Part shown: piece by piece, positions 1 through 64,000 of the stretch
Position numbering within the stretch: position 1 is the stretch's first letter
How the letters are laid out: every line of letters starts with the position of its first letter
Source of the DNA: Rhodocyclaceae bacterium
GTDB lineage: Bacteria > Pseudomonadota > Gammaproteobacteria > Burkholderiales > Rhodocyclaceae
Direction: 5' to 3'
Assembly (NCBI GenBank): GCA_016721505.1
Contig: JADKHX010000002.1
Coordinates: forward strand, 37,126-101,125
DNA length: 64,000 nucleotides
Position numbers and translations under genes: made by a program
Notes under the pieces: model-generated
What the model was told of the DNA's origin: nothing
The model's input: the letters and a program-made list of their open reading frames with translations, nothing else
Databases searched by the model: none

Positions 1-1356
1 CAATTTATCGAGCCGCTCAGCGGTGACCGCCGATTCATAGAGCAACTCGGGTTGATCAGGATTTTTGACCAATCCGTCGGCTAATAAATGCAGCACTTCC
101 TCATGCCGTCCAGCTTCTCGCAGCAACTGCGCTTCGGCAATGAGCAGTCGCGGCTCTTCTTTCGGCGCAATCGAACGCGCATAGCTCAGCCGCTCACGCG
201 CCTCGTCACTACGTCCGGCTTTCGCCAATAGTTGTGCGCAGCGCAACACTGCCGGCAAGCGATGTTCGCCGGCGTCAATTGCGTTGTAAAGACGAATCGC
301 TTCGTCGGGGTGATTCGTTTCCTCGCTGATCTGCGCAAGGTAATATCGAACCGGGTTTGGATCGCCTTTGCCAAACTCCAGCACATGGCGCAGGTGCCGC
401 TCGGCATCGACTAAATCTTCGAGTTGTAGCGCCAAAATACCCAGCGCGTAAATCGGTTCGATATTTTCCGGCTGCGCTGCATTCAAGGTACGAAATTCAG
501 CGCGCGCCTCGGCAAATTTTTTGTCACCCACCAGCGCACGGGCATAGGCTTGGCGAGCATCAAAGGCCTTTGGATTTGCGGCGACAAAGCGCTGCAAAAA
601 TGCTGTCTGCTCAGGGCTGCGCTCCAGCAGTTGCGCCTTCATCAAGGCAGCCAACTCCCATTGCGGGCGCAGCTCAAGTGCCTTATCAACATGGGCCAGC
701 GCACTAATGGTTTCGTTAACAGCGACCGCTGCTTTTGCTCGTGCCATGTGTGCTTCAGGCAAGCTCTCGTAAGGTGCGGCCAGTTGTTCAATCAACTTTT
801 GCACCGCCTTTTTGTCTGTATGTCGAGACATGACATTGGTCAGGCGCAACAAAGATTCGCCAACCCGCGCCGGATTGTCCACCAAATCTTTGGCCAGCAA
901 ATCGGCGAGTTCGTCGAGCCGATTTCCGACGGCAAGCAAGCTGGCTACGGTCTGCCGCGCCAGCGTGCTGGTCGGCTCAATCTCCAACCACAATCGCGCT
1001 TGCGCCAGCGCCAATTCCATTTGCTTGGCCATCATCGCCGTCTCTGCTGCGCGGCGGGCGATTCGCGCGTCGCGCGTCGAATTCGCTAAATCGGCGTGCG
1101 CACGTGCGGCAAGATCATATTGCCCACGCTGCGCGGCAACTTCGGCAAGCAAAAACTGATAAAGAATTTGCGGCGTGAGTTCGATACGCGGTGCGGCCAC
1201 AGACTCGGCTGACTCGGTGGTATCAACTTGTAACTCCGGCTCAGCTTCAGCCACACTTTCGGTGGCAGCAGTGGCTTTGGCATCTTGAGCGCGCACCGCA
1301 CCAGCCATTACAAAAAATGGTGTGATAAGCAGAACCAAATATTTGAACTTGCGCAT
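1..1356 (-). CDS. TPR-repeat protein with signal peptide (partial; C-terminus beyond the left edge)
   Basis: Absent from the ORF track because it runs off the edge. My reverse translation from ATG 1356..1354 gives MRKFKYLVLLITPFFVMAGAVRAQD... It continues in an uninterrupted Ala/Leu-rich helical-repeat frame down to base 1 (...LLADGLVKNPDQPELLYESAVTAERLDKL). Confidence 0.75.
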   Translation of the reverse strand, partial: MRKFKYLVLLITPFFVMAGAVRAQDAKATAATESVAEAEPELQVDTTESAESVAAPRIELTPQILYQFLLAEVAAQRGQYDLAARAHADLANSTRDARIARRAAETAMMAKQMELALAQARLWLEIEPTSTLARQTVASLLAVGNRLDELADLLAKDLVDNPARVGESLLRLTNVMSRHTDKKAVQKLIEQLAAPYESLPEAHMARAKAAVAVNETISALAHVDKALELRPQWELAALMKAQLLERSPEQTAFLQRFVAANPKAFDARQAYARALVGDKKFAEARAEFRTLNAAQPENIEPIYALGILALQLEDLVDAERHLRHVLEFGKGDPNPVRYYLAQISEETNHPDEAIRLYNAIDAGEHRLPAVLRCAQLLAKAGRSDEARERLSYARSIAPKEEPRLLIAEAQLLREAGRHEEVLHLLADGLVKNPDQPELLYESAVTAERLDKL

Positions 1357-1474
1357 GATGGGCAGTGAAAACAGAAGGAACTATCCGTAAGCTGAAGCCA
1401 AAAAATCCGGCCTGTAAAATCGCCTTAATCTTAGCAGTTTCATCACTCGTCTCGATGCGATTGGATGCGCGACC

Positions 1475-2299
1475 ATGCCAGAACTCCCCGAAGTTGAAGT
1501 GACGCGACGCGGTATCGCGCCTAGCTTGATTGGACGGCGTGTCACCAACACCAACTGGCGAGTTCCGGCTTTGCGCTATCCCTTGCCCAGTGATAAGACC
1601 GCACAGTTCACCGGCTTACCCTTGCTGGCGGTGCATCGCCGCGCCAAATATTTGCTGCTGGAATTCGCTAGCGGGCATTTGCTGATTCACCTTGGCATGT
1701 CTGGCAGTTTGCGGTTGGTCAGTCCTAGTCTTGCACCAGCGAAGCACGATCATGTTGATCTGGTTTTTGGCAGCGGTAAATCCGCCATTGCGCTGCGCAT
1801 GCACGACCCACGCCGCTTCGGCGCGATTTTGTGGCTGGAAGGCGATGCGTTTTCGCACCCGCTGTTAAACGTGCTGGGCATAGAACCACTGACCGATGAA
1901 TTCACCGCAGCATGGCTTAAAAAATCGCTGACCAATTTGAAAGCGGCAATCAAACCGACACTGATGGACGGTCATCGTATTGTCGGCATTGGCAATATTT
2001 ATGCCTCTGAAAGTTTGTTCCGCGCCGGCATCCACCCGGCCGTACCGGCGGGCAAAGTGTCTTTGAAACGCTTGGCGCGATTAGTACCGGTAATCAAAGA
2101 GACGCTCGCCGCAGCGATAAACGCAGGCGGCAGTTCCTTGCGCGATTTCATCCACTCCGATGGTAGTTCGGGCTATTTTCAACAGCAGTATTTTGCCTAT
2201 GGCCGCAAAGGCGAGCCGTGCCGTGTTTGTCAATCGCCCATCCGTGAAATACGACAAGCTCAACGGGCGACTTTTTTTTGCGCACGCTGTCAGCGATAG
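1475..2299 (+). CDS. mutM: formamidopyrimidine-DNA glycosylase
   Basis: 274 aa. Has N-terminal MPELPEVE, HLGMSGS, and a C-terminal zinc finger CRVC...CARC. Confidence 0.95.
   Translation: MPELPEVEVTRRGIAPSLIGRRVTNTNWRVPALRYPLPSDKTAQFTGLPLLAVHRRAKYLLLEFASGHLLIHLGMSGSLRLVSPSLAPAKHDHVDLVFGSGKSAIALRMHDPRRFGAILWLEGDAFSHPLLNVLGIEPLTDEFTAAWLKKSLTNLKAAIKPTLMDGHRIVGIGNIYASESLFRAGIHPAVPAGKVSLKRLARLVPVIKETLAAAINAGGSSLRDFIHSDGSSGYFQQQYFAYGRKGEPCRVCQSPIREIRQAQRATFFCARCQR
1534..1560 (+). repeat. 27-nt motif copy inside mutM
   Basis: ACGGCGTGTCACCAACACCAACTGGCG. Matches the family consensus with one core change (G->A). Read as RRVTNTNWR. Confidence 0.6.
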
Positions 2300-2485
2300 C
2301 CTTGTTTAGTATTGGTCGCACTAGCTTTCACATTTCATCCGCTCAAAACCGCCGTTCATCGCATTAGTTGATTTTTTTGTATGCCGTTGCTATTAAGATG
2401 CCGGTTCGCGCCGCGACGCCTACCTGAAATCTCGTGGCCTTGAAATTCACTATCCACAACGCAGGAATTAATTGGAGAAAACAGC

Positions 2486-4525
2486 ATGGTTCAGCGCAAT
2501 TTCCATACAGGTTTGAAGGTTTTAGCCGCATCGCTTTTGTGCATCGGTTTCGCCAGTTTAGGTACAGCCGCCGAATTGAAGTCGGGCGTCGAAAAACAAT
2601 ATTTCGACCCCAGCGTACGGATTCAAGACAATATTTTTCTGGCCGTGAACGGGACCTGGATTAAGAACACACCGATTCCAGCGGACAAAGGTCGTTTTGG
2701 TGCATTCGACATTTTGCGTGACACCAGCGAAACCCGCACGCGAATGATTATTGAGGACGCTGCCGCCAAAAAACAAGCCAAAGGCAGCGAAGGCGAGAAA
2801 ATCGGCATGCTTTACAACAGCTTTATGGACGAAGCCACGGTTGAGCGTTTGGGCATCAAGCCCCTGGCTGCCGACTTGAAGAAGATCGCTGCAATCAAAA
2901 CCACAAAAGACATCGCCAAGGTGATGGGCGAAATGCAAACAGCCCAGATCAATGGGCCGTTGCGGCTTGATGTCAACCAAGACGCAAAAGATTCGACGCG
3001 TTATCAAACCGACGTGCGCCAGGGCGGCTTGGGCATGCCTGATCGCGATTACTTTTTGAAAGACGATCCTCGCTTCAAAGCGGCACGCGACGCGTATGTG
3101 GTGTACCTCACGACACTTTTCAAACTGGCCGGCGAAAAAGCGCCAGAGGCTGCGGCAGCGAGTGTGATGAAACTTGAAACGGCGCTAGCGCAGATTCAAT
3201 GGACAAAGGTTGAAAATCGCAATCCGGAAAAAACTTATAACAAGAAGACACCTGCTGATTTGGCCAAGCTCACGCCGGAGTTTGACTGGGCGACCTACCT
3301 CACGGCAGGTCATGTCGGCAAGATTAGTGATTTGAATTTGAACCAGCCTAGCTATGCCGTTGGCCTGGGCAAATTGATCGCCAGCGAGCCGATATCCGTG
3401 TGGCAAGCGTATTTGAAAGCACGCTTGCTTGACGACGCGGCACCCGCATTGCCCAAGGCTTTTGTCGATGCGCGCTTTGAATTCCGTGGCAAAACCTTGA
3501 CCGGCACCAAGGAAAATCAACCGCGCTGGAAGCGCAGTGTGGCGGCAGTGGAAAACGGTATGGGCGAAGCGATTGGTCAGATCTATGTGGCTAAATACTT
3601 CCCGCCGGCTTCAAAGGCCAAAATGGATGAACTGGTCGGTAATTTGTTGAAAGCGTTCAAAGTCAGTATTGATGGTTTGACTTGGATGTCGCCCACCACC
3701 AAAGTGCAAGCACAACGCAAGCTTTCGACCTTTATGCCAAAAATCGGCTATCCGAAAAAGTGGCAAAGCTACGCCAAACTGGAAATCAAACCCGACGATT
3801 TGTATGGCAATTTGACGCGTACGGCGCGCTTCGCGCATCAATTCTCGGTAGATAAACTGGGTAAGCCGATTGACCGTGACGAATGGGGCATGACACCGCA
3901 AACCGTCAATGCCTACTACAACCCTTCACTCAACGAAATCGTTTTCCCCGCCGCGATTTTGCAATACCCGTTCTTCAGTCAAGACGTTGACGATGCAGTC
4001 AATTACGGTGGCATTGGTGCCGTGATAGGCCACGAAGTCGGTCACGGCTTTGACGACCAAGGTAGCCAGTTTGATGCCGACGGAAATTTGAAAAATTGGT
4101 GGACGGAAGAGGATCGCAAAGCCTTCACTCAATTGACCAGCAAACTCGTCGCGCAGTACAACGCCTACGAACCGCTGCCTGGCAAAAACATCAATGGCGA
4201 ACTAACTTTAGGCGAGAACATTGGCGATTTATCCGGTCTGCAAATCGCGTTCAAAGCCTATCGGCTATCGTTAAACGGCAAAGAAGCGCCGGTGATTGAC
4301 GGCATGACTGGCAACGAACGCTTTTTCTACGGTTTTGCACAAGTCTGGCGCTCGGTGATGCGCGACGAAATGATGCTCAATCGTCTGGTGTCCGACCCGC
4401 ATTCACCCGGCAACTATCGTCCAGTCGGTTCAGCCTCAAATTCCGATGCCTTCCACGAGACGTTTAATCTAAAACCCGGCGACAAAATGTATAAGCCGGA
4501 AGCCGAGCGGATTCGGATTTGGTAA
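2486..4525 (+). CDS. M13 family zinc metallopeptidase (PepO / endothelin-converting-enzyme-like), secreted
   Basis: 679 aa with a signal peptide. Has HEVGHGFD (HExxH), NAYYNP and GENIGDLSG motifs. GGAGA RBS lies upstream. Confidence 0.92.
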   Translation: MVQRNFHTGLKVLAASLLCIGFASLGTAAELKSGVEKQYFDPSVRIQDNIFLAVNGTWIKNTPIPADKGRFGAFDILRDTSETRTRMIIEDAAAKKQAKGSEGEKIGMLYNSFMDEATVERLGIKPLAADLKKIAAIKTTKDIAKVMGEMQTAQINGPLRLDVNQDAKDSTRYQTDVRQGGLGMPDRDYFLKDDPRFKAARDAYVVYLTTLFKLAGEKAPEAAAASVMKLETALAQIQWTKVENRNPEKTYNKKTPADLAKLTPEFDWATYLTAGHVGKISDLNLNQPSYAVGLGKLIASEPISVWQAYLKARLLDDAAPALPKAFVDARFEFRGKTLTGTKENQPRWKRSVAAVENGMGEAIGQIYVAKYFPPASKAKMDELVGNLLKAFKVSIDGLTWMSPTTKVQAQRKLSTFMPKIGYPKKWQSYAKLEIKPDDLYGNLTRTARFAHQFSVDKLGKPIDRDEWGMTPQTVNAYYNPSLNEIVFPAAILQYPFFSQDVDDAVNYGGIGAVIGHEVGHGFDDQGSQFDADGNLKNWWTEEDRKAFTQLTSKLVAQYNAYEPLPGKNINGELTLGENIGDLSGLQIAFKAYRLSLNGKEAPVIDGMTGNERFFYGFAQVWRSVMRDEMMLNRLVSDPHSPGNYRPVGSASNSDAFHETFNLKPGDKMYKPEAERIRIW

Positions 4526-4554
4526 GACCTTTGTAAATCGCGTCTATTGCAAAG

Positions 4555-4586
4555 TGAAAAAACAGCGGCTTGCCGCTGTTTTTTCT
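4555..4586. terminator. bidirectional rho-independent terminator
   Basis: Hairpin CAGCGGC-TT-GCCGCTG (4563..4578) has an A-run on one side and a T-run on the other. It lies between the convergent peptidase and ferredoxin genes. Confidence 0.8.
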
Positions 4587-5882
<1,296 letters not shown>

Positions 5883-5897
5883 CTTGACGGAAAATCG

Positions 5898-5910
5898 CCA
5901 GTTGGTGCTG
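5898..5910 (-). repeat. 13-nt core motif copy in the rsmD/ftsY spacer
   Basis: CCAGTTGGTGCTG, the reverse complement of CAGCACCAACTGG. Confidence 0.5.
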
Positions 5911-6089
5911 ATGAAACAAACACAAAAACAGAAACAACCATGCAACAAGGCGGTCGCGCACAAGACGCGCTCTGCGCCGTTGCGTGTGCTGACACGCCGT
6001 TGAACGTGGCTGGATTTGCCTGATACACAGTTCGCCTCTGTTAAAATTTTGCAGCCGCCTATCTTAGCGACTTCTGCCTGCACTCTTCT

Positions 6090-7154
6090 GTGATGACCGG
6101 TTCAAAACCAAAAATTGACGTTGTTAAATCGCTTTCGTTCGGCGAAAAAATCAAAGAAGGATTGGCAAAAACCAGCGCCACGCTGAATACGCCCGTAGGC
6201 GAACTTTTTTCAGGATCACCGAGCGCAGAATCCGGCCCTTCATGGAGCGAACGGCTCAAGGTGGGTTTGGCCAAAACCAACGCCACCCTGAACACTCCGG
6301 TCAGCGAATTGTTCAGCCGCTCGAAGATTGATGCCTCGCTGTATGAAGAACTGGAAGCCACTTTGTTGATGGCCGATTGCGGTGTCGACGCAACGACCTG
6401 GCTGCTCGATGAACTCAAGACCCGCGTCAAACGCGATGGAATTGAAAATCCGGCGCTGCTGCGCGCAGTGTTGAGCGAGCTGCTAACCACGCTGCTTTTG
6501 CCCATCGAAAAGCCGCTGGAAATCACTGCCCATCGCCCGTTCATCATCATGCTAGCGGGCATCAACGGCGCGGGTAAAACAACCTCCATTGGCAAGCTGG
6601 CGCGACATTTTCAGCAACAAGGGTTGAGTGTGTTGCTTGCTGCAGGCGACACATTTCGCGCCGCTGCGAAAGAGCAATTGATGGTCTGGGGTGAGCGCAA
6701 TGGCATCACCGTCATCGCGCAAGATTCAGGCGATTCGGCCGCTGTGATTTTCGACGCTATAGCCGCTGCGCGAGCGCGCAAGATTGATATTGTGCTGGCT
6801 GATACCGCTGGTCGACTGCCGACACAATTGCATCTGATGGAAGAAATCGCCAAGGTCCGGCGTGTGATTCAGAAAGCCGAAGCGAGCGGCCCGCACGAAG
6901 TCATTTTGGTGCTCGATGCCAATATCGGGCAAAACGCGATTGCACAAGTCAAAGCCTTCGACAAAGCCATCGGCGTCACCGGCCTCATCGTCACCAAGCT
7001 CGATGGCACAGCTAAGGGTGGGGTGTTGGCGGCGATTGCGCGGCAATGCGCCAAGCCCGTGCGCTACATCGGTGTGGGTGAAGGCATTGCTGATTTACAG
7101 CCATTCCGCGCCGCCGAATTTGTCGCGGCAATTTTTCCGCCGGAGCCCTCGTGA
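6090..7154 (+). CDS. ftsY: signal recognition particle receptor
   Basis: 354 aa. GINGAGKTTSIGKLA P-loop and DTAGR motif. The start is GTG 6090 or ATG 6093. The N-terminal region carries a ~25-aa tandem duplication. Confidence 0.95.
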   Translation: MMTGSKPKIDVVKSLSFGEKIKEGLAKTSATLNTPVGELFSGSPSAESGPSWSERLKVGLAKTNATLNTPVSELFSRSKIDASLYEELEATLLMADCGVDATTWLLDELKTRVKRDGIENPALLRAVLSELLTTLLLPIEKPLEITAHRPFIIMLAGINGAGKTTSIGKLARHFQQQGLSVLLAAGDTFRAAAKEQLMVWGERNGITVIAQDSGDSAAVIFDAIAAARARKIDIVLADTAGRLPTQLHLMEEIAKVRRVIQKAEASGPHEVILVLDANIGQNAIAQVKAFDKAIGVTGLIVTKLDGTAKGGVLAAIARQCAKPVRYIGVGEGIADLQPFRAAEFVAAIFPPEPS

Positions 7155-7798
7155 TTCGTTTCGAGCGTGTCGGGAAACGCTACCCGCCTGACATCAATGC
7201 ATTGACCGACATTCAGCTTGAAGTCGAAGATGGCGAGCTAATTGCTATCGACGGGCACTCCGGCGCTGGTAAATCTACCCTGCTCAAGCTCATCGCCGCG
7301 ATTGAAAAACCGACTTCCGGCGTGATTCTGGTTGGCGGGCAAAACGTCAGCGCATTGGGACGCAAAGCAATACCGTTTTTTCGGCGCAATCTTGGTCTAG
7401 TGTTGCAGAATCAAAATTTGCTATTTGACCGCAGCGTGTTTGACAACGTGTTGTTGCCTTTATCGATCGCCGGATTCGCGCCCAAAGAAGCCCCCGCCCG
7501 TGTGCGTGCTGCGTTGGACAAAGTCGGATTGTTGGCGCGCGAAAAGGCCTTGCCGATTGCGCTCTCGGGCGGCGAACAACAACGTCTGGCGATTGCTCGC
7601 GCAGTGGTAAGTCGACCAAATTTGATCCTAGCCGATGAGCCGACCGCGCATCTCGATGCGGCGACCGCCACCGATGTCGCGCGCATATTCATGGAGTTCA
7701 ACCGCGTCGGTGTTACCGTGTTGGTGGCTACCTACGATCGCAATTTGTTTCCCGCAGCGCGGCGAATTTCTCTGTCGCACGGAGCCTTGGTGACATGA
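7151..7798 (+). CDS. ftsE: cell division ABC transporter ATPase
   Basis: Walker A GHSGAGKST and signature LSGGEQQR. The GTG start overlaps the ftsY stop. Confidence 0.93.
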   Translation: MIRFERVGKRYPPDINALTDIQLEVEDGELIAIDGHSGAGKSTLLKLIAAIEKPTSGVILVGGQNVSALGRKAIPFFRRNLGLVLQNQNLLFDRSVFDNVLLPLSIAGFAPKEAPARVRAALDKVGLLAREKALPIALSGGEQQRLAIARAVVSRPNLILADEPTAHLDAATATDVARIFMEFNRVGVTVLVATYDRNLFPAARRISLSHGALVT

Positions 7799-8730
7799 AA
7801 ACTTGGTTCCAACAGCACATCAACGCGGCACGCTTGGCCATCCGGCGATTGGCAGCCACGCCATTGAATACACTGCTCGCCGTGCTGGCGATTGGGATTG
7901 CGCTGGCTTTGCCAGCAGGCGGGCAAATGTTGCTCGCCAACGCGCAACAAATATTGGGTCAAGGCGCAACGCAACAAACAACGAAACGCGCAACGCCGCG
8001 CGTGCAAATTTCCTTGTACTTAAATGTCGATGCCGAGCGCGGTAGCGCAGAAAGTTTGGCAACCACATTGGGCAAAAATCCGGCCATAAAGTCTGTCGAA
8101 TTTATTGACCGCGAAACCACTTTGCAACGCATGCGGCAAACGGCAGGCTTGAAAGAAGTCATCGACGCCTTGCCAAACAACCCCTTCCCCGACGCTTTGG
8201 TCATCACACCCAATGACGAAAGCGCCGAAGCGCTCGAATCATTGGCTGCCGAACTGCGTTCCCTGTCAAAAATCGATCATGTCCAGCTTGATTCGGCCTG
8301 GATAAAGCGTCTCGATGCGCTACTCAAAGTCGGCCGCACTTTTGTTGCGCTGCTGGCGACGCTGCTCGGTATTGGCTTAATTGCCATCACGTTCAACATA
8401 ATCCGCTTGCAAGTCATGACCATGCGTGCAGAAATTGAAGTTAGCCAACTGCTCGGTGCCACCGACGGCTACATTCGACGCCCGTTTTTGTATTTCGGCA
8501 GCATGCTGGGCATTCTCGGTGGCCTGCTGGCGTGGAGCTTGGTGCTGGCCGCCACGGCCACGCTGAGCCGCCCGATAAGCACGCTGGGCGAGCTTTACGG
8601 CACGCCGCTAGTCCTCACCAGCCTTGGCCAACAAGATGTGCTGGTGCTGCTGGCGGCGGCGGCCGGGCTAGGCTGGGTCGGGGCGGCGTTGTCGTTGCGG
8701 CAGCATTTGCGTGCGCCAACGAACGGATAG
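7795..8730 (+). CDS. ftsX: cell division ABC transporter permease
   Basis: 311 aa, 4-TM permease. ATGA overlap with ftsE. Conserved ftsYEX synteny. Confidence 0.9.
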   Translation: MKTWFQQHINAARLAIRRLAATPLNTLLAVLAIGIALALPAGGQMLLANAQQILGQGATQQTTKRATPRVQISLYLNVDAERGSAESLATTLGKNPAIKSVEFIDRETTLQRMRQTAGLKEVIDALPNNPFPDALVITPNDESAEALESLAAELRSLSKIDHVQLDSAWIKRLDALLKVGRTFVALLATLLGIGLIAITFNIIRLQVMTMRAEIEVSQLLGATDGYIRRPFLYFGSMLGILGGLLAWSLVLAATATLSRPISTLGELYGTPLVLTSLGQQDVLVLLAAAAGLGWVGAALSLRQHLRAPTNG

Positions 8731-8793
8731 ATTTCTCCTTCGCCTACAAGATTGGACTGTCCCCAAACACCGAATTGGGAACTTTTTGGCCAA

Positions 8794-8820
8794 TTAGCAC
8801 TCTCACCCCACGAGTGCTAA
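8794..8820 (+). promoter_or_regulatory. 9-bp perfect hairpin in the ftsX-rpoH spacer
   Basis: TTAGCACTC-(9 nt)-GAGTGCTAA, 36 nt upstream of the rpoH ATG. No T-run follows. The role is unknown (ftsX terminator or rpoH leader structure). Confidence 0.35.
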
Positions 8821-8855
8821 ACCAATGTTAAACTTACGGCAAAGGAGAATCTCGT

Positions 8856-9746
8856 ATGAGTACCGCTCTATCGCTATCCCCCAGTTTTTCTGCCACCGCC
8901 TTTCAGCTCCCATCAGCCAGTGGCAGTATCGAAGCCTATATCCAGGCGGCGAATCGCGTGCCTATGCTGACCGAAGCCGAGGAGCAATCCTTCGCTCGCC
9001 GCCTGCGCGACGAAGATGATGTCGATGCAGCGCGCCAATTGGTGCTCTCACACCTGCGTCTGGTGATTTCTATTGCTCGTGGCTACCTTGGCTATGGCTT
9101 GCCGCACGCCGATTTGATTCAGGAAGGCAATATCGGTTTGATGAAAGCGGTCAAACGCTTCGACCCGGATCGTGGCGTGCGCTTGGTGTCGTTTGCGATG
9201 CATTGGATCAAAGCTGAGATTCATGAGTACGTGCTGAAAAATTGGCGGCTGGTGAAAGTAGCGACGACCAAAGCGCAGCGCAAATTGTTTTTCAATTTGC
9301 GTAGCATGAAGAAAAGTTTGAACACTTTGGGGCCGGACGAAGTCAGCGCCATCGCCCTAAAGCTTGGTGTCAAACCCGAAGAAGTCGTTGAAATGGAAGT
9401 CCGCATGGGTGGTAGCGATATGTCGCTAGAACCCGCCACCGATGACGATGACGAGCGGGTCTCACCCATTGCCTATCTGGCTAGCGACATCAGCACCGAG
9501 CCATCTGCGATGCTCGAAGCCAAGCAATACGACCATCTGCAAAGCGATGGACTGGCCGAGGCACTCGCCAAGCTAGACGATCGCAGTCGTGCGATTATTC
9601 AACGCCGCTGGTTAGTCGAAGAAGGTGAAGAAGCTGCAACCCTGCACGAACTCGCTGATGAATTCGGTGTGTCCGCGGAGCGAATCCGGCAGGTTGAAGT
9701 CAAGGCGCTGCAAAAGATGAAGGGCGTGCTGGGGGCAATGCACTGA
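8856..9746 (+). CDS. rpoH: RNA polymerase sigma-32 (heat shock) factor
   Basis: 296 aa. RpoH box QRKLFFNLR and sigma-70 regions 2 and 4. AAGGAG RBS. Confidence 0.95.
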   Translation: MSTALSLSPSFSATAFQLPSASGSIEAYIQAANRVPMLTEAEEQSFARRLRDEDDVDAARQLVLSHLRLVISIARGYLGYGLPHADLIQEGNIGLMKAVKRFDPDRGVRLVSFAMHWIKAEIHEYVLKNWRLVKVATTKAQRKLFFNLRSMKKSLNTLGPDEVSAIALKLGVKPEEVVEMEVRMGGSDMSLEPATDDDDERVSPIAYLASDISTEPSAMLEAKQYDHLQSDGLAEALAKLDDRSRAIIQRRWLVEEGEEAATLHELADEFGVSAERIRQVEVKALQKMKGVLGAMH

Positions 9747-9768
9747 GGTTGGCCGTTACTGTTTAACC

Positions 9769-9863
9769 AACGGCGGCGAAGCAGGGGTTTCGCAAAGCAT
9801 TGCTCTGTGCCTGCGTAGCGGGTAGTCCGTACACAGCCGACACTGCACACCAGCACCAACTAG
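9769..9863 (+). repeat. 95-nt long-form repeat element, copy A
   Basis: AACGGCGGCGAAGCAGGGGTTTCGCAAAGCATTGCTCTGTGCC...CACCAGCACCAACTAG. Aligns by eye over its full length with copies at 11109 and 50968. Ends in the 13-nt core. Confidence 0.8.
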
Positions 9864-9888
9864 TGGAGGATAGCGAGTTGTCCCGCGC

Positions 9889-11004
9889 TTAAATCTCCTC
9901 CTCCCCCATCACCCGCCGATAAAACTCGTGGAAGTGTTGCATGCCGTCTTCCATTGGTGATTGATACGGGCCGACTTCGCTACGGTCTTGGGCTAGCAAA
10001 GCGCGACGACCTCTATCCATGCGCTCGCCAATTTCGTCGTCTTCGCGGGCGGTTTCGCGGTAGGCGGCTTGTTGGGCTTGGATGAATTCTGGTTCGAACA
10101 GGGCGATTTCTTCGGGGTAGTAGAACTCGACCACGTGGGTGGTTTTGTCGACAGCGCGCGGAATTAGGTGCGAAACAATCAGTACGTGCGGATACCACTC
10201 GATCATGATATTGGGGTAATACGTCAGCCAGATCGCACCATGCTTAACTAGCGCATGCGATGGCTCAGCTTGGCTTTGATCGAGCACGCTTTGGTGCCAT
10301 TTGGCATAGATCGCCGAACCCGGTTTTGCCACTGATCGCGCGCCGACACGCTGCACAGAATGCCATTCGCCGAATTGCCAAGTGAGTTCGTCGCAATTCA
10401 CCAAACCATTTAGACCTGGGTGAAATGGCTCGACGTGATAGTCCTCCAGATAAACCTCGATGAAGGTTTTCCAGTTGTAGTTGCATTCGTGTCGCTCAAC
10501 GTGATTAAGCCGGTAGCCGCTGAAATCGAGATCATTGGCAACCGCCAATCCGGCCATGTCGACGACGGGTGAACGTGGGCCTTTGAACAATAAACCTTGC
10601 CAGTTTTCGAGTTTGGTCTTGGCCAGATTAAGGCAAGGATTGGCCGGAAATTGCGGCGCGCCGACTAATTCGCCATCTGCTTTGTAGGTCCAGCGATGAA
10701 TGGGGCAGACAATCACTTTGGCATTGCCTGTGCCTTCAAGCATGATGGCTTGGCGATGGCGGCAGACATTAGACATTTCGTAAAAACCATCGGTTTGATG
10801 GCTGATTAAGCGCCCGTGGTCGTGCCACTCCTGCGAGCGGTAGTCGTTGATTTCTGGTGCCATCAGCGCATGCCCGACGTAGCCGGGTCCGGCATCAAAA
10901 ATCAACTTCACTTCACGTTCAAAACGCTGCAGGTCGAAATACCAATCGACCGGAAATTGCGATGTAGCGGGAGCGAGATTTTTGTGTTTACCGATATCTG
11001 ACAT
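9889..11004 (-). CDS. Rieske [2Fe-2S] non-heme-iron oxygenase, alpha-subunit type
   Basis: Rieske motif CRHR...CPIHRW and mononuclear iron motif EDYHVEPFH. I place the start at ATG 11004 (MSDIGKHKN). The upstream 109 codons of the track ORF are read-through of repeat copy B. Confidence 0.85.
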   Translation of the reverse strand: MSDIGKHKNLAPATSQFPVDWYFDLQRFEREVKLIFDAGPGYVGHALMAPEINDYRSQEWHDHGRLISHQTDGFYEMSNVCRHRQAIMLEGTGNAKVIVCPIHRWTYKADGELVGAPQFPANPCLNLAKTKLENWQGLLFKGPRSPVVDMAGLAVANDLDFSGYRLNHVERHECNYNWKTFIEVYLEDYHVEPFHPGLNGLVNCDELTWQFGEWHSVQRVGARSVAKPGSAIYAKWHQSVLDQSQAEPSHALVKHGAIWLTYYPNIMIEWYPHVLIVSHLIPRAVDKTTHVVEFYYPEEIALFEPEFIQAQQAAYRETAREDDEIGERMDRGRRALLAQDRSEVGPYQSPMEDGMQHFHEFYRRVMGEEEI

Positions 11005-11108
11005 GAGGAAGAATCCATGTGGGACGCTTGCGAAACGACATCTGGAAAAGTCTGGCAAGCGATCAACGGCACGGCGCCGAGCGTGGCATTTTAGCGGGTG
11101 ATTGGACG

Positions 11109-11203
11109 AACGGTGGCGAATCAGGGATTTCGCAAAGCATTGCTTTGCGCTTGTGTAGCGGTTCGGCTGCACTAAGTCGAGGCTCCACCCCGGCACCAAT
11201 TGG
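11109..11203 (+). repeat. 95-nt long-form repeat element, copy B
   Basis: AACGGTGGCGAATCAGGGATTTCGCAAAGCATTGCTTTGCGC...CGGCACCAATTGG. Same orientation as copy A. Contains the perfect 9-bp inverted repeat CGCAAAGCA-T-TGCTTTGCG. Confidence 0.8.
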
Positions 11204-11269
11204 CGAAATTTGCGTCGAAGTCGTTTTATTCGAGCTTTCACCATCACCCGTCGGGCATACACTTTTACG

Positions 11270-12934
11270 ATGATTGCACTGCTCGAAGCGAAACGCGCTG
11301 GACTTTTTGTGCGCGCGCATCTCGCCAACAACCTCGTCGCTGGACTCGTCGTCGGCGTGGTGGCACTGCCTTTGGCAATGGCGTTTGCGATTGCTAGTGG
11401 GGCAAAACCCGAGCAAGGAATCTATACCGCGATTGTCGCTGGATTTCTCGGCGCGGCTTTCGGTGGCAGTCGCCTGCAAATTTCCGGGCCGACTGGCGCT
11501 TTCATTGTCATCCTCGCCGCAATTACCGCGCGGCATGGCATTGACGGTTTGCAAATCGCCACACTGATGGCCGGACTGATGTTGCTGGCGCTGGGTGCGG
11601 CACGGCTCGGTACCGTCATCAAATACATTCCGCATCCCGTCATCATCGGCTTTACCAGCGGTATCGCGGTGATTATTTGGGTCGGGCAGTGGAAGGATTT
11701 TTTTGGTTTGCATGCTGCGCCGAACGCGGCACATTTCCACGATAAGTTGGCAAGTTTATTGGTTGCCTTGCCCGATTTTCATCTAGCTACGACTTCGCTC
11801 GCGTTGCTGGCGCTGCTGCTCACGATTTACAGCCCGAAGTTGTTCAAGCATATTCCGGGACCGCTGGTGGCAATGGTGGTCATCACCGTTATTCAGTCTG
11901 CTTTTCAATTCCCTAATGTCGCCACTATCGCCAGTGCGTTTGGTGGTATTCCGCAAGCGTTGCCGACCTTCCACGTGCCGCAGGTGTCAGCGGCAGAACT
12001 GGTGCAATTGATCGGCCCGGCGTTCACTATCGCTTTGCTCGGCGCGATTGAATCTTTGTTGTCTGCAGTAGTGGCCGATGGGATGGCTAGCGGATTGGCT
12101 AACGGTACAAGCGCAACACGCCACGATCCGAATCAGGAATTGATTGGGCAGGGTATCGCCAATATCGCCGCGCCGCTATTTGGTGGCTTCGCCGCGACCG
12201 GCGCGATTGCGCGCACAGCGACCAATGTGCGCAATGGCGCGACCAGTCCACTCGCCGGAATTACCCACGCGGTTTTCTTAGTATTCGTGGTGTTGCTTTG
12301 CGCGCCGTTGGCGGATCACATTCCATTGTGTGCGCTCTCTGCCATCTTGTTCGTAGTCGCATGGAATATGGCTGAGCTGCATCATTTTTGGCACCTCGCA
12401 CGCACGGCGCCGCGAAGTGATGTGATTATCTTACTCATCACGTTTGGCTTAACGGTGCTGACTGACATCGTCATCGCGGTCAATGTCGGCGTGATTTTGT
12501 CTTCACTGATTTTCATGCGACGAATGGCGCAAGCAGTGGAGATTCAGGATGAAACAAGTGAGCATGAATGGTTGATGCCGCCGAGCGAATCCGATGGGCA
12601 AAGGATGATTTACAGTATTGACGGGCCGTTCTTTTTTGGTGCGGCGGAGAAGCTGCAATCCACGTTGGCTAGCGCGCAACAACATGTCGAAGCGGTAGTT
12701 TTACGCTTGGGGCGCGTGCCGTTTATTGATGCGTCCGGTCTTGAAGCATTGAGTGAATTGGTTAGTAATTTTCAAGCGGCGCACACCCATGTCGCGCTAT
12801 GTGAAGTGCGGGCGAATGTGCTGAGCAAAATAGTTCGCAGTGGTATTGCCGATAAAGTCGGTCGAGAAAATATTCACGACTCATTGAGTGACTGGATTGT
12901 CGCTAGCACACCCAAAAATACGCCGATAATTTAA
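11270..12934 (+). CDS. SulP family anion permease with C-terminal STAS domain
   Basis: About 554 aa from ATG 11270 (MIALLEAKRAG). Multi-TM core followed by a soluble STAS-like tail. The longer track ORF starts inside repeat copy B. Confidence 0.85.
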   Translation: MIALLEAKRAGLFVRAHLANNLVAGLVVGVVALPLAMAFAIASGAKPEQGIYTAIVAGFLGAAFGGSRLQISGPTGAFIVILAAITARHGIDGLQIATLMAGLMLLALGAARLGTVIKYIPHPVIIGFTSGIAVIIWVGQWKDFFGLHAAPNAAHFHDKLASLLVALPDFHLATTSLALLALLLTIYSPKLFKHIPGPLVAMVVITVIQSAFQFPNVATIASAFGGIPQALPTFHVPQVSAAELVQLIGPAFTIALLGAIESLLSAVVADGMASGLANGTSATRHDPNQELIGQGIANIAAPLFGGFAATGAIARTATNVRNGATSPLAGITHAVFLVFVVLLCAPLADHIPLCALSAILFVVAWNMAELHHFWHLARTAPRSDVIILLITFGLTVLTDIVIAVNVGVILSSLIFMRRMAQAVEIQDETSEHEWLMPPSESDGQRMIYSIDGPFFFGAAEKLQSTLASAQQHVEAVVLRLGRVPFIDASGLEALSELVSNFQAAHTHVALCEVRANVLSKIVRSGIADKVGRENIHDSLSDWIVASTPKNTPII

Positions 12935-13521
12935 TTGCCGTCGAGTAGCCGCTTGAGATCCTGAGCGATTAGCGGCGCTGTATCTTCATGCTTGAGATAC
13001 AAACGCAGTTTGCCTTTGGCATCGATTACGTAGCTGCCCGACGAGTGGTCCATGGTGTAGCTACCGGGTGTCGTGCCGGGACTTTTCTGGTAAAAAATTT
13101 TGAAATCTTTGGCGACCGCAGCGGTGGCATTCGCATCACCAAAAACACCAAGAAATGAGGGATGAAAAGCCGGAACATATTGCGACAACAAAGCTTGCGT
13201 GTCGCGTTCTGGGTCGATGGTCATAAATACGACTTGAACCTTTTCACCGTCCGTTCCAAGCAAACTCATCACTTCGCGCATCTTGGTCAACACGGTCGGA
13301 CAGACATCTGGGCATTGAGTGTAGCCAAAGAAAATCACTACCACTTTGCCTTGAAAATCGCTGAGTTTGCGTGGCTTGCCGGTGTGATCGGTCAACGTTT
13401 GGGCCAGACCGGTGCTGCCAATTTCGGTGCCCGTGAGATCGGTGGAATTGAACGCGGGGGGCTTGCCACATGCAAACAAAAGGACGGTTGCCAGCAAGGC
13501 AGTCCAACGCAGGACACGCAT
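12931..13521 (-). CDS. SCO1/SenC copper chaperone (lipoprotein)
   Basis: 196 aa. LLFAC lipobox and the CPDVCPT CxxxC motif. Last gene of the aa3 assembly cluster. Confidence 0.9.
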   Translation of the reverse strand: MRVLRWTALLATVLLFACGKPPAFNSTDLTGTEIGSTGLAQTLTDHTGKPRKLSDFQGKVVVIFFGYTQCPDVCPTVLTKMREVMSLLGTDGEKVQVVFMTIDPERDTQALLSQYVPAFHPSFLGVFGDANATAAVAKDFKIFYQKSPGTTPGSYTMDHSSGSYVIDAKGKLRLYLKHEDTAPLIAQDLKRLLDGN

Positions 13522-13525
13522 GGAG

Positions 13526-14422
13526 TTAGACCGGAATGTAATGATCGATTAGCAAGGCGGCGAACAATAACGCCAGATACATAATCGACCAACGAAAACT
13601 TTTCTTCGCCACTTCGTCGCTGTACTGTCGCCACACCATCCATGCGTAGGCCAAAAACACCGCATCCAGAATCACCACGCTGACGAGGTAAAACCAACCC
13701 GCCATGCCAATGACAAATGGCACCAAAGTCACCAAGCTCAAGCCGACGGTATAGAGAAACACATGTCGTCGCGTGTACTCGGCGCCGTGGGTCACCGGCA
13801 ACATTGGAATGCCTGCTGCGGCATACTCTTGCGTTCGATACAGCGCCAAACTCCAAAAGTGCGGCGGCGTCCACACAAAAATAATCAGAAACAACATCCA
13901 CGCCTCGCCCGGGGTGGTGCCCGTAACGGCGGCCCAACCAAGCACTGGCGGCATTGCACCAGAAGCGCCGCCAATGACGATGTTTTGCGATGTATTAGGT
14001 TTGAGAAACACCGTGTAGATAATGGCATAACCGACGAAGGTGGCCAGCGTAAGCCACATGGTGTATGGGTTGACGAAAACATTCAACAACCAAAGCCCAA
14101 GACCACCGATGAGCACTGAGAGTGCTAATGTTTCTGTGGCATTGACCTGCCCAAGCGGCAACGGTCGTCCACGAGTGCGCGCCATTACGGCATCGATCTT
14201 TTGTTCAATCAGGCAATTCATCGCTGCCGCCGCGCCCGCCACCAATGCAATGCCAAGCGTCGCGAACAGGAGAATTCGCCACGGCACCATGGCAGGTGTG
14301 GCGAGAAACATGCCAATCACTGCGCAAAACACAATCAGCGAATTGACCCGTGGCTTGGTCAGCTGAAAGTACTGATGCAGTCGATTGGTTGTGCTTTGGA
14401 GTGTGAGCGCGAGAGCTTTCAA
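13526..14422 (-). CDS. ctaB: protoheme IX farnesyltransferase (heme O synthase)
   Basis: 298 aa UbiA-type polytopic protein adjacent to SCO1. The apparent start is TTG; there is no in-frame ATG near the N-terminus. Confidence 0.9.
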
Positions 14423-14574
14423 ACGCGGGAAATCCTGAGAGTTGGGACAAAAATAAACGCAGCGCCCAAGTTGCTTGCTGCATGGTTTGCAGCGCTCTGA
14501 ACGGCCTGTCGAAGTCTACCACGCTTATACTGCCGCCTCCGCATTCACCGCGCTGAGTTCGCTTTGCAGACCCC

Positions 14575-15924
14575 ATGAACGACTATCGAATTGAGATTCC
14601 CGACGGTGCGCCAAAACAACTTACGCGCGCTTGGTTAAGCCTTGGCATTGCAGCGTTAATTGGCGCTGGTTTGTTGGCAATTTTGCTGGTGCTCTCCCGC
14701 ACGCCCGGTGTGCAGGATGTGTTCCCACTGCGTGATTTTTTCAAATCGGCTTTGGTCGTACACGTTGACCTATCCGTGTTGATTTGGTTCATGGCGTTTG
14801 CCAGCGCGATGTGGAGTTTGGTCGGCGGTGAACGACTCGCCGCGCTCGGGCGAGTTGGCTTTGGTTTGGCTGCGATAGGCACGGCAATTATTGCGCTCTC
14901 GCCATTTTTTCCCGATGCCAATCCGCTGCTCAATAACTACATTCCGGTGTTGCAACAACCGATATTTTTTGGCGGGCTGCTGGTCGCTGGGGTGGGGTTT
15001 TCCTTGACGATTTTGCGGGCATTATTAACGATTAAGTTCGGCTCGCCAGTTGGTGCTGACCACACGCCGTCGACGCATTCATTTGCAATCTACCTCTCTG
15101 CGATTGCCGGCGCGGTCTCACTCAGCAGTGTTTTTTTTACCCTGCTCAAAGCGCCTGATTTAGACGGTAAAGCTTACTGGGAAGCAGTGTTTTGGGGCGG
15201 TGGTCATGCCTTGCAGTTTCAGCACACGCTTTTGATGGTCGTGGCGTGGTTTGGCTTGGCCAAGGAGTTAGGTTCACCACCGAAAATACAGTCGCGTGCA
15301 ACAATGATCTTGTTTGCGCTGGCCGCCTCACCGCTGCTAGCAGTGCCAATAATTTTTGCGGTGGCCGACGTCGGGTCAGCGTGGCATGTCGCGTATTTCG
15401 CGCGCTTGATGGAATTTGGTCACCCATTGATGCTGCCGCTGATTATTGTTGCGGCAGCGACCCTGTGGCCGATCCGTAAAATCAGCGCGCCAGCCAAGTC
15501 AGCATTGTTTGCTTCGGTGTTTTTGTTCGCCACCGGTGGCGTTTTGGCCTATCTCATCAAAGGCGTGAACGTTGTGATTCCCGCGCATTACCACGGCTCA
15601 ATTGTCGGCGTTACGCTAGCATTTATGGGCATGGCCTATGTGCTGTTGCCGCGCCTCGGATTTGCGCTAGCCGACGGGAAAATGGCGCGCTGGCAGCCCT
15701 ACGTCTATGGCGGCGGCCAGTTGATTCACATTCTCGGACTAGCTTGGTCGGGTGGCTATGGAGTGCAACGAAAGGTTGCCGGAGCTGAGCAAGTACTCAC
15801 CACGCTGCCGCAAAAAATCGGCATGGGCATGATGGGCATCGGCGGACTGATATCCATCATCGGCGGCATTATGTTTGTGGTGGTTTGCCTCGTCGCCATG
15901 CGCCGACGGCAGATTAAAACTTGA
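14575..15924 (+). CDS. orphan heme-copper-oxidase subunit-I-like membrane protein (divergent)
   Basis: 449 aa, about 12 hydrophobic segments. His-containing motifs parallel the 565-aa oxidase at 60187: VHVDLSVLIWF vs AHGIDMLIFWI, WGGGHALQFQ vs WAFGHSSQQ, IPAHYHGS vs VPGHFHAT. Only one His (FGHP) is present where HH is expected. The family call rests on by-eye similarity only. Confidence 0.5.
   Translation: MNDYRIEIPDGAPKQLTRAWLSLGIAALIGAGLLAILLVLSRTPGVQDVFPLRDFFKSALVVHVDLSVLIWFMAFASAMWSLVGGERLAALGRVGFGLAAIGTAIIALSPFFPDANPLLNNYIPVLQQPIFFGGLLVAGVGFSLTILRALLTIKFGSPVGADHTPSTHSFAIYLSAIAGAVSLSSVFFTLLKAPDLDGKAYWEAVFWGGGHALQFQHTLLMVVAWFGLAKELGSPPKIQSRATMILFALAASPLLAVPIIFAVADVGSAWHVAYFARLMEFGHPLMLPLIIVAAATLWPIRKISAPAKSALFASVFLFATGGVLAYLIKGVNVVIPAHYHGSIVGVTLAFMGMAYVLLPRLGFALADGKMARWQPYVYGGGQLIHILGLAWSGGYGVQRKVAGAEQVLTTLPQKIGMGMMGIGGLISIIGGIMFVVVCLVAMRRRQIKT
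15045..15071 (-). repeat. 27-nt motif copy inside the orphan oxidase-like gene
   Basis: The reverse complement is ACGGCGTGTGGTCAGCACCAACTGGCG, identical to the copy at 63690..63716. Read as SPVGADHTP. Confidence 0.75.
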
Positions 15925-16483
15925 TCAAGCGCCCAACTTCTTTGATAAATTTCATGGGCTCGGGATTGTCGCTGTAACGCATCACAATTTGCCCCCGCCG
16001 GTCGACCAAATGAATGTAACGCGGCGAGGCTTTGATACCGCCTAGGCCAATCACGCTTTCGACCGCTAGTGGTCGTGCGAGCATTAAATCGGGATGCGCG
16101 GCGAGTAGTTCGGCGGCGGGTTCAGTAGCATCAGTAATCACCCACAGGCGCTCCAAGCGCATACTGCCTTTGCCTTGTGCCGTGCGTGATTGCCGTGTCA
16201 AATACAAAGCTTGCTGGCAGGCATTGTCGCAAGCGCCAGGCGCGGCATAGACCATCATCCAACCGTCAGTGACTGCCTCGTGAACGAGCGGCTTGCCCTT
16301 GGTATCGAGCAATTGTTCATAGGGAAATGCTTGCGGCGTTACCACTTCGCCCAAACTTGGTACGGTTGGCAATGTCCATACATAACGAAACATCAACGCC
16401 GCCGCCAGTGGCAACAAACAGATTGCTGCGATTATCAATATGACGCGTTGACCGCGGCGCAGTCCGTGACTCGGTTTATTCAT
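15914..16483 (-). CDS. membrane-anchored thioredoxin-fold-like protein of the oxidase assembly cluster
   Basis: ATG 16483 overlaps the SURF1 stop (ATGA). One N-terminal TM and a GACDNAC CxxxC motif. Function is inferred from context only. Confidence 0.6.
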   Translation of the reverse strand: MNKPSHGLRRGQRVILIIAAICLLPLAAALMFRYVWTLPTVPSLGEVVTPQAFPYEQLLDTKGKPLVHEAVTDGWMMVYAAPGACDNACQQALYLTRQSRTAQGKGSMRLERLWVITDATEPAAELLAAHPDLMLARPLAVESVIGLGGIKASPRYIHLVDRRGQIVMRYSDNPEPMKFIKEVGRLIKF

Positions 16484-17211
16484 TGGTGTTTCCATAACAT
16501 CCATCCGTAAACTCCTGCCATTATCGAAAATATGAACCACATGAGCGCGTACCCGATGTGGTGCAACGCTGGATGCACCGGGCTAGTCCATTCGCGCGCC
16601 AAGCCATCGTCCGTTGCACTGGTTTGCAGCAACATTAGTGGCAACACTTTCAGTTCCGCGTTCAAACCAGATTCTCTCGTGTAATCATCCTCGCGCACGT
16701 GCTGCCACACCCGCCCAGACGGTGGTTCGGCTTTGAGCTCGAACACCCGTTGCTCGAAATGACGTAACACTCCACCCAATTCCAAAGTCGTATCAGTGGT
16801 GACGACGTTAGGCAATTCACTGCGTAGTCGCGGTGCGAGCACCCAACCACGATTGACCAATATTACCGATTTACTTGCCTCAAGTTGAAACGGCGTCAGC
16901 ACGTGATAACCCACCCAACGATTACGCAATTTGTTATCGAGAAAGATAGTCTTATCGGCTAACCATCTGCCCTTCAGCGAAACTTGATGCAAATCCAAAT
17001 CAAGGAAGTCCGCGGCGGTTTGTGATGTCAAAGTGTTCAAAGAAATCGGCGCGGCGGTTTGGGCGGCGAGCATTTGCTCATAACGTTCGGTCTTGACGCT
17101 AGCGCGATAGATCTGGAAAACGCTCATGCCAAGACACACTGACACCGCCAGCAAAATCATGGCATTTCGCAAAAGCTTGCGCTGTGGAGGTTTGACAGGC
17201 GGGGCGTTCAT
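16480..17211 (-). CDS. SURF1 family cytochrome oxidase assembly protein
   Basis: Two-TM SURF1 topology (N- and C-terminal helices flanking a large periplasmic loop) in a cox-cluster context. Start taken at ATG 17211 (MNAPPVKPP), because the longer track ORF would overlap the divergent gene. Confidence 0.8.
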   Translation of the reverse strand: MNAPPVKPPQRKLLRNAMILLAVSVCLGMSVFQIYRASVKTERYEQMLAAQTAAPISLNTLTSQTAADFLDLDLHQVSLKGRWLADKTIFLDNKLRNRWVGYHVLTPFQLEASKSVILVNRGWVLAPRLRSELPNVVTTDTTLELGGVLRHFEQRVFELKAEPPSGRVWQHVREDDYTRESGLNAELKVLPLMLLQTSATDDGLAREWTSPVHPALHHIGYALMWFIFSIMAGVYGWMLWKHQ

Positions 17212-17268
17212 GGTGGAATCAATTAGACTGCACAGCTTAATGCTTGGCAGTGATGGAGAATGATTTTG

Positions 17269-17466
17269 ATGCGCGTGATTGTGATTGTGCTGTTGCTGGC
17301 GATTGTGTTCAACATGGGTCGGGCGCTGATGTTCATTTTTCGCAACCAAGGGCGCGAGCGAGAACGTGGTGTACGCGCCCTCACGATACGAGTTGGGCTA
17401 TCGGTTGCCGTAGTTGTGCTTCTGGTGGTCGGCAATCAATTGGGTTGGATCAGCGGCAAACTCTAA
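17269..17466 (+). CDS. twin-transmembrane-helix small protein (DUF2909-like)
   Basis: About 65 aa, two TM helices separated by RNQGRERERG. Sits in the conserved divergent position next to SURF1. ATG 17269 has better GGAGA spacing than ATG 17260. Confidence 0.65.
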   Translation: MRVIVIVLLLAIVFNMGRALMFIFRNQGRERERGVRALTIRVGLSVAVVVLLVVGNQLGWISGKL

Positions 17467-17487
17467 TTGCCTTGATCTAATCAAATG

Positions 17488-17514
17488 GTCAGTTGGTGCT
17501 GGCCACACGCCGTT
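17488..17514 (-). repeat. 27-nt motif copy, intergenic
   Basis: GTCAGTTGGTGCTGGCCACACGCCGTT, between DUF2909 and ctaE. Confidence 0.75.
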
Positions 17515-17566
17515 GAGCGTTGAAAACAGAAGGGCAGGCTAAATTTATCGCCTGCCCTGGTAAGCG

Positions 17567-18433
17567 TTACAGCCAATAAACGACGACGAATAGTCCCAGC
17601 CAAACGACGTCAACAAAGTGCCAATACCAAGCCACCGCCTCAAAAGCGAAATGGCGTTCCGCGGTGAAGTGACCCTTCATGCTACGAATCAAAATCACAA
17701 TCAACATCGTTGCGCCGAGCGTGACGTGGAAGCCGTGAAAACCAGTGAGCATAAAAAAGGTTGAACCATAGACCCCGGTGGTCATTTTCAGATTCAGGTG
17801 GTTATAGGCTTCATAGTATTCGTAGGCTTGGAATCCAATAAACGTCAGACCCAATGCAATGGTCAGGAACAGACCCAAAACCAACTGTTTGCGTTTGCCA
17901 GCCAGCATGCCCCAATGCGCCCAGGTCAGCGTTGCGCCAGAGCTCAGCAGCAATATCGTGTTTAGCAGGGGAATGCCTGTGGCATGCATGGCATGGAATT
18001 CGGTTTTTGCTGCCTCGGCCGCAGGACCGGCGGTCGGCCACGTTCCAACGAATCCGGCAAATCCGCTGTATAACTGCTGCGCTGAGCTTGCGAGTTCCGG
18101 CACTGAGAGCACACGAATGTAAAACAGCGAGCCGAAGAAGGCGGCGAAAAACATTACCTCAGAGAAAATAAACCAGCCCATCGACCAACGGAAAGATTGG
18201 TCGACTTGGAGGTTGTAGTTACCGCCTTCGGACTCATCAATCACGCTGCCAAACCAGCCGAAAAGCATATAGAACAGCACAGCGAAGCCGGCCAGTAAGA
18301 CAAATCCGCCATTGGCAATGGAGTTCATGGTCAACACGGCACCGCTTGCCATGAGCAACAAAGCAAGCGATCCGACCATGGGCCAGAGCGAAGGTTGTGG
18401 AATGAAATAACGCGAGGCGGATGGATTGCTCAT
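17567..18433 (-). CDS. ctaE: cytochrome c oxidase subunit III
   Basis: 288 aa, 7-TM. Conserved C-terminal HFVDVVWLGLFVVVYW. Confidence 0.93.
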   Translation of the reverse strand: MSNPSASRYFIPQPSLWPMVGSLALLLMASGAVLTMNSIANGGFVLLAGFAVLFYMLFGWFGSVIDESEGGNYNLQVDQSFRWSMGWFIFSEVMFFAAFFGSLFYIRVLSVPELASSAQQLYSGFAGFVGTWPTAGPAAEAAKTEFHAMHATGIPLLNTILLLSSGATLTWAHWGMLAGKRKQLVLGLFLTIALGLTFIGFQAYEYYEAYNHLNLKMTTGVYGSTFFMLTGFHGFHVTLGATMLIVILIRSMKGHFTAERHFAFEAVAWYWHFVDVVWLGLFVVVYWL

Positions 18434-18492
18434 GCTTAGCTCCTTAAAAATATTTTCAACAAATGCTTGTTAATTTTGTGACTGAACTGCGC

Positions 18493-18705
18493 TCATTTGC
18501 CCACCACCAAAGTTGCGATAGTGACCATCGTGGCGACAAATATCAGCATAAACACTACGGCGGCAATTATTAGATGCACTGGCGACAGTGAAGGCGCGTC
18601 CTGTGCGTGGGCGGCGCGGCCGCGAAGTCCGACCATTCCGGAGCCAACGGTTCGCAGCACGCGCCAAAGGCTTGATACCGCTTGTGGTTCGGGAGTCGTT
18701 TTCAC
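18493..18705 (-). CDS. small membrane protein (DUF2970-like)
   Basis: 70 aa with a single C-terminal TM. Sits in the conserved slot between ctaG and ctaE. Confidence 0.6.
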   Translation of the reverse strand: MKTTPEPQAVSSLWRVLRTVGSGMVGLRGRAAHAQDAPSLSPVHLIIAAVVFMLIFVATMVTIATLVVGK

Positions 18706-18717
18706 GCATCTGCTTTC

Positions 18718-19302
18718 TTAGATTCCTGACCCACTGGTGCTAGCGCCATTGGCAGCAGACCCAGTGTTGTTACTACTGCCAACGCCGCCAGGGACTTCAA
18801 AAAATGTGTAGGACAAAGTGACCGTGCCGATGTCGCTCGGCAGGTTGCGATCCAGTGCGAATACCACCGGCATCACACGCACTTCGCCTGGGGCAAACAC
18901 TTGCTGACGGAAGCAAAAACAATCGAGCTTCTTGACAAAATTCGCTGCATGTTTCGGCCCATAGCTCGGTACCGCTTGTCCGGTAATCGAGTGGTTGCTC
19001 AAATTTTCCACGCGAAAATTAACTTGTACAAGTTCGCCAGTATGCATTGGCAGAGAGGTTTGCAACGCGGTAAAGCGTAGGCCGGTTCCGTGCGTGTTGG
19101 CATCGAACTCCATCGTGATCGGACGACCGACAGTCGCTGAGGCACGAAATTCATCCGCCTTTTGCACATCGTATATTCCCGTCCATTCGCAAAACGCACG
19201 ATACAGCGGTGGCTGTATGTAGGCGAACAAAAAACTAGCGATTGCCACCAGACCTAAGCCACTGGCAATTCGATAGTTGGTTACGGGAATGGCTGTCATC
19301 AT
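18718..19302 (-). CDS. ctaG: cytochrome c oxidase assembly protein Cox11
   Basis: 194 aa. N-terminal TM and the Cox11 CFCF copper motif (KLDCFCFRQQ). Confidence 0.92.
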   Translation of the reverse strand: MMTAIPVTNYRIASGLGLVAIASFLFAYIQPPLYRAFCEWTGIYDVQKADEFRASATVGRPITMEFDANTHGTGLRFTALQTSLPMHTGELVQVNFRVENLSNHSITGQAVPSYGPKHAANFVKKLDCFCFRQQVFAPGEVRVMPVVFALDRNLPSDIGTVTLSYTFFEVPGGVGSSNNTGSAANGASTSGSGI

Positions 19303-19311
19303 GCAATACGC

Positions 19312-19455
19312 TTATGCGCCGCCGCTGACCCACTGGCGGATGATCACTGTGACGAACACGGCACTCGCAAACAACGCGAGAAGAATCCCAACCCGGCGAT
19401 TATTCCTGCGCTGTGTGTCAAGGTCGTTAGTGTTCTCCACGGCATTTGCACTCAT
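19312..19455 (-). CDS. small single-TM protein between ctaD and ctaG (oxidase small assembly protein-like)
   Basis: Below the track's size cutoff. My translation is MSANAVENTNDLDTQRRNNRRVGILLALFASAVFVTVIIRQWVSGGA*. Its ATG overlaps the ctaD stop (TAATG). Confidence 0.55.
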   Translation of the reverse strand: MSANAVENTNDLDTQRRNNRRVGILLALFASAVFVTVIIRQWVSGGA

Positions 19456-21080
19456 TAGTGCGCAGCCGCCAAATGCTCTTCAGTAATCACTGGGGGATCT
19501 TCGAAGGTGTGATATGGCACGGGTGATGGCAGCGTCCATTCCAATCCAGTTGCGCCGTCCCATGGTTTGACCGGCGCAGCTTCGCCACCTTTGATGTTTT
19601 TCAGCACGACCCAGAGGAAAATCAATTGGCTGAAGCCGAAGCCGAATGCGCCAATGGATGACACCGCATTGAAATCGGTAAATTGGGTTGCGTAGTCGGG
19701 TATCCGACGCGGCATTCCGGCCAAACCGAGGAAATGCTGCGGGAAAAATGCCACATTGAAAAACACGATCGAAGTCCAGAAATGTACTTTGCCGAGCGCT
19801 TCGTCATACATGCGCCCAGTCCATTTTGGCAGCCAAAAATACGCACCGGCATACGCCGAAAACAACGCGCCAGCCACCATCACATAGTGAAAATGCGCCA
19901 CCACGTAGTAGGTGTCTTGCAATTGGATATCCACCGCCGTGATCGCCAGAACCAATCCCGTCAAGCCGCCAACGGTGAATAAGAACAAGAATCCAAGGGC
20001 AAATAGCATTGGCGTTTCAAAAGTCAGTTCGCCGCGCCACATGGTGGTGATCCAGTTGAAAACTTTGACGCCCGTTGGCACTGCAATTAACAGCGTGGCG
20101 TACATGAAATACAGCTGGCCAGTCAGCGGAATACCGGTGACATACATGTGATGCGCCCAGACAAAAAATGAAATCAGTCCGATCGCGGCAATTGCGTAGA
20201 CCATTGAAGTGTAGCCAAACAAATGCTTGCGCGAGAACGCCGGGATTACGTGCGAAACCACCCCAAATGCAGGTAGCGCGATGATGTACACCTCGGGGTG
20301 ACCGAAGAACCAAAAAATGTGCTGGAACAGCACAGGGTCGCCACCGCCAGCGGCGTTAAAGAAGCTCGTGCCGAAATGACGATCAGTAAGCAGCATGGTG
20401 ACTGCACCGGCCAATATCGGCATCGACGCAATTAGTAGAAACGCCGTGACCAACCAGGTCCAGCAGAACATCGGCATGCGCATTAGTGTCATGCCCGGTG
20501 CGCGCATATTCAAGATCGTGGTAATGATGTTGATCGAACCCATGATCGATGACATACCCAAAATATGCACGGCGAAAATCGCCATGTCCATACCCAAGCC
20601 CATTTGAACTGACAGCGGTGGGTAAAGTGTCCATCCCGTGCCAGCGGCACCGCCTGGAACAAAAAGCGAACCTGTGAGCAAAATCGCGGCAGGCGGGAGC
20701 AACCAGAAACTCCAGTTGTTCATCCGCGCAAACGCCATATCTGGCGCGCCAACCATCATTGGAATCATCCAGTTAGCAAAGCCAACGAAGGCCGGCATGA
20801 TCGCGCCAAACACCATGATCAGCGCATGCAAGGTAAGCATTTGGTTGTAGAACTCAGGGGATACGTACTGCAAACCTGGCGCAAAAAGTTCGCCACGGAT
20901 GACCAGCGACATTGCGCCGCCAACCAAAAACATGACAAAGCTGAACCACAAATACATGGTGCCAATATCTTTGTGATTGGTAGTGGTAAACCAACCCATG
21001 AGGCCAGGCGCGCGACCGTGATGGGCGTGGTCGCCATGATCACCGTGGGCATGATCGTGTGTGTCGTGACTTGCTTGCAT
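19455..21080 (-). CDS. ctaD: cytochrome c oxidase subunit I (A-family)
   Basis: 541 aa. WFFGHPEVY (CuB His plus cross-link Tyr), an HH pair and VVAHFHYV. Confidence 0.97.
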   Translation of the reverse strand: MQASHDTHDHAHGDHGDHAHHGRAPGLMGWFTTTNHKDIGTMYLWFSFVMFLVGGAMSLVIRGELFAPGLQYVSPEFYNQMLTLHALIMVFGAIMPAFVGFANWMIPMMVGAPDMAFARMNNWSFWLLPPAAILLTGSLFVPGGAAGTGWTLYPPLSVQMGLGMDMAIFAVHILGMSSIMGSINIITTILNMRAPGMTLMRMPMFCWTWLVTAFLLIASMPILAGAVTMLLTDRHFGTSFFNAAGGGDPVLFQHIFWFFGHPEVYIIALPAFGVVSHVIPAFSRKHLFGYTSMVYAIAAIGLISFFVWAHHMYVTGIPLTGQLYFMYATLLIAVPTGVKVFNWITTMWRGELTFETPMLFALGFLFLFTVGGLTGLVLAITAVDIQLQDTYYVVAHFHYVMVAGALFSAYAGAYFWLPKWTGRMYDEALGKVHFWTSIVFFNVAFFPQHFLGLAGMPRRIPDYATQFTDFNAVSSIGAFGFGFSQLIFLWVVLKNIKGGEAAPVKPWDGATGLEWTLPSPVPYHTFEDPPVITEEHLAAAH

Positions 21081-21132
21081 ATTCAGATACTCCTAGTTGC
21101 GTAGTGCGTCAGGTTCATTGCTGTTCAACAAA

Positions 21133-22293
21133 TTATTTGCCGCGAAGCGCTTTGACTTCGGCTGGTTGAATAACATCATTCAGCTTGTTGCTCCAAGCAT
21201 TGCGCTCGTAAGCAACCACAGACGCTATGTCTGCGTCATTGAGTTGAGCGCCGAATGCCGCCATCGCAGTGCCAGGCTTGCCATTAATAACAATAGCGAG
21301 ATGTCTTTCTTTGGGCCCCTTAACAATTGCTGAGCCATCGAGCGCGGGGAACGCCGGCGGCACACCTTTGCCCGTCGGTTGGTGACAACCGGCACAATTG
21401 GTTGTGTAAACCTTTTCACCACGTTTCACCAACTCGTCGAGCGTGAATACTTTGTTCGGATCATCTGCCGCCGCAGCCATTTCTTTTTGTTGCGCGGCTA
21501 CCCATTCGGCGTACTTGGCTTCTGACACCACATCGACCACGATAGGCATAAAACCGTGATCTTTGCCGCACAGTTCGGAGCACTGACCACGATAAGTACC
21601 TTCTTTATCGGCCTTGAACCATGCATCGCGCACAAAGCCCGGCACCGCATCGGTCTTGACGGCAAAAGCAGGCACCGACCAGTTGTGGATGACGTCGGTA
21701 GCTGTTGTCAAGATGCGGACTTTCTTGTTAACCGGTACGACAAGGTGACGATCAACTTCAAGCAAATAGTTCTCGCCCTTGGCTTCTTTGTTTTCGATTT
21801 GCGCGCGCGGGGTCGAGAGTACGCTGATGAACTTGATTCCGGTTGCATCACCACTCATGTATTCGTAGCCCCATTTCCACTGATAGCCCGTGACTTTAAT
21901 GGTCATATCGGCTTTGGAAGTGTCGCGTTGATTAACCAGCGCAATCGTGGCGGGAACGGCGATAGCAACCAATATCACAGCGGGAATCAATGTCCACAAA
22001 ATTTCAACCGTGAGATTGTCGTGAAAGTCTGCCGCTTTGTGACCGCGCTTGCGCGTATGCATCACCAGCGAATAGCCCAAAACACCAAACACCCCAACGA
22101 AAATAATCGTGACGAAAATCGTCAGGAATGTATGCAAATCGTAAATGCGCCGCGCTAAATCTGTGACCGGCTCTTGCAGATTGAGCTTCCATTCGGCTTG
22201 CGCTACACCAGCGAAAATCGCCAGCGAACCAGCCAACAGCACAGTAAGCACGGTTTTCAATCCGGCGAACTGGTTGGATGTATCTTTCGTCAT
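21133..22293 (-). CDS. ctaC: cytochrome c oxidase subunit II with fused C-terminal cytochrome c domain
   Basis: CuA site CSELCGKDHGFM plus CAGCHQ heme c motif. Start at ATG 22293 (MTKDTSNQ), preceded by a GGGAGA RBS. Confidence 0.93.
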   Translation of the reverse strand: MTKDTSNQFAGLKTVLTVLLAGSLAIFAGVAQAEWKLNLQEPVTDLARRIYDLHTFLTIFVTIIFVGVFGVLGYSLVMHTRKRGHKAADFHDNLTVEILWTLIPAVILVAIAVPATIALVNQRDTSKADMTIKVTGYQWKWGYEYMSGDATGIKFISVLSTPRAQIENKEAKGENYLLEVDRHLVVPVNKKVRILTTATDVIHNWSVPAFAVKTDAVPGFVRDAWFKADKEGTYRGQCSELCGKDHGFMPIVVDVVSEAKYAEWVAAQQKEMAAAADDPNKVFTLDELVKRGEKVYTTNCAGCHQPTGKGVPPAFPALDGSAIVKGPKERHLAIVINGKPGTAMAAFGAQLNDADIASVVAYERNAWSNKLNDVIQPAEVKALRGK

Positions 22294-22463
22294 TATTTCT
22301 CCCGGACTTGGAACCAAAACTTGTACTTTGTAAGGCTGCACTAGCGCGCAAGTACGTCACAAAAACTGAGTTTTGTGAAAAACTCGCTGCATGCCACTAT
22401 GTTCAACGCCGCGAAGGTTAACACGGCGCACCCCATCGCTGCAAAAATTTTGCGATGCACTTG

Positions 22464-23834
22464 CTAGGTTGCAGGGCTTGACAAGGCCGCCATCAAGCGC
22501 TGATGAACGCCACCAAAGCCCCCATTACTCATTACCAAAATTTGATCGCCTGTCTGCGCCTGCTCGCAAACTGCAGTCACGAGCTGATCCAAATCGCCAT
22601 GACATTGAGTTTTATTGGCGATGGACGAAAGCGCCTCAGCTGCATCCCATCCCAGATTATTGGTATAGCAAAAGACTAAATCGGCTTCGCGCAGACTCGC
22701 TGGCAACTGCGCTTTCATGGTGCCAAGTTTCATGGTGTTTGAGCGCGGTTCCAATACCGCCAATATCCGCGCCTTACCTGCAGTCTGACGCAGACCCGCC
22801 AAAGTCAAGCGAATCGCCGTCGGGTGATGGGCGAAATCATCAATTACGGTGATATCGCGAACCACGCCACGAATTTCCATACGCCGCTTGACGCCGGAAA
22901 AGGTCTCCAGCGCCTTAAGCCCAACCGCCACCGGCACACCAGCATGGCGAGCGGCAGCCAGTGCCGCGAGCGCGTTGGCGCGATTGTGATCGCCGCTTAA
23001 CGCGAACTGTTTGACCGAGCCGAAATGTTTGCCATCCAAGCCAACATCAAAACCACCGTCTGCGTTGACATTTTCACTGCGCCATCCACTGGCAGAGTTG
23101 GCCGCAACGTCAAATTTTTCGATTGGAGTCCAACAAGCGCGCGCTAACACCCTAGCGAGATTGTCGTCGGTGGCGTTGGAAACAATCAACCCATTGGCAG
23201 GAATAGTACGCACTAAATGGTGAAATTGTGTCTCGATAGCAGCAAGATCAGCGAAGATGTCTGCATGATCGAATTCCAAGTTATTCAAAACCACCGTTCG
23301 TGGATGGTAGTGAACAAACTTGGATCGCTTATCGCAAAACGCCGTATCGTATTCGTCGGCCTCGATGACAAAGAACGCTGAATCGGTCAATCGTGCGGAA
23401 ACCCCAAAGCCTTGTGGAACGCCACCTACTAAAAATGACGGGTTCAAGCCGGCTTCTTCCAAAATCCAGGTCAGTAGCGAAGTCGTTGTGGTTTTTCCGT
23501 GGGTCCCTGCCACACCCAAGACCCAGCGACTACGCAAAATATTGTCGGCCAACCACTGCGGACCAGACACATACGGCAAACTCTGTGCCAGCACGGCTTC
23601 GAGCAGAGGATTTCCGCGTGAAATTGCATTGCCAATTACAAACAGGTCGGGCATCAGCTTGGTTTGCTCCGCGCCATAGCCTTCGACCAGCTTGATTCCT
23701 TGCGCCTCAAGCTGAGTACTCATGGGCGGATAGACATTGGCATCGCAACCAGTGACGGTGTGCCCCGCGCTTCTGGCGAGCAGCGCAATGCCGCCCATGA
23801 ACGTGCCGCAAACGCCAAGAATGTGAATATGCAT
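22464..23834 (-). CDS. mpl: UDP-N-acetylmuramate:L-alanyl-gamma-D-glutamyl-meso-diaminopimelate ligase
   Basis: 456 aa. MHIHILGVCGTFMGGIALLA N-terminus and the GTHGKTTT P-loop of Mur ligases. Confidence 0.9.
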   Translation of the reverse strand: MHIHILGVCGTFMGGIALLARSAGHTVTGCDANVYPPMSTQLEAQGIKLVEGYGAEQTKLMPDLFVIGNAISRGNPLLEAVLAQSLPYVSGPQWLADNILRSRWVLGVAGTHGKTTTTSLLTWILEEAGLNPSFLVGGVPQGFGVSARLTDSAFFVIEADEYDTAFCDKRSKFVHYHPRTVVLNNLEFDHADIFADLAAIETQFHHLVRTIPANGLIVSNATDDNLARVLARACWTPIEKFDVAANSASGWRSENVNADGGFDVGLDGKHFGSVKQFALSGDHNRANALAALAAARHAGVPVAVGLKALETFSGVKRRMEIRGVVRDITVIDDFAHHPTAIRLTLAGLRQTAGKARILAVLEPRSNTMKLGTMKAQLPASLREADLVFCYTNNLGWDAAEALSSIANKTQCHGDLDQLVTAVCEQAQTGDQILVMSNGGFGGVHQRLMAALSSPAT

Positions 23835-23952
23835 AAGGCCGTGTTAATGGAATAATGGGAGAGATTTTACCCGCCACATTCATCTGCAAATCACAGTCAA
23901 TTGCACGCGAAAATCGATCAAATCCATTGCATTGATTGCGGTTCTCACCACT

Positions 23953-24558
23953 ATGCCCCGCCACAAGCCAACCATTAGCAGCTCAACTTACCTTCGCCGC
24001 AGCATAGCCAGCGCTGCGGCGCGCTTGATCGCCGAAGGTGGCATGAGCGATTTTGGTAGTGCAAAACGCAAGGCCGCGCGGCAATTGGGTGCGAGCGATG
24101 GCGATGCCTTGCCAAGCAACGATGAAGTCGAAATCGAATTGCGCGCGTATCAGGCAATATTCCAAGATAACGAACAAACAGAACGGCTGCACGAAATGCG
24201 GACGAATGCATTGGAAATTATGAATTTACTGGCAGATTTTCACCCGCACCTGACAGGCGCAGTGTTAAATGGCACTGCTGGCCGCTATGCGCCAATTGAG
24301 ATTGACCTATTTGCTGACAGCAGCAAAGATGTTGAGATATTCATGCTATCTCACAACATTTTGTACTCATCTACCGAGATACGTCGGCAAAATCCCTTAT
24401 CTGCAGAAACTCGCCTACATCTAGACTGGAATCACGACAGCATCGATTTATCGGTTTATCCGATTGCCGCAGTACGCACGCTGACACGCGACAATCGAGC
24501 TTGCGCCGCCACGATTGTTGGCCTTTTGGCCGCAACCCCGGAAATCACCCCGACATGA
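23953..24558 (+). CDS. conserved hypothetical protein
   Basis: About 201 aa from ATG 23953 with good coding texture. I recognise no motif. Confidence 0.5.
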   Translation: MPRHKPTISSSTYLRRSIASAAARLIAEGGMSDFGSAKRKAARQLGASDGDALPSNDEVEIELRAYQAIFQDNEQTERLHEMRTNALEIMNLLADFHPHLTGAVLNGTAGRYAPIEIDLFADSSKDVEIFMLSHNILYSSTEIRRQNPLSAETRLHLDWNHDSIDLSVYPIAAVRTLTRDNRACAATIVGLLAATPEITPT

Positions 24559-25130
24559 AACCACCGTTCATTTTGGTCGCCGGTATTGCCGCGGCACTAA
24601 TCTCTGTTGCTGCTCTCAGCTACCTACTCACGCGCGACATCGTATCGGAGGCGCCGCCGAATTTGGCCTCCTTGACCGTACCGCAAGCACACACTTCGAC
24701 CGCCATCACGGCTTTGACGCTGCCTGACACAACTGGCACAAATCAATCCATGAGTCAGTGGCGAGGAAAAATATTGGTGGTAAATTTTTGGGCAACCTGG
24801 TGCCCTCCGTGTCGCGAAGAGATGCCGGCTTTTTCGCGCCTTGCTGAAAAACACGCTGCCAACGGTGTTCAATTTGTTGGCATCTCCATCGATACACTTA
24901 ACAACGTACTGGATTTCCAAAAACGCACGCCCGTCAGCTACCCGCTACTGATAGGAACAATGGAAACGGTACAGAACACCATTCCGCTTGGAAACAATGC
25001 GCAAGCCCTACCTTTTACAGCCATCTTTGATCGGTCTGGCGTGCTGCATTCGGTCAAGCTTGGGCGCTTGGCAGAGGCTGAATTAGCGCATACTCTGCTA
25101 GCCCTCGAGACAAACGCAGAGACCAAGTAG
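24555..25130 (+). CDS. TlpA/ResA-like periplasmic thiol:disulfide oxidoreductase
   Basis: N-terminal TM anchor and a WATWCPPC thioredoxin motif. ATGA overlap with the previous gene. Confidence 0.88.
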
Positions 25131-25167
25131 TGGACAAACTGACGTTATTTGCGGCAAACTCACTGTC

Positions 25168-25713
25168 ATGACGAAGTCAACTAACCAAGCGAGCAACGCG
25201 AAACCTGCATCCAAGCAGGCTAAAAAGGCTGGGGCTCTCGCGGCAACTACGGGTCGCAGTGAGGGAATTTTAGTGCTGCACGGGCCGAATCTGAATTTGC
25301 TTGGCTCACGCGAACCAGAAATTTACGGTAGCTGTACGCTTGCCGACATTTCTACGACGATGAGTGCGCGAGCCAAAGGTGCTGGCGTGCGCTTGGAGAG
25401 CTTCCAAAGCAATCACGAAGGCGATTTGATCGACCGGATTCAAAGTGCGCGTGCAATCGGCATTGGGTTCATCATCATAAACGCCGCAGGCTTCACGCAC
25501 ACTAGCATTGCCATGCGAGACGCCCTGGCGGCTGTCGAAATTCCGTTTATCGAAGTCCATCTTTCGAATATTCATAAACGCGAAATTTTTCGCCATCATT
25601 CGTATTTTTCTGAACTTGCCGAGGGTGTCATTGTCGGCCTCGGCGCGCAGGGTTATGAATTGGCGCTTGAAGCCGCATTAACCCGATTGGGTCACGGCGA
25701 AAAGCGCACTTGA
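25168..25713 (+). CDS. aroQ: type II 3-dehydroquinate dehydratase
   Basis: [17 protein letters not shown] and [15 protein letters not shown] motifs. Carries a ~33-aa Lys/Ala-rich N-terminal extension, so the start is uncertain. Confidence 0.9.
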
Positions 25714-25800
25714 TCCAAAAAACAATACGGTGACGCGCAAGCTGGTGGTCGCGCTAATCCTGCCAAGGCTACGGCCAGTAACATTTTTGAGGAGCCTTCT

Positions 25801-26271
25801 ATGGACCTAAGAAAACTCAAGACACTGATTGATCTGGTACAAAATTCCGGCATTTCGGAATTGGAAATTAGCGAAGGCGAAGAAAAGATTCGCATTGCCA
25901 AATATGCCCCTGGTGTTCCCGCCACCACCTACGCTCATGCTCCAGCGCCAGTGCATGTCTCCGTCCCGGTCGGGTCAAATGACGGCGTGTCACCAGCACC
26001 AACTGGCGCGATGGAGCCGGTGGCCGCTGAACCACAAGGCCACATTGTCAAATCACCAATGGTCGGCACCTTCTATCGCTCGGGTGCGCCGGGTGCTCCA
26101 GCGTTTGTGGAAGTCGGCCAAGCGGTTAAAGAAGGCGATCGCCTGTGCATCATCGAAGCGATGAAACTGATGAACGAAATCGAATCCGATGCGACCGGTA
26201 CTGTGAAAGCCATACTGGTTGAAAACGGCCAGCCGCTGGAGTTTGGCCAACCGATGTTTGTGATCGGCTGA
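25801..26271 (+). CDS. accB: biotin carboxyl carrier protein
   Basis: 156 aa. Biotinylation motif [10 protein letters not shown]. Pro/Ala linker. Confidence 0.95.
25982..26008 (+). repeat. 27-nt motif copy inside the accB linker
   Basis: ACGGCGTGTCACCAGCACCAACTGGCG, read as [10 protein letters not shown]. Confidence 0.75.
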
Positions 26272-26273
26272 AT

Positions 26274-27638
26274 ATGATCGGCAAGGTTCTTATCGCCAAT
26301 CGCGGTGAAATTGCGTTGCGAATTTTGCGCGCCTGTCGCGAGATGGGTATCCGCACGGTAGCGGTACATTCTGAGGCTGATACCGAAGCCAAATACGTCA
26401 AGCTGGCCGACGAATCGGTGTGCATTGGTCCTGCACCTTCTGGACTGAGTTATCTCAATATCCCAGCGATTATTTCCGCGGCTGAAGTGACTGATGCCGA
26501 AGCCATTCACCCCGGTTACGGTTTTCTCTCGGAGAATGCAGATTTCGCTGAACGGGTTGAACGATCCGGTTTCATTTTCATCGGCCCGCGCCCAGAAACT
26601 ATCCGTTTAATGGGTGACAAAGTCTCGGCCAAAGCTGCCATGCGCGCAGCGCAAGTGCCTTGCGTGCCAGGATCAGAGGGCGCCTTGCCGGAGGATCCCA
26701 AAGAGTGCGTCAAGATTGCTCGCGCAGTCGGCTATCCGGTCATCATCAAGGCGGCGGGCGGCGGCGGCGGGCGTGGTATGCGCGTGGTGCATACCGAGGC
26801 GGCACTGGTTAACGCGATCGCCATGACTCGCGCCGAAGCCGGCGCTGCGTTCAACAACGCGACGGTGTATTTGGAAAAATATTTAGTTACCCCGCGACAC
26901 ATCGAAATTCAGGTGGTGGCCGATGCGCATGGCAACGCTATTTGGCTAGGTGAGCGTGACTGCTCGATGCAAAGGCGACATCAGAAAGTCTTGGAGGAAT
27001 CGCCCGCACCGGGTATCCCGCGCCGCTATATCAGCCGTGTTGGTGACCGCTGCGCGGATGCCTGTCGACGCATCAACTATCGTGGCGCTGGAACGTTTGA
27101 ATTCCTTTACGAGAACAACGAGTTTTATTTCATCGAAATGAATACGCGGGTTCAGGTCGAGCACCCGGTCACTGAAGAAACCAGCGGCATCGATATTGTG
27201 CAAGCCCAAATTCGCGTTGCCAATGGCGAAAAACTTTGGCTCAAACAACGCGAAATCGAAGCGCGTGGACATTCCATCGAATGTCGCATCAATGCTGAAG
27301 ATCCTTTCAAATTCACGCCATCGCCGGGAAAAATCACCAACTGGCATCCACCCGGAGGCCCGGGCATTCGCGTTGATTCGCATGCGTATTCGGGCTACAT
27401 CGTGCCGCAGTATTACGATTCGATGATAGGCAAAGTTATTGCCACCGGCGACACCCGCGAACAAGCCATCCGTCGCATGCGAATTGCCTTATCCGAGATG
27501 ATGGTTGACGGCATTAAAACCAACATTCCCCTGCATCAGGATTTGCTGTTGGACGAACGTTTTATTCAAGGCGGCACCAGCATTCACTACCTAGAAGAAA
27601 AGCTCGCCCAGCGCGAGGAAGCGCGTCGCAACACATAA
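26274..27638 (+). CDS. accC: biotin carboxylase
   Basis: 454 aa ATP-grasp protein. [15 protein letters not shown]-terminus. Immediately follows accB. Confidence 0.96.
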
Positions 27639-27647
27639 GGGCCGCCA

Positions 27648-28538
27648 ATGTGGTTAGAAGTGAAGCTGGAAACCGAAGCGCTGCACGCTGACGCATTAGC
27701 CGATGCTTTGCTGGCTTGCGGTGCGATTTCTGCTAGCGTCGAAGACGCGCATGCGGGCACCGATTTGGAAACACCGCAGTTTGGTGAACCCGATGGCACT
27801 GCAAATACTCCGCCAACACCTCTGTGGGATCGCAGTCGCGTAATCGCTTTGTTTGAACCTGCCGAAGATTTGCGCGTGCGGATAGCCAAGGTGGCTGGAT
27901 TATCGAACCCTTCATCGATTTTGCTGACCGAAGTCGCTGAACAAGATTGGGTGCGTTTGACTCAATCGCAGTTCGATCCGATTTGCATCAACGAACAACT
28001 TTGGATTGTGCCTTCGTGGCATGTCGCGCCCAACGCCAAGGCAATAAATTTGGTGCTCGACCCTGGTCTCGCTTTCGGCACTGGTTCACACCCGACAACT
28101 TTTCTGTGCTTAGATTGGCTGACGCAAATTGATTGTCGTAACAAGTCTGTGCTTGATTACGGTTGCGGCTCAGGCATCCTCGCCATCGCTGCCGCACGCT
28201 TAGGTGCGGCTACGGTGTTAGGTGTCGACATCGACCAAAATGCATTGATCGCCGCCAAAGACAATGCAACAAACAACAGCGTTAATTTACCGCTTCGCCA
28301 TTCGGTGCAACCACTAACTGAAACATTCGATATCGTCGTCGCCAATATTTTGACCAACCCGTTGTGCGTACTTGCGCCGCTGTTGGTCCAACGTGTCGCT
28401 GCCGGGGGCTGTATAACTTTGTCGGGCGTATTGGAAACCCAAGCCGAGCAAGTTATCGCCGCCTACGCACCATATTTATCTCTGAAAATCGGCGCAACGC
28501 GCGACGGGTGGGTTCGGCTTGAAGGCACAAAATGCTAA
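27648..28538 (+). CDS. prmA: ribosomal protein L11 methyltransferase
   Basis: 296 aa. DYGCGSGILAIAAARLGA SAM motif. Conserved accBC-prmA synteny. Confidence 0.92.
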   Translation: MWLEVKLETEALHADALADALLACGAISASVEDAHAGTDLETPQFGEPDGTANTPPTPLWDRSRVIALFEPAEDLRVRIAKVAGLSNPSSILLTEVAEQDWVRLTQSQFDPICINEQLWIVPSWHVAPNAKAINLVLDPGLAFGTGSHPTTFLCLDWLTQIDCRNKSVLDYGCGSGILAIAAARLGAATVLGVDIDQNALIAAKDNATNNSVNLPLRHSVQPLTETFDIVVANILTNPLCVLAPLLVQRVAAGGCITLSGVLETQAEQVIAAYAPYLSLKIGATRDGWVRLEGTKC

Positions 28539-29407
28539 GCCGTTGCCCCAATTGTCAGACAACTTTCCGAGTCACCACAGAACAACTCAAGGCGCGTCTC
28601 GGGCAAGTACGTTGCGGCACCTGCAAGCAAGTGTTCAACGCACTTGAAGCATTGGTCGATGCTTTACCCGATACTCAATCGCTTGCCCCACCGGCGCCAG
28701 TTTGGCGTGACGCCGCAGCCGCTCCGTTAGCGCGACCAGACTCATTCACCAACGAACGAAGCTTTCACAGCTTGCTGAGCAAAGAAGTATCGTCCGACTT
28801 GCCGCTGGCTCAAGCAGCAAATAGTGCCAATGCTGACATCGAAGAATTCACCAGTGATGCATTCGAATCAATCGGGTCTAGCGACGAAGCACCAGATGAA
28901 GCATTGCCCGTGCAGCCGCCGATCAAACTTCGCCGCTGGCCATGGGCAATTGCCGCCAGCCTTGCAGGCATTGTCTTCATCGCGCAAATTGCGGTTTACT
29001 ACCGCATTGAAATTGCGGTGCTGTCGCCCGAAGCACGCCCGGCGTTAGAGGCGCTTTGCGAGGTCGCCATGTGCAGCGTTGACTTGCCTAGCAAGGTCGA
29101 GCTATTGAGCATTGAAGCTTCCGATCTGCATCCGGTTGATCCCGCAACACCAACTCAACTCGAACTGACCGCGACCTTACGAAATCGCGCGCCGTTTGCA
29201 CAAACTTGGCCGCACTTGGAACTAACAATTACCGACACCACCGATAATGCGGTGGCTCGCCGGGTAATTGCACCGCAAGAATATTTGCTGCGCGGGCGCG
29301 ATGCGACCAGCGGATTTGCCAGTCAAAGCGACAATCCCGTCAGCATTTTTCTCACCACCGCCGGACTCCCCGCCAGCGGCTATCGTCTTTATCTTTTCTA
29401 TCCCTAA
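28532..29407 (+). CDS. zinc-ribbon (MJ0042-type) plus DUF3426 membrane protein
   Basis: N-terminal CPNC...CGTC zinc ribbon, one central TM and a C-terminal DUF3426-like domain. Confidence 0.75.
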   Translation: MLSRCPNCQTTFRVTTEQLKARLGQVRCGTCKQVFNALEALVDALPDTQSLAPPAPVWRDAAAAPLARPDSFTNERSFHSLLSKEVSSDLPLAQAANSANADIEEFTSDAFESIGSSDEAPDEALPVQPPIKLRRWPWAIAASLAGIVFIAQIAVYYRIEIAVLSPEARPALEALCEVAMCSVDLPSKVELLSIEASDLHPVDPATPTQLELTATLRNRAPFAQTWPHLELTITDTTDNAVARRVIAPQEYLLRGRDATSGFASQSDNPVSIFLTTAGLPASGYRLYLFYP

Positions 29408-29412
29408 ACCCT

Positions 29413-30348
29413 ATGAATACACTGATCTGCGGATCGATTGCCTACGACACCATCATGGTGTTCAACGACCGCTTCAAAAACCACTTGTTGCCCGATCAAT
29501 TGCACATTCTCAATGTGTCATTTCTGGTACCAGAAATGCGCCGAGAATACGGCGGCTGTGCCGGCAACATTGCCTACAACCTGAATCTGCTCGGCGGCAA
29601 ACCACTGATCATGGCCAGCGTCGGTCAAGACAGCGCGCCCTATTTGCAACGCATGAAGACACTCGGACTGTCATCCAAACATGTGCGTGAGATCGCCACC
29701 AGCTTTACTGCGCAAGCCTTTATCACTACCGATCTGGACGACAATCAGATCACTGCATTTCATCCCGGTGCGATGAATTTCTCGCACCAAAACCATATCG
29801 CCGACGCGAGCAATGTAAGTCTAGGAATCATTTCGCCCGATGGGCGCGATGGCATGCTGCAACACGCCACAGAATTCCACGCCGCGGGCATACCGTTTGT
29901 ATTCGATCCCGGTCAAGGCTTGCCAATGTTTGACGGCGCAGACTTGCTCAAGTTTCTCGATCTGGCCGACTATTGCACAGTGAATGATTACGAAGCCAAA
30001 CTACTTACCGAACGCACCGGCAAGTCGCTAAACGAATTGGCAACGATGGTCCGTGCACTGATCGTAACGCTGGGTGGCGAAGGCTCAGAGATCTATGCCG
30101 ACGGTACTCGCATTGCGATTCCAAGCGTCAAACCCACGGCGCTGGTTGACCCAACCGGTTGCGGTGATGCCTACCGTGCCGGCCTGTTGTATGGCATCGG
30201 TGAAGGCTGGGATTGGCGCAAAACGGGACGGCTCGCATCACTACTAGGTTCTATAAAAATAGCCGAGCGCGGCGGGCAAAATCATACGCCGACCAAATCT
30301 GAAATCGCCGCAAGCTTCCACGCCGCGTTTGGTGAAAAGCCATGGTGA
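29413..30348 (+). CDS. PfkB-family carbohydrate/nucleoside kinase
   Basis: 311 aa with the DPTGCGDAYRAGLLYG signature. Confidence 0.85.
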   Translation: MNTLICGSIAYDTIMVFNDRFKNHLLPDQLHILNVSFLVPEMRREYGGCAGNIAYNLNLLGGKPLIMASVGQDSAPYLQRMKTLGLSSKHVREIATSFTAQAFITTDLDDNQITAFHPGAMNFSHQNHIADASNVSLGIISPDGRDGMLQHATEFHAAGIPFVFDPGQGLPMFDGADLLKFLDLADYCTVNDYEAKLLTERTGKSLNELATMVRALIVTLGGEGSEIYADGTRIAIPSVKPTALVDPTGCGDAYRAGLLYGIGEGWDWRKTGRLASLLGSIKIAERGGQNHTPTKSEIAASFHAAFGEKPW

Positions 30349-30370
30349 AACAGCGCCTGAGTGGTGCACA

Positions 30371-30398
30371 CGCCAGTTGGTGCTGGTAACACGCCGTT
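30371..30398 (-). repeat. 27-nt motif copy, intergenic
   Basis: CGCCAGTTGGTGCTGGTAACACGCCGTT, 16 nt upstream of the TPR-GT9 gene. Confidence 0.75.
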
Positions 30399-30413
30399 AG
30401 TTCGTATCGCGCC

Positions 30414-32387
30414 ATGTCGCAGCCCACACTGATATCTTTTGACCAAGCGGTACGCCTGCTAGACCAAGGTAAAGACGAGCAAGCGCGCAACGCTTTCAGT
30501 GACCGCATTGCGCGGGACGCAAGCGATTGGCAATCCCTAATGATGCTGGGCATCATCGCCGGGAAGCAAGGCGACCCAACATTGGCCATCACATTTTTCG
30601 ACCGCGCGCTTGCCATTCACCCGCGACATGTGGACACACTATGCAATCGCGCCAATGCTCTGATGCTGCTGAATCGACATGAAGAAGCGTTGACCAGCTT
30701 GAATGAATTGGTCGTGATGGCACCAGACAATTCGAGTGTTTGGGGCAACAAAGCTGCGGCCTTGCAAGCTTTGGCCAGGTTACCCGAAGCGGTAGATTGC
30801 TTTGTGCAGGTGCTGGAGCTCGCGCCAGACAATCTGGATTTTTTGTTTCGCCACGGCATGGCCTGCGTGACGCTAAAGCAATATGCCGATGCGGAAAAAA
30901 GTTTGCGGCGGCTAACCACGCTAACGCCAACGAATCCGCTGGCATACCATGGCCTTGGACTGGCGCTGCAAGGTTTGGATTTGTTAGACGCTGCGCTAGC
31001 CTGTTTCGATCGTGCCAGCGCCATCAATCCCACACAGACAGATACCTATTTCGCCTGCGGCAATTTATTGATGAGTATGTCGCGCCACGAAGAAGCTGTG
31101 TTGAGTTATGACGCTGCGATACGAGTGGATTCGAAAGTGCCAGAGATTCACAATAATCGTGGTGTTGCACTCAGAACACTGCGCCGCGAAAGTGAGTCTC
31201 TTGCCGCTTTTGAAATGGCGCTCGACTTGCGACCCGATTATGCTGGCGCGCACAACAATCGCGGCGTCGCGTTTCGTCAATTGGGTCGTCTGCATGAAGC
31301 CTTGGAATGTTATGACCGCGCCCTCGAACTGTTGCCCGACTTCGTTTCCGCGCTCAGCAATCGCGGCGCGGCGCTCACCAATCTGAATCGAATTGATGAA
31401 GCACTGCAGTGCTTTAGCCAGGCACATAAGCTGTCACCTCAACAAGACGATGTCACTTATAACGAAAGCTTGTGTCTCCTACTCAAAGGCGATTTCGAGC
31501 GTGGCTTTCAACAATACGAAGCCCGTTGGACGCAAAATGGCGTAACTAAAATCAACGAGACGCACGGCAAGCCGTTGTGGCTCGGGATGAGCGACATCAA
31601 AGGCAAGACGATTTTGCTGCACGCCGAACAGGGCTATGGCGATACGCTACAGTTTTGTCGTTATGCAAAGCAGGTCGCCGCGATGGGTGCGCGTGTTGCG
31701 ATGTATGTGCCTAGCAGTTTGCTACCGTTGTTGGATGGGCTGACTGGCGTTGATGCGATGTCAGATCAAATCACTAAGTTGCCACCGGCTGATGTGCAAT
31801 GCCCTCTGTTGAGTTTGCCATTGGCATGCAAAACACGTTTGACTGACGTGAGCGGCGTGGCGTATTTGCAGGCACCGCCCCGCTATATCGATACTTGGAC
31901 AGAGCGCTTGGACGTGCAGTTGGACAAACCCACGCGACCGCGTGTCGGCGTGATGTGGAGCGGCAATAGCGCGCACCGCAATGACATGCATCGCTCAATT
32001 CCCTTGGCGCAATTTCGTCAAATCCTGTCGCTCGATGTGGATTTTTTCAGCCTGCAGAATTTCACTCATGAAGCGGAGTTACCACTCCTGGCTCAATGCA
32101 AAAATCTGCTGCGCTTCGACGACCTGCTCAAAAATTTCGCCGATACAGCAGCGCTAATTTCGGCAATGGATATGGTGATTACCGTCGATACCAGCGTGGC
32201 ACATTTAGCTGGTGCGTTGGGCAAACCCGTATGGATATTACTTCCGCTTAACCGCGACTGGCGTTGGCTGTTGGAGCGCAGCGACACACCCTGGTACGAC
32301 AACGCAACCTTGTTTAGGCAAACGCAACTTGGCGATTGGGATAGCGTTTTGGGTGCTGTATCGCGGCGACTCGCTGTGCATTTCTAA
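30414..32387 (+). CDS. TPR-repeat protein with C-terminal GT9 (heptosyltransferase-like) domain
   Basis: 657 aa. About 9 TPR units, then GYGDTLQFCRY...VDTSVAHLAGALGKPVWILLP. Confidence 0.75.
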   Translation: MSQPTLISFDQAVRLLDQGKDEQARNAFSDRIARDASDWQSLMMLGIIAGKQGDPTLAITFFDRALAIHPRHVDTLCNRANALMLLNRHEEALTSLNELVVMAPDNSSVWGNKAAALQALARLPEAVDCFVQVLELAPDNLDFLFRHGMACVTLKQYADAEKSLRRLTTLTPTNPLAYHGLGLALQGLDLLDAALACFDRASAINPTQTDTYFACGNLLMSMSRHEEAVLSYDAAIRVDSKVPEIHNNRGVALRTLRRESESLAAFEMALDLRPDYAGAHNNRGVAFRQLGRLHEALECYDRALELLPDFVSALSNRGAALTNLNRIDEALQCFSQAHKLSPQQDDVTYNESLCLLLKGDFERGFQQYEARWTQNGVTKINETHGKPLWLGMSDIKGKTILLHAEQGYGDTLQFCRYAKQVAAMGARVAMYVPSSLLPLLDGLTGVDAMSDQITKLPPADVQCPLLSLPLACKTRLTDVSGVAYLQAPPRYIDTWTERLDVQLDKPTRPRVGVMWSGNSAHRNDMHRSIPLAQFRQILSLDVDFFSLQNFTHEAELPLLAQCKNLLRFDDLLKNFADTAALISAMDMVITVDTSVAHLAGALGKPVWILLPLNRDWRWLLERSDTPWYDNATLFRQTQLGDWDSVLGAVSRRLAVHF

Positions 32388-32390
32388 TCC

Positions 32391-32488
32391 AACGGCGTGT
32401 GCTCCACGGATGGCTTTGCGCAGTCATCCGGCTACGCGGGCACGATGCAGTGTGCCGCGAATTCCCCGCTACGCCCGGCACCAACTCC
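32391..32488 (+). repeat. long-form repeat element, copy D (divergent; interior apparently inverted)
   Basis: Starts AACGGCGTGTG and ends CGGCACCAACTCC, like the family termini. The reverse complement of its interior (GGGAATTCGCGGCACACTGC...GCGTAGCCGG) aligns by eye with the interior of copy C. Confidence 0.55.
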
Positions 32489-32496
32489 TGGCCGTC

Positions 32497-33333
32497 CTAA
32501 TCCCACCCGCGCGGCACCACATATTGCCGACTGGGTTGGCAAAAAATTCGCCGGTCTTCCAAGCGCAATGCGGTTAGCGAACCACCCCACAAACAACCCG
32601 TGTCGATGGCCGCCAAATCCTTTCGCATCACCAATCCCAACGCCGACCAATGGCCACAAACGATGAGCGCAGTGGCATTAACACGATGCGCCGCGTCAAA
32701 CCAAGGTGTGCAGTTTTCCGGCCCCTGCGCGGGTGGTGCTTTACTGCCCGCCGCGCGGAATTCCATAGCCCCGTCGTTAGTCACATAACGCATCCGCGTC
32801 ATAGCGTTCACGATCACCCGCAACCTATCCCAGCCGGATAAGTCGTCCGACCACGCCGCCGGTTCCGAACCCCACATTTGAGCCATAAATTCACGATAGT
32901 TTGGCGCGCGCAGGGCAGCAGAAACTTCGTCCGACAATTGCTGCGCTTGTGCCAAAGACCAACTTGGCAAAAGTCCGGCATGCACCATCGCCCATTCACC
33001 GTGACGATGAAACAAGGGCAGACTGCGCAACCAGTTAAGTAACTTGGCTCGATCAGGCGCGGCAAGAATTTCCGCCAGCGTGTCTTCGCGATTGGCTTTG
33101 CCAAACCCTTCGGACTGCATTAACAAATGCAAATCGTGATTGCCTAAAACCACAGTTGCGGCGTCGCCCAGCGATTGGACATAGCGCAGCACCTCAAGCG
33201 ACTGTGGACCACGATTGACCAGATCGCCAACGAACCACAAACGATCTTTGCGCGCGTCAAACTCGACGTGATCCAGCAAGGATTGCAAGGCATCAAAACA
33301 GCCTTGCACATCACCGATAGCGTAAGTCGTCAT
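32497..33333 (-). CDS. apaH: bis(5'-nucleosyl)-tetraphosphatase, symmetrical
   Basis: 278 aa with GDVQGC, GDLVNRGP and GNHD metallophosphatase motifs. Confidence 0.93.
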   Translation of the reverse strand: MTTYAIGDVQGCFDALQSLLDHVEFDARKDRLWFVGDLVNRGPQSLEVLRYVQSLGDAATVVLGNHDLHLLMQSEGFGKANREDTLAEILAAPDRAKLLNWLRSLPLFHRHGEWAMVHAGLLPSWSLAQAQQLSDEVSAALRAPNYREFMAQMWGSEPAAWSDDLSGWDRLRVIVNAMTRMRYVTNDGAMEFRAAGSKAPPAQGPENCTPWFDAAHRVNATALIVCGHWSALGLVMRKDLAAIDTGCLWGGSLTALRLEDRRIFCQPSRQYVVPRGWD

Positions 33334-33796
33334 AGCAATTATTTTTGCGCGGCGAGCATCTTGGCGTATTTGGCAAAGCTGGCGATGCAGCCAATCAGGA
33401 TGTGCACCAAGCCCGCTGCGCCGTCGAGAAAGCCAAGCCGAAAGAAATAGAACTTGATGAAGCGAACCGCCGGCGAAATCAAAAGTTGCGCAATATTCGC
33501 GCGCTTGCCTTGTGCCAAAGCAATCTGGGCCGCCAGCGTGCTATATCGATTTTGTTTGGCCAAATAGTTGTCCAAGGACTCGGCCGATTCATGCAATAAA
33601 TCTCCCGCCAAAGTGCCAGTCTCACCACGATTGACGATGACCTTTTCATGCACGATATCAGCCGACCAACGCGCCGCGCGACGATCAAACAAGCGCAAAC
33701 TCCAATCCGGATAGCCTTCGCCATGACGTAAATATCTGCCCATAAACCGATTGCAGCGGGCAAAGCGATAGGCGGTTGTTTGCGCTGCAGCAGTAT

Positions 33797-33814
33797 CGTC
33801 AGTTGGTGCTGACG
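33797..33814 (-). repeat. core motif hairpin copy inside the GT2 insert
   Basis: CGTCAGTTGGTGCTGACG: 6-bp stem with a TTGGTG loop. It supplies the TGA that ends the N-terminal frame. Confidence 0.6.
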
Positions 33815-33841
33815 CGGAGTCTCGGCCCTTTGGCCGGGGGC

Positions 33842-33862
33842 GGGGGGGGGGGGGGGGGGGGG
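33842..33862 (+). repeat. 21-nt G homopolymer (poly-C on the coding strand)
   Basis: Counted directly. Preceded by GGGGGC and followed by CTTTGCGGGGCCCCCCCCTCCCC. Confidence 0.95.
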
Positions 33863-34332
33863 CTTTGCGGGGCCCCCCCCTCCCCGCTTTTAGTGACTTC
33901 ATTAGCGAGCTGCGCGCTTACCCGCTCATCCGCATCTACACACAGCACCCAATCATGCATCGCTTGTTCAACCGCGAATTGCTTTTGTGGCCCGAAGCCG
34001 CGCCAATGCGTCTGTATTACCCGCGCATCGAGGCTCGTCGCTAACTCAACCGTTGCATCTTCGCTACCCGAATCGACCACCAAAATCTCGTCGCAAAATG
34101 CAACACTGGCCAAGCATGCAGCGAGTTCGTTCGCGGCGTTTTTGGTGATGATGACTGCAGAAATGCGGCGCGCTACCGGTTCAACCAATGAGGCCATTTG
34201 GCGCTCCTAAAAATTGTGCAATCCAAAGCCGACTATGAGGCAGGCCGTGAGTGGGTCACGGCCTGATTATCGCGCCCGACTCGCGGTTTGGTTGCGGCGC
34301 ATAGCGTGCGGAATTCTTGGATAATCTTCGTC

Positions 34333-35286
34333 ATGCGCATTCTTCTAATAAAAACTTCGTCCATGGGCGACGTGATTCACAATTTGCCGGTGGTTAACGA
34401 CATTGTGGCGCGATTTCCCGATGCGCAAATCGATTGGGTGGTTGAGGAAAATTTTGCGGAGATTCCTCGTCTGCATCCGCGTGTCCAGCAAGTCATTCCG
34501 GTCGCGCTGCGGCGCTGGCGCAGGGCGCTTTTTGCTGGCAACACTTGGTCAGAGGTAGGCGAATTTCTTCGCGCCCTTCGTCGCGAAAATTACGACTATG
34601 TGATCGACACGCAAGGCTTGTTGAAGAGTGCGCTCATCACTTTTGTTACACGGGGCGTGCGCTGCGGCTACAACGCGGCATCCGCGCGCGAGGGTTTGGC
34701 AACGGTGGCTTATGACCGGCGATTTGCGGTGACGACCACGCTGCATGCGGTTGAGCGCAATCGCGCTTTGGTGGCGCAGGCAATTGGCGGTGTAAATAGT
34801 ACGTCCCTGAATTACGGCATTACACCGCCATCAAATGCCGCGGAAACGCAGACGACCGCAGTGCTGTTGACAGCAACTTCTCGCGACGACAAGCTGTGGT
34901 CGGAGACGCATTGGGTGGATTTGGGTTGTCATTTGAGCGCGCGCGGATTGATCTGCCAATTGCCCGCTGGTAGCACAATCGAACGCGAAAGGGCGACACG
35001 ATTGGTGCAGCAAATTCCCAATGCCATTGCGCTGCCGGCACAGGGATTGACGGCACTTGCTCAGGTGCTTGCCAGCGCCAAAGTCGTCATTGGTGTCGAC
35101 ACCGGTCTGGTTCATTTGGCTGCTGCGCTGGGACGCCCGACGGTGGCTATCTATTGTGCCTCGGACCCAACGCTCACTGGTGTTCTGGCTGCCACGCCGT
35201 TTGTCAATTTGGGTTCAAGTACTCTGGCGCCGAGCGCGATTGAGGTGATTGCGGCGACCGATGGTTTACTTGGTGCGGCGCATTGA
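34333..35286 (+). CDS. waaC: LPS heptosyltransferase I
   Basis: MRILLIKTSSMGDVIHNLP N-terminus and GVDTGLVHLAAALGRP motif. Start taken at ATG 34333. Confidence 0.9.
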   Translation: MRILLIKTSSMGDVIHNLPVVNDIVARFPDAQIDWVVEENFAEIPRLHPRVQQVIPVALRRWRRALFAGNTWSEVGEFLRALRRENYDYVIDTQGLLKSALITFVTRGVRCGYNAASAREGLATVAYDRRFAVTTTLHAVERNRALVAQAIGGVNSTSLNYGITPPSNAAETQTTAVLLTATSRDDKLWSETHWVDLGCHLSARGLICQLPAGSTIERERATRLVQQIPNAIALPAQGLTALAQVLASAKVVIGVDTGLVHLAAALGRPTVAIYCASDPTLTGVLAATPFVNLGSSTLAPSAIEVIAATDGLLGAAH

Positions 35287-36572
35287 TGGCGCGATTTATT
35301 TACAGCCTTTGTGTCGTATTGCTACTACCGGTGGCAGTAATTTATTTGCTCTGGCGAGCGCGCAAGCAACCAGAATATTTGAAACATTGGGGTGAGAGAT
35401 TTGGTTTTTTCGGCCACCTTTCGCGGCCCGCAAATGGGCTTTTGATTTGGCTGCACGCGGTGTCCGTCGGTGAGACGCGCGCGGCACAACCGTTGATTTC
35501 TGCGTTGCGTGAGCGCTATCCCGATCATCAAATATTGATTACCCACATGACACCCACAGGGCGCGCTACGTCGCAGGAATTGTTTGGCGATTCAATTGCA
35601 CAGTGTTATCTGCCCTACGACACAACCTGGGCAATGCAGCGCTTCTTGCGGCATTTCTCACCACGATTTGGCCTCGTTATGGAAACGGAACTGTGGCCGA
35701 ACTTAGTTGCCGCCTGCGCGCAACGTGATGTGCCGTTGATGTTGGTGAATGCGCGCCTGTCTGAAAAATCGGCGGCGGGCTACGCGAAACTTCCTGCGCT
35801 GGCAAAAGAAGCGCTGCAAGGTTTGCACGCTATTGGGGCACAATCGCAAGACGATGCAGATCGACTAACTGCGTTGGGCGCGCGCTCGCCGAGCGTCGTC
35901 GGCAATATCAAATTTGATATCGATGCGCCGGAAAACCAGATCGCGCTAGGTAAAAATTTTCGTACGCAAATCAGACAACGCCAAGTATTTCTTGCGGCTA
36001 GCACCCGCGAGGGCGAGGAAGCCTTGTTGTTGGATGCATGGTCGCGCAACGCGCCAGTTGGCGCTGGTGATACGCTTTTGCATAGCCCGCCGTTGCTCAT
36101 CATCGTTCCACGCCATCCACAGCGCTTCAACGATGTCGCGGCACTGGTTCAAGCACATGATTTGTGCCTGCAACGACGTAGCGAAAACAACGCCATCGAA
36201 GCCGGAACCGACGTGCTGCTAGGTGATTCAATGGGCGAAATGTTCGCTTGGCACACGCTCGCTGACCTTGCTTTTATTGGCGGCAGCTTGCTAGATTTTG
36301 GTAGCCAGAATTTGATTGAAGCCTGCGCGGTTGGCACGCCAGTGTTACTCGGACCGTCGACCTACAATTTTGCTGACGCCGCGTTTGAGGCGCAGGCTTG
36401 TGGTGCGGCGTTAGCGATTATTGATGCGGATGATTTGGTGCAAAAGGCGCGGGCTCTTTTGCACGATGCTGCGGCGCTTGCCCGCATGTCAGAAGCCGGA
36501 TTGCGCTTTGCTCAACAGCATCGTGGTGCAACGGCGCGGACGATGGAACTGATCGCCCGCGTCGTTAATTGA
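35286..36572 (+). CDS. waaA: 3-deoxy-D-manno-octulosonic acid (Kdo) transferase
   Basis: WLHAVSVGETRAAQPL motif. ATG 35286 overlaps the waaC stop (TGATG). Confidence 0.92.
   Translation: MARFIYSLCVVLLLPVAVIYLLWRARKQPEYLKHWGERFGFFGHLSRPANGLLIWLHAVSVGETRAAQPLISALRERYPDHQILITHMTPTGRATSQELFGDSIAQCYLPYDTTWAMQRFLRHFSPRFGLVMETELWPNLVAACAQRDVPLMLVNARLSEKSAAGYAKLPALAKEALQGLHAIGAQSQDDADRLTALGARSPSVVGNIKFDIDAPENQIALGKNFRTQIRQRQVFLAASTREGEEALLLDAWSRNAPVGAGDTLLHSPPLLIIVPRHPQRFNDVAALVQAHDLCLQRRSENNAIEAGTDVLLGDSMGEMFAWHTLADLAFIGGSLLDFGSQNLIEACAVGTPVLLGPSTYNFADAAFEAQACGAALAIIDADDLVQKARALLHDAAALARMSEAGLRFAQQHRGATARTMELIARVVN
36052..36075 (-). repeat. degenerate motif copy inside waaA
   Basis: CGCCAGTTGGCGCTGGTGATACGC, read as APVGAGDTL. 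One core mismatch. Confidence 0.4.
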
Positions 36573-36578
36573 CTAGCA

Positions 36579-37919
36579 CTATTCCAACAGCGAATTTACC
36601 GAAGCGAGGTCAGCTTCGCCCAGTCCACCCGCAGTTGCCTTCAATTTCAGCAGCGCCAACAAAGTGTCGAGCCGTGCCTTGGCTAACTTTTGTCGCGTGT
36701 CATAAAGTTGCGATTGTGCGTTGAGCACATCGATATTGATGCGCACGCCAACTTCGTAGCCGAGCTTGTTGGAATCCAGCGCCGACTGTGATGATGTCAG
36801 CGCTGCCTCAAAGGCTTTGACTTGCGACAAACCGGAAGTCACGCCCAAAAATGCCGTGCGCGCCCCTTGTGCAGCCGAGCGGCGAGCGTTGTCCAGATCA
36901 GCTTGCGCCTTGTCCTTCAAGGCCACCGCTTCGCGATCTCTGGAAGCCGTTGCACCACCAGCAAACAGCGGCACAGAGAGTTGTAAACCGACCGTAGTCG
37001 CATCAGTATCTAAACCAGTCGGCACGGATGAATTTCGCCCTTGCCCGCTATTGCTGCGGGAGGCAACCAAATCCAGTGTAGGTAGATGACCGGAACGCTG
37101 GCGATCAATTTCTCGATCGGCAATTTCAAGACTTGCTGCGGAAAGAAGTACGCCCAAACCACTTGTCTGCGCCATTTCAACCCATTTGTCGATGTTCTCT
37201 GGTTGTGGTCTCGCCAGGGCCACCCCGCTGCCCAAGCGCTTCAAATTTGGCACGTCCTTGCCTACCAAAACTTGCAATGCATATCGCTTGACGGCCAAAT
37301 CATTTTGCGCGGCGATCAATTGCGCGGTGGCTAAATCGAAACGCGCTTGCGCTTCGTGGGTGTCAGTAATCGTTGCGGTACCGACTTCAAAATTTCGTTT
37401 GGCAGATTCGAGCGTTTCGGCAATCGCAACTCGCTGCGCTTGAGCAGTGGCGAGGGTGTCTTCGGCGAGCAAGGCATCAAAATAAGCCGTGGCCACACGC
37501 AATATCAAGTCCTGTTGGGCTAAAACAAATTGCGTTTCAGCCAATCCCACAGCCAGTTCGGCTTGGTTGTAGCTAACCCAGTTTTGCCAACGGAACAGCG
37601 GCTGGGTCAGACTGACTGACCAGCCGTGCGTGTTGTACGAACTGGTCGGTAGTGGGGCGGCACCGCGTAATTGCGTATCGATGTCATTTGACGTGGTGGA
37701 CGCACCTGCAACGATCAAAGGCAACAAACCGGCGCGACCTTGTGGCAGTTTTTCGCGTCCCGCTTCCAGACTGGCGCGTGCGCTAGCAAATTGCGCATCG
37801 TAGTTGATGGCTTCGCGATATACCGAAACCAGATCGGCAGCGCCAGCCGCTTGGGTAAAACCAGCAGCCAGTGCGGCTGCAATGACACTCAAAAATAGGA
37901 AAGACTTATTACGTTTCAT
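36579..37919 (-). CDS. tolC: TolC family outer membrane channel
   Basis: 446 aa. Signal peptide and two internally repeated coiled-coil/beta halves typical of TolC. Confidence 0.88.
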   Translation of the reverse strand: MKRNKSFLFLSVIAAALAAGFTQAAGAADLVSVYREAINYDAQFASARASLEAGREKLPQGRAGLLPLIVAGASTTSNDIDTQLRGAAPLPTSSYNTHGWSVSLTQPLFRWQNWVSYNQAELAVGLAETQFVLAQQDLILRVATAYFDALLAEDTLATAQAQRVAIAETLESAKRNFEVGTATITDTHEAQARFDLATAQLIAAQNDLAVKRYALQVLVGKDVPNLKRLGSGVALARPQPENIDKWVEMAQTSGLGVLLSAASLEIADREIDRQRSGHLPTLDLVASRSNSGQGRNSSVPTGLDTDATTVGLQLSVPLFAGGATASRDREAVALKDKAQADLDNARRSAAQGARTAFLGVTSGLSQVKAFEAALTSSQSALDSNKLGYEVGVRINIDVLNAQSQLYDTRQKLAKARLDTLLALLKLKATAGGLGEADLASVNSLLE

Positions 37920-38052
37920 CGCGAACTCCGCGTCGGGGATTATGGGAACAATGAGAATTTAGGGCTTAGGCAAATGTCATGCAACTTGAGCAGGATGAAC
38001 AGTGGATTACAAAGGATGAAAAGGAGATAAAGCAGCTCGAATGGTTAAGGGA

Positions 38053-38376
38053 CTAATAGGTAGCCATACTCGGATCAACATCGCGTGCCCATGCCGCCAC
38101 ACCACCCTGCAAATTAAAAATGCGCGAAAAACCCTGTTGTTCGAGAAACATTCCGGCTTGGAAACTGCGCGCTCCGTGATGGCAAATCATCACCGTATCG
38201 GCTTCACGGTTAAGTGAATTCAACTGTTGCGGCACGCTGGACAAGGGCATCGCTTGCGCGCCTTCAATGCGGCAACGCTCAAGCTCCCACGGCTCGCGCA
38301 CATCGACCATCACTGGCTTGGTGCGGGTCGTGTCGGTTAGCCAAGCGTTCAGCATGGATGCGGATATTTGTTCCAT
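38053..38376 (-). CDS. rhodanese-domain sulfurtransferase
   Basis: Active-site loop CHHGARS. ATG 38376 preferred over the overlapping TTG 38391. Confidence 0.85.
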   Translation of the reverse strand: MEQISASMLNAWLTDTTRTKPVMVDVREPWELERCRIEGAQAMPLSSVPQQLNSLNREADTVMICHHGARSFQAGMFLEQQGFSRIFNLQGGVAAWARDVDPSMATY

Positions 38377-38380
38377 CTGG

Positions 38381-39070
38381 TCAAAACACAAAATGCGCTT
38401 CAGGTTCTAGTGGCACCAGCGCATCGGCATCGGTTTCGAAAATCGTTTCGCTGCGCACTGATTTGCCCATTCCATTTGCGCCGGCGACACAGGTCAGCAC
38501 CTTGGCTTGCATTGCCGGTGCATCACCAGTAATTACGAACAGGCGTCCGCCCACTTTGAGTTGATCAAGCAACAGCTGAGGCACCGCGTCTACAGCGCCA
38601 GAAATCATGATGACATCGAAGGGCGCTTGCTGGGCTAACCCAGCCAGACCGTTACCTTGCTCGACGGTGACATTCGTAACACCGGCATTACGCAAATTCT
38701 GCTTTGCCTGGGCGACCAACTCGGGAACAATTTCTATGCTCCACACATGCTCAGCATGCGCGCCAAGCAGCGCCGCCATAAAGCCCGATCCGGTGCCGAT
38801 TTCGAGCACACGCTCGTGCCGACGCATGGCAACGGCTTGTAGCGACTGCGCCTCTACTGAGGGTAAAAACATCCTCGCCCCGTGTCCTAAGGGCACTTCA
38901 GTATCAGCAAAGGCCAAGCCCGCATAGGCCGCAGGAACGAAACACTCGCGCTTGACGACGGAAAATAATTCCACCACGTCAGCATTCAGTACACCGGCCG
39001 GACGCACTTGTTGTTCGACCATATTGAAGCGCGCTTTTTCGACATTCATAAAAGCAGCAGGATGAGTCAT
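38381..39070 (-). CDS. protein-L-isoaspartate O-methyltransferase family protein
   Basis: 229 aa with the VLEIGTGSGFMAALLG SAM motif. Confidence 0.8.
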   Translation of the reverse strand: MTHPAAFMNVEKARFNMVEQQVRPAGVLNADVVELFSVVKRECFVPAAYAGLAFADTEVPLGHGARMFLPSVEAQSLQAVAMRRHERVLEIGTGSGFMAALLGAHAEHVWSIEIVPELVAQAKQNLRNAGVTNVTVEQGNGLAGLAQQAPFDVIMISGAVDAVPQLLLDQLKVGGRLFVITGDAPAMQAKVLTCVAGANGMGKSVRSETIFETDADALVPLEPEAHFVF

Positions 39071-39142
39071 ACACAGCTCCGATTGAAAGTAAGTAACGCA
39101 GATGCTTGCGGCAAGATCAGAAATTTCAAGCGAATAATCATT

Positions 39143-42100
39143 CTACTCGCGCACCCGATACCAAGCGGCGTAAAGCGCGGGCAAGAAAAGGCAAGTGAGC
39201 AAAGTGGCGACCAACAAACCGCCCATTACAGAAACCGCCATCGGTCCCCAAAAAACCTGCGAAACCAATGGAACCATCGCAAGAATTGAGGCAGCGGCGG
39301 TCAAAACTATTGGTCGGAAACGACGCACGGTCGAATCCACGATGGCGTTGAACAGCGGCTTGCCCTCGGCCTCATCTTGCGCAATCTGGTCGATCAAAAT
39401 CACAGAATTTCGCAAGATCATCCCCATTAGCGCGATCACCCCGAGATTGGCGACAAAACCAAACGGGATTTGAAAAATCATCAAGGCCATGGTCACCCCG
39501 ATCAACCCTAAAGGTGCGGTCAACAAGGCAATCAGCGTGCGTCCGATGCTTTGCAGTTGCATCATCAACAGCGTTATCACGCCTATTACCATGTAAGGCA
39601 TTACGGCTTGAATTGATCTCGAACCCTTGCCTGATTCCTCAACCGCGCCGCCCATCTCGATGACATAGCCGGGTGGTAGTGCCTGGCGAATTTCGGCAAG
39701 CTGGGCATTAATTTGGTTCGAAGCATCCGGACCTTGTATACCCTTAACGTCGGCGCGAAGGGTAATCGTTGGTAAGCGATGACGACGCCAAATCAAACCT
39801 TCTTCCAACTCTGGCACCAATTTGGCAATTTGCGCCAACGGAACATGACGTCCATTGCTGGCAACAATATCCAATTCTGGAATACGGTCCAAGGTGCGCA
39901 GATCAGCGCCAGCTTTACCACCGCCTGCGCGCCACACCACATCAATCAACAAGTCGTTTTCACGCAACTGGGTGATCGTTGCGCCAACCAACCAGCCCTG
40001 CAAGGTCTGCGCTACATCCTGGCTCGATACACCCAGCGCGCGCGCTCTGGCTTGATCAATTTCGACGCGAACCGACTTGATACGATCATTCCAATCGCTA
40101 TTGACGTCAACTAAATTCGGGTGAGCGCGCATCACCGTCGCAACCTTTGCCGCCTCGGCGCGCAGTTGCTCAATGTTCTCACCGGAAACACGAAACTGAA
40201 CCACGTAATTCACCGGTGGGCCGTTTTCCAAAATGGTCGTTCGTAGCCGCAAATGCGCCCAACTACCGTCTGGGTTGGCAAACTCCTTCTCCAGTTTGGC
40301 GCGAACCAGATCGCGCTCCTTGGCCCCTTTAGTCAGCAGCATGAACTGGCCGAAATTATCGTTTACCAATTGTTGATCCAGCGACAGGAAAAACCGGGGA
40401 ACACCCGTGCCAATATACGAAGACCACGATTCGATATTCTCGTCGCCACTGATCAATTGCTCGACACGCTTAACCTCACGCGTCGTGGCAGCCAAAGATG
40501 CACCTTGAGGTAACCAGACATCAATCATTAGCTCGGCTCGGCTAGCGCTGGGGAAGAATTGCTTTGGCACCGCCTTATCAAACAACACCAGGGACGCCAC
40601 GAAGGAGGCGACAGTGATCGCAATGACTAGCCATCGATGGCGCAAACACCAGACAACCAAAGCGCGGAACCGTCGATAGAAGGGCTTATCGTAGATGTCA
40701 TGATCATGGGCGGCGGCGTTTCCACCATGTGCTGTCGATTTGACCTTAGTGAGCAATACGTAGCCCAAGTAAGGTGTAAAAATTACGGCGACGAACCATG
40801 AGGTGATCAGCGCAATCGCCACCACCAGAAATATCGATCCGGTGTACTCACCGGATCCGGATTTTGCGAAATACACCGGTGCAAACCCGGCCACGGTAAT
40901 CAGCGTACCGGTCAGCATCGGGAAGGCGGTCGAGGTATAGGCAAAGGTCGCCGCGCGCATACGATCCCAGCCCTGCTCAATTTTCACCATCATCATTTCC
41001 ACCGCGATGATCGCGTCGTCCACCAGCAATCCAAGCGAGATTACCAACGCCCCTAAGGACACACGCTGCAGTGGAATGTCAGTGAGATTCATAACGATAA
41101 AGGTTATGGCGAGTGCCAATGGAATTGACAAGGCCACCACCATGCCGGTGCGCCAACCCAAACTGACGAACGACACCAACAACACGATTCCTATCGCTTC
41201 CAGCAGCGTTCTAAAGAACAAGGCAAACGATAGACGAACAACCTTAGGTTGATCGGCAACAACATTGACCTCTACGCCTACCGGCAAATCACGTTCGATT
41301 CGCGCCATCAACTCATCGACGTTCTTCCCCAAGCCGAGCACATTGCCGCCCTTGAGCATTACTACGCCAAACCCGACAGCGTCCTTGCCCATGAAACGCA
41401 TACGCGGCTGTGGCGGGTCGGACAGTGCGCGGGTAACGGTAGCAATGTCACCGAGGCGGAAATGCTTACCGCCTATGGTGATATCGGATTCGCGAATTTG
41501 TTCAGCACTTTTGAATGCGCCATCAACGCGCAGACGAACCCTGTCGGTGGCAGTTTCAACAAATCCCGCTGGCGCCACTGCGTTCTGTCGCTGCAATGCA
41601 TCAAATACCTGCAGCGGCGCCAAGCCCATTGCCGCGAGGCGGTCCGGTCGGGTTTCGATAAAGATTTTCTCATCCTGAATTCCGAGCATGTCGATCTTCT
41701 TGACGTCCCGAACCCGGCGCAACTCACGGGCGATTTGATCAGCATGCCGGCGCAGTTCCGGCATCTCTACGCCATCACCAGTCAAGGCGTAAATCTTGAT
41801 CAGCACATCACCGAATTCGTCGTTGGAAAAAGGACCTTGTATGCCTGCAGGCAAGGTACTGCGCATATCGTCGACCCGCTTGCGCACCTGATACCAAATT
41901 TCCGGAACCATCTCCGGCGGGGTGTAATCCTTGAGTGTCACATAGACAAAAGATTCGCCCGGTTTGGACGAGGATTTAACGTAGTCGACCCAGGGCGTTT
42001 CAAGCAATTTGCGTTCGATTTTTTCAGAGACCTGTTGCTCAAGTTCCAGTGCCGTGGCACCGGGCCAAAGCGTCCGCACCACCATCGTCTTCAGCACATA

Positions 42101-42226
42101 GTCCGGGTCTTCTGATCGCCCCAATTGGTTGTAGGCGAGCACACCACCGAGCGTCAAAACGATAATCAGATACAAAATGAACTGCCGATGGTTCAACGCC
42201 CACTCGGACAAATTGAGATGTTTCAT
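39143..42226 (-). CDS. RND efflux transporter permease (AcrB/HAE1-like)
   Basis: 1027 aa, 12-TM, with two large periplasmic loops. Confidence 0.93.
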   Translation of the reverse strand: MKHLNLSEWALNHRQFILYLIIVLTLGGVLAYNQLGRSEDPDYVLKTMVVRTLWPGATALELEQQVSEKIERKLLETPWVDYVKSSSKPGESFVYVTLKDYTPPEMVPEIWYQVRKRVDDMRSTLPAGIQGPFSNDEFGDVLIKIYALTGDGVEMPELRRHADQIARELRRVRDVKKIDMLGIQDEKIFIETRPDRLAAMGLAPLQVFDALQRQNAVAPAGFVETATDRVRLRVDGAFKSAEQIRESDITIGGKHFRLGDIATVTRALSDPPQPRMRFMGKDAVGFGVVMLKGGNVLGLGKNVDELMARIERDLPVGVEVNVVADQPKVVRLSFALFFRTLLEAIGIVLLVSFVSLGWRTGMVVALSIPLALAITFIVMNLTDIPLQRVSLGALVISLGLLVDDAIIAVEMMMVKIEQGWDRMRAATFAYTSTAFPMLTGTLITVAGFAPVYFAKSGSGEYTGSIFLVVAIALITSWFVAVIFTPYLGYVLLTKVKSTAHGGNAAAHDHDIYDKPFYRRFRALVVWCLRHRWLVIAITVASFVASLVLFDKAVPKQFFPSASRAELMIDVWLPQGASLAATTREVKRVEQLISGDENIESWSSYIGTGVPRFFLSLDQQLVNDNFGQFMLLTKGAKERDLVRAKLEKEFANPDGSWAHLRLRTTILENGPPVNYVVQFRVSGENIEQLRAEAAKVATVMRAHPNLVDVNSDWNDRIKSVRVEIDQARARALGVSSQDVAQTLQGWLVGATITQLRENDLLIDVVWRAGGGKAGADLRTLDRIPELDIVASNGRHVPLAQIAKLVPELEEGLIWRRHRLPTITLRADVKGIQGPDASNQINAQLAEIRQALPPGYVIEMGGAVEESGKGSRSIQAVMPYMVIGVITLLMMQLQSIGRTLIALLTAPLGLIGVTMALMIFQIPFGFVANLGVIALMGMILRNSVILIDQIAQDEAEGKPLFNAIVDSTVRRFRPIVLTAAASILAMVPLVSQVFWGPMAVSVMGGLLVATLLTCLFLPALYAAWYRVRE

Positions 42227-43257
42227 TTTGCTGTTCCGGCGGACTCAATCACGCGCACCTTTTCACCGGCCACCAACCGATGCACGCCTGCTGCGGCAAT
42301 ACGTTCGCCGCCTTTCAAACCTTCGCTGATAAGCGCTCCACTATCGGTGTAGGCGGCGATGCTCACCGGCTGCAAAGAGACACTCGCATCGCTGGCGACT
42401 ATCCATACCGCCGGCTTGTCAGCTTGCTGATAAATTGCGCTGAGCGGAACGATCAAGGAATTTTTCACGGCCTTGCTTGCAAAATTAACTGTGGCAGTCA
42501 TGCCAAGCGGCAATCTTGCATCGGCGCCAGCCAGTCGGATACGCGCGGCATAGGTGCGTGTCAGTGGATCAGCCGCGGGTGATATTTCCCTCACCGTGCC
42601 TTTGATTTTGACGCCATCTTTAGCCCACAGCGTCACTACCGCAGCCTGTCCAAGCTTAATCGCCCCAATGTCGGTTTCGGGCAAAGAAATGGCAATTTCC
42701 CGCTCTCCATCAGGCGCCAAACGGAACACCGGCTGGCCCGCGGTAACAACCTGCCCTGGTTCCGCCAAAACTTGGGTAATCACCCCGGTACGATCTGCCA
42801 GCAGCGTTGTATAGGCGGTCTGGTTGCGCGCCAAACCCGCTTGCGCTTCCGTTGCCGCCAACGCAGACTCACGCGCGTCTAGCGCTGCTTGGCTGACAAA
42901 ATTTTTGCTGCGTAGGTCACGGTAGCGCGCGGCATCGGCAGCTGCAATTGACCGCTGTGCCTCGGTCTGTGTCGCTTGCAAGCCGGCGTCACTTGCATCA
43001 AGCCGGGCGAGTGCTTGGCCCTGTTTGACTGCCGCGCCTACATCAACCAGTCTTGTCACGAGCTTGCCGGAAATCCGGAATCCTAAAGTTGATTCACTTT
43101 TTGCCCGAACCTCACCGCTGTAGTCGCGCACCGACAGCGTGTCACCAGCACCAACTGTCAATACGCGAACCAAGCGCGGAGACTTTTCTGGCGGTGGTGG
43201 TGGACTGCAGGCCATCAGAACCAGTGAAAGGGGCAGGACAATTGCGATTGACTTCAT
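42223..43257 (-). CDS. RND efflux periplasmic adaptor (MFP) lipoprotein
   Basis: Start at ATG 43257 gives MKSIAIVLPLSLVLMAC (lipobox). Coiled-coil hairpin region. The stop overlaps the RND start. Confidence 0.9.
   Translation of the reverse strand: MKSIAIVLPLSLVLMACSPPPPPEKSPRLVRVLTVGAGDTLSVRDYSGEVRAKSESTLGFRISGKLVTRLVDVGAAVKQGQALARLDASDAGLQATQTEAQRSIAAADAARYRDLRSKNFVSQAALDARESALAATEAQAGLARNQTAYTTLLADRTGVITQVLAEPGQVVTAGQPVFRLAPDGEREIAISLPETDIGAIKLGQAAVVTLWAKDGVKIKGTVREISPAADPLTRTYAARIRLAGADARLPLGMTATVNFASKAVKNSLIVPLSAIYQQADKPAVWIVASDASVSLQPVSIAAYTDSGALISEGLKGGERIAAAGVHRLVAGEKVRVIESAGTAK
43134..43159 (+). repeat. 27-nt motif copy inside the MFP gene
   Basis: ACAGCGTGTCACCAGCACCAACTGTC, read on the gene strand as TVGAGDTLS. 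Confidence 0.7.
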
Positions 43258-43319
43258 GGCATTACTCCGACAGCTGGCTTTCAGGTTTTGCTTCAAAGGC
43301 GTTGCGCGTATGGTTGGGT

Positions 43320-43991
43320 TCACTGGGCCAGGCGGGAATTGTTACTGCTCACAAGTCCATGCAAGGTCAGCTCAAAATGTGTCTGCAGATAAGTCTCGGC
43401 ATCAATCGTCGTCGCGCCGCACATATCAACAGAATGCCGGCGGATTGCCAACATCAGGATGGGCGCGAACAACACGTCAGCGACCATATCCACCGGCATC
43501 GAACGAAACTCCCCCGCAGCGATGCCGCGTTGTAGCACGCGCTTCAAAAGGTTGCGGGCGCGGGCAATGACCGCATTTTGGTAGAAGGCCGCCACCTCGG
43601 GAAAATTTCTCGCCTCGCTAATAACCAGTTTTGGTAGGCCACCAAGCGAGGTATTGCCGATCAACCGCCACCACGTCGACACTAGTTGCCGCATGAGTTC
43701 GGCACTTGAACCGTCGAAATGGTCGATCATCGAATCGGCAGCATCAAGCACCGGAACGATTCCTTCCAAAACCACAGCCTTAAATAGGGCAACTTTGCTG
43801 TCGAAATATAGATACAAAGTACCTTTGGAGACTCCCGCGAGCGCTGCAATGTCGTCGAGCCGCGTTGCCGCAAATCCCTTCTCGACAAACAGTGCCAAGG
43901 CCGCCGCAGTGAGTTCGGCGGGACGGGCTTGTTTGCGCCGCTGACGAGAGGCTTCCGGATTTGCGCCCAGGGCAATTTCAACACTGCTCAC
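43320..43991 (-). CDS. TetR family transcriptional repressor
   Basis: HTH region GFAATRLDDIAALAGVSKGTLYLYF. GTG 43991 has a GGAGA RBS 6 nt upstream. The track's start is TTG 44009. Confidence 0.88.
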   Translation of the reverse strand: MSSVEIALGANPEASRQRRKQARPAELTAAALALFVEKGFAATRLDDIAALAGVSKGTLYLYFDSKVALFKAVVLEGIVPVLDAADSMIDHFDGSSAELMRQLVSTWWRLIGNTSLGGLPKLVISEARNFPEVAAFYQNAVIARARNLLKRVLQRGIAAGEFRSMPVDMVADVLFAPILMLAIRRHSVDMCGATTIDAETYLQTHFELTLHGLVSSNNSRLAQ

Positions 43992-44014
43992 TGCATTTCT
44001 CCATCGCAACTCAG

Positions 44015-44054
44015 TATCTAAAGTAACTGACTGACTGGTCAGTTACTTTAGATA
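44015..44054. promoter_or_regulatory. 17-bp perfect inverted repeat, candidate TetR operator
   Basis: TATCTAAAGTAACTGAC-TGACTG-GTCAGTTACTTTAGATA, immediately upstream of the TetR-MFP-RND operon. Confidence 0.65.
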
Positions 44055-44079
44055 GAGTCGAATTCGATGTCAAGCGCAA

Positions 44080-44472
44080 TCAAAAAAGCAGCAAAAACCC
44101 CGCTGGATTTCGTAGCCGTGCGACTGAAGCTATCCAGGCAAAACAAATCAGCGCGGCGCCCCACGCAGCAACGCGCACCGGCTTGGAAAAACGTGGCCGC
44201 AAGGCAACAACACCGAGGCCAATATAAGCCAGCAACCCGACAATTTTTGCCGCCAGCCAAGGCACTGTCCATGGGTATTGACCAGACATCACGGCCAAGC
44301 CGATTGCAGCGGCCAACAACAAGGTGTCGTTGATATGTGGCACGATGCGCACCCAGCGCTGTTGAAGCATTGGCGAGCCAGTCAGCATCAGCAAACCACG
44401 CCAGGCGAAACCGCTCACGCTGATGATGGCAAACGAGATATGTAGTAGACGTAAATCGTTATAGGAAATCAT
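44080..44472 (-). CDS. SirB2-like small inner-membrane protein
   Basis: 130 aa, 4 TM. The family call is from overall resemblance only. Confidence 0.55.
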   Translation of the reverse strand: MISYNDLRLLHISFAIISVSGFAWRGLLMLTGSPMLQQRWVRIVPHINDTLLLAAAIGLAVMSGQYPWTVPWLAAKIVGLLAYIGLGVVALRPRFSKPVRVAAWGAALICFAWIASVARLRNPAGFLLLF

Positions 44473-44545
44473 GGCAAATGCTCGACGTACCCAATAGGCA
44501 TCATGTTATCTTGCTGTACAACCTTGAATTGCGGACTCGATCGCG

Positions 44546-45238
44546 ATGAGAAAACAACCTGCTGACATTCCGTTAATTCTGAGTCGTCTGCCCCTCTTTC
44601 AAGAACTTCACGCCGAACAAATATCGGCTATTGCCGTGGGCGTGCGCGAACGTGCTCTGGCGCGCGGCGAGATGTTGTTCCAAAAAGGTGATGCAGCGCG
44701 CGGCTTTTTTGTCGTGCTCAACGGTCAAATAAAACTGGCATTTCCTTCTGCGCAGGGCAACGAAAAGGTCGTCGAAATTCTTGGTCCACGCCAAAGTTTT
44801 GGTGAAGCGGTAATGTTCATGGATAGACCCTATCCGGTATTTGCCGAAGCTTTGCTCGATTCCAGTTTGCTATTCATTGATCGTGCAGTTGTTTTTGATT
44901 TGCTAGCGATAGACACCTCGTTTGCGCGAAAACTTTTGGCCGGACTGTCGCAACGGCTGCACGGCTTGGTACAGGATGTTGAATCGTATTCTTCGCGTTC
45001 GTCTGCACAAAGGGTGATTGGCCATTTGTTGCAACACTGTGCCGAAGATGCCGACAAGCAAGCCAACATCGAAGTCGTTTTACCGACCTCAAAACAAGTC
45101 ATCGCGTCGCGACTGAATCTCACGCCTGAGACGCTATCGCGCGTGTTCCATGACTTGAGCGAACGCGGCTTGATTCGTGTCAATGGCAAGAACATAACGA
45201 TTTTGGATCTGGAACTGCTGAGGCAATTCGACATTTAG
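44546..45238 (+). CDS. Crp/Fnr family regulator, Dnr/NnrR class
   Basis: 230 aa. cNMP-like barrel and HTH with the E--SR recognition motif (PETLSRVF). No N-terminal Cys cluster, so it is not FNR proper. Lies next to nirS. Confidence 0.85.
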   Translation: MRKQPADIPLILSRLPLFQELHAEQISAIAVGVRERALARGEMLFQKGDAARGFFVVLNGQIKLAFPSAQGNEKVVEILGPRQSFGEAVMFMDRPYPVFAEALLDSSLLFIDRAVVFDLLAIDTSFARKLLAGLSQRLHGLVQDVESYSSRSSAQRVIGHLLQHCAEDADKQANIEVVLPTSKQVIASRLNLTPETLSRVFHDLSERGLIRVNGKNITILDLELLRQFDI

Positions 45239-45250
45239 ATTTTTGCCGCG

Positions 45251-45469
45251 TCAGACATTGCGGCGAATACGAAACTCAAAGCAATCCTCAGGGCCGCGTA
45301 ATTCCACCCAAGAATAGCCGTTGCGCTTTAGGACGTTAAACAGCGGCGTCGGTTGCCGATACAACCAGAGCACCACTTCATCATCGGGCTGCATTGCATC
45401 GAGCGCCTCCATGGTGCGCTCAAACGGTTCGGGCGGTTGCATTTCGCGTGCATCGACGACAATTTCCAT
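45251..45469 (-). CDS. DUF2249-like small protein
   Basis: 72 aa with a TusA-like fold signature (REMQPPEPFERTMEAL). Divergent from nirS. Confidence 0.6.
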   Translation of the reverse strand: MEIVVDAREMQPPEPFERTMEALDAMQPDDEVVLWLYRQPTPLFNVLKRNGYSWVELRGPEDCFEFRIRRNV

Positions 45470-45536
45470 AGCCTTGATCTCCTCCTTTCAAGTCTAGACC
45501 GAAGTTTGAGTGTCCCGCCCATTGAGGCGGATTGCA

Positions 45537-45550
45537 TTGATGCGAATCAA
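45537..45550. promoter_or_regulatory. FNR/Dnr box, perfect
   Basis: TTGAT-GCGA-ATCAA, about 75 nt upstream of the DUF2249 start. Confidence 0.7.
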
Positions 45551-45591
45551 GCCACCGACCGGTCGCCAACAGATCTCGGGGATGAATCGCG

Positions 45592-45605
45592 TTGACCTGG
45601 ATCAT
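45592..45605. promoter_or_regulatory. FNR/Dnr-like box, imperfect
   Basis: TTGAC-CTGG-ATCAT. Nearly the same sequence as the box at 51636. Confidence 0.4.
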
Positions 45606-45629
45606 GGTTCCAATAAAAAAATCTTTGGC

Positions 45630-45643
45630 TTGATTGCAATCAA
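45630..45643. promoter_or_regulatory. FNR/Dnr box, perfect (nirS promoter)
   Basis: TTGAT-TGCA-ATCAA, about 110 nt upstream of the nirS ATG. Confidence 0.75.
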
Positions 45644-45667
45644 GGATTTATCCCGGTGAGAAGTTGA

Positions 45668-47473
<1,806 letters not shown>

Positions 47474-47527
47474 AGGCAAATTGCTGCTCGGGGAAATCCC
47501 GGCTAGCAATATCAAAGGAGCATAGAC

Positions 47528-47848
47528 ATGATCAAGACAGCTGCGTTTTTCGGAATAATTTGTGGTTTGGCCTTAGTGCTTGCGACGCCAGCGCGAGCGA
47601 GTGAAGAGAGTTTCAAGAAAGCCGGTTGCGTTGCCTGTCACACGCCAGACAAAAAACTGGTTGGTCCGGCATTGAAAGATATTGCCGCCAAGTACAAAGG
47701 CCAGGGCGACGCGGTCGCCAAGCTGTCGGAAAAAGCGCGCAAGGGCGGCTCTGGCGTTTGGGGTCCAATTCCCATGCCGCCCAATGGGGCCGACAAGGTT
47801 AGCGACGCAGACTTGAAGTCCACCGTCGAATGGATTTTGAACCGGTAA
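47528..47848 (+). CDS. nirM: cytochrome c551/c552
   Basis: 106 aa. GCVACH...VGPALKDIAAKY...GVWGPIPMPPN closely resembles Pseudomonas c551. Confidence 0.9.
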   Translation: MIKTAAFFGIICGLALVLATPARASEESFKKAGCVACHTPDKKLVGPALKDIAAKYKGQGDAVAKLSEKARKGGSGVWGPIPMPPNGADKVSDADLKSTVEWILNR

Positions 47849-47881
47849 GGCGGTGCAGGAACTCGCGAACCAAACAGGACT

Positions 47882-47908
47882 CGCCCACCTTGGTGGGCGT
47901 TTCCCCTT
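47882..47908 (+). terminator. hairpin plus T-rich tail after nirM (partial terminator/attenuator)
   Basis: CGCCCACC-TT-GGTGGGCG followed by TTTCCCCTT. Confidence 0.55.
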
Positions 47909-47972
47909 ATCTTGTGGGCACTCCTCTGCGCAAAGCGTCACTCAATCGCGATCACTCGGGTTTGCGACACCT

Positions 47973-48302
47973 ATGAAAGCCCGGTTGTACCTCTTACTCA
48001 TTGCAATGTGCTGTGCCGGCAATTCAAGCGCGGAAACTTTTGTGCCGGTATCGCCCAGCGAAATGACGCGACTCGTCCGCCAAGACTGCGGTTCTTGCCA
48101 CGGCATGAAATTAACCGGCGGGCTTGGCTCGCCACTCACTGCCGATGCGCTTAAAGGCAAACCTGCCGAAGCGCTGACGGCGACCATACTCTATGGGCGA
48201 CCCGGAACGACCATGCCGGCATGGAAATCACTGCTCACCGTAGCGCAAGCACAGTGGATCACTGCGCGTCTGCTCGAGGGATTTCCCGAGGAGGTTCGTT
48301 GA
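47973..48302 (+). CDS. nirC: cytochrome c55X
   Basis: About 109 aa from ATG 47973. Signal peptide and CGSCHG heme site. Position as in nirSMC. Confidence 0.85.
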   Translation: MKARLYLLLIAMCCAGNSSAETFVPVSPSEMTRLVRQDCGSCHGMKLTGGLGSPLTADALKGKPAEALTATILYGRPGTTMPAWKSLLTVAQAQWITARLLEGFPEEVR

Positions 48303-49480
48303 TGCGAAGCTTGGCCTATCTCTTTCTCTGCTGTGTGCTGGTGCTAGTGCTCGGCGCTTGTACGACGCTATCGACACTGCGCGGAACGGGCGATTTGGGT
48401 GTGGTGATCGAACGTGCCGATGGCGCAGTAACGCTGGTTAATACCTCCGCCAAAGCGCCTTATGCACGGGTCGACGGTTTGGGCGACCTGTCGCACGCCT
48501 CGGTAGTTTTCTCGCGCGATGCGCGCTATGCCTTTGTCTTCGGTCGCGATGGTGGCTTGTCGAAAATTGATCTGCTGGAATCGCGGCTGGTGAAGCGGGT
48601 GATGCAATCAGGCAATGCCATCGGCGGTTCAATATCACAAGATGGCCGCATCGTCGTCGCGCAAAACTATGTGCCGGGCGGCATCAAAGCATTCGACGCC
48701 GAAACCCTGGAGCTATTGTCGGAAGTGCCCGCCGAATATGCACCGGGAAAATTCTCCAAAGTGGTCGGTCTGGCGGATACCTCCGGCAACCGGTTTGCTT
48801 ACGCCTTGTTCGATGCGGGTGAAATATGGGTCAGCGATTTCAGCGACCCGAAACATCCAACGACCAAGAAATTCCCGGCCGGAAAGAATCCCTACGATGG
48901 CCTGATTACGCCCGACGGTCGCTACTACCTGGCGGGGCTATTTGGCGAAGACGGAATTGCCAAGCTTGACCTGTGGCAGACGGAAAAAGGCAGCAGCAAG
49001 ATTCTGGAAAACTACGGACGTGGCGAGGAGAAGCTGCCAGTTTTCAAGATGCCGCATTTACGCGGCTGGTCGCTCGCTGCCGGGCGCGCTTGGTTGCCTG
49101 CAATCGGGCGACATGAAGTACTGGTCGCCGATGCGCGGACGTGGAACGAAGTCGCTCGTGTGCAAGTTAAAGGCCAGCCAGTGTTTGTGATGGCTAGCCC
49201 GGACGGGCGACAAGTCTGGGTCAACTTTGCCCATCCGGACAATGGCTGGGTACAGGTGATCGATACGCTGAGCGGACAAGTGATCAAAACGCTACAACCG
49301 GGCAAAGCGGTTTTGCATATGGAGTTCACGCCGCGCGGCGAAGCGGTATGGATCTCAGCACGTGACGACAACCGCGTGGTGATTTATGACACGCGCAGCT
49401 TCGAGCAAATCGGCGGTTTCGATGTCAAAGCACCTTCGGGGATTTTCTTCACCACGCGCGCTGCGCGGATAGGCTTTTAG
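48302..49480 (+). CDS. nirF: heme d1 biosynthesis protein NirF (lipoprotein)
   Basis: ATG 48302 overlaps the nirC stop. LGAC lipobox. cd1-like propeller without a heme c site. Confidence 0.88.
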   Translation: MRSLAYLFLCCVLVLVLGACTTLSTLRGTGDLGVVIERADGAVTLVNTSAKAPYARVDGLGDLSHASVVFSRDARYAFVFGRDGGLSKIDLLESRLVKRVMQSGNAIGGSISQDGRIVVAQNYVPGGIKAFDAETLELLSEVPAEYAPGKFSKVVGLADTSGNRFAYALFDAGEIWVSDFSDPKHPTTKKFPAGKNPYDGLITPDGRYYLAGLFGEDGIAKLDLWQTEKGSSKILENYGRGEEKLPVFKMPHLRGWSLAAGRAWLPAIGRHEVLVADARTWNEVARVQVKGQPVFVMASPDGRQVWVNFAHPDNGWVQVIDTLSGQVIKTLQPGKAVLHMEFTPRGEAVWISARDDNRVVIYDTRSFEQIGGFDVKAPSGIFFTTRAARIGF

Positions 49481-49491
49481 GGCGAACCGCA

Positions 49492-50469
49492 ATGGACTCA
49501 CCTTACAGCCCGTTGGAATTTTCATTGTTAAACGACTGGCAGCGTGATTTTCCGCTGGTGTCGAATCCGTTCGCGGAGATTGCGGCGTCAGTTGGTGCTG
49601 ACGACACGCTGTCAGATAAGGTTCTAAGTACGTTGAACCGCTTGGTGGCGCGCGGCGCAATCAGCCGCATCGGAGCCGTGTTTGCGCCGCGTCGGGTAGG
49701 CATCGGCGCACTCGCCGCGGTCGCTGCACCTGCTGAAAAAATCGAAGCGATTGCGGCACAAATTAACGCGCACGCCACGGTCAATCACAACTACCAGCGC
49801 GAACATCTTTACAACCTCTGGTTCGTCGTCACGGCGCCCGACAAAGCCGCCTTGGACGCGACCCTAACGCAGATAGAAATGGAAACCGGCTGCACAGTTA
49901 TTTCCATGCCATTGGCCGAAGAGTTTCATATTGATTTGGCATTCGACATGCAGTCGGGACATAGCCCGATTCAGCACCAGCGTTCCTGCGCGGCTATCAC
50001 TCGAGACCTGGATACCGACGAGCGTCGGCTGGCAGCGCAATTGCAAGATGGCTTGACGCTTTGCGCCACGCCCTACGCAGAACTTGGGCAGCGCGCCGGC
50101 ATGAGCGAAGCGCAAGTGCTCAATCATTTGCGACGCTGGCAAGACGAGGGATTGATCAAGCGTTTTGGCATTGTCGTGCGACATCACGAAATGGGTTATC
50201 GCTCAAATGCGATGGTGGTGTTTGATATTGCTGACGACAACGCATCCACCATTGGCACGGCCTTGGCTAGCGTGCCGGGCGTGACTTTGTGTTATCGGCG
50301 CGAGCGTTGCCTGCCGGCGTGGCCGCACAATATTTACTGCATGGTGCATGGTCGAAGTCGCGATGAAGTCTTCCCGATTGTCGAACGTTTGGCGGCCATC
50401 GCCGGTATTAAGCCGACGGTGTTGTTCTCCGTGCGACGTTTCAAACAATGTGGTGCAAGATATTTCTGA
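49492..50469 (+). CDS. nirD: fused NirD-NirL siroheme decarboxylase subunits
   Basis: 325 aa with two tandem AsnC/Lrp-like modules (LNDWQRDFPL... and ERRLAAQLQDGLTL...). Confidence 0.85.
   Translation: MDSPYSPLEFSLLNDWQRDFPLVSNPFAEIAASVGADDTLSDKVLSTLNRLVARGAISRIGAVFAPRRVGIGALAAVAAPAEKIEAIAAQINAHATVNHNYQREHLYNLWFVVTAPDKAALDATLTQIEMETGCTVISMPLAEEFHIDLAFDMQSGHSPIQHQRSCAAITRDLDTDERRLAAQLQDGLTLCATPYAELGQRAGMSEAQVLNHLRRWQDEGLIKRFGIVVRHHEMGYRSNAMVVFDIADDNASTIGTALASVPGVTLCYRRERCLPAWPHNIYCMVHGRSRDEVFPIVERLAAIAGIKPTVLFSVRRFKQCGARYF
49586..49613 (-). repeat. 27-nt motif copy inside nirDL
   Basis: CGTCAGTTGGTGCTGACGACACGCTGTC, read as SVGADDTLS. Confidence 0.7.
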
Positions 50470-50957
50470 TGAATGCCATGCGCGCCTCAACTGATGCTTC
50501 GATTCGCCCGTCACCAGATGAAATGGATCGCGCCATCATTAACAAAATGCAAGGCGATTTCCCTTTGCTTGACGAGCCGTATCGCGCCGTTGCCGACAGC
50601 TTGGGAATCAGCGAAAGCGAATTACTTGGACGCTTGCAAGGCATGCTTGATAAGCGAATATTGACCCGCTTCGGGCCGATGTTTCAAGTTGAACGCATGG
50701 GTGGCGCTTTTGTGCTCGCGGCGATGACAGTGCCGGAAGAACGATTTGATGAAGTCGCCACGCAAGTCAATTCATTGGCCGAAGTGGCGCACAACTACCG
50801 CCGCGAACATGCGATGAATATGTGGTTCGTGTTGGCCACAGAGACTCGCGCCGGGATTGCCGAGGTCATCGCGCGAATAGAAGCGATGACGGCATTGCCG
50901 GTGTTTGCTTTTCCGAAAGAGCGTGAGTATTTCGTCGAGATGAAACTCCATGCTTGA
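50469..50957 (+). CDS. nirG: siroheme decarboxylase subunit NirG
   Basis: ATG 50469 overlaps the nirDL stop. Has the MDRAIINKMQGDFPL module. Confidence 0.85.
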   Translation: MNAMRASTDASIRPSPDEMDRAIINKMQGDFPLLDEPYRAVADSLGISESELLGRLQGMLDKRILTRFGPMFQVERMGGAFVLAAMTVPEERFDEVATQVNSLAEVAHNYRREHAMNMWFVLATETRAGIAEVIARIEAMTALPVFAFPKEREYFVEMKLHA

Positions 50958-51552
50958 GATGGCTCATAACAGAGGCGAAACAGGGAATTCGCAAAGCACT
51001 GCTTTGCGCCTGTGTAGCGGGTCGGCTGTACTAAGCCGACACTGCACGTCAGCACCAACTGGCAAATTCGGGCTAGACGAACGCGACCTCGATCGCGAAA
51101 TCATTCTCGCCACGCAAGGCGGCTTGCCGCTGGTATCACGTCCCTATCATTTCATCGCCGAGCAACTTGGGGTCGATGCAGGGCAAGTGCAATCACGGCT
51201 TGCCGCCATGCTGGCCGATGGTCGCATTCGCCGCATCGGTGCAGTGCCGAATCACTACGCCATCGGCTACACGGCCAACGGCATGAGTGTCTGGGATGTT
51301 GAAGATGCCCTGATCGACGAATTAGGCGCGCAAGTCGGTGCGCTAAGTTTTGTGACGCATTGCTATCGACGTCCGCGCCGTTTGCCAGCGTGGCCTTACA
51401 ACTTGTTTGCGATGGTGCACGGCGCTACGCGGGATGAGGTGCAAGCCGATGTCACAAAAATTGCTGCCTTGTTAGGTGACGCTTGCCGTGGCCACGACGT
51501 TCTCTATAGCAGCCGGATACTGAAGAAAACCGGACTGCGTATCGGGGGTTAA
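50950..51552 (+). CDS. nirH: siroheme decarboxylase subunit NirH (5' end runs through a repeat element)
   Basis: The conserved NirH sequence begins about LDERDLDREIILATQGGLPLVSRPY (from ~51073). The only in-frame ATGs (50950, 50959) lie upstream of the 95-nt repeat copy C, which stays open in frame. Confidence 0.8.
   Translation: MLEMAHNRGETGNSQSTALRLCSGSAVLSRHCTSAPTGKFGLDERDLDREIILATQGGLPLVSRPYHFIAEQLGVDAGQVQSRLAAMLADGRIRRIGAVPNHYAIGYTANGMSVWDVEDALIDELGAQVGALSFVTHCYRRPRRLPAWPYNLFAMVHGATRDEVQADVTKIAALLGDACRGHDVLYSSRILKKTGLRIGG
50968..51062 (+). repeat. 95-nt long-form repeat element, copy C
   Basis: AACAGAGGCGAAACAGGGAATTCGCAAAGCACTGCTTTGCGCC...GTCAGCACCAACTGG. Contains the perfect palindrome CGCAAAGCA-C-TGCTTTGCG and the hairpin GTCGGC-(8 nt)-GCCGAC. 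Confidence 0.8.
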
Positions 51553-51635
51553 TCCGCGCCACAAAGAATTGGCCGTGCCGCCTTGCGGCAACTGGCGATT
51601 ACTACAGTCAGTCTTGCTAGAGCAAGCTTGATTCG

Positions 51636-51649
51636 TTGACCTAGATCAA
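51636..51649. promoter_or_regulatory. FNR/Dnr-like box upstream of the embedded regulator
   Basis: TTGAC-CTAG-ATCAA, about 100 nt upstream of ATG 51745. Confidence 0.6.
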
Positions 51650-51744
51650 CAACCCTAAGACTCATCGCGATGATCATGGCTTGCCTAAAGTCGCAACGTC
51701 GCTCGGCTTGACCATTTCTTGTCGGCCAACAGGAGTCACTATTG

Positions 51745-53220
51745 ATGAATTCCTTCGCAGATTTTCCAGCCAACGATGCCAGCATTTTTTTGGCGCAAGT
51801 TGATTTTTTCGCCTGCGCTGACCCCCAAACTTTCATTCAAATTACCCGCAACGCACAGACACGAAAATTCCAAGCTGACCAAGTGGTTTGTAGTGTGGGT
51901 GATCAGCCGAGAACGCTTTTCGTTGTGCTCTCCGGGTTGATCAAGCGTGCCTTGCTTGCCGAGTGCGGACATGAGAGTGTGGCCGATCTAATCACGCCTG
52001 GGCGATATTTTGGCGACACCGAACTTTTTTCACAACGCCCGTTCGGGATTAGCGCCGTTGCTGTCGAACCAACAGAAGTGCTGTGCATTGACGGGGAAAG
52101 TATTCGCAAAGCAGTCGAACAGGATTCACGTTGGGCGAGCCACCTTATTTCATTGATGGCGCGCGGCAGACTTAGTAGCGACGCTGAACGCGCCATCGCG
52201 CCAACACGGTCGAGCTGCGAACGCGTGCTCGATTATCTGCTCGACTTAGCGGAAAAGAGCCACGCGGAAGGATGGGGAACAACCGTCAGATTGATGACCA
52301 CCAAACAGTTGATCGCTGCGCGAATCGGATTGACACCAGAGACCTTTTCTCGCGCCCTGCGGCAGCTTTCTGACGAGGGGAAAATCCTCGTTGATGGACG
52401 TCACGTGACATTGCGTGAAATGCTTATCGAAAGCTGGCCATCATCGAAGGCCGCCACGCAATCGGTCCGCCCTTCTCTCGATGTAGGGCGTATCGAAATT
52501 TACGAAAGTCCAACGCTTAACACCATCAACATCGCTGGCAGGCAGCGCATGTTGTCGCAGCGGATGAGCAAGTTCTGGCTAATGATTCAGCACGGCATCA
52601 CAGTGCGGCATGCACAAAATAAGTTGCAGCAAGCCATGGCTGAATTTGAGCTGCAAATGATTCACCTGCATAACTTAACGGCCAACGACAAAATCGCGCA
52701 GTCGCTCAAAGTCTTGGACGACATGTGGCGTGTGTTCCGTATGCAGTTGCTGCAGGCAGATGCCGGCGACACCGATAAAGTTTTATCCCAGGGTGAACAG
52801 GTGATGCGGGCCGCCAATGAGTTAACCGCGAAATATGTCGCTTTCGTCAACGACGCAAGCGCGCAATTGGTCAACCTGGCCGGGCGTCAAAGAATGCTGT
52901 CGCAACACATTGCCAAGCTTTATGTGCTGCAGCATTCAGGTGCGGTCAGCCGTGAGGCCGACTCAAAATTGCATGCAGCACGACAGGAATTTTCCAAGGC
53001 CCTGCTTGAGTTGCTACGCTCAGCAAACAACCATCCTGTCCTAAAGCGACAGTTGCGCCTTGTTTCCAGTCAATGGTCGGCCATGAGCAAAGGCTTGGAC
53101 GACCCGTCCCAAACCAATGCGGCGCGGAGTGCAAGCCAAATTTCTTTGGCAAGTGAGCGTGTAGTAAAGCAGCTAGACAACGTGGTTGTTTTCTATTCGA
53201 CGTTGAAAAAGGTCGCTTGA
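51745..53220 (+). CDS. Crp/Fnr-type regulator fused to two C-terminal PilJ/NarX-P-box-like four-helix sensor modules
   Basis: cNMP-like barrel (FVVLSGLIK...YFGDTELF) and an HTH with E--SR (PETFSRALRQL). These are followed by two ~110-aa repeats, each opening with N(I/L)AGRQRMLSQ(R/H). I see no hydrophobic segment anywhere. AGGAG RBS 9 nt before the ATG. Confidence 0.75.
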   Translation: MNSFADFPANDASIFLAQVDFFACADPQTFIQITRNAQTRKFQADQVVCSVGDQPRTLFVVLSGLIKRALLAECGHESVADLITPGRYFGDTELFSQRPFGISAVAVEPTEVLCIDGESIRKAVEQDSRWASHLISLMARGRLSSDAERAIAPTRSSCERVLDYLLDLAEKSHAEGWGTTVRLMTTKQLIAARIGLTPETFSRALRQLSDEGKILVDGRHVTLREMLIESWPSSKAATQSVRPSLDVGRIEIYESPTLNTINIAGRQRMLSQRMSKFWLMIQHGITVRHAQNKLQQAMAEFELQMIHLHNLTANDKIAQSLKVLDDMWRVFRMQLLQADAGDTDKVLSQGEQVMRAANELTAKYVAFVNDASAQLVNLAGRQRMLSQHIAKLYVLQHSGAVSREADSKLHAARQEFSKALLELLRSANNHPVLKRQLRLVSSQWSAMSKGLDDPSQTNAARSASQISLASERVVKQLDNVVVFYSTLKKVA

Positions 53221-53321
53221 GACTGAAATCCACTAACTCTTTGCGCCAAAAGTAGTAAGGGTATTCCGGCAGTCACTGACCCGCTGAAGTCGTTTGGCCG
53301 AAAACTCCCATAGGCCTGCAC

Positions 53322-53335
53322 TTGATATCAGTCAA
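53322..53335. promoter_or_regulatory. FNR/Dnr-like box upstream of nirJ
   Basis: TTGAT-ATCA-GTCAA. It overlaps the first ATG offered by the ORF track. Confidence 0.6.
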
Positions 53336-53370
53336 TGCGCGCCCCTAACAGTTTGGGGTCCAATGACCCC

Positions 53371-54528
53371 ATGTTCCGAATATCTCAATACATGCAGGAA
53401 ATTTTGGCGCCAACGCCGCTCGGGCCGGTGCGAAAACCACCCGCGCCGGTCGTCATCTGGAATTTAATCCGGCGTTGCAATCTGACTTGCAAACATTGCT
53501 ATTCCATTTCTGCCGACAAAGATTTTGCAGGTGAATTGTCGACGCAAGAAATCTTCTCGGTGATGGATGATCTCAAAGCTTTTCGCGTACCGGCGCTGAT
53601 ATTGTCTGGCGGCGAACCCTTATTGCGGCCTGACATTTACGACATCGCGCGACGGAGCAAGGCGATGGGTTTTTATACCGCCTTGTCCTCGAATGGCACG
53701 CTCATTGATGCAGCGGTCTGCGCCAAAATCGGCGAGATCGGCTTCGATTATGTTGGCATCAGCCTCGATGGTCTGGGTGCAACCCACGACAAGTTTCGCC
53801 GCATGGTGGGCGCCTTTGATAAATCGCTCGCCGCGATTCGGCTGTGCCACGCAGCAGGGATGAAGGTCGGTGTGCGTTACACGATGACGCAAGACAATGC
53901 GCACGACCTTCCCGGTTTGCTAAAACTGATTGAAGACGAAGGCATAGACCGCTTTTATTTCTCACATCTGAATTACGCCGGTCGCGGCAACGTCAACCGC
54001 AAGACCGACGCGCAACATCAAAAAACGCGGCAGGCGATGGACCTTTTGTTCGACACTTGTCTGGACTATCAACAACGCGGTGTGTTCAAGGAATTCACCA
54101 CCGGCAACAACGATGCCGACGGGGTTTATCTGCTGCACTGGGTAGCGCGACGCTTCCCCGAACGGCTCGAACACATCCGGCAAAAATTGCTGCAGTGGGG
54201 CGGCAATTCCAGCGGCGTTAATGTTGCCAATATCGATAACTTGGGCAACGTGCATCCCGACACCATGTGGTGGCATCACAACTTGGGCAATGTACGCAAT
54301 CGACCATTCAGCGAAATCTGGATGGACACTTCCGACCCGCTAATGGCTGGCTTGAAAGCAAAACCGCGCCAAGTCGGCGGGCGTTGTGGTGAGTGCGCGC
54401 ACTTCGCTATTTGCGGCGGCAACACCCGCGTTCGCGCGCAACAAACCAGCGGCAACGCGTGGGCAGAAGACCCGGGGTGTTATTTGACTGATGCGGAAAT
54501 CGGACTTGAAACGTGCGCCACGGTTTAG
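53371..54528 (+). CDS. nirJ: radical SAM heme d1 biosynthesis protein
   Basis: CNLTCKHCY (CxxxCxxC). Start taken at MFRISQYM (ATG 53371), matching the conserved NirJ N-terminus. Confidence 0.9.
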   Translation: MFRISQYMQEILAPTPLGPVRKPPAPVVIWNLIRRCNLTCKHCYSISADKDFAGELSTQEIFSVMDDLKAFRVPALILSGGEPLLRPDIYDIARRSKAMGFYTALSSNGTLIDAAVCAKIGEIGFDYVGISLDGLGATHDKFRRMVGAFDKSLAAIRLCHAAGMKVGVRYTMTQDNAHDLPGLLKLIEDEGIDRFYFSHLNYAGRGNVNRKTDAQHQKTRQAMDLLFDTCLDYQQRGVFKEFTTGNNDADGVYLLHWVARRFPERLEHIRQKLLQWGGNSSGVNVANIDNLGNVHPDTMWWHHNLGNVRNRPFSEIWMDTSDPLMAGLKAKPRQVGGRCGECAHFAICGGNTRVRAQQTSGNAWAEDPGCYLTDAEIGLETCATV

Positions 54529-56135
54529 CGAAAGATTTTGCGAAAAACTGCTTCGCGTGGATCTTGTGTTTGCTCAGCGTCACCGCCTCGCCCGGCCACG
54601 CCGCTGACGCCGCAGCGCTGTATCAACAACACTGTGCTGCTTGCCATGGCAGCGACAGAATCGGCGCGATGGGACCAGCACTGTTGCCGGAAAGTTTGGA
54701 GCGCCTGAAAAAAGCTGAAGCCCTGAAAGTCATCCGCGATGGCCGGGCAGCGACACAAATGCTGGGCTTTGCTGATCGATTGTCGGCGGAAGAAATCACG
54801 CAAGTCGGTGAGTATATTTTGGCCGGGGCCAAACGGGGAATCCGCCAAGCATTCTTGGCAGCGCCTGTAACCAGAGCACCAACTCACACAGAAGCAAATA
54901 TTCGCGCCTCACGTATTGTTCATTTCAGCAACCTGCCTGCCACACCGTCGCCGATTTTCGCCAGGCGCGACATGATTAATTTGTTTTTGGTGGTCGAGGC
55001 GGGTGACCATCACGTCAGCATTTTGGATGGCGACAAGTTGGAAGTCATTCATCGCTTCGCCAGTCGCTATGCATTGCATGGCGGACCAAAATTCACGGCC
55101 GACGGACGCTATGTTTTTTTCGCTTCGCGCGATGGCTGGGTGAGCAAATTTGATATCTGGAATTTGAAGACGGTCGCCGAAATCCGCGTCGCATTGAACA
55201 CGCGCAATGTTGCGGTGTCGGAGGATGGCAAATGGGTCATCGCCGCGAATTACTTGCCGGGCAATCTGGTTCTGCTCGATGGTGATTTGAATCTAGTCAA
55301 AGTGATCGCCGCCACAACGCTGGATGGCAGCAAGTCGTCGCGCGTTTCAGCCGTGTATGACGCCGCACCGCGCAAGAGCTTTGTCGCGGCACTCAAAGAC
55401 ATCCCGGAGATTTGGGAAATTTCTTACGACCCGACGATCGAACCGATCTACAACGGCATGGTGCATGACTACAAGATGGGCGAAGGCATCGCGATTCCCG
55501 GATTTCACAACCCGCGCCGCACCACGCTCGAAAGCCCCCTGGACGACTTTTTCTTTGATGCCTCCTACGCGCATGTGATGGGGGCAAGCCGGGCGGGTCG
55601 CGGCCAGGTCGTGCATCTGGATGTCAGAAAGAAAATTGCTGATTTGGATATTCCCGGTATGCCACATCTGGGTTCCGGCATCACCTGGACGCGCGACGGT
55701 CGTACCGTGATGGCCAGCCCGAATCTGAAAGATGGTGTGGTCAGCGTGGTGACTATGGACGACTGGAAAGTGATCAAGCAGATCCCCACCTTGGGGCCAG
55801 GTTTCTTTATGCGTAGTCACAGCAACACACCCTATGCGTGGGTAGATTCGATGATGAGCCCAGCCAAGAACACGCTGCAGATCATCGACAAACAGACGCT
55901 GGAAAAGGTGGCCGAGGTCAGCACCGAGCCCGGCAAAACTTTGGCGCACGTTGAGTTCGACCGCTATGGCAAATATGTGCTGGCCAGCCTGTGGGAACGC
56001 AAACAGGATGGCGGCGCAATCATCGTTTACGACGCCAAAACGTTCAAAGAAATCAAACGTATTCCCATGGATAAGCCAGTGGGCAAATACAACCTCTACA
56101 ACAAGATTACCCGCTCGGAAGGCACGTCTCACTGA
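54513..56135 (+). CDS. nirN: NirN (cytochrome c plus cd1-like propeller; dihydro-heme d1 dehydrogenase)
   Basis: 540 aa. Signal peptide and CAACHG, then a cd1-type propeller. GTG start overlapping nirJ. Confidence 0.88.
   Translation: MRHGLAKDFAKNCFAWILCLLSVTASPGHAADAAALYQQHCAACHGSDRIGAMGPALLPESLERLKKAEALKVIRDGRAATQMLGFADRLSAEEITQVGEYILAGAKRGIRQAFLAAPVTRAPTHTEANIRASRIVHFSNLPATPSPIFARRDMINLFLVVEAGDHHVSILDGDKLEVIHRFASRYALHGGPKFTADGRYVFFASRDGWVSKFDIWNLKTVAEIRVALNTRNVAVSEDGKWVIAANYLPGNLVLLDGDLNLVKVIAATTLDGSKSSRVSAVYDAAPRKSFVAALKDIPEIWEISYDPTIEPIYNGMVHDYKMGEGIAIPGFHNPRRTTLESPLDDFFFDASYAHVMGASRAGRGQVVHLDVRKKIADLDIPGMPHLGSGITWTRDGRTVMASPNLKDGVVSVVTMDDWKVIKQIPTLGPGFFMRSHSNTPYAWVDSMMSPAKNTLQIIDKQTLEKVAEVSTEPGKTLAHVEFDRYGKYVLASLWERKQDGGAIIVYDAKTFKEIKRIPMDKPVGKYNLYNKITRSEGTSH
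54872..54885 (+). repeat. degenerate core motif copy in the nirN interdomain linker
   Basis: CAGAGCACCAACTC, read as TRAPTH. Confidence 0.35.
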
Positions 56136-57319
56136 TGTCATTACTGACCATAAAAGATCCGGTGCCAACCAAACCAGCACAGACGTTTGCGCTGTTCGCG
56201 CTGGGCTTTCGGCCTTTCTATTTGCTCGCCGCGTCATTCACCGCCATGGCGCTTCCGGTGTGGATGCTGGTGTTATCGGGCGTGGTGTCCTTGCCCTTGC
56301 CGGGAATTTTTTGGCACGCGCATGAAATGATTTTTGGCTTTGCGGCTGCCGTCATCGTCGGCTTTTTATTCACTGCCGGCCGCAACTGGACAGGGCTACC
56401 CACCCCAACCGGCGGGCCGCTCGCGGCGCTCGCGGGCCTGTGGTTGCTCGGGCGCATCGGCATGGCATGGAGTGGTGGCGTTGTCGCCGCGCTGATTGAT
56501 TGGGCGTTCCTGCCCGCTGCTGCAATCGCTCTGGCCTTAGTGTTGATCAAGGCCGATAGTCGGCGCAACTATTTCATCATCGTATTACTGAGCGTATTGG
56601 CACTGGCCAACGCGGCCTTTCACCTTGCGCGTCTGGACGCCATCACGCTCGACCCCTTGCGCCCATTGTGGTTCGCGCTGGGCTTGATCACGGTGTTGGA
56701 AACTGTCATCGGTGGTCGGGTGATTCCGATGTTCACCGCGTCGGCATTGCGCGGTGTGAAGCAGTGGCAGCATCGACAGTTTGAACTCAGCGCCATCGCC
56801 TTGACAGCCATCGCGCTGCTGCTGTGGGTGTTGGATTTGAGCGCGATTGGCGCGCCACTGGCGGCGCTTGCCGCTGTCATGCAACTTGTCCGCTGCATCG
56901 GCTGGAACCCATGGGCGGCGCGGCGCTCACCTTTGCTGTGGATTCTGCACCTCGCTCATCTGTGGATTCCCACCGGCCTCGCGCTATTGGCTCTGGTGCA
57001 ATGGGGCGTATTGCCGCGTTCGGCGGCGGTGCATGCGCTGGCCATTGGCGCCACCGGCGGCTTGATTATCGGCATGATCACCCGCACCGCGCTGGGTCAC
57101 ACAGGTCGCATGCTGGTGGCCGGCAAGATTGAGATCACCGCCTATGTTCTGGTACAACTGGCCGCCGTTTCGCGCGTGCTGACGATTATTGCCTTCCCCA
57201 GTTTGATCCTCGGCGGCACGCACCTCGCCGCGACCTTGTGGGCCATCGCTTTCGGTCTGTATTTCATTCGCTATCTGCCGTGGTTAGCCAGCTCGCGTCC
57301 TGACGGTCGTCCGGGATAA
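56135..57319 (+). CDS. nnrS: NnrS family membrane protein
   Basis: 394 aa, about 12 TM, His-rich N-terminal helices (FWHAHEMIFGF). ATG overlaps the nirN stop. Confidence 0.85.
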   Translation: MSLLTIKDPVPTKPAQTFALFALGFRPFYLLAASFTAMALPVWMLVLSGVVSLPLPGIFWHAHEMIFGFAAAVIVGFLFTAGRNWTGLPTPTGGPLAALAGLWLLGRIGMAWSGGVVAALIDWAFLPAAAIALALVLIKADSRRNYFIIVLLSVLALANAAFHLARLDAITLDPLRPLWFALGLITVLETVIGGRVIPMFTASALRGVKQWQHRQFELSAIALTAIALLLWVLDLSAIGAPLAALAAVMQLVRCIGWNPWAARRSPLLWILHLAHLWIPTGLALLALVQWGVLPRSAAVHALAIGATGGLIIGMITRTALGHTGRMLVAGKIEITAYVLVQLAAVSRVLTIIAFPSLILGGTHLAATLWAIAFGLYFIRYLPWLASSRPDGRPG

Positions 57320-57408
57320 ATTTCGCACCAAGGTTCAGGTTGTTTTACTGACAAAATTCAATTGGTAGTTGTGCCATTGAAATAGCTATCCTTTAACCCG
57401 AGGTAGAC

Positions 57409-57801
57409 ATGAAGACCATCACCAAGATCAACCCGCCCGGCACCGAGGCGATTTACAAAGCTTACAAATTCTCGCAGGCCATGGTCTGCGACGGCATCGT
57501 CGAAGTCTCGGGCCAGGTCGGTCTGGCTGCTGATTCCACTGTTCCCGAGGACATCAGCGAGCAGGCCCGCAACGCGTTCACCAACTTGAGGCATGTGCTC
57601 GAAGCTGCGGGCTCCGACCTGCGCCACGTCCTGCACCTCACCCAATATCTGACCAATATCGAGGACGCCCGCGCCGTCACTAAAGTGTTCGCGGAATTCT
57701 TTCCCAGCGACTACCCGGCCTGCACCGTCGTGCAGGTGGTCGCGCTGGTGCTGCCACAGCTGAAGATTGAAATTCAGGCCAGGGCGGTCGTTAAAGACTG
57801 A
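57409..57801 (+). CDS. RidA/YjgF family protein
   Basis: 130 aa. Size and C-terminal pattern (LKIEIQARAVV) are typical of the family. Confidence 0.7.
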   Translation: MKTITKINPPGTEAIYKAYKFSQAMVCDGIVEVSGQVGLAADSTVPEDISEQARNAFTNLRHVLEAAGSDLRHVLHLTQYLTNIEDARAVTKVFAEFFPSDYPACTVVQVVALVLPQLKIEIQARAVVKD

Positions 57802-57843
57802 GGTGGCCGGCGAAAATACGATCGAGCCGGCGCCATCCGCCGC

Positions 57844-58947
57844 TTAGAAATTGTGCCGGATTCCCGCGCCGACCAGTTTGGCAGTCGCGCCAGGGGTGGG
57901 ACGATTGAAAGTATCGGCGCTGAACTGTGTCGTGTCGTCGTTTAGCGTCAGGTTGTAGCCCGCATATAGCAGTGTTCGTTTGCTCAGGGCGTGTTCGACA
58001 ATAAGCCCCATCGAGGTCGAATCGGCCTGATCGAGATTGTGGTCGTGCAGGTGCGAGACTTGGATGCCGATGCTGTCGATTTCGCTCAAATGGTATTGCA
58101 GACCGAGGTTAGATTGATCAAAGGTGCGTTTGTTTGAACCGCCGACGATAGCACCACCGCTACGCTCAGTGCGCACAAAAATGCCGGCAATCTTGACCCG
58201 ATCCAAGGTCCACGATAACGCGGCCGAACTATCGTGGATTGCGATCGGTGGGGCGTTCCCCAAATGCTGGGTCAGTTGGGTTCCGGCAAAAAAAGCAAGC
58301 TGCTCACCGTGGTAGTAAGTGGCAATCAGCGTGGCGCGTTCCTGATTGCTGGCGTAGGTCTTGTCGTCCCCGCCATAAGGTGCAAAAGCATAGACGACGA
58401 AGTGTTGCCAGCCGCCGAGTACGGGCGACATGTAGCGCACGGCGTTGCTGAAGTGCGTCGGGTCGGCGCGGCTGTTGAGCGGCGTCGGCAGCAGAACCAG
58501 CAAGCCGCTGAAGACACTGCCGCCGACGGGATCAAAATACTGCATGATTTTGACCGGGCTGCTCATCCGGCCGGCCGTCACCGTGCCGTAGTCGCCACTT
58601 ATGCCGACATAACCCTGACGTGACAGCGTCCGACTACCAAAACTCGGCGCGCCGATGCCGGAATTCTGATCCACCGCCAGACCGTATTCCAGCCGGGCAA
58701 TCGCGTTGAGACCAGGCGAGATCGCTTCCTGAATCCGCCAGCCAATGACGCTGGCGTCGTGGCACCCGGACTCGATGCCGGAGCGCTTACTGCCCGACCC
58801 GTTGGTCGAATGCATTGCACAGACATCAACAGTTCCGTACATCGCGCTGCTGCCCTGAGCGCCAGCATTGCCGGCCAGGAACATGCTGGCCAGACAGATA
58901 GCCAAACCGGTGGTAAGTCCTCGACCGGGCAAGGTAAATGTCATCAT
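57844..58947 (-). CDS. Gram-negative general porin
   Basis: Start at ATG 58947 gives the signal peptide MMTFTL...NAGAQG. Alternating beta-strand pattern and C-terminal ...GIRHNF. Confidence 0.85.
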   Translation of the reverse strand: MMTFTLPGRGLTTGLAICLASMFLAGNAGAQGSSAMYGTVDVCAMHSTNGSGSKRSGIESGCHDASVIGWRIQEAISPGLNAIARLEYGLAVDQNSGIGAPSFGSRTLSRQGYVGISGDYGTVTAGRMSSPVKIMQYFDPVGGSVFSGLLVLLPTPLNSRADPTHFSNAVRYMSPVLGGWQHFVVYAFAPYGGDDKTYASNQERATLIATYYHGEQLAFFAGTQLTQHLGNAPPIAIHDSSAALSWTLDRVKIAGIFVRTERSGGAIVGGSNKRTFDQSNLGLQYHLSEIDSIGIQVSHLHDHNLDQADSTSMGLIVEHALSKRTLLYAGYNLTLNDDTTQFSADTFNRPTPGATAKLVGAGIRHNF

Positions 58948-59188
58948 CAATCCAAGAAAAGTGGCATTGGAACTACCGGGACATGAGTTCGAACACAGAC
59001 GGCTGACCATGATTGACGCATCGTACTGCGCTGCCGAAATAAGGACATGATTAAGATCAATCATCCACGACATCGTGTCGGGTCTTTATCAGATTCGCTG
59101 GCTCAGCACCTCGGGCAGCCGAAATAAACAGCGCCGCCATCTTGTAGGTTTTTTGTGCCGCGCATGCGCGCCGCCGGCGTTTTGAAAA

Positions 59189-59202
59189 TTGACCGCAGTC
59201 AA
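59189..59202. promoter_or_regulatory. Dnr/NNR-type box upstream of the second oxidase operon
   Basis: TTGAC-CGCA-GTCAA, a symmetric sequence about 100 nt upstream of ATG 59304. Confidence 0.6.
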
Positions 59203-59303
59203 GGCATTTGGTGAACGCCGCGCCTAGCATCAGGTCGTGTGGAGCTTGGATCAGCCAAGCGCCAAATCCTGTCACTGAGCAAGCCACCTGAGGAGAACAT
59301 CCC

Positions 59304-59456
59304 ATGAATGAAAACGAAACCGATGCCCCCGTGCCCTTCATGCAACAGCTTTTGGACAACCCGTTTCTGTTGTTGTTCCTGGGCGTGATGATTCCGATGG
59401 TGGTCTACAGCCTGTGGGGCGTGATCGACATTTTGACCATTCCCGTCGCCAAATAG
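59304..59456 (+). CDS. small single-TM protein, first gene of the second oxidase operon
   Basis: Below the track's cutoff. GAGGAG RBS 7 nt upstream. Translation is MNENETDAPVPFMQQLLDNPFLLLFLGVMIPMVVYSLWGVIDILTIPVAK*. Confidence 0.6.
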   Translation: MNENETDAPVPFMQQLLDNPFLLLFLGVMIPMVVYSLWGVIDILTIPVAK

Positions 59457-59480
59457 TTACGCCTTCAGAGAGGAAAAAAT

Positions 59481-60020
59481 ATGAGCGCAATTCTCCCGCC
59501 CGCAGAACGACTTTGGTGGAAACATCCCCTCGACCGCGTCGAAGGCACCTGGATCGTGATCGCCTTTATCTGGTGCATGATCATGTTCGCCATGATGGTC
59601 GGCTGGCACATTTACGGTAAGCAAAATCTCTCCACCGAAACCTACAAAACCACGCCGGAACTGTTCAGCAAGAAGGCACAGGATGTGGTCGACAAGTACA
59701 CGGTGCGCAAAGAGACCGATAAGGAAATTCCGGTGGTACATCCGCCTCCAGGCAGTGATGTCTATCTCGTTGCACGGCTATGGGATTGGTGGCCGATCAT
59801 CGAACTGGAAAAAGACAAAACCTATAAGCTCCATTTGACCTCGATGGACTTCAACCACGGCTTTTCACTGCAGCCGGTGAACATCAACATTCAAGTCGTG
59901 CCGGGTTACGAGCATGTGGTCAAAGTGACACCGAATCAGTCGGGTACTTTTTCCATCGTCTGCAACGAATTCTGCGGCATCGGCCACGCCAATATGGCCG
60001 GCCGAATTTACGTTAAGTGA
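59481..60020 (+). CDS. heme-copper oxidase subunit II, one TM plus cupredoxin with a complete CuA site
   Basis: 179 aa. H-x34-CNEFCGIGHANM fits H...CxExCx3Hx2M exactly. Confidence 0.88.
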   Translation: MSAILPPAERLWWKHPLDRVEGTWIVIAFIWCMIMFAMMVGWHIYGKQNLSTETYKTTPELFSKKAQDVVDKYTVRKETDKEIPVVHPPPGSDVYLVARLWDWWPIIELEKDKTYKLHLTSMDFNHGFSLQPVNINIQVVPGYEHVVKVTPNQSGTFSIVCNEFCGIGHANMAGRIYVK

Positions 60021-60107
60021 GGGAGTTGATCGTGAAACTACGCGCCAACAATGATCCGATTTATTTCGGCCAAAACCCACAAGCCCTTGTAGCCCACCCA
60101 TCCCCTG

Positions 60108-60127
60108 CCCTTCCCTCGAGGGAAGGG
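60108..60127. repeat. perfect 20-nt palindrome between subunits II and I
   Basis: CCCTTCCCTCGAGGGAAGGG, checked base by base. Confidence 0.9.
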
Positions 60128-60186
60128 AGTTCTTCGGCTCGCTCCGCTCGAACCTTACGGGGTGGTTTGCAAATGGAGATTTCACT

Positions 60187-61884
60187 ATGAGCACAACCTA
60201 TCGAACCTGTCCGCGTTCCGGACTGCAATTTGAGGCACAGGCCGAGCGCCTGATGTTGGTCAACGCTGTTGCCGCTGTCGTATTTTTGTTAGTGGGTGGC
60301 ATCCTTGCTGTCGGTGTGGTGCTCACCCGCTGGCCGGCTGTGCATTGGCTGTCAGCCGATGCGTTTTACATGGTGCTGACCGCACACGGCATCGACATGC
60401 TGATCTTCTGGATCATCTTCTTCGAGATGGCGGTGCTGTATTTCTGTTCATCAACGCTACTGCGTTGTCGAATCGCCACGCCGCGAATGGCATGGCTCGG
60501 TTTCGCGCTGATGCTGATCGGCGCGGTCACCAACAACGTCGCCGTGTTCCGTGGCAGCTCCAGCGTGATGATGACTTCCTACGTGCCGATGATGGCCGAG
60601 CCGGCGTTTTATCTGGGTCTGATTTTGTTCGCCGTCGGCGCATTGATCGGATGTTTCGTTTTCCTTGGCACGCTGGTCGTTGCCAAGCGCGAAAAGACTT
60701 ATCAAGGCTCGATTCCGCTGGTGACTTTTGGCGCGGTGACGGCGACCATCATCGCGGTGTTCACCATCACTTCCGGCGCGATCATTTTGATCCCGACTTT
60801 CTTGATGTCGGTTGGTGTCATCAACCAAGTTGACCCCTTGGTGTACCGCACTATTTGGTGGGCCTTCGGTCACTCGTCGCAGCAGATCAACGTCGCTGCG
60901 CACATCTCGATCTGGTACGCCATCGCCGCAATTTGCTTCGGTGCCAAGCCAATGTCCGAGCGGGTCAGTCGCGGTGCCTTCCTGCTCTACATTTTGTTTT
61001 TGCAACTCGCCAGCGCGCACCATTTGCTGGCCGATCCGGGCATGAGCACGGAATGGAAAGTGGTCAACACCAGTTACTTCATGTACTTCGCCGTGTTGGC
61101 CTCAATGATTCACGGCCTGACCATTCCCGGCGCTATCGAAGTCGCGCAACGTGAAAAGGGTTACACCAAAGGTCTGTTCGAGTGGCTGCGCAAAGCACCA
61201 TGGGGCAATCCGGTTTTCTCCGGCATGTTCATTTCGCTAATCGGTTTCGGCTTCCTCGGCGGGATCTCCGGCGTGATGATGGGAACGGAACAACTGAACA
61301 TGTTGATCCACAACACCATCTACGTTCCCGGCCACTTCCACGCCACGGTTGTCGTCGGCACCACGCTGTCGTTCATGGCGCTGACCTATTTCCTGATTCC
61401 GGTCTTGTTCAAGCGCGAAATGATCAACCCCGGCCTGGCCAAATTGCAGCCGTATATGTTCGGTCTGTCGATGTACTTCTTCTGTCTGGTGATGATGGGC
61501 GCCGGCACGCTGGGCGTATCGCGGCGGCATTGGGATATGGCCATGGGCGGCTCGCCACTGGCCTATGAATTCCCCGGCGCGGCTTACTTGATGATGGGCT
61601 TGGTCGGCATCGCTGGCATCGCCGCGATTCTTGGCGGCGCGATCTACATCTACATCACCGTCGGCTCACTGTTGTGGGGCAAGAAACTGGATGCCGGTGT
61701 ACAAACTACACAGACGATTCCGTTGCCAAAAACTCCGATGCCAAACGTCGTTGTTCAAAGTCACGGCTCAGCAGGCTTCGCCGCACCGGGCACCTTTGCC
61801 TTGGCCATGGTGTTCCTGATTTCCTTCGTCCTGTACTACTTCATCAATTGGAAGTATTTGTCGCAGGTCTGGGGTTTGAGTTAA
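60187..61884 (+). CDS. heme-copper oxidase subunit I, B-family-like, lacking the cross-link Tyr (candidate NO reductase, sNOR/eNOR-like)
   Basis: 565 aa. Heme His in LTAHGIDM. CuB His in WWAFGHSSQQ, with Gln where Tyr is expected at +4. HH in ASAHHLL and HFH in VPGHFHAT. GGAGA RBS. Confidence 0.85.
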   Translation: MSTTYRTCPRSGLQFEAQAERLMLVNAVAAVVFLLVGGILAVGVVLTRWPAVHWLSADAFYMVLTAHGIDMLIFWIIFFEMAVLYFCSSTLLRCRIATPRMAWLGFALMLIGAVTNNVAVFRGSSSVMMTSYVPMMAEPAFYLGLILFAVGALIGCFVFLGTLVVAKREKTYQGSIPLVTFGAVTATIIAVFTITSGAIILIPTFLMSVGVINQVDPLVYRTIWWAFGHSSQQINVAAHISIWYAIAAICFGAKPMSERVSRGAFLLYILFLQLASAHHLLADPGMSTEWKVVNTSYFMYFAVLASMIHGLTIPGAIEVAQREKGYTKGLFEWLRKAPWGNPVFSGMFISLIGFGFLGGISGVMMGTEQLNMLIHNTIYVPGHFHATVVVGTTLSFMALTYFLIPVLFKREMINPGLAKLQPYMFGLSMYFFCLVMMGAGTLGVSRRHWDMAMGGSPLAYEFPGAAYLMMGLVGIAGIAAILGGAIYIYITVGSLLWGKKLDAGVQTTQTIPLPKTPMPNVVVQSHGSAGFAAPGTFALAMVFLISFVLYYFINWKYLSQVWGLS

Positions 61885-61894
61885 TCGCGACAGC

Positions 61895-62824
61895 ATGCCG
61901 GGAAATGCGTTCAGGAGTCATGCCGACATGAATCAGGCTCAAATCGCCAGTCGCGGGTTCACAAAAACCGCACGCGACGTGCTGAGCCTGTTCAAGCTGC
62001 GCATCGGCTTCATCATCATGCTCACCGCTTTGGCAGGCTATGCGATCACGCCGGGCGGCAATATCGGTGCGCTTCAACTCACGGTGCTTGCGCTCGCCGT
62101 TTTGGTTTCGTCAGCCAGCGCCGGTGCCTTCAATCAATACATCGAATGTGAGGAAGACAAGCTGATGGCGCGCACCCGCACGCGGGCGTTTGTCACCGGT
62201 GCTTTGCCGCACACACCGGCGTGGCTGGTGCTGATTGTGGCGATGCTGGTCGGCTCTGTCGCGGCGGCGTGGTATGTGAGCAATGCCGCAGCGGCGTTCT
62301 ACACTTTCCTCGGCGCGTTCTTCTACGCCATCGTTTATACGGTTTGGCTAAAGCGTCGCAGTTGGCTGAACATCGTTGTCGGCGGCCTCGCGGGTAGCTT
62401 CGCCGTGCTCGCCGGTGCGGCGGCGGTCAATCCGGTTTTAGGTGCAGAGCCAGTATTGCTGGCGCTGGTTTTGTTCCTGTGGACGCCACCACATTTTTGG
62501 AGCCTGGCAATCGCCAATCGTGCCGAATACGCCGCTGCCAATGTTCCGATGTTGCCTGTTGTGGTTGGCGATGTGCGCGCCGCGCAAATCGTTTTTTACA
62601 GCACCGTTGCCTTGGTTTTGGTTTCGCTGATTGCGCCGATCATTGCCAACGCACCAATCCACTTTGCCGGTGCGCTGATCGGCGGCGGATACTTCCTGCG
62701 CAAGTCCTGGCAGCTGGCACAAAACCCGAATCGCAAAACCGCAATGGCCTCGTTCTTCGCCTCATTGCTGCAACTTTCGCTGCTGCTGGTTGCAGCCATG
62801 GTGGACGTCTGGGTATTGCGATGA
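61895..62824 (+). CDS. ctaB: protoheme IX farnesyltransferase, second copy
   Basis: 309 aa UbiA-type protein, paralogous to 13526..14422 (shared [12 protein letters not shown]). An alternative start is ATG 61928. Confidence 0.88.
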   Translation: MPGNAFRSHADMNQAQIASRGFTKTARDVLSLFKLRIGFIIMLTALAGYAITPGGNIGALQLTVLALAVLVSSASAGAFNQYIECEEDKLMARTRTRAFVTGALPHTPAWLVLIVAMLVGSVAAAWYVSNAAAAFYTFLGAFFYAIVYTVWLKRRSWLNIVVGGLAGSFAVLAGAAAVNPVLGAEPVLLALVLFLWTPPHFWSLAIANRAEYAAANVPMLPVVVGDVRAAQIVFYSTVALVLVSLIAPIIANAPIHFAGALIGGGYFLRKSWQLAQNPNRKTAMASFFASLLQLSLLLVAAMVDVWVLR

Positions 62825-63669
62825 AAGCTCGTCGCCTGTTGGTCGGGCGTTTGGTCGTGCTATGGCTGGCGATGTGCAGCGGCTCCACCCTCGCGCAGGA
62901 CACCAACACCGCAGCAGCAAGTTCCCCCGGCCTTGACCAAAACCTCGCGCTGAAACTCAGCCACGAAGCACTTGGCCGCACCATCGGCGAACATGCCCTG
63001 CTCGACCGCGAAGGTCGCCCGGTCCGCCTTGCTGATTTTCGTGGCAAGCCGCTGCTGGTGAGCTTTATCTACACCGGCTGTTTTCAAGTCTGCCCCGCCA
63101 CTACCAAGCTGTTGCAAAAGGCTGTACGCGACGCGCAGGAAACTTTGGGCACCAACAATTTCCGCGTCATCAGCATCGGCTTCAATCAGCCCGCCGACTC
63201 ACCGCAAGCGCTCAAATCCTATGCACGGCAATACGGCATCACCGAACCCAATTGGGAATTCTTGAGCCCCTCCGCCGCCAGCGTGGCCGATCTCGCGCGC
63301 GACTTTGGCTTCAGTTACGTCCCGACCGCCGCCGGTTTTGATCACGTCCTGCAAGTCACCGTGGTCGACGCCGACAGCAAGATTTACCGTCAGGTTTATG
63401 GCGACCAATTCACGCCCGAGCAGCTCACCGAACCATTGCGCCAACTGATCAACCGTGCGCCAATCAGCGACACCACCAACTTCGCCGATCTGGTCGAACG
63501 TGTGCGCATCCTTTGCTCGGTGTACGACCCGCTCACCGGCAAATACAAAGTCAGTTACGGCCTCGCATTTGAAATCGCTGGTGGTGTGACTTTTTTGATT
63601 TGGATACTTTGGTTTTTCGGCAACGAATGGTGGACGCGGCGGCGGCACACACGTCAGTTGCGCGCCTGA
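62821..63669 (+). CDS. SCO1/SenC copper chaperone, second copy, with C-terminal TM
   Basis: ATG 62821 overlaps the ctaB stop (ATGA). Signal peptide and CFQVCPATT CxxxC motif. The longer track ORF is read-through. Confidence 0.88.
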   Translation: MKARRLLVGRLVVLWLAMCSGSTLAQDTNTAAASSPGLDQNLALKLSHEALGRTIGEHALLDREGRPVRLADFRGKPLLVSFIYTGCFQVCPATTKLLQKAVRDAQETLGTNNFRVISIGFNQPADSPQALKSYARQYGITEPNWEFLSPSAASVADLARDFGFSYVPTAAGFDHVLQVTVVDADSKIYRQVYGDQFTPEQLTEPLRQLINRAPISDTTNFADLVERVRILCSVYDPLTGKYKVSYGLAFEIAGGVTFLIWILWFFGNEWWTRRRHTRQLRA

Positions 63670-64000
63670 TGAGTTCGATATCTGCCGACACGGCGTGTGG
63701 TCAGCACCAACTGGCGAGTGAAAGCCTCGGCAGCAAAATCTGCCGCAAGCTCGATCACCAGTTCGATACCGTTTTCGGCGCAGCGGCCAACCCGTGGCGA
63801 CACCTCGGCGCGCTTGGCTTTCTATTCCTCTGGATCGTCGTTGTCAGTGGCATCTACGTCTACATCATGTTCGACACCTCAGTTGCCGGCGCCTACGAAT
63901 CGATTGAATCGCTATCGCGCGAACAACCGCTGTTCGGCGGCCTGTTGCGCAGCCTGCATCGCTACGCATCGGACGCGTTCCTGATCGTCACGCTGTTGCA
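63669..64000 (+). CDS. cytochrome b-like membrane protein (partial; continues past the right edge)
   Basis: Not in the track because it is edge-truncated. ATG 63669 overlaps the SCO1 stop. My translation is MSSISADTACGQHQLASESLGSKICRKLDHQFDTVFGAAANPWRHLGALGFLFLWIVVVSGIYVYIMFD...SLHRYASDAFLIVTLL. Confidence 0.6.
   Translation, partial: MSSISADTACGQHQLASESLGSKICRKLDHQFDTVFGAAANPWRHLGALGFLFLWIVVVSGIYVYIMFDTSVAGAYESIESLSREQPLFGGLLRSLHRYASDAFLIVTLL
63690..63716 (+). repeat. 27-nt motif copy at the 5' end of the cytochrome b-like gene
   Basis: ACGGCGTGTGGTCAGCACCAACTGGCG, identical to the reverse complement of 15045..15071. Confidence 0.75.

Follow-up and report, generated by a model that had tools for sequence, protein, structure and literature searches.

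A bipartite motif of 24–27 nt, with the consensus ACGGCGTGT-yry-CAGCACCAACTG(R), is dispersed through the window (the whole 64-kb stretch of Rhodocyclaceae DNA analysed here) and recurs throughout the genomes of related species. Comparative analysis suggests that it is a clade-specific recognition sequence maintained by drive at the level of the DNA, like the uptake sequences of Neisseriaceae (DUS) and Pasteurellaceae (USS); this reading is tentative, with a probability of roughly 0.4.

The motif family is real. With at most three mismatches the 27-mer occurs six times in the window against 0.00 expected from shuffles, and the 13-nt core, with at most one mismatch, 13 times against 0.11. The dispersed repeat described in the first-pass annotation, and its excess over compositional expectation, are thereby confirmed. 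The flanks of the copies are mutually unrelated, which excludes segmental duplication, raised there as a possible source of the matches, and together with the zero matches expected in shuffles rules out a compositional artefact. Most of the copy positions given earlier hold (Table 1), but two starts, 15045 and 17488, were off by one (15044 and 17487 are correct), and the split copy at 32391–32488 (+) was absent from that list. The identity of the copies at 15044 and 63690, reported as that of a 27-mer, extends to 29 nt. The level of at least 23/27 identity claimed for all listed copies is right for 1534–1560 (23/27), but 43134–43160 reaches only 21/27 to the reference then used while fitting the true consensus. 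Among the supposed core-only matches, the one at 54872 is weak (GAGCACCAACTC at 54874–54885) and the one at 5898 belongs to a split copy, of which it forms the right half. Across the whole window, no Rfam family reached its gathering score.

Table 1. Copies of the motif in the window and their sequence context
Feature	Position	Strand	Remarks
Short form in mutM	1534–1560	+	Fpg residues 20–29 = RRVTNTNWR; core with one G>A change
Split copy, rsmD–ftsY spacer	5896–6001	-	left half AACGGCGTGT at ~5992–6001, 84-nt insert, CAT-CAGCACCAACTGG at 5896–5913
Long form between convergent rpoH and Rieske oxygenase genes	9769–9867	+	halves ~72 nt apart, two-hairpin cargo
Long form upstream of SulP transporter gene	11109–11207	+	core degenerate, CGGCACCAATTGG
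Short form in COX1-like gene	15044–15070	-	residues 157–166 = SPVGADHTPS
Short form, intergenic	17487–17513	-	flanked by minus-strand ORFs 16480–17349 and 17567–18433, the latter cytochrome oxidase subunit III-like from inspection of its translation only
Short form in accB	25982–26008	+	in Pro/Ala linker
Short form, intergenic	30371–30397	-	flanked by ORFs 29413–30348 and 30414–32387
Split copy	32391–32488	+	AACGGCGTGTG, cargo, CGGCACCAACTCC; cargo in the opposite orientation to that of the other long forms
Long/aberrant form in GT2 glycosyltransferase gene	33797–33903	-	G/C homopolymer runs
Degenerate short copy in waaA	36052–36078	-	
Short copy in RND adaptor (MFP) gene	43134–43160	+	LTVGAGDTLS
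Short copy in nirDL	49586–49612	-	ASVGADDTLS
Long form between two heme d1 genes (nirG/H-like)	50968–51066	+	
Possible decayed relic in nirN-like gene, uncertain	54874–54885	+	GAGCACCAACTC
Short copy at 5' end or leader of cytochrome b-like ORF	63690–63716	+	TACGQHQLA

The motif is asymmetric and non-palindromic, with ~21 strongly conserved positions shared between its halves, ACGGCGTGT and CAGCACCAACTG. Between these lies a 3-nt spacer under weak constraint (consensus 'cac'), in which changes between copies are mostly transitions. Numbers of mismatches follow a bimodal distribution, with 9, 9, 2, 0, 2 and 1 copies having 0, 1, 2, 3, 4 and 5, respectively. Few copies have intermediate numbers, a pattern that templated patch copying fits no less well than stepwise point mutation and that counts against the uptake reading.

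At least five related Rhodocyclaceae genomes carry the motif genome-wide, at a density of ~1 per 4–6 kb. When one genome per species was scanned, nearly all of the matches listed came from two Rhodocyclaceae MAGs, and six listed records of other taxa had single matches each, at chance level; three further related genomes carry the motif. Copies are found along the entire length of two Mb-scale contigs, where they are unlinked to local GC skew and show no replication-strand bias against it (strand-by-skew counts of 8, 7, 6 and 3). Orientation with respect to transcription is also unbiased (13 versus 9), and convergent spacers are favoured. A tabulation of both orientations, proposed earlier as a check, has thus revealed no polarity of either kind, which rules out a polar motif of the Chi or KOPS type (strand use in the window is ~8+/7-) as well as an RNA-level element or terminator. 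In the literature searched, no paper describes the motif as an element of genomes, and none ties uptake sequences to Rhodocyclales.

Among 130 copies, 43% lie outside ORFs, though such DNA makes up only ~12%, and the remaining 57% lie inside them. The proposal that in-gene copies leave the reading frame intact and that four of them share a peptide is borne out by the COX1-like protein, WaaA, MFP and NirDL, in each of which the motif is translated as (S/P/T)VGA(G/D)(D/H)T. Two coding frames are favoured, giving PVGAGDTP (32 copies) and GVSPAPTG (25 copies); a motif acting at the protein level is ruled out, since five different reading frames are used.

Alignment of the host proteins shows that the coding copies arose by overwriting of resident codons, without a nine-codon insertion. 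At the motif, Fpg aligns without gaps to the E. coli and Neisseria enzymes, as anticipated by the earlier suggestion that the mutM copy arose by substitution. The best 120 Fpg homologues listed are mostly 274 residues long (range 270–281) and the motif carriers among them have no nine-residue excess; at the site itself, non-carriers have GxRVxGVIAR where the motif clade has G(R/Q)R(V/I)T(S/G)TNWR. MFP orthologues are of equal length with VGAGDT at the motif site, AccB is as long as its E. coli counterpart, and NirDL gains three residues, not nine, relative to a solved homologue. An IS91 transposase shows no gain in length, the motif overlying a pre-existing PGAG in a linker; this last test is weak because the homologues are just 53–60% identical and the linker is variable.

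The positions of the copies are old. All short copies open to cross-species comparison lie at orthologous sites, with no clean gain or loss found, and orthologous copies are 82% identical as against 65% for their flanks, some intergenic flanks being unalignable. The mutM copy, for example, has its orthologue at 1737–1757 of locus L033 in JADKDD. In sister lineages the variant cores CAGCGCCAACT and CAGCGCCGACTT occupy the same orthologous gene positions: CAGCGCCAACT is found eight times in a Sulfuritalea locus (L088) against 0.8 expected, and CAGCGCCGACTT has five exact matches in the 20.8 kb of locus L091 against 0.24 expected; the match at the mutM site is translated as GRRLASADFR. The lineage cores are CAGCACCAACT, CAGCGCCAACT and CAGCGCCGACT. 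The two differing core positions are first codon positions in mutM and third positions in the MFP gene and waaA, so that GC pressure on codon positions cannot explain the change. Comparison of orthologous sequences shows the copies changing in place as the sequence presumably recognised by a lineage shifts.

Such conservation could also reflect selection, site by site, on the binding site of a host chromosomal protein engaged in nucleoid organisation, topology or repair, with which the motif would co-evolve. The orthologous positions shared across genera, the bipartite, asymmetric layout and loose spacer, which resemble a protein footprint, the dialects, which imply a co-evolving reader, and the lack of replication or transcription polarity are all consistent with this. 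However, selection shared among roughly a thousand sites would be very weak at each, yet the copies override amino-acid preference in the N-terminal domain of Fpg (GVIA to TSTNW or SADF); moreover, their placement tracks local sequence tolerance and not regular spacing or gene class, and no candidate protein was identified. We consider this explanation unlikely.

The first-pass annotation had also proposed that the core folds into a 5-bp stem with a hexaloop, a model that the data do not sustain. In permutation tests on 123 copies, stem-extension pairs are not in excess (p = 0.05–0.65), and apart from the invariant CAG/CTG nothing covaries in these copies; folding of the DNA gives z-scores of -1.6 to +1.0, no better than shuffles, with a structure that differs from copy to copy. 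A hairpin model is therefore rejected for the short motif, and hairpins are confined to the cargo inserted into it. It had been noted that the core closes the long-form elements, and the core does stand at their end; these ~99-nt forms are, however, short motifs split at the centre by hairpin-rich cargo, and long and short forms have common outer boundaries. The cargo consists of two hairpins with compensatory changes and GTAG between them. Three sites have an ancestral short form and a derived long form. JADKDD has an intact short form at the rsmD–ftsY site (L033, 6145), JANYAW a short form at the site of the split copy at 32391, and relatives a short form at the same codon position in the glycosyltransferase gene. 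Near-identical IS91 paralogues differ by presence or absence of a 36-nt cargo, a recent polymorphism. Relative to GCA_016709745.1, the long forms of the window have 4 differences in 200 nt, against 0.38% overall, a sample too small to support any conclusion. Small hairpin-rich elements use the centre of the motif as an insertion site and inactivate the copies they split.

Conversely, the ~99-nt form may be regarded as the complete unit of a non-autonomous mobile element, REP/REPIN- or MITE-like, the 27-nt form being a minimal derivative of its two ends and both spreading by transposition or short-patch gene conversion with an enzyme supplied in trans. The shared outer boundaries, the REP-like arrangement of the cargo, its polymorphism between the IS91 paralogues and the bimodal mismatch spectrum, which suits template copying, would all be accommodated. 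This reading nevertheless seems rather unlikely to us, because none of the five testable coding copies contains a nine-codon insertion, the comparable short copies are all at orthologous sites, the short form has neither a palindrome nor structural support and is the ancestral state at three sites, one copy carries its cargo in the opposite orientation to the halves, and the dialects change in place at old sites. Furthermore, no RAYT- or IS200-like ORF was found in 757 kb, although this is a weak test. An uptake signal or gene-conversion drive had previously been offered as a plausible explanation alongside a REP/MITE family, and our analysis partly supports the former as the better fit to the behaviour of the motif than a classical REP or MITE.

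For DUS and USS, the proposed mechanism is uptake-biased transformation followed by recombination. Copies of the Rhodocyclaceae motif overwrite resident sequence at permissive places, in spacers, linkers or loops or where a similar peptide was already encoded, and a force acting on the DNA then holds them near the consensus. Most probably this force is molecular drive, the best-known one with such properties, exerted by DNA-transfer machinery with a preference for the motif; a bias in packaging or nicking during conjugation would be variants of the same logic. We know of no uptake specificity in Rhodocyclaceae, and the 64-kb window contains no pilus or competence genes. The insertion hot spot at the motif centre counts against uptake and may reflect an enzyme inside the cell that acts on the motif; an extracellular uptake receptor would not explain it.

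One such enzyme would be a transfer enzyme that cuts or nicks the motif, either at a pac-like site used by a transducing particle or by a gene-transfer agent, or at an oriT-like nic site, the drive operating through packaging or mobilisation. Sites of this kind are typically 24–27 bp, asymmetric and bipartite, as is the motif, and the repeated insertion of unrelated filler and hairpins at one central point suggests breakage and rejoining. Against this, a viral collection yielded one match only, in an ORF of the structural module and not in a terminase gene, plasmids gave no matches above chance, and no terminase or relaxase is linked to the motif. The same viral and plasmid results rule out a phage or plasmid origin of the family, and we regard a cut site as very unlikely.

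Within the preferred reading of a recognition sequence under drive, it is possible, albeit speculative, that a third, independent family of transfer-linked genomic signals exists in Rhodocyclaceae, in this case a long bipartite site of ~24 nt with graded dialects (CCGACT; CCAACT with CAGCG; CCAACT with CAGCA), which reshapes proteins including a conserved DNA-repair enzyme and is parasitised at its centre by small hairpin elements. To our knowledge, sequence-specific uptake signals come from only two bacterial families, both host-associated. If the reading is correct, signals of this type would extend to free-living, wastewater-relevant Betaproteobacteria, a longer and more informative recognition site would become available, and the dialects would provide a natural series in which to find the reader protein by co-variation. 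Even if uptake is the wrong explanation, the data reveal a DNA-level force powerful enough to rewrite a β-strand of Fpg and to fix ~21 bases while neutral flanks randomise, and models of genome evolution for these organisms must account for it. The motif is also a marker for binning and lineage assignment and a candidate aid for genetic manipulation.

Comparison with known systems places the motif closest to the uptake sequences. REP/REPIN–RAYT systems resemble it in being dispersed short repeats of long persistence, and the long-form cargo is REP-like (GTAG plus hairpin); REPs are, moreover, targets of insertion sequences. They are, however, essentially extragenic, imperfect palindromes that form hairpins and are often paired, whereas the short motif is non-palindromic, is common inside genes and brings no increase in length. 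Rickettsia palindromic elements (RPE) and in-frame MITEs similarly lie inside protein-coding genes without breaking the frame. RPE are insertions of ~100–150 nt that add residues, whereas the short copies take the place of existing codons and leave the length unchanged, and their ends lack the terminal inverted repeats expected of a MITE. HIP1 of cyanobacteria (GCGATCGC) is likewise hyper-abundant in coding and non-coding DNA, over-conserved and spread by substitution, but it is a short palindrome, an octamer tied to DNA methyltransferases, and the present motif is long and asymmetric. The function of HIP1, long unknown, is now being tied to gene transfer (PMC5861425; bioRxiv 10.1101/2024.09.10.611283).

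DUS and USS have a core of 9–12 nt, about half the ~21 conserved positions found here in two halves, a difference in length that counts against the uptake reading. Uptake sequences in Neisseria and Haemophilus occur at ~1 per kb, a density four- to six-fold above that of the motif, of which 20 intact copies were counted in 118 kb. The lower density and the lack of the inverted-pair terminators typical of DUS are further points against uptake; the centre of the motif is instead a hot spot for insertion. The likenesses are nonetheless extensive. As in DUS/USS, the motif is hyper-abundant, in genome-wide excess on both strands with no polarity of replication, found inside genes as well as in spacers, biased in frame and towards permissive coding sites, of substitution origin, conserved at core-genome positions and divided into lineage-specific dialects. 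This is consistent with the occupation of poorly conserved residues and the frame bias of uptake sequences (PMC2817400), and with the occurrence of DUS dialects and the location of DUS in core-genome regions that are permissive (PMC3630211).

The motif is a DNA-level recognition sequence, created by overwriting resident sequence, that is kept constant in place and changes in concert when a lineage's version changes. The family first seen by eye is real, since the 27-mer of the first-pass annotation matches the window six times at up to three mismatches and dinucleotide-preserving shuffles not once. The 13-nt core (13 matches at up to one mismatch, 0.11 expected) is likewise more abundant than composition predicts. 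Beyond ~30 nt, sequence is unrelated between copies, which rules out segmental duplication as their origin. The annotated coordinates mostly stood, two starts being wrong by one nucleotide; individual copies are revised in the table. The consensus of 123 copies, t-R-ACGGCGTGT-yry-CAGCACCAACTG-R-c-g-a, has two strongly conserved halves and a spacer in which transitions make up most of the variation; its left edge is sharp, whereas the right edge fades. The proposed 5-bp stem was not borne out: pairing at the stem-extension positions equals the permutation expectation, the DNA folds no better than shuffles with a structure varying from copy to copy, and an Rfam search of the window gave no match at gathering score.

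Coordinates of features in the window and in comparison loci
Locus	Coordinates	Feature	Remark
Window	15044-15070; 63690-63716	Motif copies	Identical over 29 nt (annotated as identical 27-mers)
Window	43134	Motif copy	Present; only 21/27 identical to the annotated reference, since copies most often have 'cac' as the spacer where that reference has 'ggt'
Window	54872	Annotated core match	Weak
Window	5898	Annotated core-only match	Present; right half of a split copy
Window	32391-32488	Split copy	Additional to the annotated list
Window	33830-33895	Long G/C homopolymer runs (GGGGAGGGGGGGG...CCCC x ~20) at the motif copy of the glycosyltransferase gene (GT2)	Reading frame across them uncertain; either a genuine G/C hairpin insert or an artefact of long-read assembly may underlie them
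Window	14575-15924	Orphan 449-aa membrane protein, weak COX1 match (E = 3e-12)	Adjoins SCO1, UbiA/ctaB-like and cytochrome oxidase genes
Window; L079 (GCA_016709745.1)	1-12303; 8527-20825	Aligned segments	42 substitutions and 5 gap openings
L045, L062 (JADKDD MAG)	L045 2127-2768, 5496-6995; L062 3902-5419	IS91-family (ISPps1-like) transposase gene copies	Some frameshifted; each with the motif in a variable linker
L025; L065	~7850-7900; ~90-140	Extra left half (AACGGTGTGTC...) preceding a full motif by ~30 nt	May be left over from cargo insertion, then deletion
L089 (IMG/VR phage contig, 49% G+C)	4852-4872	One perfect motif copy in an uncharacterised 589-aa ORF, structural module	Phage possibly infects the motif-carrying clade
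L085 (GCA_017994215.1)	1750-5057	RND pump gene split by the gene call into products of 147 aa and 921 aa	Suggests a frameshift or assembly error

With GCGTGTNNNCAGCACCAACTG as query against one genome per species, nearly all of the matches listed came from the Rhodocyclaceae MAGs JANYAW01 and JADKDD01, and six records of other taxa (three outside Pseudomonadota) had one match each, at chance level. GCA_017994215.1 and one JGI metagenome contig are further relatives with the motif. Contig JADJMF010000020.1, from the Rhodocyclaceae MAG GCA_016709745.1, matches the window at 99.6% identity; given the 0.4% difference, the window represents a different strain, or a different assembly, of that species. 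In 118 kb of DNA chosen without regard to the motif, 20 copies carry at most two mismatches over 21 specified positions (0 expected), and the density is ~1 per 4 kb once split copies are included. In JADKDD, copies are spread over the full length of two contigs (1.8 and 1.7 Mb), where their strand has no association with local GC skew. Orientation has no bias relative to transcription direction; the motif is without replication or transcription polarity, and by the defining tests it is not a polar motif. A pac- or oriT-like site is a rival explanation of the motif.

Convergent spacers are preferred as sites, and 57% of 130 copies lie inside ORFs, which make up ~88% of the DNA; coding copies of this set use two dominant frames, PVGAGDTP and GVSPAPTG. 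The key test, insertion or substitution, clearly points to substitution in coding DNA on protein alignments. As first suggested for mutM, the copy opens no gap when Fpg is aligned with its solved counterparts from E. coli and Neisseria. Most of the best 120 Fpg homologues listed have 274 aa (range 270-281), with no 9-residue excess in motif carriers among them; non-carriers read GxRVxGVIAR at the site and the clade G(R/Q)R(V/I)T(S/G)TNWR, with one commonest ten-residue form. Orthologues of the RND adaptor (MFP) keep the same length down to 60% identity, AccB equals E. coli AccB in length, and NirDL is longer than its solved homologue by three residues, not nine, with the motif overlying an existing xVGxxE. 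In the JADKDD IS91-family transposase it overlies a PGAG that ISPps1 also has. A REP/MITE-like element spread by conversion is a second rival explanation; by the defining tests of those classes, membership of REP and of MITE/RPE was rejected.

At syntenic loci, all comparable short copies occupy the orthologous position in other species. Orthologous copies are 82% identical against 65% for their flanks, and in several spacers the motif is nearly intact while the flanks cannot be aligned. At the ~75% nucleotide identity of genes between these species, neutral relics would not survive; the copies are old, fixed in place and held constant. A binding site of a host protein is a further rival explanation of the motif.

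Sister lineages of 63-66% G+C have variants in place of the window's form: CAGCGCCAACT in a Sulfuritalea MAG (8 matches, 0.8 expected), CGCCGT-N5-CAGCGCCGACTTTT in GCA_030824275.1 (5 exact copies in 20.8 kb, 0.24 expected) and also in GCA_030823565.1, and CAGCGCCGACTCTT in GCA_030247645.1. Variants occupy the window copies' positions in MFP, WaaA and mutM (there encoding GRRLASADFR), as does the CCGACT form in GT2; the two CCGACT-type genomes likewise share their copies in the genes for LolB and M16 peptidase. The two core A/G differences fall at first codon positions in mutM and at third positions in MFP and WaaA, which therefore indicates concerted change of a DNA motif and excludes codon-position GC drift as the source.

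The ~99-nt elements run from an initial AACGGCG to the core at their other end, and enclose two hairpins with compensatory changes and GTAG between them. At the GT2 site the window is long, L085 intermediate and L086 (JANYAW), L087 and L090 short; in the 32.4-kb spacer L086 is short and the window's cargo is reversed relative to the halves; in the rsmD-ftsY spacer JADKDD is short and the window holds an unrelated 84-nt insert. At all three sites these comparisons indicate an ancestral short copy that was later split close to its midpoint. The JADKDD IS91 paralogues differ solely by a 36-nt hairpin insert, a comparison that gives no direction. Since mismatches are also more numerous in split halves than in unsplit copies, the long forms constitute a second layer, in which small elements land at the motif centre.

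We infer that molecular drive would be the maintaining force, arising from a preference for the motif at a step of DNA transfer. Such drive by transfer has been proposed for uptake sequences, which the motif resembles in permissive-residue placement, frame bias and dialects (PMC2817400; PMC3630211). However, its site is about twice the length of a DUS/USS core, its density is lower, and intermediates are few, all of which count against uptake, as does the insertion hot spot at the centre, which hints at an intracellular enzyme acting on the motif. Uptake or transfer would be a prediction, and a further point against it is that the window holds no pilus or competence genes. Our literature search found neither a description of this sequence as a genomic element nor a link between uptake sequences and Rhodocyclales. 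The motif can be tested directly in cultured relatives. Preferential uptake is the single defining feature of DUS/USS membership; the closest known kinds to the motif are DUS/USS and the cyanobacterial HIP1.

Follow-up and report, generated by a model that had tools for sequence, protein, structure and literature searches.

A probable heme-only paralogue of heme-copper oxidase subunit I beside ctaB, and its possible role in enzyme maturation

Within the 64-kb stretch of DNA analysed here (the window), a 449-aa open reading frame – referred to below as X – lies between ctaB and a gene for a thioredoxin-fold protein, in a cluster for an aa3-type oxidase. A first-pass annotation had placed the frame there correctly and had described it as an orphan, truncated relative of oxidase subunit I, occupying the slot where a heme A synthase (CtaA/Cox15) might be looked for. 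The locus raises a question about identity and a question about function: what kind of protein is X, and does it replace heme A synthase or do something else beside ctaB?

Locus, fold and phylogeny

The genes around X are as follows.

12931..13521, minus strand: SCO1/SenC copper chaperone (PF02630, 149 bits)
13526..14422, minus strand: ctaB, heme O synthase of the aa3 cluster (TIGR01473, 316 bits)
14575..15924, plus strand: X, 449 aa, 12-TM heme-copper oxidase (HCO) subunit-I paralogue without the helix-VII CuB His (open reading frame, Pfam COX1, AF2, Foldseek)
15914..16540, minus strand: PA0111-like membrane thioredoxin-fold protein (NF058629, E 2.7e-9, under the model's cutoff)
16480..22341, minus strand: remainder of the A-type (aa3) cluster, SURF1, COX3, Cox11, COX1, COX2 (profile matches; same order in the related locus L006)

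X and ctaB are divergent and separated by a spacer of 152 nt, in which a scan for sigma-70 promoters gave no match and terminator-like matches were fewer than expected from shuffling – an uninformative result. On its other side X meets the PA0111-like gene, beyond which lie SURF1, COX3, Cox11, COX1 and COX2. The 3' ends of X and the PA0111-like gene overlap tail-to-tail by 11 nt; the identical overlap is found in L006, where the neighbor has PF26971. Among the open reading frames of the locus no subunit II adjoins X.

Membership of the COX1 family, which the first-pass annotation had proposed to check by profile search, is confirmed: X matches Pfam COX1 (PF00115) over profile positions 3-421 of 436, scoring 46.5 bits where the gathering cutoff is 34.8, and a whole-genome Pfam scan returned the same result. 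The AF2 model (pLDDT 90.1, pTM 0.92) consists of 12 long helices and superimposes in Foldseek on the subunit I structures of ba3, bo3 and aa3 oxidases with a TM score of ~0.77. A Foldseek search of the PDB gave 75 matches at E <= 0.001; among the 50 listed, all are subunit I chains (TMq 0.64-0.78). Since the model contains the full 12-helix core, the gene is not truncated, contrary to the earlier description. Solved relatives were reached with a profile of the family only: its best matches are B-family oxidases (E ~1e-16), whereas single-sequence phmmer of X against the PDB gave no meaningful match. NCBIfam holds no model for X.

The closest paralogue of X in the genome is the 565-aa subunit I encoded at 60187. 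BLASTP aligns the two over their full length with 24% identity (E 9e-21), and the three motif pairs on which a likeness by eye had been based are all aligned. The 565-aa protein had been taken for part of another oxidase: it is instead the subunit I of an eNOR-type NO reductase, because Gln occupies the position of the active-site Tyr (Table A4, PMC8756737). Assignment to the sNOR type, known from the norSY-senC-orf1 literature, was considered and rejected, the residue at that position being Gln (eNOR) and not Asn (sNOR). The operon is laid out as follows.

59481..64000, plus strand: eNOR operon, extending beyond the window end and then to p167
59481-60020, plus strand: eNOR subunit II
60187-61884, plus strand: eNOR subunit I, 565 aa, GHSSQQ
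61895-62824, plus strand: CtaB of the eNOR operon
62821-63669, plus strand: Sco of the eNOR operon
from ~63600, plus strand: start of the cyt-b/2x[4Fe-4S]/FlpD protein (cyt-b/FeS below)

NnrS and nir genes lie close by in the window.

In a phylogenetic tree X is monophyletic (support 100/100), and X together with eNOR is split from the A- and C-type enzymes (100/98). The X clade is set apart from eNOR on a long stem, and the division between Deltaproteobacteria and Beta/Gammaproteobacteria within X parallels that within eNOR.

Ligand residues and their conservation

Residues that correspond to ligands in characterized enzymes were located in X, and their conservation was counted over 157 diverse members of the family. 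The codons concerned, all on the plus strand, are these.

14761..14763, plus strand: H63, equivalent of the helix-II low-spin heme ligand; aligns with the ba3 helix-II heme His and the His of eNOR 'TAHG' (His in 156/157)
15205..15207, plus strand: H211, sole CuB-type His kept, helix VI (157/157)
15328..15333, plus strand: S252-P253, place of the lost helix-VII CuB 'HH' pair; eNOR 'SAHHLL' aligns with 'AASPLL'
15586..15594, plus strand: H338-Y339-H340, heme ligands on helix X (high-spin and low-spin); aligns with ba3 'GHFH' (155/157, 153/157 and 154/157, respectively)
15769..15774, plus strand: R399-K400, equivalent of the heme-propionate Arg pair; aligns with ba3 'PRR' and eNOR 'SRR' (152/157 and 153/157)

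His is near-invariant in exactly four columns, those of H63, H211, H338 and H340. Further conserved positions are R399, K400, Y122, W207, Q214, M279 and E203; Q214, at +3 from H211, is present in 156 of the 157 members. This pattern indicates purifying selection, not decay. X is predicted from these alignments to keep the scaffold for two hemes, one low-spin with H63 and H340 as its bis-His ligands and one high-spin with H338 as its His ligand, together with the propionate pair R399-K400.

The metal site is a different matter. The helix-VII pair had been read as reduced from HH to GH; the alignment places it over S252-P253, and the His of X at residue 283 is another position, one that is not conserved across the family. 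The two columns are hydrophobic or Pro in relatives, ba3 'FHHQ' likewise aligns with non-His positions of the family profile, and the helix-VII region has no HH in 155/157 members (in the remaining two, HH stands at the end of the segment). At +4 from H211 – the position of the cross-linked Tyr in O2 reductases – X has F215, with Phe in 127/157 members and Tyr in 11/157. X thus has no Tyr at the place where the O2-reducing A, B and C families have their cross-linked active-site one, and of the three-His CuB/FeB site only H211 is present. The combination that defines eNOR subunit I (Gln at the Tyr position, a three-His site and an upstream CuA subunit II) is found in the 565-aa protein at 60187 and not in X. 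With two of the three CuB/FeB His and the cross-link Tyr lost, X cannot form a binuclear centre and consequently falls outside the known kinds of oxidase that reduce O2 or NO.

The nearest solved relatives, subunit I of Thermus thermophilus ba3 and of the Aquifex B-family oxidase (PDB 1EHK, 3S8F, 7DEG), align with X one to one at the heme-ligand and propionate positions; ba3 H282, H283 and Y237 have no equivalents, and K-path residues are not conserved. The eNOR subunit I, characterized in R. marinus as a B-family-related NO reductase (Murali et al. 2024, PMC11214002), shares with X the 12-TM core, the heme ligands and a Gln three residues after the His of helix VI; in the tree the two stand on one side and the A- and C-types on the other, and they usually share an operon. 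X differs in lacking the HH pair, in having Phe at the Tyr (+4) position, where eNOR has Gln, and Glu in place of a conserved Arg at -8 from the helix-VI His, and in having neither a partner subunit II nor the extra C-terminal helix. A precedent for an altered three-His site is gNOR, in which one active-site His is replaced by Asp (the first such case according to Murali et al.); there, however, one ligand is changed and the binuclear site and subunit II are kept, whereas X has lost two ligands.

One segment of X is a repeat sequence.

15042..15070, plus strand: one copy, in frame, of a 28-nt repeat dispersed through the genome, encoding SPVGADHTPS in the TM4-TM5 loop (cytoplasmic by HCO topology)

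The first-pass annotation had noted a 27-mer shared with the cytochrome b-like gene of the eNOR operon. The identity is real, and in fact spans 29 nt (15042-15070, inverted relative to 63690-63718), but the motif occurs ten times in the window (chance expectation 0.21) and ~559 times genome-wide: a specific link between the two genes was thus rejected as an artefact of the repeat. AF2 confidence falls below 50 (pLDDT) at residues 158-161. Close relatives have SPVGAD or LPLGAD at the site; distant ones do not.

Taken as a whole, these results make it highly probable that X is a complete, heme-only paralogue of HCO subunit I, belonging to a distinct and old clade on the B-family/eNOR side, with the heme scaffold kept and no binuclear centre, and that it corresponds, very likely, to the 'eNOR scaffold protein' of a recent preprint. 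That name was given – as a label without an assigned role – to F. straubiae gene 2878407321 (bioRxiv 10.64898/2026.01.22.701106), which stands in an eNOR operon after Sco, cyt-b/FeS and a hypothetical protein; denitrifying and microoxic conditions both yield its transcript, and its product was detected in the proteome (same preprint). IMG lists it as hypothetical and KEGG as K02274, COX subunit I. Gene order and the KEGG call make its membership of the X family very likely. The copy in the window differs from it in lying in an aa3 cluster and not in an eNOR operon.

Gene context across the family

The family comprises 581 clusters at 50% identity (E <= 1e-30), from Beta- and Gammaproteobacteria, Nitrospirae and MAGs of Deltaproteobacteria. 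Counts of loci and genomes overstate independence, being drawn from relatives: with this understood, an eNOR neighborhood is found in 53 of 105 X loci, A-type clusters with X beside ctaB, ctaA, sco or trx in 22/105, and maturation-type genes alone in 21/105. X is an orphan, then, in the local sense only; the family normally resides in an oxidase or NO reductase gene cluster, and most often as the last gene of the eNOR operon, after Sco, cyt-b/FeS and p167. The typical order is eNOR II, eNOR I, CtaB, Sco, cyt-b/FeS, p167, X. Deltaproteobacteria show the order eNOR II, eNOR I, X, CtaB (4-nt overlap), Sco. In the present genome the slot after p167, filled by X in most relatives, lacks it, and the copy in the window lies 45 kb from the eNOR operon, in the aa3 cluster beside ctaB.

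Among 300 genomes of the class, X occurs with eNOR in 15 and without it in nine; three have eNOR without X and 273 have neither. Absence of X from 3/18 eNOR carriers, and of eNOR from 9/24 X genomes, means that X has no single obligatory client. By comparison, cyt-b/FeS and p167 track eNOR exactly (the same 20 genomes), and neither is found in any of the nine genomes with X but without eNOR; an obligate module of X, cyt-b and p167 was rejected on these grounds.

Natural fusions were of three kinds. Two sequences join a membrane cyt-b domain, which falls in the family of the operon partner, to X (cyt-b(TM)-X); seven sequences in four clusters extend X by TM13 and a periplasmic CcmH/CycH-like TPR domain; and one record, on a single 5.6-kb contig and hence weak evidence, joins X to UbiA/CtaB.

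A candidate role in maturation, and its rivals

On gene context, the most likely role of X is to help in the maturation of HCO enzymes that contain heme A, or to serve them as an accessory factor, with eNOR as the main client and the A-type oxidases as secondary ones; we hold this tentatively, while the explanation as a whole (heme-only paralogue plus maturation role) seems to us evenly poised. The earlier suggestion of a degenerate subunit-I paralogue, perhaps an assembly or heme-handling factor, holds as far as sequence, fold and gene context reach. X would act at a step that links the making of heme O and heme A by CtaB and CtaA to the insertion of hemes, the metal centre or both into the catalytic subunit. 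It might hold heme A/As in its two subunit-I-like pockets; alternatively, Sco, the TlpA-like or PA0111-like proteins and the cyt-b/FeS protein might dock on its conserved periplasmic face. In this genome X would have moved from the eNOR operon to the ctaB of the aa3 cluster, with the single CtaA encoded elsewhere. Against a maturation role it must be said that the heme sites, the invariant distal His/Gln/Glu set and the fused or adjacent cytochrome b fit a redox enzyme or an electron-transfer subunit equally well.

The latter is the rival that survives best, though we consider it rather unlikely: X would be a redox-active, non-catalytic subunit or electron-transfer module in a complex or supercomplex with the cytochrome-b/[4Fe-4S]/FlpD protein, p167 and eNOR, its hemes relaying electrons from quinol or cytoplasmic donors. 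The conserved cyt-b/FeS, p167, X order of eNOR operons, the two cyt-b(TM)-X fusions and the invariance of both heme sites and the propionate pair all accord with such a role, as do the F. straubiae proteome, in which the signal of the putative orthologue is on a level with those of the eNOR subunits, and the supercomplex that the preprint proposes for the cyt-b proteins. However, neither cyt-b/FeS nor p167 accompanies X in the nine genomes without eNOR; in those genomes, and in this window, X stands among aa3 maturation genes. Moreover, eNOR has a CuA subunit of its own for electron entry, and the purified R. marinus enzyme is active with an artificial donor.

It is quite unlikely that X is an independent, copper-free heme enzyme acting on NO, O2 or peroxide, with a distal pocket rebuilt from H211, Q214, E203 and possibly M279. 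These four residues are invariant in the distal/P-side region; the alignment reads as having no conserved N-side proton-channel residue, as in non-electrogenic NORs; and the gene occurs in denitrifiers, with NnrS and nir genes near it in the window. Yet X has no partner for electron input that accompanies it everywhere, all characterized HCO chemistries need a second metal, and the gene context is one of maturation genes and not respiratory modules.

The reading with which the locus began, that X is a non-orthologous replacement of CtaA/Cox15 beside ctaB, is largely refuted and very improbable. X does adjoin ctaB here, X-ctaB adjacency recurs across phyla (with the one X-UbiA fusion), and in the aa3-type loci L061 and L064 X lies directly between ctaA and ctaB: to that extent the slot near ctaA is genuine, although a stand-in for heme A synthase it is not. 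The window indeed contains no Cox15/CtaA, but the genome has one PF02628 match, canonical and with 354 bits, on contig 12. CtaA is present in 23/24 X genomes, as against 204/300 overall in the class sample – the opposite of a complementary distribution – and is often in the same operon as X. X itself gives no PF02628 signal. Like X, CtaA is a polytopic membrane protein encoded next to ctaB that binds heme (in X a prediction), but fold and family are unrelated, and the two co-occur and do not alternate.

Finally, the view that X is a duplicated subunit I in decay, a remnant without function, for which the two lost catalytic ligands, the missing adjacent subunit II and the repeat within the coding sequence might be cited, is refuted by the conservation pattern and scarcely credible, given the intact frame, the 581 clusters, heme ligands and many other residues near-invariant over 157 members, synteny conserved across phyla, a repeat confined to a variable loop, and RNA and protein detected in a relative.

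A more specific form of the maturation role is distinctly improbable: X and the cytochrome-b/[4Fe-4S]/FlpD protein would form a catalytic platform on a subunit-I scaffold, whose a3-like pocket binds heme O/Os or A/As and processes it or hands it over. Nitrogenase offers a parallel: NifEN, a scaffold paralogue of NifDK, has lost the catalytic ligands, is encoded with the enzyme and serves cofactor maturation. NifEN belongs to a different protein family, and we offer the analogy as a hypothesis, not as evidence. If true, the platform could aid the making or delivery of heme A(s) at O2 levels too low for CtaA to suffice by itself, would answer how the heme-A enzyme of eNOR-using denitrifiers matures near anoxia, and would be the first 'NifEN-like' scaffold paralogue among heme-copper oxidases.

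The family is not new, specialists already having a label for it. Automatic annotation nevertheless calls X 'cbb3-type cytochrome c oxidase subunit I' or 'cytochrome c oxidase subunit I', and the neighboring eNOR is likewise mislabelled as an oxidase; labelling X in this way makes terminal oxidases seem more numerous in genomes and metagenomes than they are. Heme-copper oxidases and NO reductases have a central place in aerobic respiration and in the formation of N2O, and the way in which bacteria load subunit I with its hemes and metal centre is poorly understood. Having kept two heme pockets and lost the catalytic metal site, and being encoded almost always with eNOR or with ctaB, ctaA and sco, X is a testable candidate for a missing component of that maturation.

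Subunit-I fold of X

The gene for the 449-aa oxidase-subunit-I-like protein (X, a name used also for its family) is an ATG-initiated ORF located as the first-pass annotation described, among minus-strand genes.

Genes around X in the window
12931-13521, minus strand: SCO1, on the same side of X as ctaB
13526-14422, minus strand: ctaB (TIGR01473, 316 bits)
14575-15924, plus strand: X
15914-16540, minus strand: PA0111-like thioredoxin-fold gene, on the other side of X from ctaB

Beyond the thioredoxin-fold gene lie SURF1, COX3, Cox11, COX1 and COX2, all on the minus strand. The genes ctaB and X are divergent, with a spacer of 152 nt, and the 3' end of X shares 11 nt with the thioredoxin-like gene, an overlap also present in L006 (the locus of a 73%-identical relative).

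X matches the Pfam COX1 profile, a search raised in the first-pass annotation, at 46.5 bits (gathering score 34.8) over profile positions 3-421 of 436. BLASTP aligns X at full length with the window's 565-aa subunit I (24% identity, E 9e-21), upholding a similarity first seen by eye; it gave no significant match to aa3 CoxA. The AF2 model, for which 51 sequences were aligned, comprises 12 long helices (pLDDT 90.1, pTM 0.92), the 50 PDB matches listed by Foldseek (of 75 at E <= 0.001) are all subunit I chains (TM ~0.77 to ba3, bo3 and aa3), and the family profile reaches B-family oxidases (7DEG, T. thermophilus ba3) at E ~1e-16. On these data X is a complete minimal subunit-I core and not the truncated protein originally proposed.

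Equivalents of heme and metal ligands in X, from pairwise, family and ba3 alignments
H63: helix-II heme ligand
H338, H340: helix-X ligands
R399-K400: propionate-binding Arg pair
H211: helix-VI CuB His
S252-P253: aligned to the helix-VII HH of eNOR (an NO-reductase family) and ba3
F215: aligned to the cross-link Tyr

Among 157 diverse family members the near-invariant His columns number exactly four (H63, 156; H211, 157; H338, 155; H340, 154), and further conserved residues are Y122 (157), W207 (157), Q214 (156), M279 (154), K400 (153), R399 (152) and E203 (146). The HH pair, previously read as reduced to GH, falls at S252-P253; the His of that GH, H283, is not conserved across the 157 members. 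With the heme ligands kept and both the CuB HH and the cross-link Tyr lost, X is predicted to be a two-heme protein lacking a binuclear centre: on the evidence of these residues it should still hold two hemes and, we predict, cannot build that centre. The family gNOR, in which one active-site His is replaced, was called the first in the heme-copper oxidase superfamily with these ligands altered (Murali et al. 2024, PMC11214002); in X, by contrast, the helix-VII HH pair is gone and H211 is kept, and X lies outside all families defined there.

In a tree of X, eNOR, A-type (aa3-type) and C-type sequences, X forms a single clade (100/100) with a long stem. This clade falls on the eNOR side of the split from the A and C types (100/98) without being nested in eNOR, so that among these four sets eNOR is a possible sister of X. 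A Delta versus Beta/Gamma split inside X resembles that inside eNOR.

The eNOR operon and a dispersed motif

The 565-aa subunit I carries the motif G-H-S-S-Q-Q, and by this sequence signature is assigned to eNOR because Gln occupies the Tyr position, which is diagnostic of eNOR (sNOR has Asn; Table A4 of PMC8756737). Automatic annotation would be expected to call the operon a cytochrome c oxidase.

The eNOR operon, in gene order (window coordinates)
from 59481: CuA subunit II
from 60187: subunit I, GHSSQQ
from 61895: the operon's own CtaB
from 62821: Sco
from ~63600, past the window end: cytochrome-b/2x[4Fe-4S]/FlpD protein
beyond the window: p167, a 167-aa single-TM protein

The complete operon occupies contig positions 96606-102879 (window 59481-64000 and beyond), the last two genes spanning 100725-102879; p167 gave no Pfam match. 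Heme As fills both heme sites of eNOR, and CtaA is often encoded within eNOR operons (literature on the R. marinus eNOR). Upstream are heme d1/nir-type genes and NnrS (53335-57319), and a second cyt-b paralogue lies at contig positions 118503-120455.

An identical 27-mer had been noted in X and in a cytochrome b-like gene. The motif, TCGCCAGTTGGTGCTGGTGACACGCCGT (28 nt), proves to be no specific link between the two: its 10 copies in the window compare with 0.21 expected by chance, and the 3.55-Mb genome holds ~559, ~1 per 6.3 kb.

Copies of TCGCCAGTTGGTGCTGGTGACACGCCGT in the window, both strands
1533, 5896, 15044, 17487, 25981, 30371, 36052, 43133, 49586, 63689

No conservation was found in its flanks, and it could be a REP-like or uptake-signal-like sequence. 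Its copy within X lies in frame with the gene, in the TM4-TM5 loop that AF2 models poorly, and the encoded peptide is common to close relatives. A family of 93-nt direct repeats (9769-9861, 11109-11201, 50968-51060; 77-83% identity) ends in a core, CAGCACCAACT, shared with the motif, and may be a longer element carrying it.

Distribution and gene neighbourhoods of X

At 50% identity the family forms 1441 clusters (E <= 1e-3) or 581 (E <= 1e-30); members are mostly 435-475 aa long and are named automatically by NCBI 'cbb3-type cytochrome c oxidase subunit I'. Across 105 surveyed loci, which are mutually related so that counts give a pattern and not independent trials, X lies in an eNOR operon in 53, in an A-type oxidase cluster in 22, near only ctaB, ctaA, sco, TlpA-like or cyt-b genes in 21, and near nothing recognisable in nine. 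The usual eNOR-type arrangement is eII>eI>ctaB>sco>cytB>p167>X>; alternatively, in Rhodocyclaceae, X stands tail-to-tail at the operon end. Its neighbours in A-type clusters are ctaB, sco or trx, as in the window, whose exact arrangement recurs in the closest relatives (Sterolibacteriaceae MAGs, 67-69% identity). TlpA is coupled to X in eight loci, and in two (L061 and L064) ctaA and ctaB directly flank X.

Deltaproteobacteria MAGs (X ~35% identical) encode eNOR II, eNOR I with the GHSSQQ and EHH motifs of the window's eNOR I, a 44-aa ORF, X, CtaB (overlapping X by 4 nt) and Sco, with a cyt-b/FeS/FlpD gene alongside. The 44-aa ORF (7797-7931 in locus L015, between eNOR I and X) is the C-terminal extra helix of eNOR I, split off, its sequence conserved with the C-terminus of the 565-aa protein. 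In loci L009-L011 (10091-14849) a protein that joins a cytochrome b to Fer2, FAD-binding and NAD-binding domains stands beside the cyt-b/Fer4/FlpD protein; the F. straubiae operon in the literature has the same architecture, through which cytoplasmic NAD(P)H would be connected with hemes in the membrane.

Within a sample of 300 genomes from the class, X and eNOR occurred together in 15, X without detected eNOR in nine, eNOR without detected X in three, and neither was found in 273. The p167 and cyt-b/FeS proteins occur in one shared set of 20 genomes, made up of the 18 eNOR carriers, without exception, and two fragmented assemblies; neither was found in any of the nine with X but no eNOR. CtaA, whose co-occurrence the first-pass annotation had proposed to profile, is present in 23 of the 24 X genomes versus 204 of 300 overall. 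The window indeed lacks CtaA, as first noted; the genome's sole PF02628 match (354 bits) is on contig 12, isolated, close to an apparent cbb3-type cluster. These counts therefore reject both X as a substitute for CtaA, the role its position had suggested, and an obligate association of X with eNOR, p167 or the cyt-b protein. The most constant companions of X are the capacity for heme A and a nearby oxidase-maturation gene. PF02628 scores of CtaA fall into two classes (~350-390 and ~240-290 bits); CtaA beside eNOR operons belongs to the higher, which may be a heme-As-dedicated subtype.

Role of X

We infer that the X orthologue in F. straubiae is gene 2878407321 (IMG 'hypothetical protein'; KEGG K02274, COX subunit I), which follows Sco, a cyt-b/FeS protein and a hypothetical protein. 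Autotrophic growth, microoxic and denitrifying, gave normalised transcript values of 73-387 for this gene and the heterotrophic sample gave 0; the protein is detected in the proteome, at 28.0 versus 31.6 for eNOR I/II (bioRxiv 10.64898/2026.01.22.701106). That preprint labels the gene 'eNOR scaffold protein', a label not found elsewhere in the literature searched, and no protein of this kind is mentioned in reviews on how oxidases are assembled.

Fusions are of three kinds: cyt-b(TM)-X (two sequences, 761 aa each), whose cyt-b domain belongs to the family of the eNOR-operon partner; X followed by a 13th TM helix and a CcmH/CycH-like TPR domain, periplasmic by topology (seven sequences, four clusters, three sources); and X-UbiA (one contig only). 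That X is an electron-relay subunit acting with the cyt-b/FeS protein is a live alternative, with the cyt-b fusion on one side and the nine X genomes without that partner on the other. So is a copper-free heme enzyme. Replacement of CtaA is effectively excluded by the co-occurrence data, and a dead paralogue by the conservation of the family and the expression of a likely orthologue.

Protein partners on the periplasmic face of X are suggested by conserved loops there (SRTP, NNYIPV, GVQRK) and by the periplasmic TPR fusions, and both lend support to the role that we favour for X, in the maturation of heme-A enzymes. X would then either hold heme A/As in the manner of a subunit I or provide a docking platform that bridges CtaB/CtaA and the catalytic subunit.

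Follow-up and report, generated by a model that had tools for sequence, protein, structure and literature searches.

A poly-G tract that splits an LPS-core glycosyltransferase gene in a Rhodocyclaceae bacterium is very probably an artefact, set within a dispersed in-frame hairpin repeat

The window analysed here is the whole of a 64,000-nucleotide stretch of contig JADKHX010000002.1, taken from the assembly GCA_016721505.1 of a Rhodocyclaceae bacterium. Within it lies a family 2 glycosyltransferase (GT2) gene of a lipopolysaccharide (LPS) core cluster, which is printed as two open reading frames (ORFs) parted at a run of 21 guanines (G21). The gene, its neighbours and the features around the run are as follows (positions are those of the window):

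32497..33333, minus strand: ApaH-like metallophosphoesterase, downstream of the GT2 gene (PF00149)
33339..34197, minus strand: GT2 glycosyltransferase gene of the LPS-core cluster; two ORFs as printed, an intact 286-aa ORF in same-species contigs
33799..34197, minus strand: GT2 N-terminal reading frame, 132 aa (PF00535, E 1e-15)
33339..33826, minus strand: GT2 C-terminal part, its frame one base along, undamaged; 92% amino acid identity to the same-genus genome G001
33795..33891, minus strand: long-form copy of a dispersed repeat, 99 nt (33 codons) in the same-species contigs and 97 nt in the window; sense frame 0
33797..33814: hairpin 3 of the repeat, CGTCAGTTGGTGCTGACG, undamaged, part of the 30-nt basic unit
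33827..33883: block judged to be corrupted, with 30 substitutions and 2 nt missing when set against same-species contigs
33842..33862, plus strand: G21 run, judged an artefact from the assembly's other poly-G junk and from same-species sequence
34333..35286, plus strand: heptosyltransferase of glycosyltransferase family 9, a divergent neighbour (PF01075, E 5e-47)
35283..36572, plus strand: Kdo transferase, WaaA-type (from the ORF, with PF04413 and PF00534 on the same-species product)

As the window gives it, the G21 run has CCGGGGGC upstream and CTTTGC, GGGG, CCCCCCCC, T and CCCC downstream; followed from the hairpin on, the printed order is CGTCAGTTGGTGCTGACG, CGGAGTCTCGGCCCTTTGGCC, GGGGG, C, G21, CTTTGC, GGGG, CCCCCCCC, T, CCCC and GCTTTTAGTGAC. 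Even a run of 12 guanines appeared in none of 100 shuffles of the sequence. The N-terminal frame terminates at a TGA at 33799-33801, which falls within hairpin 3 of the repeat, and the C-terminal frame is open on the minus strand from 33902 to 33339. The full span of the gene, 33339-34197, measures 859 nt and is therefore 3n+1, and a count of codons shows that the removal of one G fuses the two frames into 285 aa. All of these particulars (the letters of G5-C-G21, the split frames, the TGA in the hairpin, the 859 nt and the 285-aa ORF regained by the loss of one G) had been part of the original prediction and were reproduced in the window, and its placing of the gene in an LPS-core cluster is borne out by the adjoining family-9 heptosyltransferase, WaaA-type Kdo transferase and ApaH-like phosphoesterase. 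Its description of the inserted DNA needs correction, however: given there as a GC-only insert of about 90 nt, the extra DNA amounts to 67 nt relative to an insert-free gene, lies within the 97-nt repeat copy and is not strictly GC-only.

The most informative comparison is with the same gene in further strains of this species. When the C-terminal frame was used as a protein query, it retrieved P0001, a 286-aa protein that is 99% identical, and among the matches listed its gene stands on six contigs (L044-L049) of other assemblies of the same species. Three of these belong to NCBI metagenome-assembled genomes (GCA_016718245.1, GCA_017984975.1 and GCA_017986635.1), in which the neighbouring genes are the same, and the remaining three are short ENA metagenome contigs. 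The same-species contigs represent other strains, their background divergence from the window over the 4.6 kb around the gene being 1.2-1.4%. When the 859-nt gene is aligned at the DNA level, only three differences fall outside positions 33827-33883 (two in the roughly 790 positions beyond the insert), and the C-terminal part has a single mismatch, at 33486, to the same-species contig L044. Inside this 57-nt block there are 30 substitutions, 21 of which produce a G, 7 a C and 2 a T, together with a 2-nt gap, and the block is 54% different from the same-species contigs. On the plus strand those contigs read GGAGTCTCGGCTTAGTACAGCCGAGCCGCTACGCAGGCGCAAAGCAGTGCTTTGCGAAACCCCTACTTCGCCGCTTTT, as against the GGAGTCTCGGCCCTTTGGCCGGGGGCG21CTTTGCGGGGCCCCCCCCTCCCCGCTTTT printed in the window; across the positions of the G21 run they have CTACGCAGGCGCAAAGCAGTG, which holds no homopolymer. 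Over the whole repeat copy at 33795-33891 they have KSGEVGVSQSTALRLRSGSAVLSRDSASAPTDD, and the ends of the window's own copy fit the family consensus, AACGGCGGCGAAG...CAGCACCAACTGGCGAA.

One further patch in the same 4.6 kb is dense in differences, and it is the only other one. It lies at 34800-34860, in the heptosyltransferase gene, and comprises 12 mixed substitutions relative to the same-species contigs against a background of about 1.3%. To judge from its sequence, it looks like ordinary loop variation in a naturally variable stretch, and not like junk.

In the same-species contigs the insert measures 69 nt, is in frame and encodes GEVGVSQSTALRLRSGSAVLSRD. Its presence varies within the species, at positions equivalent to 33815-33884 of the window: the product has 286 aa in L044-L049 and 263 aa in L051, a contig that is 99.4% identical, has no insert and comes from a sample sibling to those of two insert-bearing contigs. 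Forms with and without the 69-nt piece are both drawn from sibling ENA samples (ERZ27250669 to ERZ27250671). The gene is also intact at the same place in same-genus genomes; G001 is without 67 nt that are present in the window, and G003 has a diverged, partly deleted copy of the repeat at the same site. In another species the gene (locus L050, product P0010) is 75% identical and has an insert at the same position that is about 96% identical, with 3 differences in 71 nt, which suggests that the piece either inserted independently, with the 30-nt unit as its specific target, or was exchanged between species. Genera outside this genus have some 9-10 fewer residues at the insert site. The named relatives of the gene belong to Rhodocyclaceae, Sulfuritalea, Rugosibacter and similar groups, nearly all of them represented by metagenome-assembled genomes. 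The original prediction had proposed that the locus be compared in related strains; the poly-G tract was found in none of the same-species or same-genus copies examined, namely the six insert-bearing contigs, the insert-free L051, G001 and G003.

Long G runs occur elsewhere in the same assembly. A scan for homopolymers of at least 9 bases across all 21 contigs (3.55 Mb, 54% G+C) returned about seven poly-G sites besides the GT2 locus:

Contig C1, 167910: a G16 run, where similarity to G001 and G003 ends
Contig C1, 288416-288572 (L022:891-1073): junk with G20, G24, A14, A15 and C10, in a thiolase (acetyl-CoA acetyltransferase) gene
Contig C6, 285214-285466: many runs, up to G28
Contig C8, 43575: a G13 run
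Contig C8, 57203-57539 (L025): G73, G93, G57 and more
Contig C8, 162091: a G10 run
Contig C14, 127195-127379: runs up to G28, where similarity to G001 and G003 ends

Two of these sites can be read against intact counterparts. In the thiolase gene, 183 nt of G, A and C runs are flanked by a duplicated 18-mer, with the result that TPMGGF is encoded twice and the protein as printed reads ...TPMGGF(junk)TPMGGFQGDF...; in the two relatives G001 and G003 the thiolase flanks have precisely these 18 nt as their overlap. At C8:57203-57539 the assembly has some 340 nt, nearly all of them G, in place of a stretch of about 1.58 kb present in both G001 and G003. Measured against these relatives, the two sites cannot be biological. 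In the contigs as printed, runs of at least 10 bases are of G at eight sites and of C at one, a strand bias that is unexpected of a genome and that a step acting on the oriented contig could give. Nor did the four sites read against relatives show any further contingency locus with a similar tract, two of them being junk and two lying where similarity ends.

How the tract at the GT2 locus is to be read follows largely from these two comparisons. The differences from the same-species gene are confined to one short block and are directional (28 of the 30 are to G or C), and junk of the same type stands elsewhere in the assembly, between the thiolase 18-mers and in place of the missing 1.58 kb. 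Within a gene that is otherwise almost identical, a block of 54% difference whose changes nearly all lead to G or C homopolymers points to corrupted sequence rather than to slippage or decay, and the loss of two bases within it would produce the apparent frameshift. From sequence comparison, then, we hold it very probable that the G21 tract and the frameshift are a sequencing, consensus or assembly error and not a feature of the organism. The original prediction had offered such an error as one of its two readings, and in direction this was right; what does not stand is a mere miscount of the run, for runs of G and C appear to have overwritten a 57-nt stretch, in which two nucleotides were also lost. 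A real homopolymer of which the length alone was miscalled would leave the frame off by one base, as it is here, and errors in homopolymer length are common, yet with no homopolymer of any kind in the same-species contigs, which carry CTACGCAGGCGCAAAGCAGTG across the G21 positions, this explanation is exceedingly improbable.

The other reading offered was a true phase-variable contingency locus, in which slippage of the poly-G tract toggles the LPS glycosyltransferase. It draws on a tract that does lie in a surface-glycan ORF, on a frame that the removal of one base restores, and on the classical pattern of the Neisseria lgt genes. We nevertheless regard it as extremely unlikely, given that no tract of any length exists in the six same-species contigs, where the 286-aa gene is intact, or in L051, G001 and G003, that slippage cannot yield a block in which 30 of 57 bases differ, and that other poly-G tracts of this genome are junk. 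The suggestion that the G-rich strand could form a G-quadruplex lapses together with the tract. It might instead be supposed that the gene is a real pseudogene specific to this strain, broken when its repeat copy decayed into G and C runs. Its frames are indeed broken as printed, and decay at this site is known in another species, in the diverged and partly deleted copy of G003; but elsewhere the gene differs from L044 at 3 positions, which leaves no time for 30 substitutions to gather in 57 nt, and changes of which 28 in 30 go to G or C and form homopolymers are unlike the mixed changes at 34800-34860. We consider such a pseudogene very unlikely.

If the tract is an artefact, the real site would consist of a 99-nt long-form repeat, made up of a 30-nt unit with a 69-nt piece nested in it, lying in frame in a loop of the GT2 enzyme; runs of G and C would have replaced the middle 57 nt of this copy, with the loss of two bases. 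Over-calling of G at low signal across a hairpin-rich region is one possible cause. Another may be a consensus or polishing step that acted on a mixed population with long and short forms of the gene; forms with and without the insert occur in sibling samples, which makes such a mixture at a site rich in hairpins plausible as the cause. On the other side, some 97 further long-form copies came through assembly cleanly in this genome. A duplication of flanks like that around the thiolase junk was also considered, CCCTTTGGCCGGGG and GGCTTTGCGGGG being alike, and was rejected, as the corruption runs position by position and does not take the form of inserted junk.

The real gene most likely encodes an intact 286-aa enzyme in which the 33 residues contributed by the repeat make up a disordered loop at the surface. 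In the AlphaFold model of P0001 (mean pLDDT 81) the insert falls in a low-confidence segment, residues 109-136 (pLDDT below 50), that lies between a helix at 95-116 and a strand at 141-149; the flanking blocks are mostly above 90. The enzyme would tolerate a flexible loop of 33 residues and stay active.

The original prediction had remarked that such an insert had not been seen in WaaE/KdtX-type enzymes. The observation has another explanation, namely that the insert is a mobile, in-frame repeat that is present in some close relatives and absent from others. A BLAST search of the insert against its own genome found dozens of copies, and extension of these gave a 99-nt consensus, AACGGCGGCGAAGCAGGGGTTTCGCAAAGCACTGCTTTGCGCCTGCGTAGCGGGTCGGCTGTACTAAGCCGACACTCCACACCAGCACCAACTGGCGAA, of which there are 97 copies in the genome (BLAST, E <1e-4); those in the window include 9769-9861, 11109-11207, 33795-33891 and 50968-51066. 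The consensus folds into three hairpins that show compensatory changes, with covariation at the pairs 13-46 (GC 42, AU 19, GU 18), 26-38 (AU 61, GC 17) and 54-73 (GC 55, CG 22). What the original prediction had called a core hairpin is hairpin 3 of this long form. The hairpin-3 motif by itself has 789 matches genome-wide, most of them within a 30-nt unit, AACGGCGTGTCACCAGCACCAACTGGCGAA, and in the long form such a unit holds the nested 69-nt piece just behind AACGGCG, the insertion point apparently being AACGGCG|TGT; the nested piece has about 100-200 copies. Each of these lengths (30, 69 and 99 nt) is divisible by three, and the long form has three open frames out of six. A clean long-form copy matched no family in Rfam. 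Full elements are plentiful in the genus, and of 80 genera sampled in the family 15 have partial relatives; among 120 other genomes sampled across the order there were matches in 4, all weak or partial. Two Y1_Tnp (IS200/RAYT-type) genes are present in the genome, at C21:210417-210752 (minus strand) and C15:16609-16935 (plus strand), and no clear repeat copies flank either of them with the motif used.

At the GT2 insert position the 263-aa forms of the gene, that of G001 included, have the 30-nt unit. We considered whether the form without the 69-nt piece might be a recent deletion and rejected this: the short form, AAAAGCG-TGTCGTCAGC, fits the genome-wide 30-nt unit (AACGGCGTGTCACCAGC...), and it is thus an un-nested unit and not a scar. 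The 30-nt unit may accordingly be pictured as having entered the GT2 loop in an ancestor of the genus, with the 69-nt piece nesting into it later and in some lineages only.

Many other copies also lie inside genes. Of the 97 long forms, 38 are wholly inside long ORFs, and all 20 of the host ORFs tested have Pfam families. These hosts are an IcmF-like mutase, DnaE, Mfd, LeuRS, TopA, a GyrA/ParC-type subunit, PriA, UvrC, MutL, DnaX, GatB, an outer-membrane factor, an M23 peptidase, LysA, an ABC permease, a methyltransferase, ThiF, IspH, a DUF3108 protein and PBP4. The insertion can be seen in the extent of the domains themselves, whose Pfam spans hold about 30-39 extra residues: 309 residues for 276 profile positions in GatB_N, 306 for 267 in LYTB and 120 for 90 in HHH_6. 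The short units fall in ORFs of at least 120 aa in 250 of 479 cases, compared with 84% for random positions, and they favour two frames, PVGAGDTP and NGVSPAPTG. Among randomly drawn host ORFs of short units, 11 of 14 have a Pfam family, the hosts including GlxRS, LapB, an EPSP-synthase-family enzyme, TruB, LolB, ArgJ, TsaD, TolB and others. Some 300 copies appear to be in frame within genuine genes, among them essential ones. A search of the literature, which was not exhaustive, found no description of this repeat family. We are inclined to see in it, with rather more confidence than doubt, an undescribed two-tier selfish repeat that has colonised coding sequence beyond the scale of the Rickettsia palindromic elements (RPEs), its 69-nt piece inserting specifically into the 30-nt unit.

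These distinctions have practical consequences. The label of contingency locus would place a false phase-variable LPS gene on record, and pseudogene is not the right annotation for the GT2 gene either. More generally, with several stretches of poly-G junk in this assembly, any call of a homopolymer or a frameshift in it needs the support of raw reads. The site is nonetheless of value as a clear case, from nature, of a mobile hairpin repeat lying in frame in an enzyme loop, one species having the gene both with the 69-nt piece and without it. Since the family occurs in hundreds of genes (dnaE, leuS, topA and gatB among them), both the tolerance of proteins towards such insertions and the mechanism of insertion become testable outside Rickettsia.

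It remains to set the locus beside the systems that it most resembles. Poly-G artefacts are a product of two-colour Illumina chemistry, and gap-filling or polishing junk occurs in draft assemblies. The sites described here share with these the long G runs with scattered other bases, the dominance of G on the printed strand, and junk that stands between duplicated flank ends or replaces real sequence; the GT2 site differs in that its junk overwrites the gene position by position and is not appended. The LOS glycosyltransferase genes of the Neisseria lgt and Haemophilus lic type are phase-variable contingency loci governed by homopolymers or tetranucleotides. The GT2 locus as printed is like them in having a homopolymer within a surface-glycan glycosyltransferase ORF whose frame is off by one, but it does not belong to that class, since no copy examined in the species or the genus has the tract. 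As to the enzyme, it resembles the WaaE/KdtX-type glycosyltransferases, as far as sequence and gene order indicate, in its GT2 domain, its length of about 260 aa without the insert and its position next to a heptosyltransferase gene and waaA. NCBIfam assigned the intact protein to no specific family, giving generic GT2 matches below the cut-offs, and the nearest solved structure by sequence is GmaR, in its N-terminal GT2 domain only.

For the repeat, the REP/REPIN sequences and their RAYT transposases offer one parallel: a short hairpin unit (about 30 nt) whose 5' tail is conserved, hundreds of copies, compensatory changes in the stems and, in this genome, the two Y1_Tnp genes. Unlike REP/REPIN sequences, the present repeat is not predominantly extragenic, about half of its copies being inside ORFs, and the motif used revealed no clear repeat copies beside the Y1_Tnp genes. 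The other parallel is with the RPEs, described as 'selfish DNA in protein-coding genes' and known for unusually frequent in-frame insertion (2024 review, PMC10969869). The host differs, being here an environmental Rhodocyclaceae-like betaproteobacterium and in the case of RPEs an obligate intracellular alphaproteobacterium; so do the units, which are of 30 nt, or of 99 nt with the nested 69-nt piece, as against about 100-150 nt in RPEs, and the copies are far more numerous here, with about 790 motif matches. What the two would have in common, on a likeness drawn from architecture, is a dispersed hairpin repeat with a length that is a multiple of three and several open frames, lying in frame within many unrelated housekeeping genes and, at the GT2 locus, modelled as a disordered loop. 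By this analogy the repeat family is probably a new RPE-like system.

Follow-up and report, generated by a model that had tools for sequence, protein, structure and literature searches.

NirH, a siroheme decarboxylase subunit encoded in the 64,000-nt stretch of Rhodocyclaceae DNA analyzed here (the window), is probably made with an N-terminal tail of about 32 residues that is encoded by a dispersed repeat, is predicted to be disordered, and has its translation started by coupling to the preceding gene, nirG. Analysis of the repeat across the genome revealed that it is composite, consisting of a 28-nt anchor word, AACGGCGTGTCACCAGCACCAACTGGCG, that carries a 69-nt cargo with two hairpins. This anatomy goes beyond what an earlier reading made from the sequence alone (the sequence-only reading) had recognized, and it suggests that the anchor acts as a lineage-specific genomic signal rather than as a classical palindromic transposon.

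The nirH gene belongs to a cluster with the order nirS-nirF-nirDL-G-H-J-N. Its open frame runs from position 50950 to position 51552 of the window on the forward strand and codes for 200 aa, with a translation that begins MLEMAHNRGETGNSQSTALRLCSGSAVLSRHCTSAPTGKFGLDERDLDREIILATQGGLPL. The translated frame consists of MLEMAHN, the roughly 32 repeat-encoded residues, and then KFGLDERDLDREIILATQGGLPL, with the homologous core beginning at residue 48 (51091). The upstream gene, nirG (50469 to 50957, forward strand, from the open reading frame list and the sequence), codes for another siroheme decarboxylase subunit and ends with a TGA stop codon at 50955 to 50957. The most likely start codon of nirH is the ATG at 50950 to 50952 (forward strand), which lies within ATGCTTGA and overlaps the nirG stop, just as the sequence-only reading had it; this overlap is suggestive of translational coupling. 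The Shine-Dalgarno sequence ahead of 50950 is weak (GAGA), and a second in-frame ATG is found at 50959. The same start/stop arrangement, ATGC(T/C)T(G/A)A, is kept in the five close relatives that were read and in the genomes G004 and G015. The further proposal that such overlaps couple all consecutive nir genes is true of nirG/nirH and of nirDL/nirG (TGATG at 50467 to 50471) but not of nirF/nirDL, which are separated by an 11-nt gap. NirH matches the Pfam families PF22451 and PF17805 (in a search run on the cluster representative), and in the PDB it matches 4ch7 (E = 3e-34) and 4czd_B (E = 1e-22), both of which align from residue 48/49. The domains, the solved homologs, and the operon context together point to a siroheme decarboxylase of the NirDLGH/AhbAB type.

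Codons 7 to 39 of nirH constitute a copy of the dispersed repeat. The sequence-only reading had placed a 95-nt element at 50968 to 51062; the repeat and its start at 50968 stand, whereas family alignment moves its end to 51064/66 and its length to 97 to 99 nt. In comparison with anchor-free orthologs, the net insert in nirH amounts to 96 nt, or 32 codons. Family alignments resolve the copy, all on the forward strand, into a 5' anchor arm at 50968 to 50974 (AACAGAG here and AACGGCG in the consensus), the 69-nt cargo A at 50975 to 51043, and a 3' anchor arm at 51044 to 51064 (GCACGT-CAGCACCAACTGGCA, read as ...TSAPTG). The two hairpins of cargo A lie at 50990 to 51008, where the sequence is the palindrome CGCAAAGCA-C-TGCTTTGCG, and at 51019 to 51042, so that a perfect palindrome and hairpins are indeed present in the operon mRNA, as had been claimed. 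The 116-nt stretch around the element has a folding energy of -48.3 kcal/mol (z = -4.1), and a structure of about -48 kcal/mol that starts 10 to 20 nt past the nirH start could hinder initiation. A search of positions 50800 to 51300 against Rfam at E <= 1 retrieved no family. Three copies of the repeat, at 77 to 83% identity, occur within the window, and blastn of the element against the 3.5-Mb genome gave about 90 matches; the exact 95-mer had no match in shuffled sequence. In addition, a short 28-nt anchor is found in frame within nirDL, on the reverse strand at 49586 to 49613, where it contributes the peptide SVGADDTLS.

Recognizable NirH begins only past the element. Homology to the solved siroheme decarboxylases NirDL (4ch7) and AhbA/B (4czd) begins at residue 48, and in an alignment of 35 orthologs, D48 and R49, whose codons occupy 51091 to 51096 on the forward strand, are the first invariant residues of the protein; the genuine start must therefore be upstream of 51091. 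Codons 39 to 47, which separate the element from this pair (AAA TTC GGG CTA GAC GAA CGC GAC CTC), include no ATG, GTG, or TTG, in agreement with the earlier contention that no start codon is available between the element and conserved NirH. A start past the element would need a noncanonical codon, and the only candidates, ATC and ATT at codons 51 and 52, come after the invariant D48-R49. In an AlphaFold2 model of NirH built on the ortholog alignment, the fold starts at residue 44 with helix 1 (residues 44 to 55), and residues 1 to 40, with pLDDT values of 41 to 46, are without secondary structure; the extension is accordingly modeled as a disordered segment.

Close relatives obtained by a protein search (82 to 98% identity) have NirH N termini of differing length, and reading their DNA revealed different occupants of the same site at the 5' end of nirH. 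P0004 and P0003 carry the 28-nt word alone in the forward orientation, AACGGCGT(N5)CAGCACCAACTGG(C/T)G. In G003 and P0002, the P0003 word has a 39-nt hairpin in its center, and in G000 and P0001, the word has the 69-nt two-hairpin insert. P0005 has a reverse-oriented word (SPVGADTTPS), and P0006 combines a reversed word with a different 39-nt insert. With the anchor-free condition included, the site thus exists in six states, all of which are open and in frame from the ATG that overlaps nirG. Such retention of the frame across six variants near the nirH start is strong, albeit indirect, support for what would be a translated extension. The element is absent from over 25 other relatives, most of them Rhodocyclaceae, whose NirH begins with M and 5 to 15 residues ahead of LDRRL; the nirH start in these anchor-free relatives usually overlaps or abuts the nirG stop. 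Comparison of orthologs, which had been put forward as a check on the extension, found it to be confined to this genus among the orthologs read. Apparent tblastn matches in Zoogloea, Accumulibacter, and others, at query residues 3 to 20, turned out to be out-of-frame read-through of nirG, and we rejected the idea that the extension is common to these organisms. In G015, a member of another genus, a REP-like palindrome with 48 copies in its genome lies in frame at the NirH N terminus, and the N-terminal end of NirH is evidently a permissive insertion site. The closest named relative is a Rhodocyclaceae metagenome-assembled genome (MAG) from Danish wastewater.

Genome-wide searches separated the two layers of the repeat. 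The anchor is bipartite, with ACGGCGT, five variable bases, and CAGCACCAACTG; positions 5 to 11 and 17 to 27, which flank the five variable bases, are >96% conserved. There are about 500 to 700 anchor copies per genome, on both strands and in spacers and genes alike. A 15-mer of the anchor occurs 450 times in this genome at <=1 mismatch (238 forward and 212 reverse copies), and the same 15-mer read backwards, used as a control, has no occurrence in the genome at <=1 mismatch. The 3' arm has 706 copies in G000 at <=2 mismatches. These sites comprise 488 plain 28-nt anchors, 48 with the +69 form, 34 with the +23 form, 13 with the +36 form, a few with the +57/58 form, and about 110 that are unclassified. 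The helices of cargo A display double compensatory changes over 84 distinct copies, as at pairs 13/46 (GC in 39, AT in 19, and GT in 18), 26/38 (AT in 61 and GC in 16), and 54/73 (GC in 55 and CG in 22), and the cargo structure is preserved whichever way the element is oriented and whatever its context. The possibility that the anchor itself is a hairpin was rejected in favor of a sequence word, as its six candidate stem positions pair only as expected under independence. Anchor identity per position is equal in all frames and in spacers, a measure that is biased by the detection itself. An assembly artifact was likewise dismissed: the copies are diverged, their contexts are unique, and orthologous sites recur in independent assemblies and metagenome contigs.

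Copies inside genes were assessed with home-made gene calls, based on the longest open reading frame and codon log-odds (2,999 genes covering 86% of the genome), and counts that concern positions at gene edges are consequently soft. Nearly half of the anchors, 346 of 706, lie within called genes, 221 of them deep in genes. Their frame bias is strong, with 145 PVGAGDTP-like and 94 NGVSPAPTG-like readings. Long copies are found in frame in leuS, gatB, lysA, dnaX, mfd, priA, mutL, icmF, and topA, and further in-frame hosts include topoisomerases, NadD, Hsp33, and others. Ortholog alignments revealed that the inserts in GatB and LysA are true insertions. At such positions deep in conserved genes, no alternative start could rescue the protein. 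In LysA, an 8-residue loop of PDB 3n2b is replaced by 35 residues, followed in the same frame by the conserved GPVCESGD, so that there can be no enzyme unless the element is translated. Plain anchors lie deep in called genes in 148 of 488 cases, copies with the 69-nt cargo in 20 of 48, and those with the +23-nt cargo in 0 of 34, the last sitting just beyond gene ends. The +23 cargo is not a multiple of three, and its absence from deep within genes points to selection at translation. A second indication of such selection is that the exact modal length is seen in 26 of 27 deep long copies, versus 32 of 40 intergenic ones. Wherever it lies, the family consensus has three of its six frames free of stops, which makes compatibility with a reading frame intrinsic to the element.

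On the basis of these observations, we favor translation from the ATG at 50950 straight through the composite repeat, which would produce a tail ahead of the winged-helix domain. The sequence-only reading had left open whether NirH carries an element-encoded extension or uses an unusual start, and it is the extension that is favored by the lack of a downstream start, the six open states, the case of LysA, the distribution of the +23 cargo, and the restriction to one genus. The anchors would be old and stay at orthologous sites while cargos enter and leave them; inside genes, only frame-preserving, stop-free states would survive, tolerated as loop or tail insertions. We infer the production of the tail and the spread of anchors and cargos in this form, and the tail would presumably be neutral for siroheme decarboxylase function. 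Initiation inside the element, at the ATG at 50959 or at the in-frame TTG of codon 19 (51004 to 51006, forward strand), the sole canonical alternative downstream of 50959, is an unlikely variant. The TTG would leave a tail of about 20 residues, and coupled ribosomes might be stalled or lost at the hairpins that precede it. However, nothing resembling a Shine-Dalgarno sequence and no purine-rich sequence precedes 51004 (CAAAGCACTGCT), the TTG is buried in the 9-bp stem of the palindrome, and G003 and P0003 to P0006 lack an equivalent start there, yet have the stretch open from the overlapping ATG.

Still less probable is a main role of the element at the RNA level, as a hairpin attenuator, processing site, or stabilizer between nirG and nirH, with translation being incidental or nirH itself being down-tuned or dying. 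Its strong conserved structure, with compensatory changes over about 86 copies, and the location of many copies, including all of those with the +23-nt cargo, just past gene ends speak for such a role. Against this, the structure is kept in both orientations and all contexts, in keeping with a property of the element itself more than of nir regulation; the cargo at the nirH site varies between species or is absent, so that no cargo-specific nir function is conserved; and within the genus, the core of NirH shows clear purifying selection, with 82 to 98% identity. We give very little credence to the element being an untranslated intercistronic spacer followed by a start of NirH at a noncanonical codon. 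Rare ATT and ATC starts do occur in bacteria, and both codons are present at positions 51 and 52, but these follow the invariant D48-R49 and fall inside helix 1, and codons 39 to 47 offer no near-cognate start with a Shine-Dalgarno sequence. A spacer would, moreover, have no reason to retain frame and freedom from stops in six independent states and would give the +23-nt cargo no reason to avoid genes. That the element is taken out ahead of translation, like an intron or through programmed bypass, is suggested by its compact conserved structure but is scarcely credible: copies within genes occur in both orientations, stop-free frames and cargos of 3n length deep in genes would be needless constraints, and there is no Rfam match.

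The distribution of the anchor across genomes indicates that it exists in lineage-specific dialects. Only three of the four species of the genus have the anchor 15-mer in abundance (450, 452, and 317 copies); in the other 37 genomes searched, it does not rise above background. A related word, CGCCGTCTCGCCAGCGCCGAC (dialect 2), fills the fourth species of the genus, G002 (301 copies), and four other genera, with 695 copies in G004, 395 in G005, 629 in G013, and 140 in G023. At both of the alignable in-gene sites (window positions 1533 and 25981), G002 carries dialect 2, without an indel, where G000, G001, and G003 carry their own word, and outgroup GatB and LysA have VGAGDTA-type words at the anchor sites of the genus. 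The spacing of anchors is more even than Poisson. Cargo occupancy differs among species at shared anchor sites. The nirDL anchor at 49586 to 49613 has no cargo in G000 and contains cargo A in the sister species G003. At window position 17487, the G000 anchor is again empty, and those of G001 and G003 contain the +23 cargo. In LysA and GatB, by contrast, cargo A is present in G000 and missing from G003. These comparisons suggest that cargos are dynamic within stable, old anchors at orthologous sites. The pattern is better matched by an uptake-sequence-like or factor-driven word that doubles as a landing pad than by a classical transposon.

Several potential mobilizers and classes of mobile element were considered in this context, and no mobilizer emerged. 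A RAYT/IS200-type mobilizer received no support: there are two Y1_Tnp genes, whose nearest anchors are about 0.7 to 1.2 kb away, and such genes are also found in G002 and G004. An IS110-family recombinase was rejected, with none found in G000, G001, and G003. All five genomes that were checked have comEC, which therefore does not discriminate between the hypotheses. With respect to MITEs, the ends of the element, AACGGCG and AACTGGCG, are direct and not inverted, and a search for target-site duplications in 488 short and 48 long copies at 20 boundary offsets found no excess of flanking identical 2- to 5-mers. In the literature library searched, the anchor words occurred in no paper, and no paper linked "DNA uptake sequence" with Rhodocyclaceae.

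An analogy with the Rickettsia palindromic elements had been drawn from the in-frame position of the repeat in nirH, and it holds to the extent that both are short dispersed hairpin repeats found in frame in many unrelated conserved genes, where they leave the protein intact while contributing a family-specific peptide and are tolerated at loops and termini. It does not extend to host and anatomy. The gene-internal anchor sites number 346 here, versus 44 integrations of the Rickettsia elements in genes of R. conorii (Ogata et al. 2000, summarized in PMC10969869). The present element further uses three reading frames and both orientations, has a 28-nt nonpalindromic anchor with an exchangeable cargo, and resides in free-living/wastewater-type Rhodocyclaceae; it is on the host that it falls outside the Rickettsia group. 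REPs and REPINs with RAYT transposases resemble the present system in occurring as hundreds of short copies, in forming hairpins, which here belong to the cargo layer, and in persisting over long times. They are, however, almost wholly extragenic, with only 14 of 1,067 16-mers overlapping genes in SBW25 (PMC3116915), in contrast to the 49% of anchors that are genic here. In addition, the anchor is without a palindromic core, and the two Y1-transposase genes have no anchors at their flanks and counterparts in a genome without dialect 1. The repeat thus conforms to the definition of neither a REP/REPIN nor a MITE.

DNA uptake sequences, namely, the USS of Pasteurellaceae and the DUS dialects of Neisseriaceae, offer a parallel to the anchor layer. 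Their features, as reportedly described by Smith 1995, Davidsen 2004, Frye 2013, and Findlay and Redfield 2009, include several that recur here. Like these sequences, the anchor is present in hundreds of copies distributed equally between strands and is conserved as DNA whatever the frame, with a strong frame bias toward bland peptides within genes; it occupies orthologous sites without indels, differs among lineages as dialects, and is spaced more evenly than random. It differs from them in its greater length and bipartite build (7 + 12 nt across 28), in its lower density of about 1 per 5 to 7 kb, and in lodging hairpin cargos. Being highly overrepresented on both strands, inside genes as well as in spacers, and having dialects at orthologous sites, the anchor would, as far as sequence goes, qualify as USS/DUS-like, and it resembles DNA uptake sequences more than it does a transposon; a role in uptake is putative. 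A further parallel is provided by the small dispersed repeats of cyanobacteria, which Elhai et al. 2008 are said to have described as nestable units of about 21 to 27 nt, in spacers and genes, and reportedly free of a transposase, terminal inverted repeats, and target duplications. These share with the present system the tiny units, the nesting, the presence in both spacers and genes, and the lack of a transposase, terminal inverted repeats, and target duplications, and they differ in phylum and sequence. We know of no description of them that tracks dialects at orthologous sites or reports a fixed bipartite anchor with a cargo slot.

A broader and more tentative proposal, to which we assign somewhat less than an even chance, is that a Rhodocyclaceae clade carries an undescribed two-tier repeat system in which a dialect word and homing cargos write peptides into hundreds of proteins. 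In the first tier, a genome-wide drive, either uptake-like or exerted by a coevolving DNA-binding or recombination factor, would keep the 28-nt word at orthologous sites. In the second, hairpin cargos of 15, 23, 36, 39, 57, and 69 nt would home precisely into the center of the word and leave again. Replication, repair, and translation enzymes would be among the recipients of the peptides, and the nirH extension would be one case of this kind.

The annotated 200-aa NirH is probably right; its odd N terminus would not reflect a miscalled start, and heme d1 synthesis need not suffer. In-frame tolerance of repeats, which has been deemed a specialty of Rickettsia, is seen here at a greater scale and in an environmental betaproteobacterium, whose group counts denitrifiers of wastewater and phosphate accumulators among its members. 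The approximately 350 gene-internal copies amount to a natural experiment on which sites in proteins accept 9 to 32 extra residues, and the division between anchor and cargo, with its cross-genus dialects, makes for a tractable system in which to study the transposase-free spread of tiny repeats. A further question it poses is whether signals of the uptake type occur beyond Neisseriaceae and Pasteurellaceae. Annotation is affected too, since such inserts will look like odd frames or strain variants to gene callers and MAG pipelines. The element-encoded residues would be visible as peptides: the tryptic peptides predicted for the NirH tail are GETGNSQSTALR, LCSGSAVLSR, and HCTSAPTGK, along with an N-terminal MLEMAHNR..., and element peptides are similarly predicted in LysA, GatB, and LeuS (e.g., from SPAGAGVESRPR).

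The 28-nt anchor, a bipartite dispersed word whose variable center can lodge a hairpin cargo, is found within genes in both empty and loaded states. In nirDL, an anchor on the minus strand (positions 49586-49613 of the window) is read in frame as the peptide SVGADDTLS, and the same anchor in a sister species (G003) holds the 69-nt two-hairpin cargo A, likewise in frame. Another in-gene anchor, at window positions 36052-36095, carries a 15-nt central insert, defined by comparison with a further species of the genus (G001); the insert is a very small cargo that preserves the frame. A different cargo, of about 58 nt and T rich (GAAACAAACACAAAAACAGAAACAACC...), is lodged in a reversed anchor at 5892-6004; the full unit of about 105 nt is multicopy in both G001 and G003, with dozens of matches at 80 to 94%.

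Two long copies, each comprising an anchor and its cargo, lie one on either side of a Rieske oxygenase gene (copies A and B; 9769-9865 and 11109-11205). Copy B is also present in G001, and at the position of copy A, G003 has a plain terminator-like hairpin in place of the long element; hence, A and B did not arrive together as one unit.

The anchor also exists in a second lineage-specific version, or dialect, CGCCGTCTCGCCAGCGCCGAC, with 140 to 695 copies per genome in one species of this genus (G002) and in four genomes from other Rhodocyclaceae genera (G004, G005, G013, and G023). It occupies the same loop sites in GatB and LysA, where the encoded peptides are of the VGAGDTA type. In another genus (G015), the N-terminal region of NirH contains an in-frame REP-like palindrome, CCCTCTCCCGCGGGCGGGAGAGGG (L007; G015:C1:903721-903744), of which there are 48 copies in that genome, 12 in the genome of the window (G000), and none in G003.

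Across G000, anchor spacing is underdispersed, with a 5th percentile of 711 nt versus about 256 nt under a Poisson process and a median of 3,990 nt versus about 3,470 nt, and only 15 anchor pairs in the whole genome lie less than 300 nt apart. Many of the long in-gene copies in the raw list for this genome fall in genome maintenance genes, namely, mfd, priA, the 5' end of uvrC, mutL, dnaX, topA, and a parC/gyrA-like gene. A bias toward such genes has been reported for the neisserial DNA uptake sequence, which this list may be seen to recall.

In a reverse-oriented long copy at window positions 33797-33890, the interior is a run of about 22 G residues that gives way to C-rich sequence (GGGGGCGGGGGGGGGGGGGGGGGGGGGGCTTTGCGGGGCCCCCCCC), and the corresponding site in G001 is occupied by a plain anchor. 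The poly-G interior looks like a sequencing or assembly artifact. Another such artifact is probably the end of a 1,426-codon open frame of the FAD-linked oxidase/Fe-S oxidoreductase type on G000 contig C8 (about 56928-57500), which terminates in more than 150 glycine codons of poly-G DNA.
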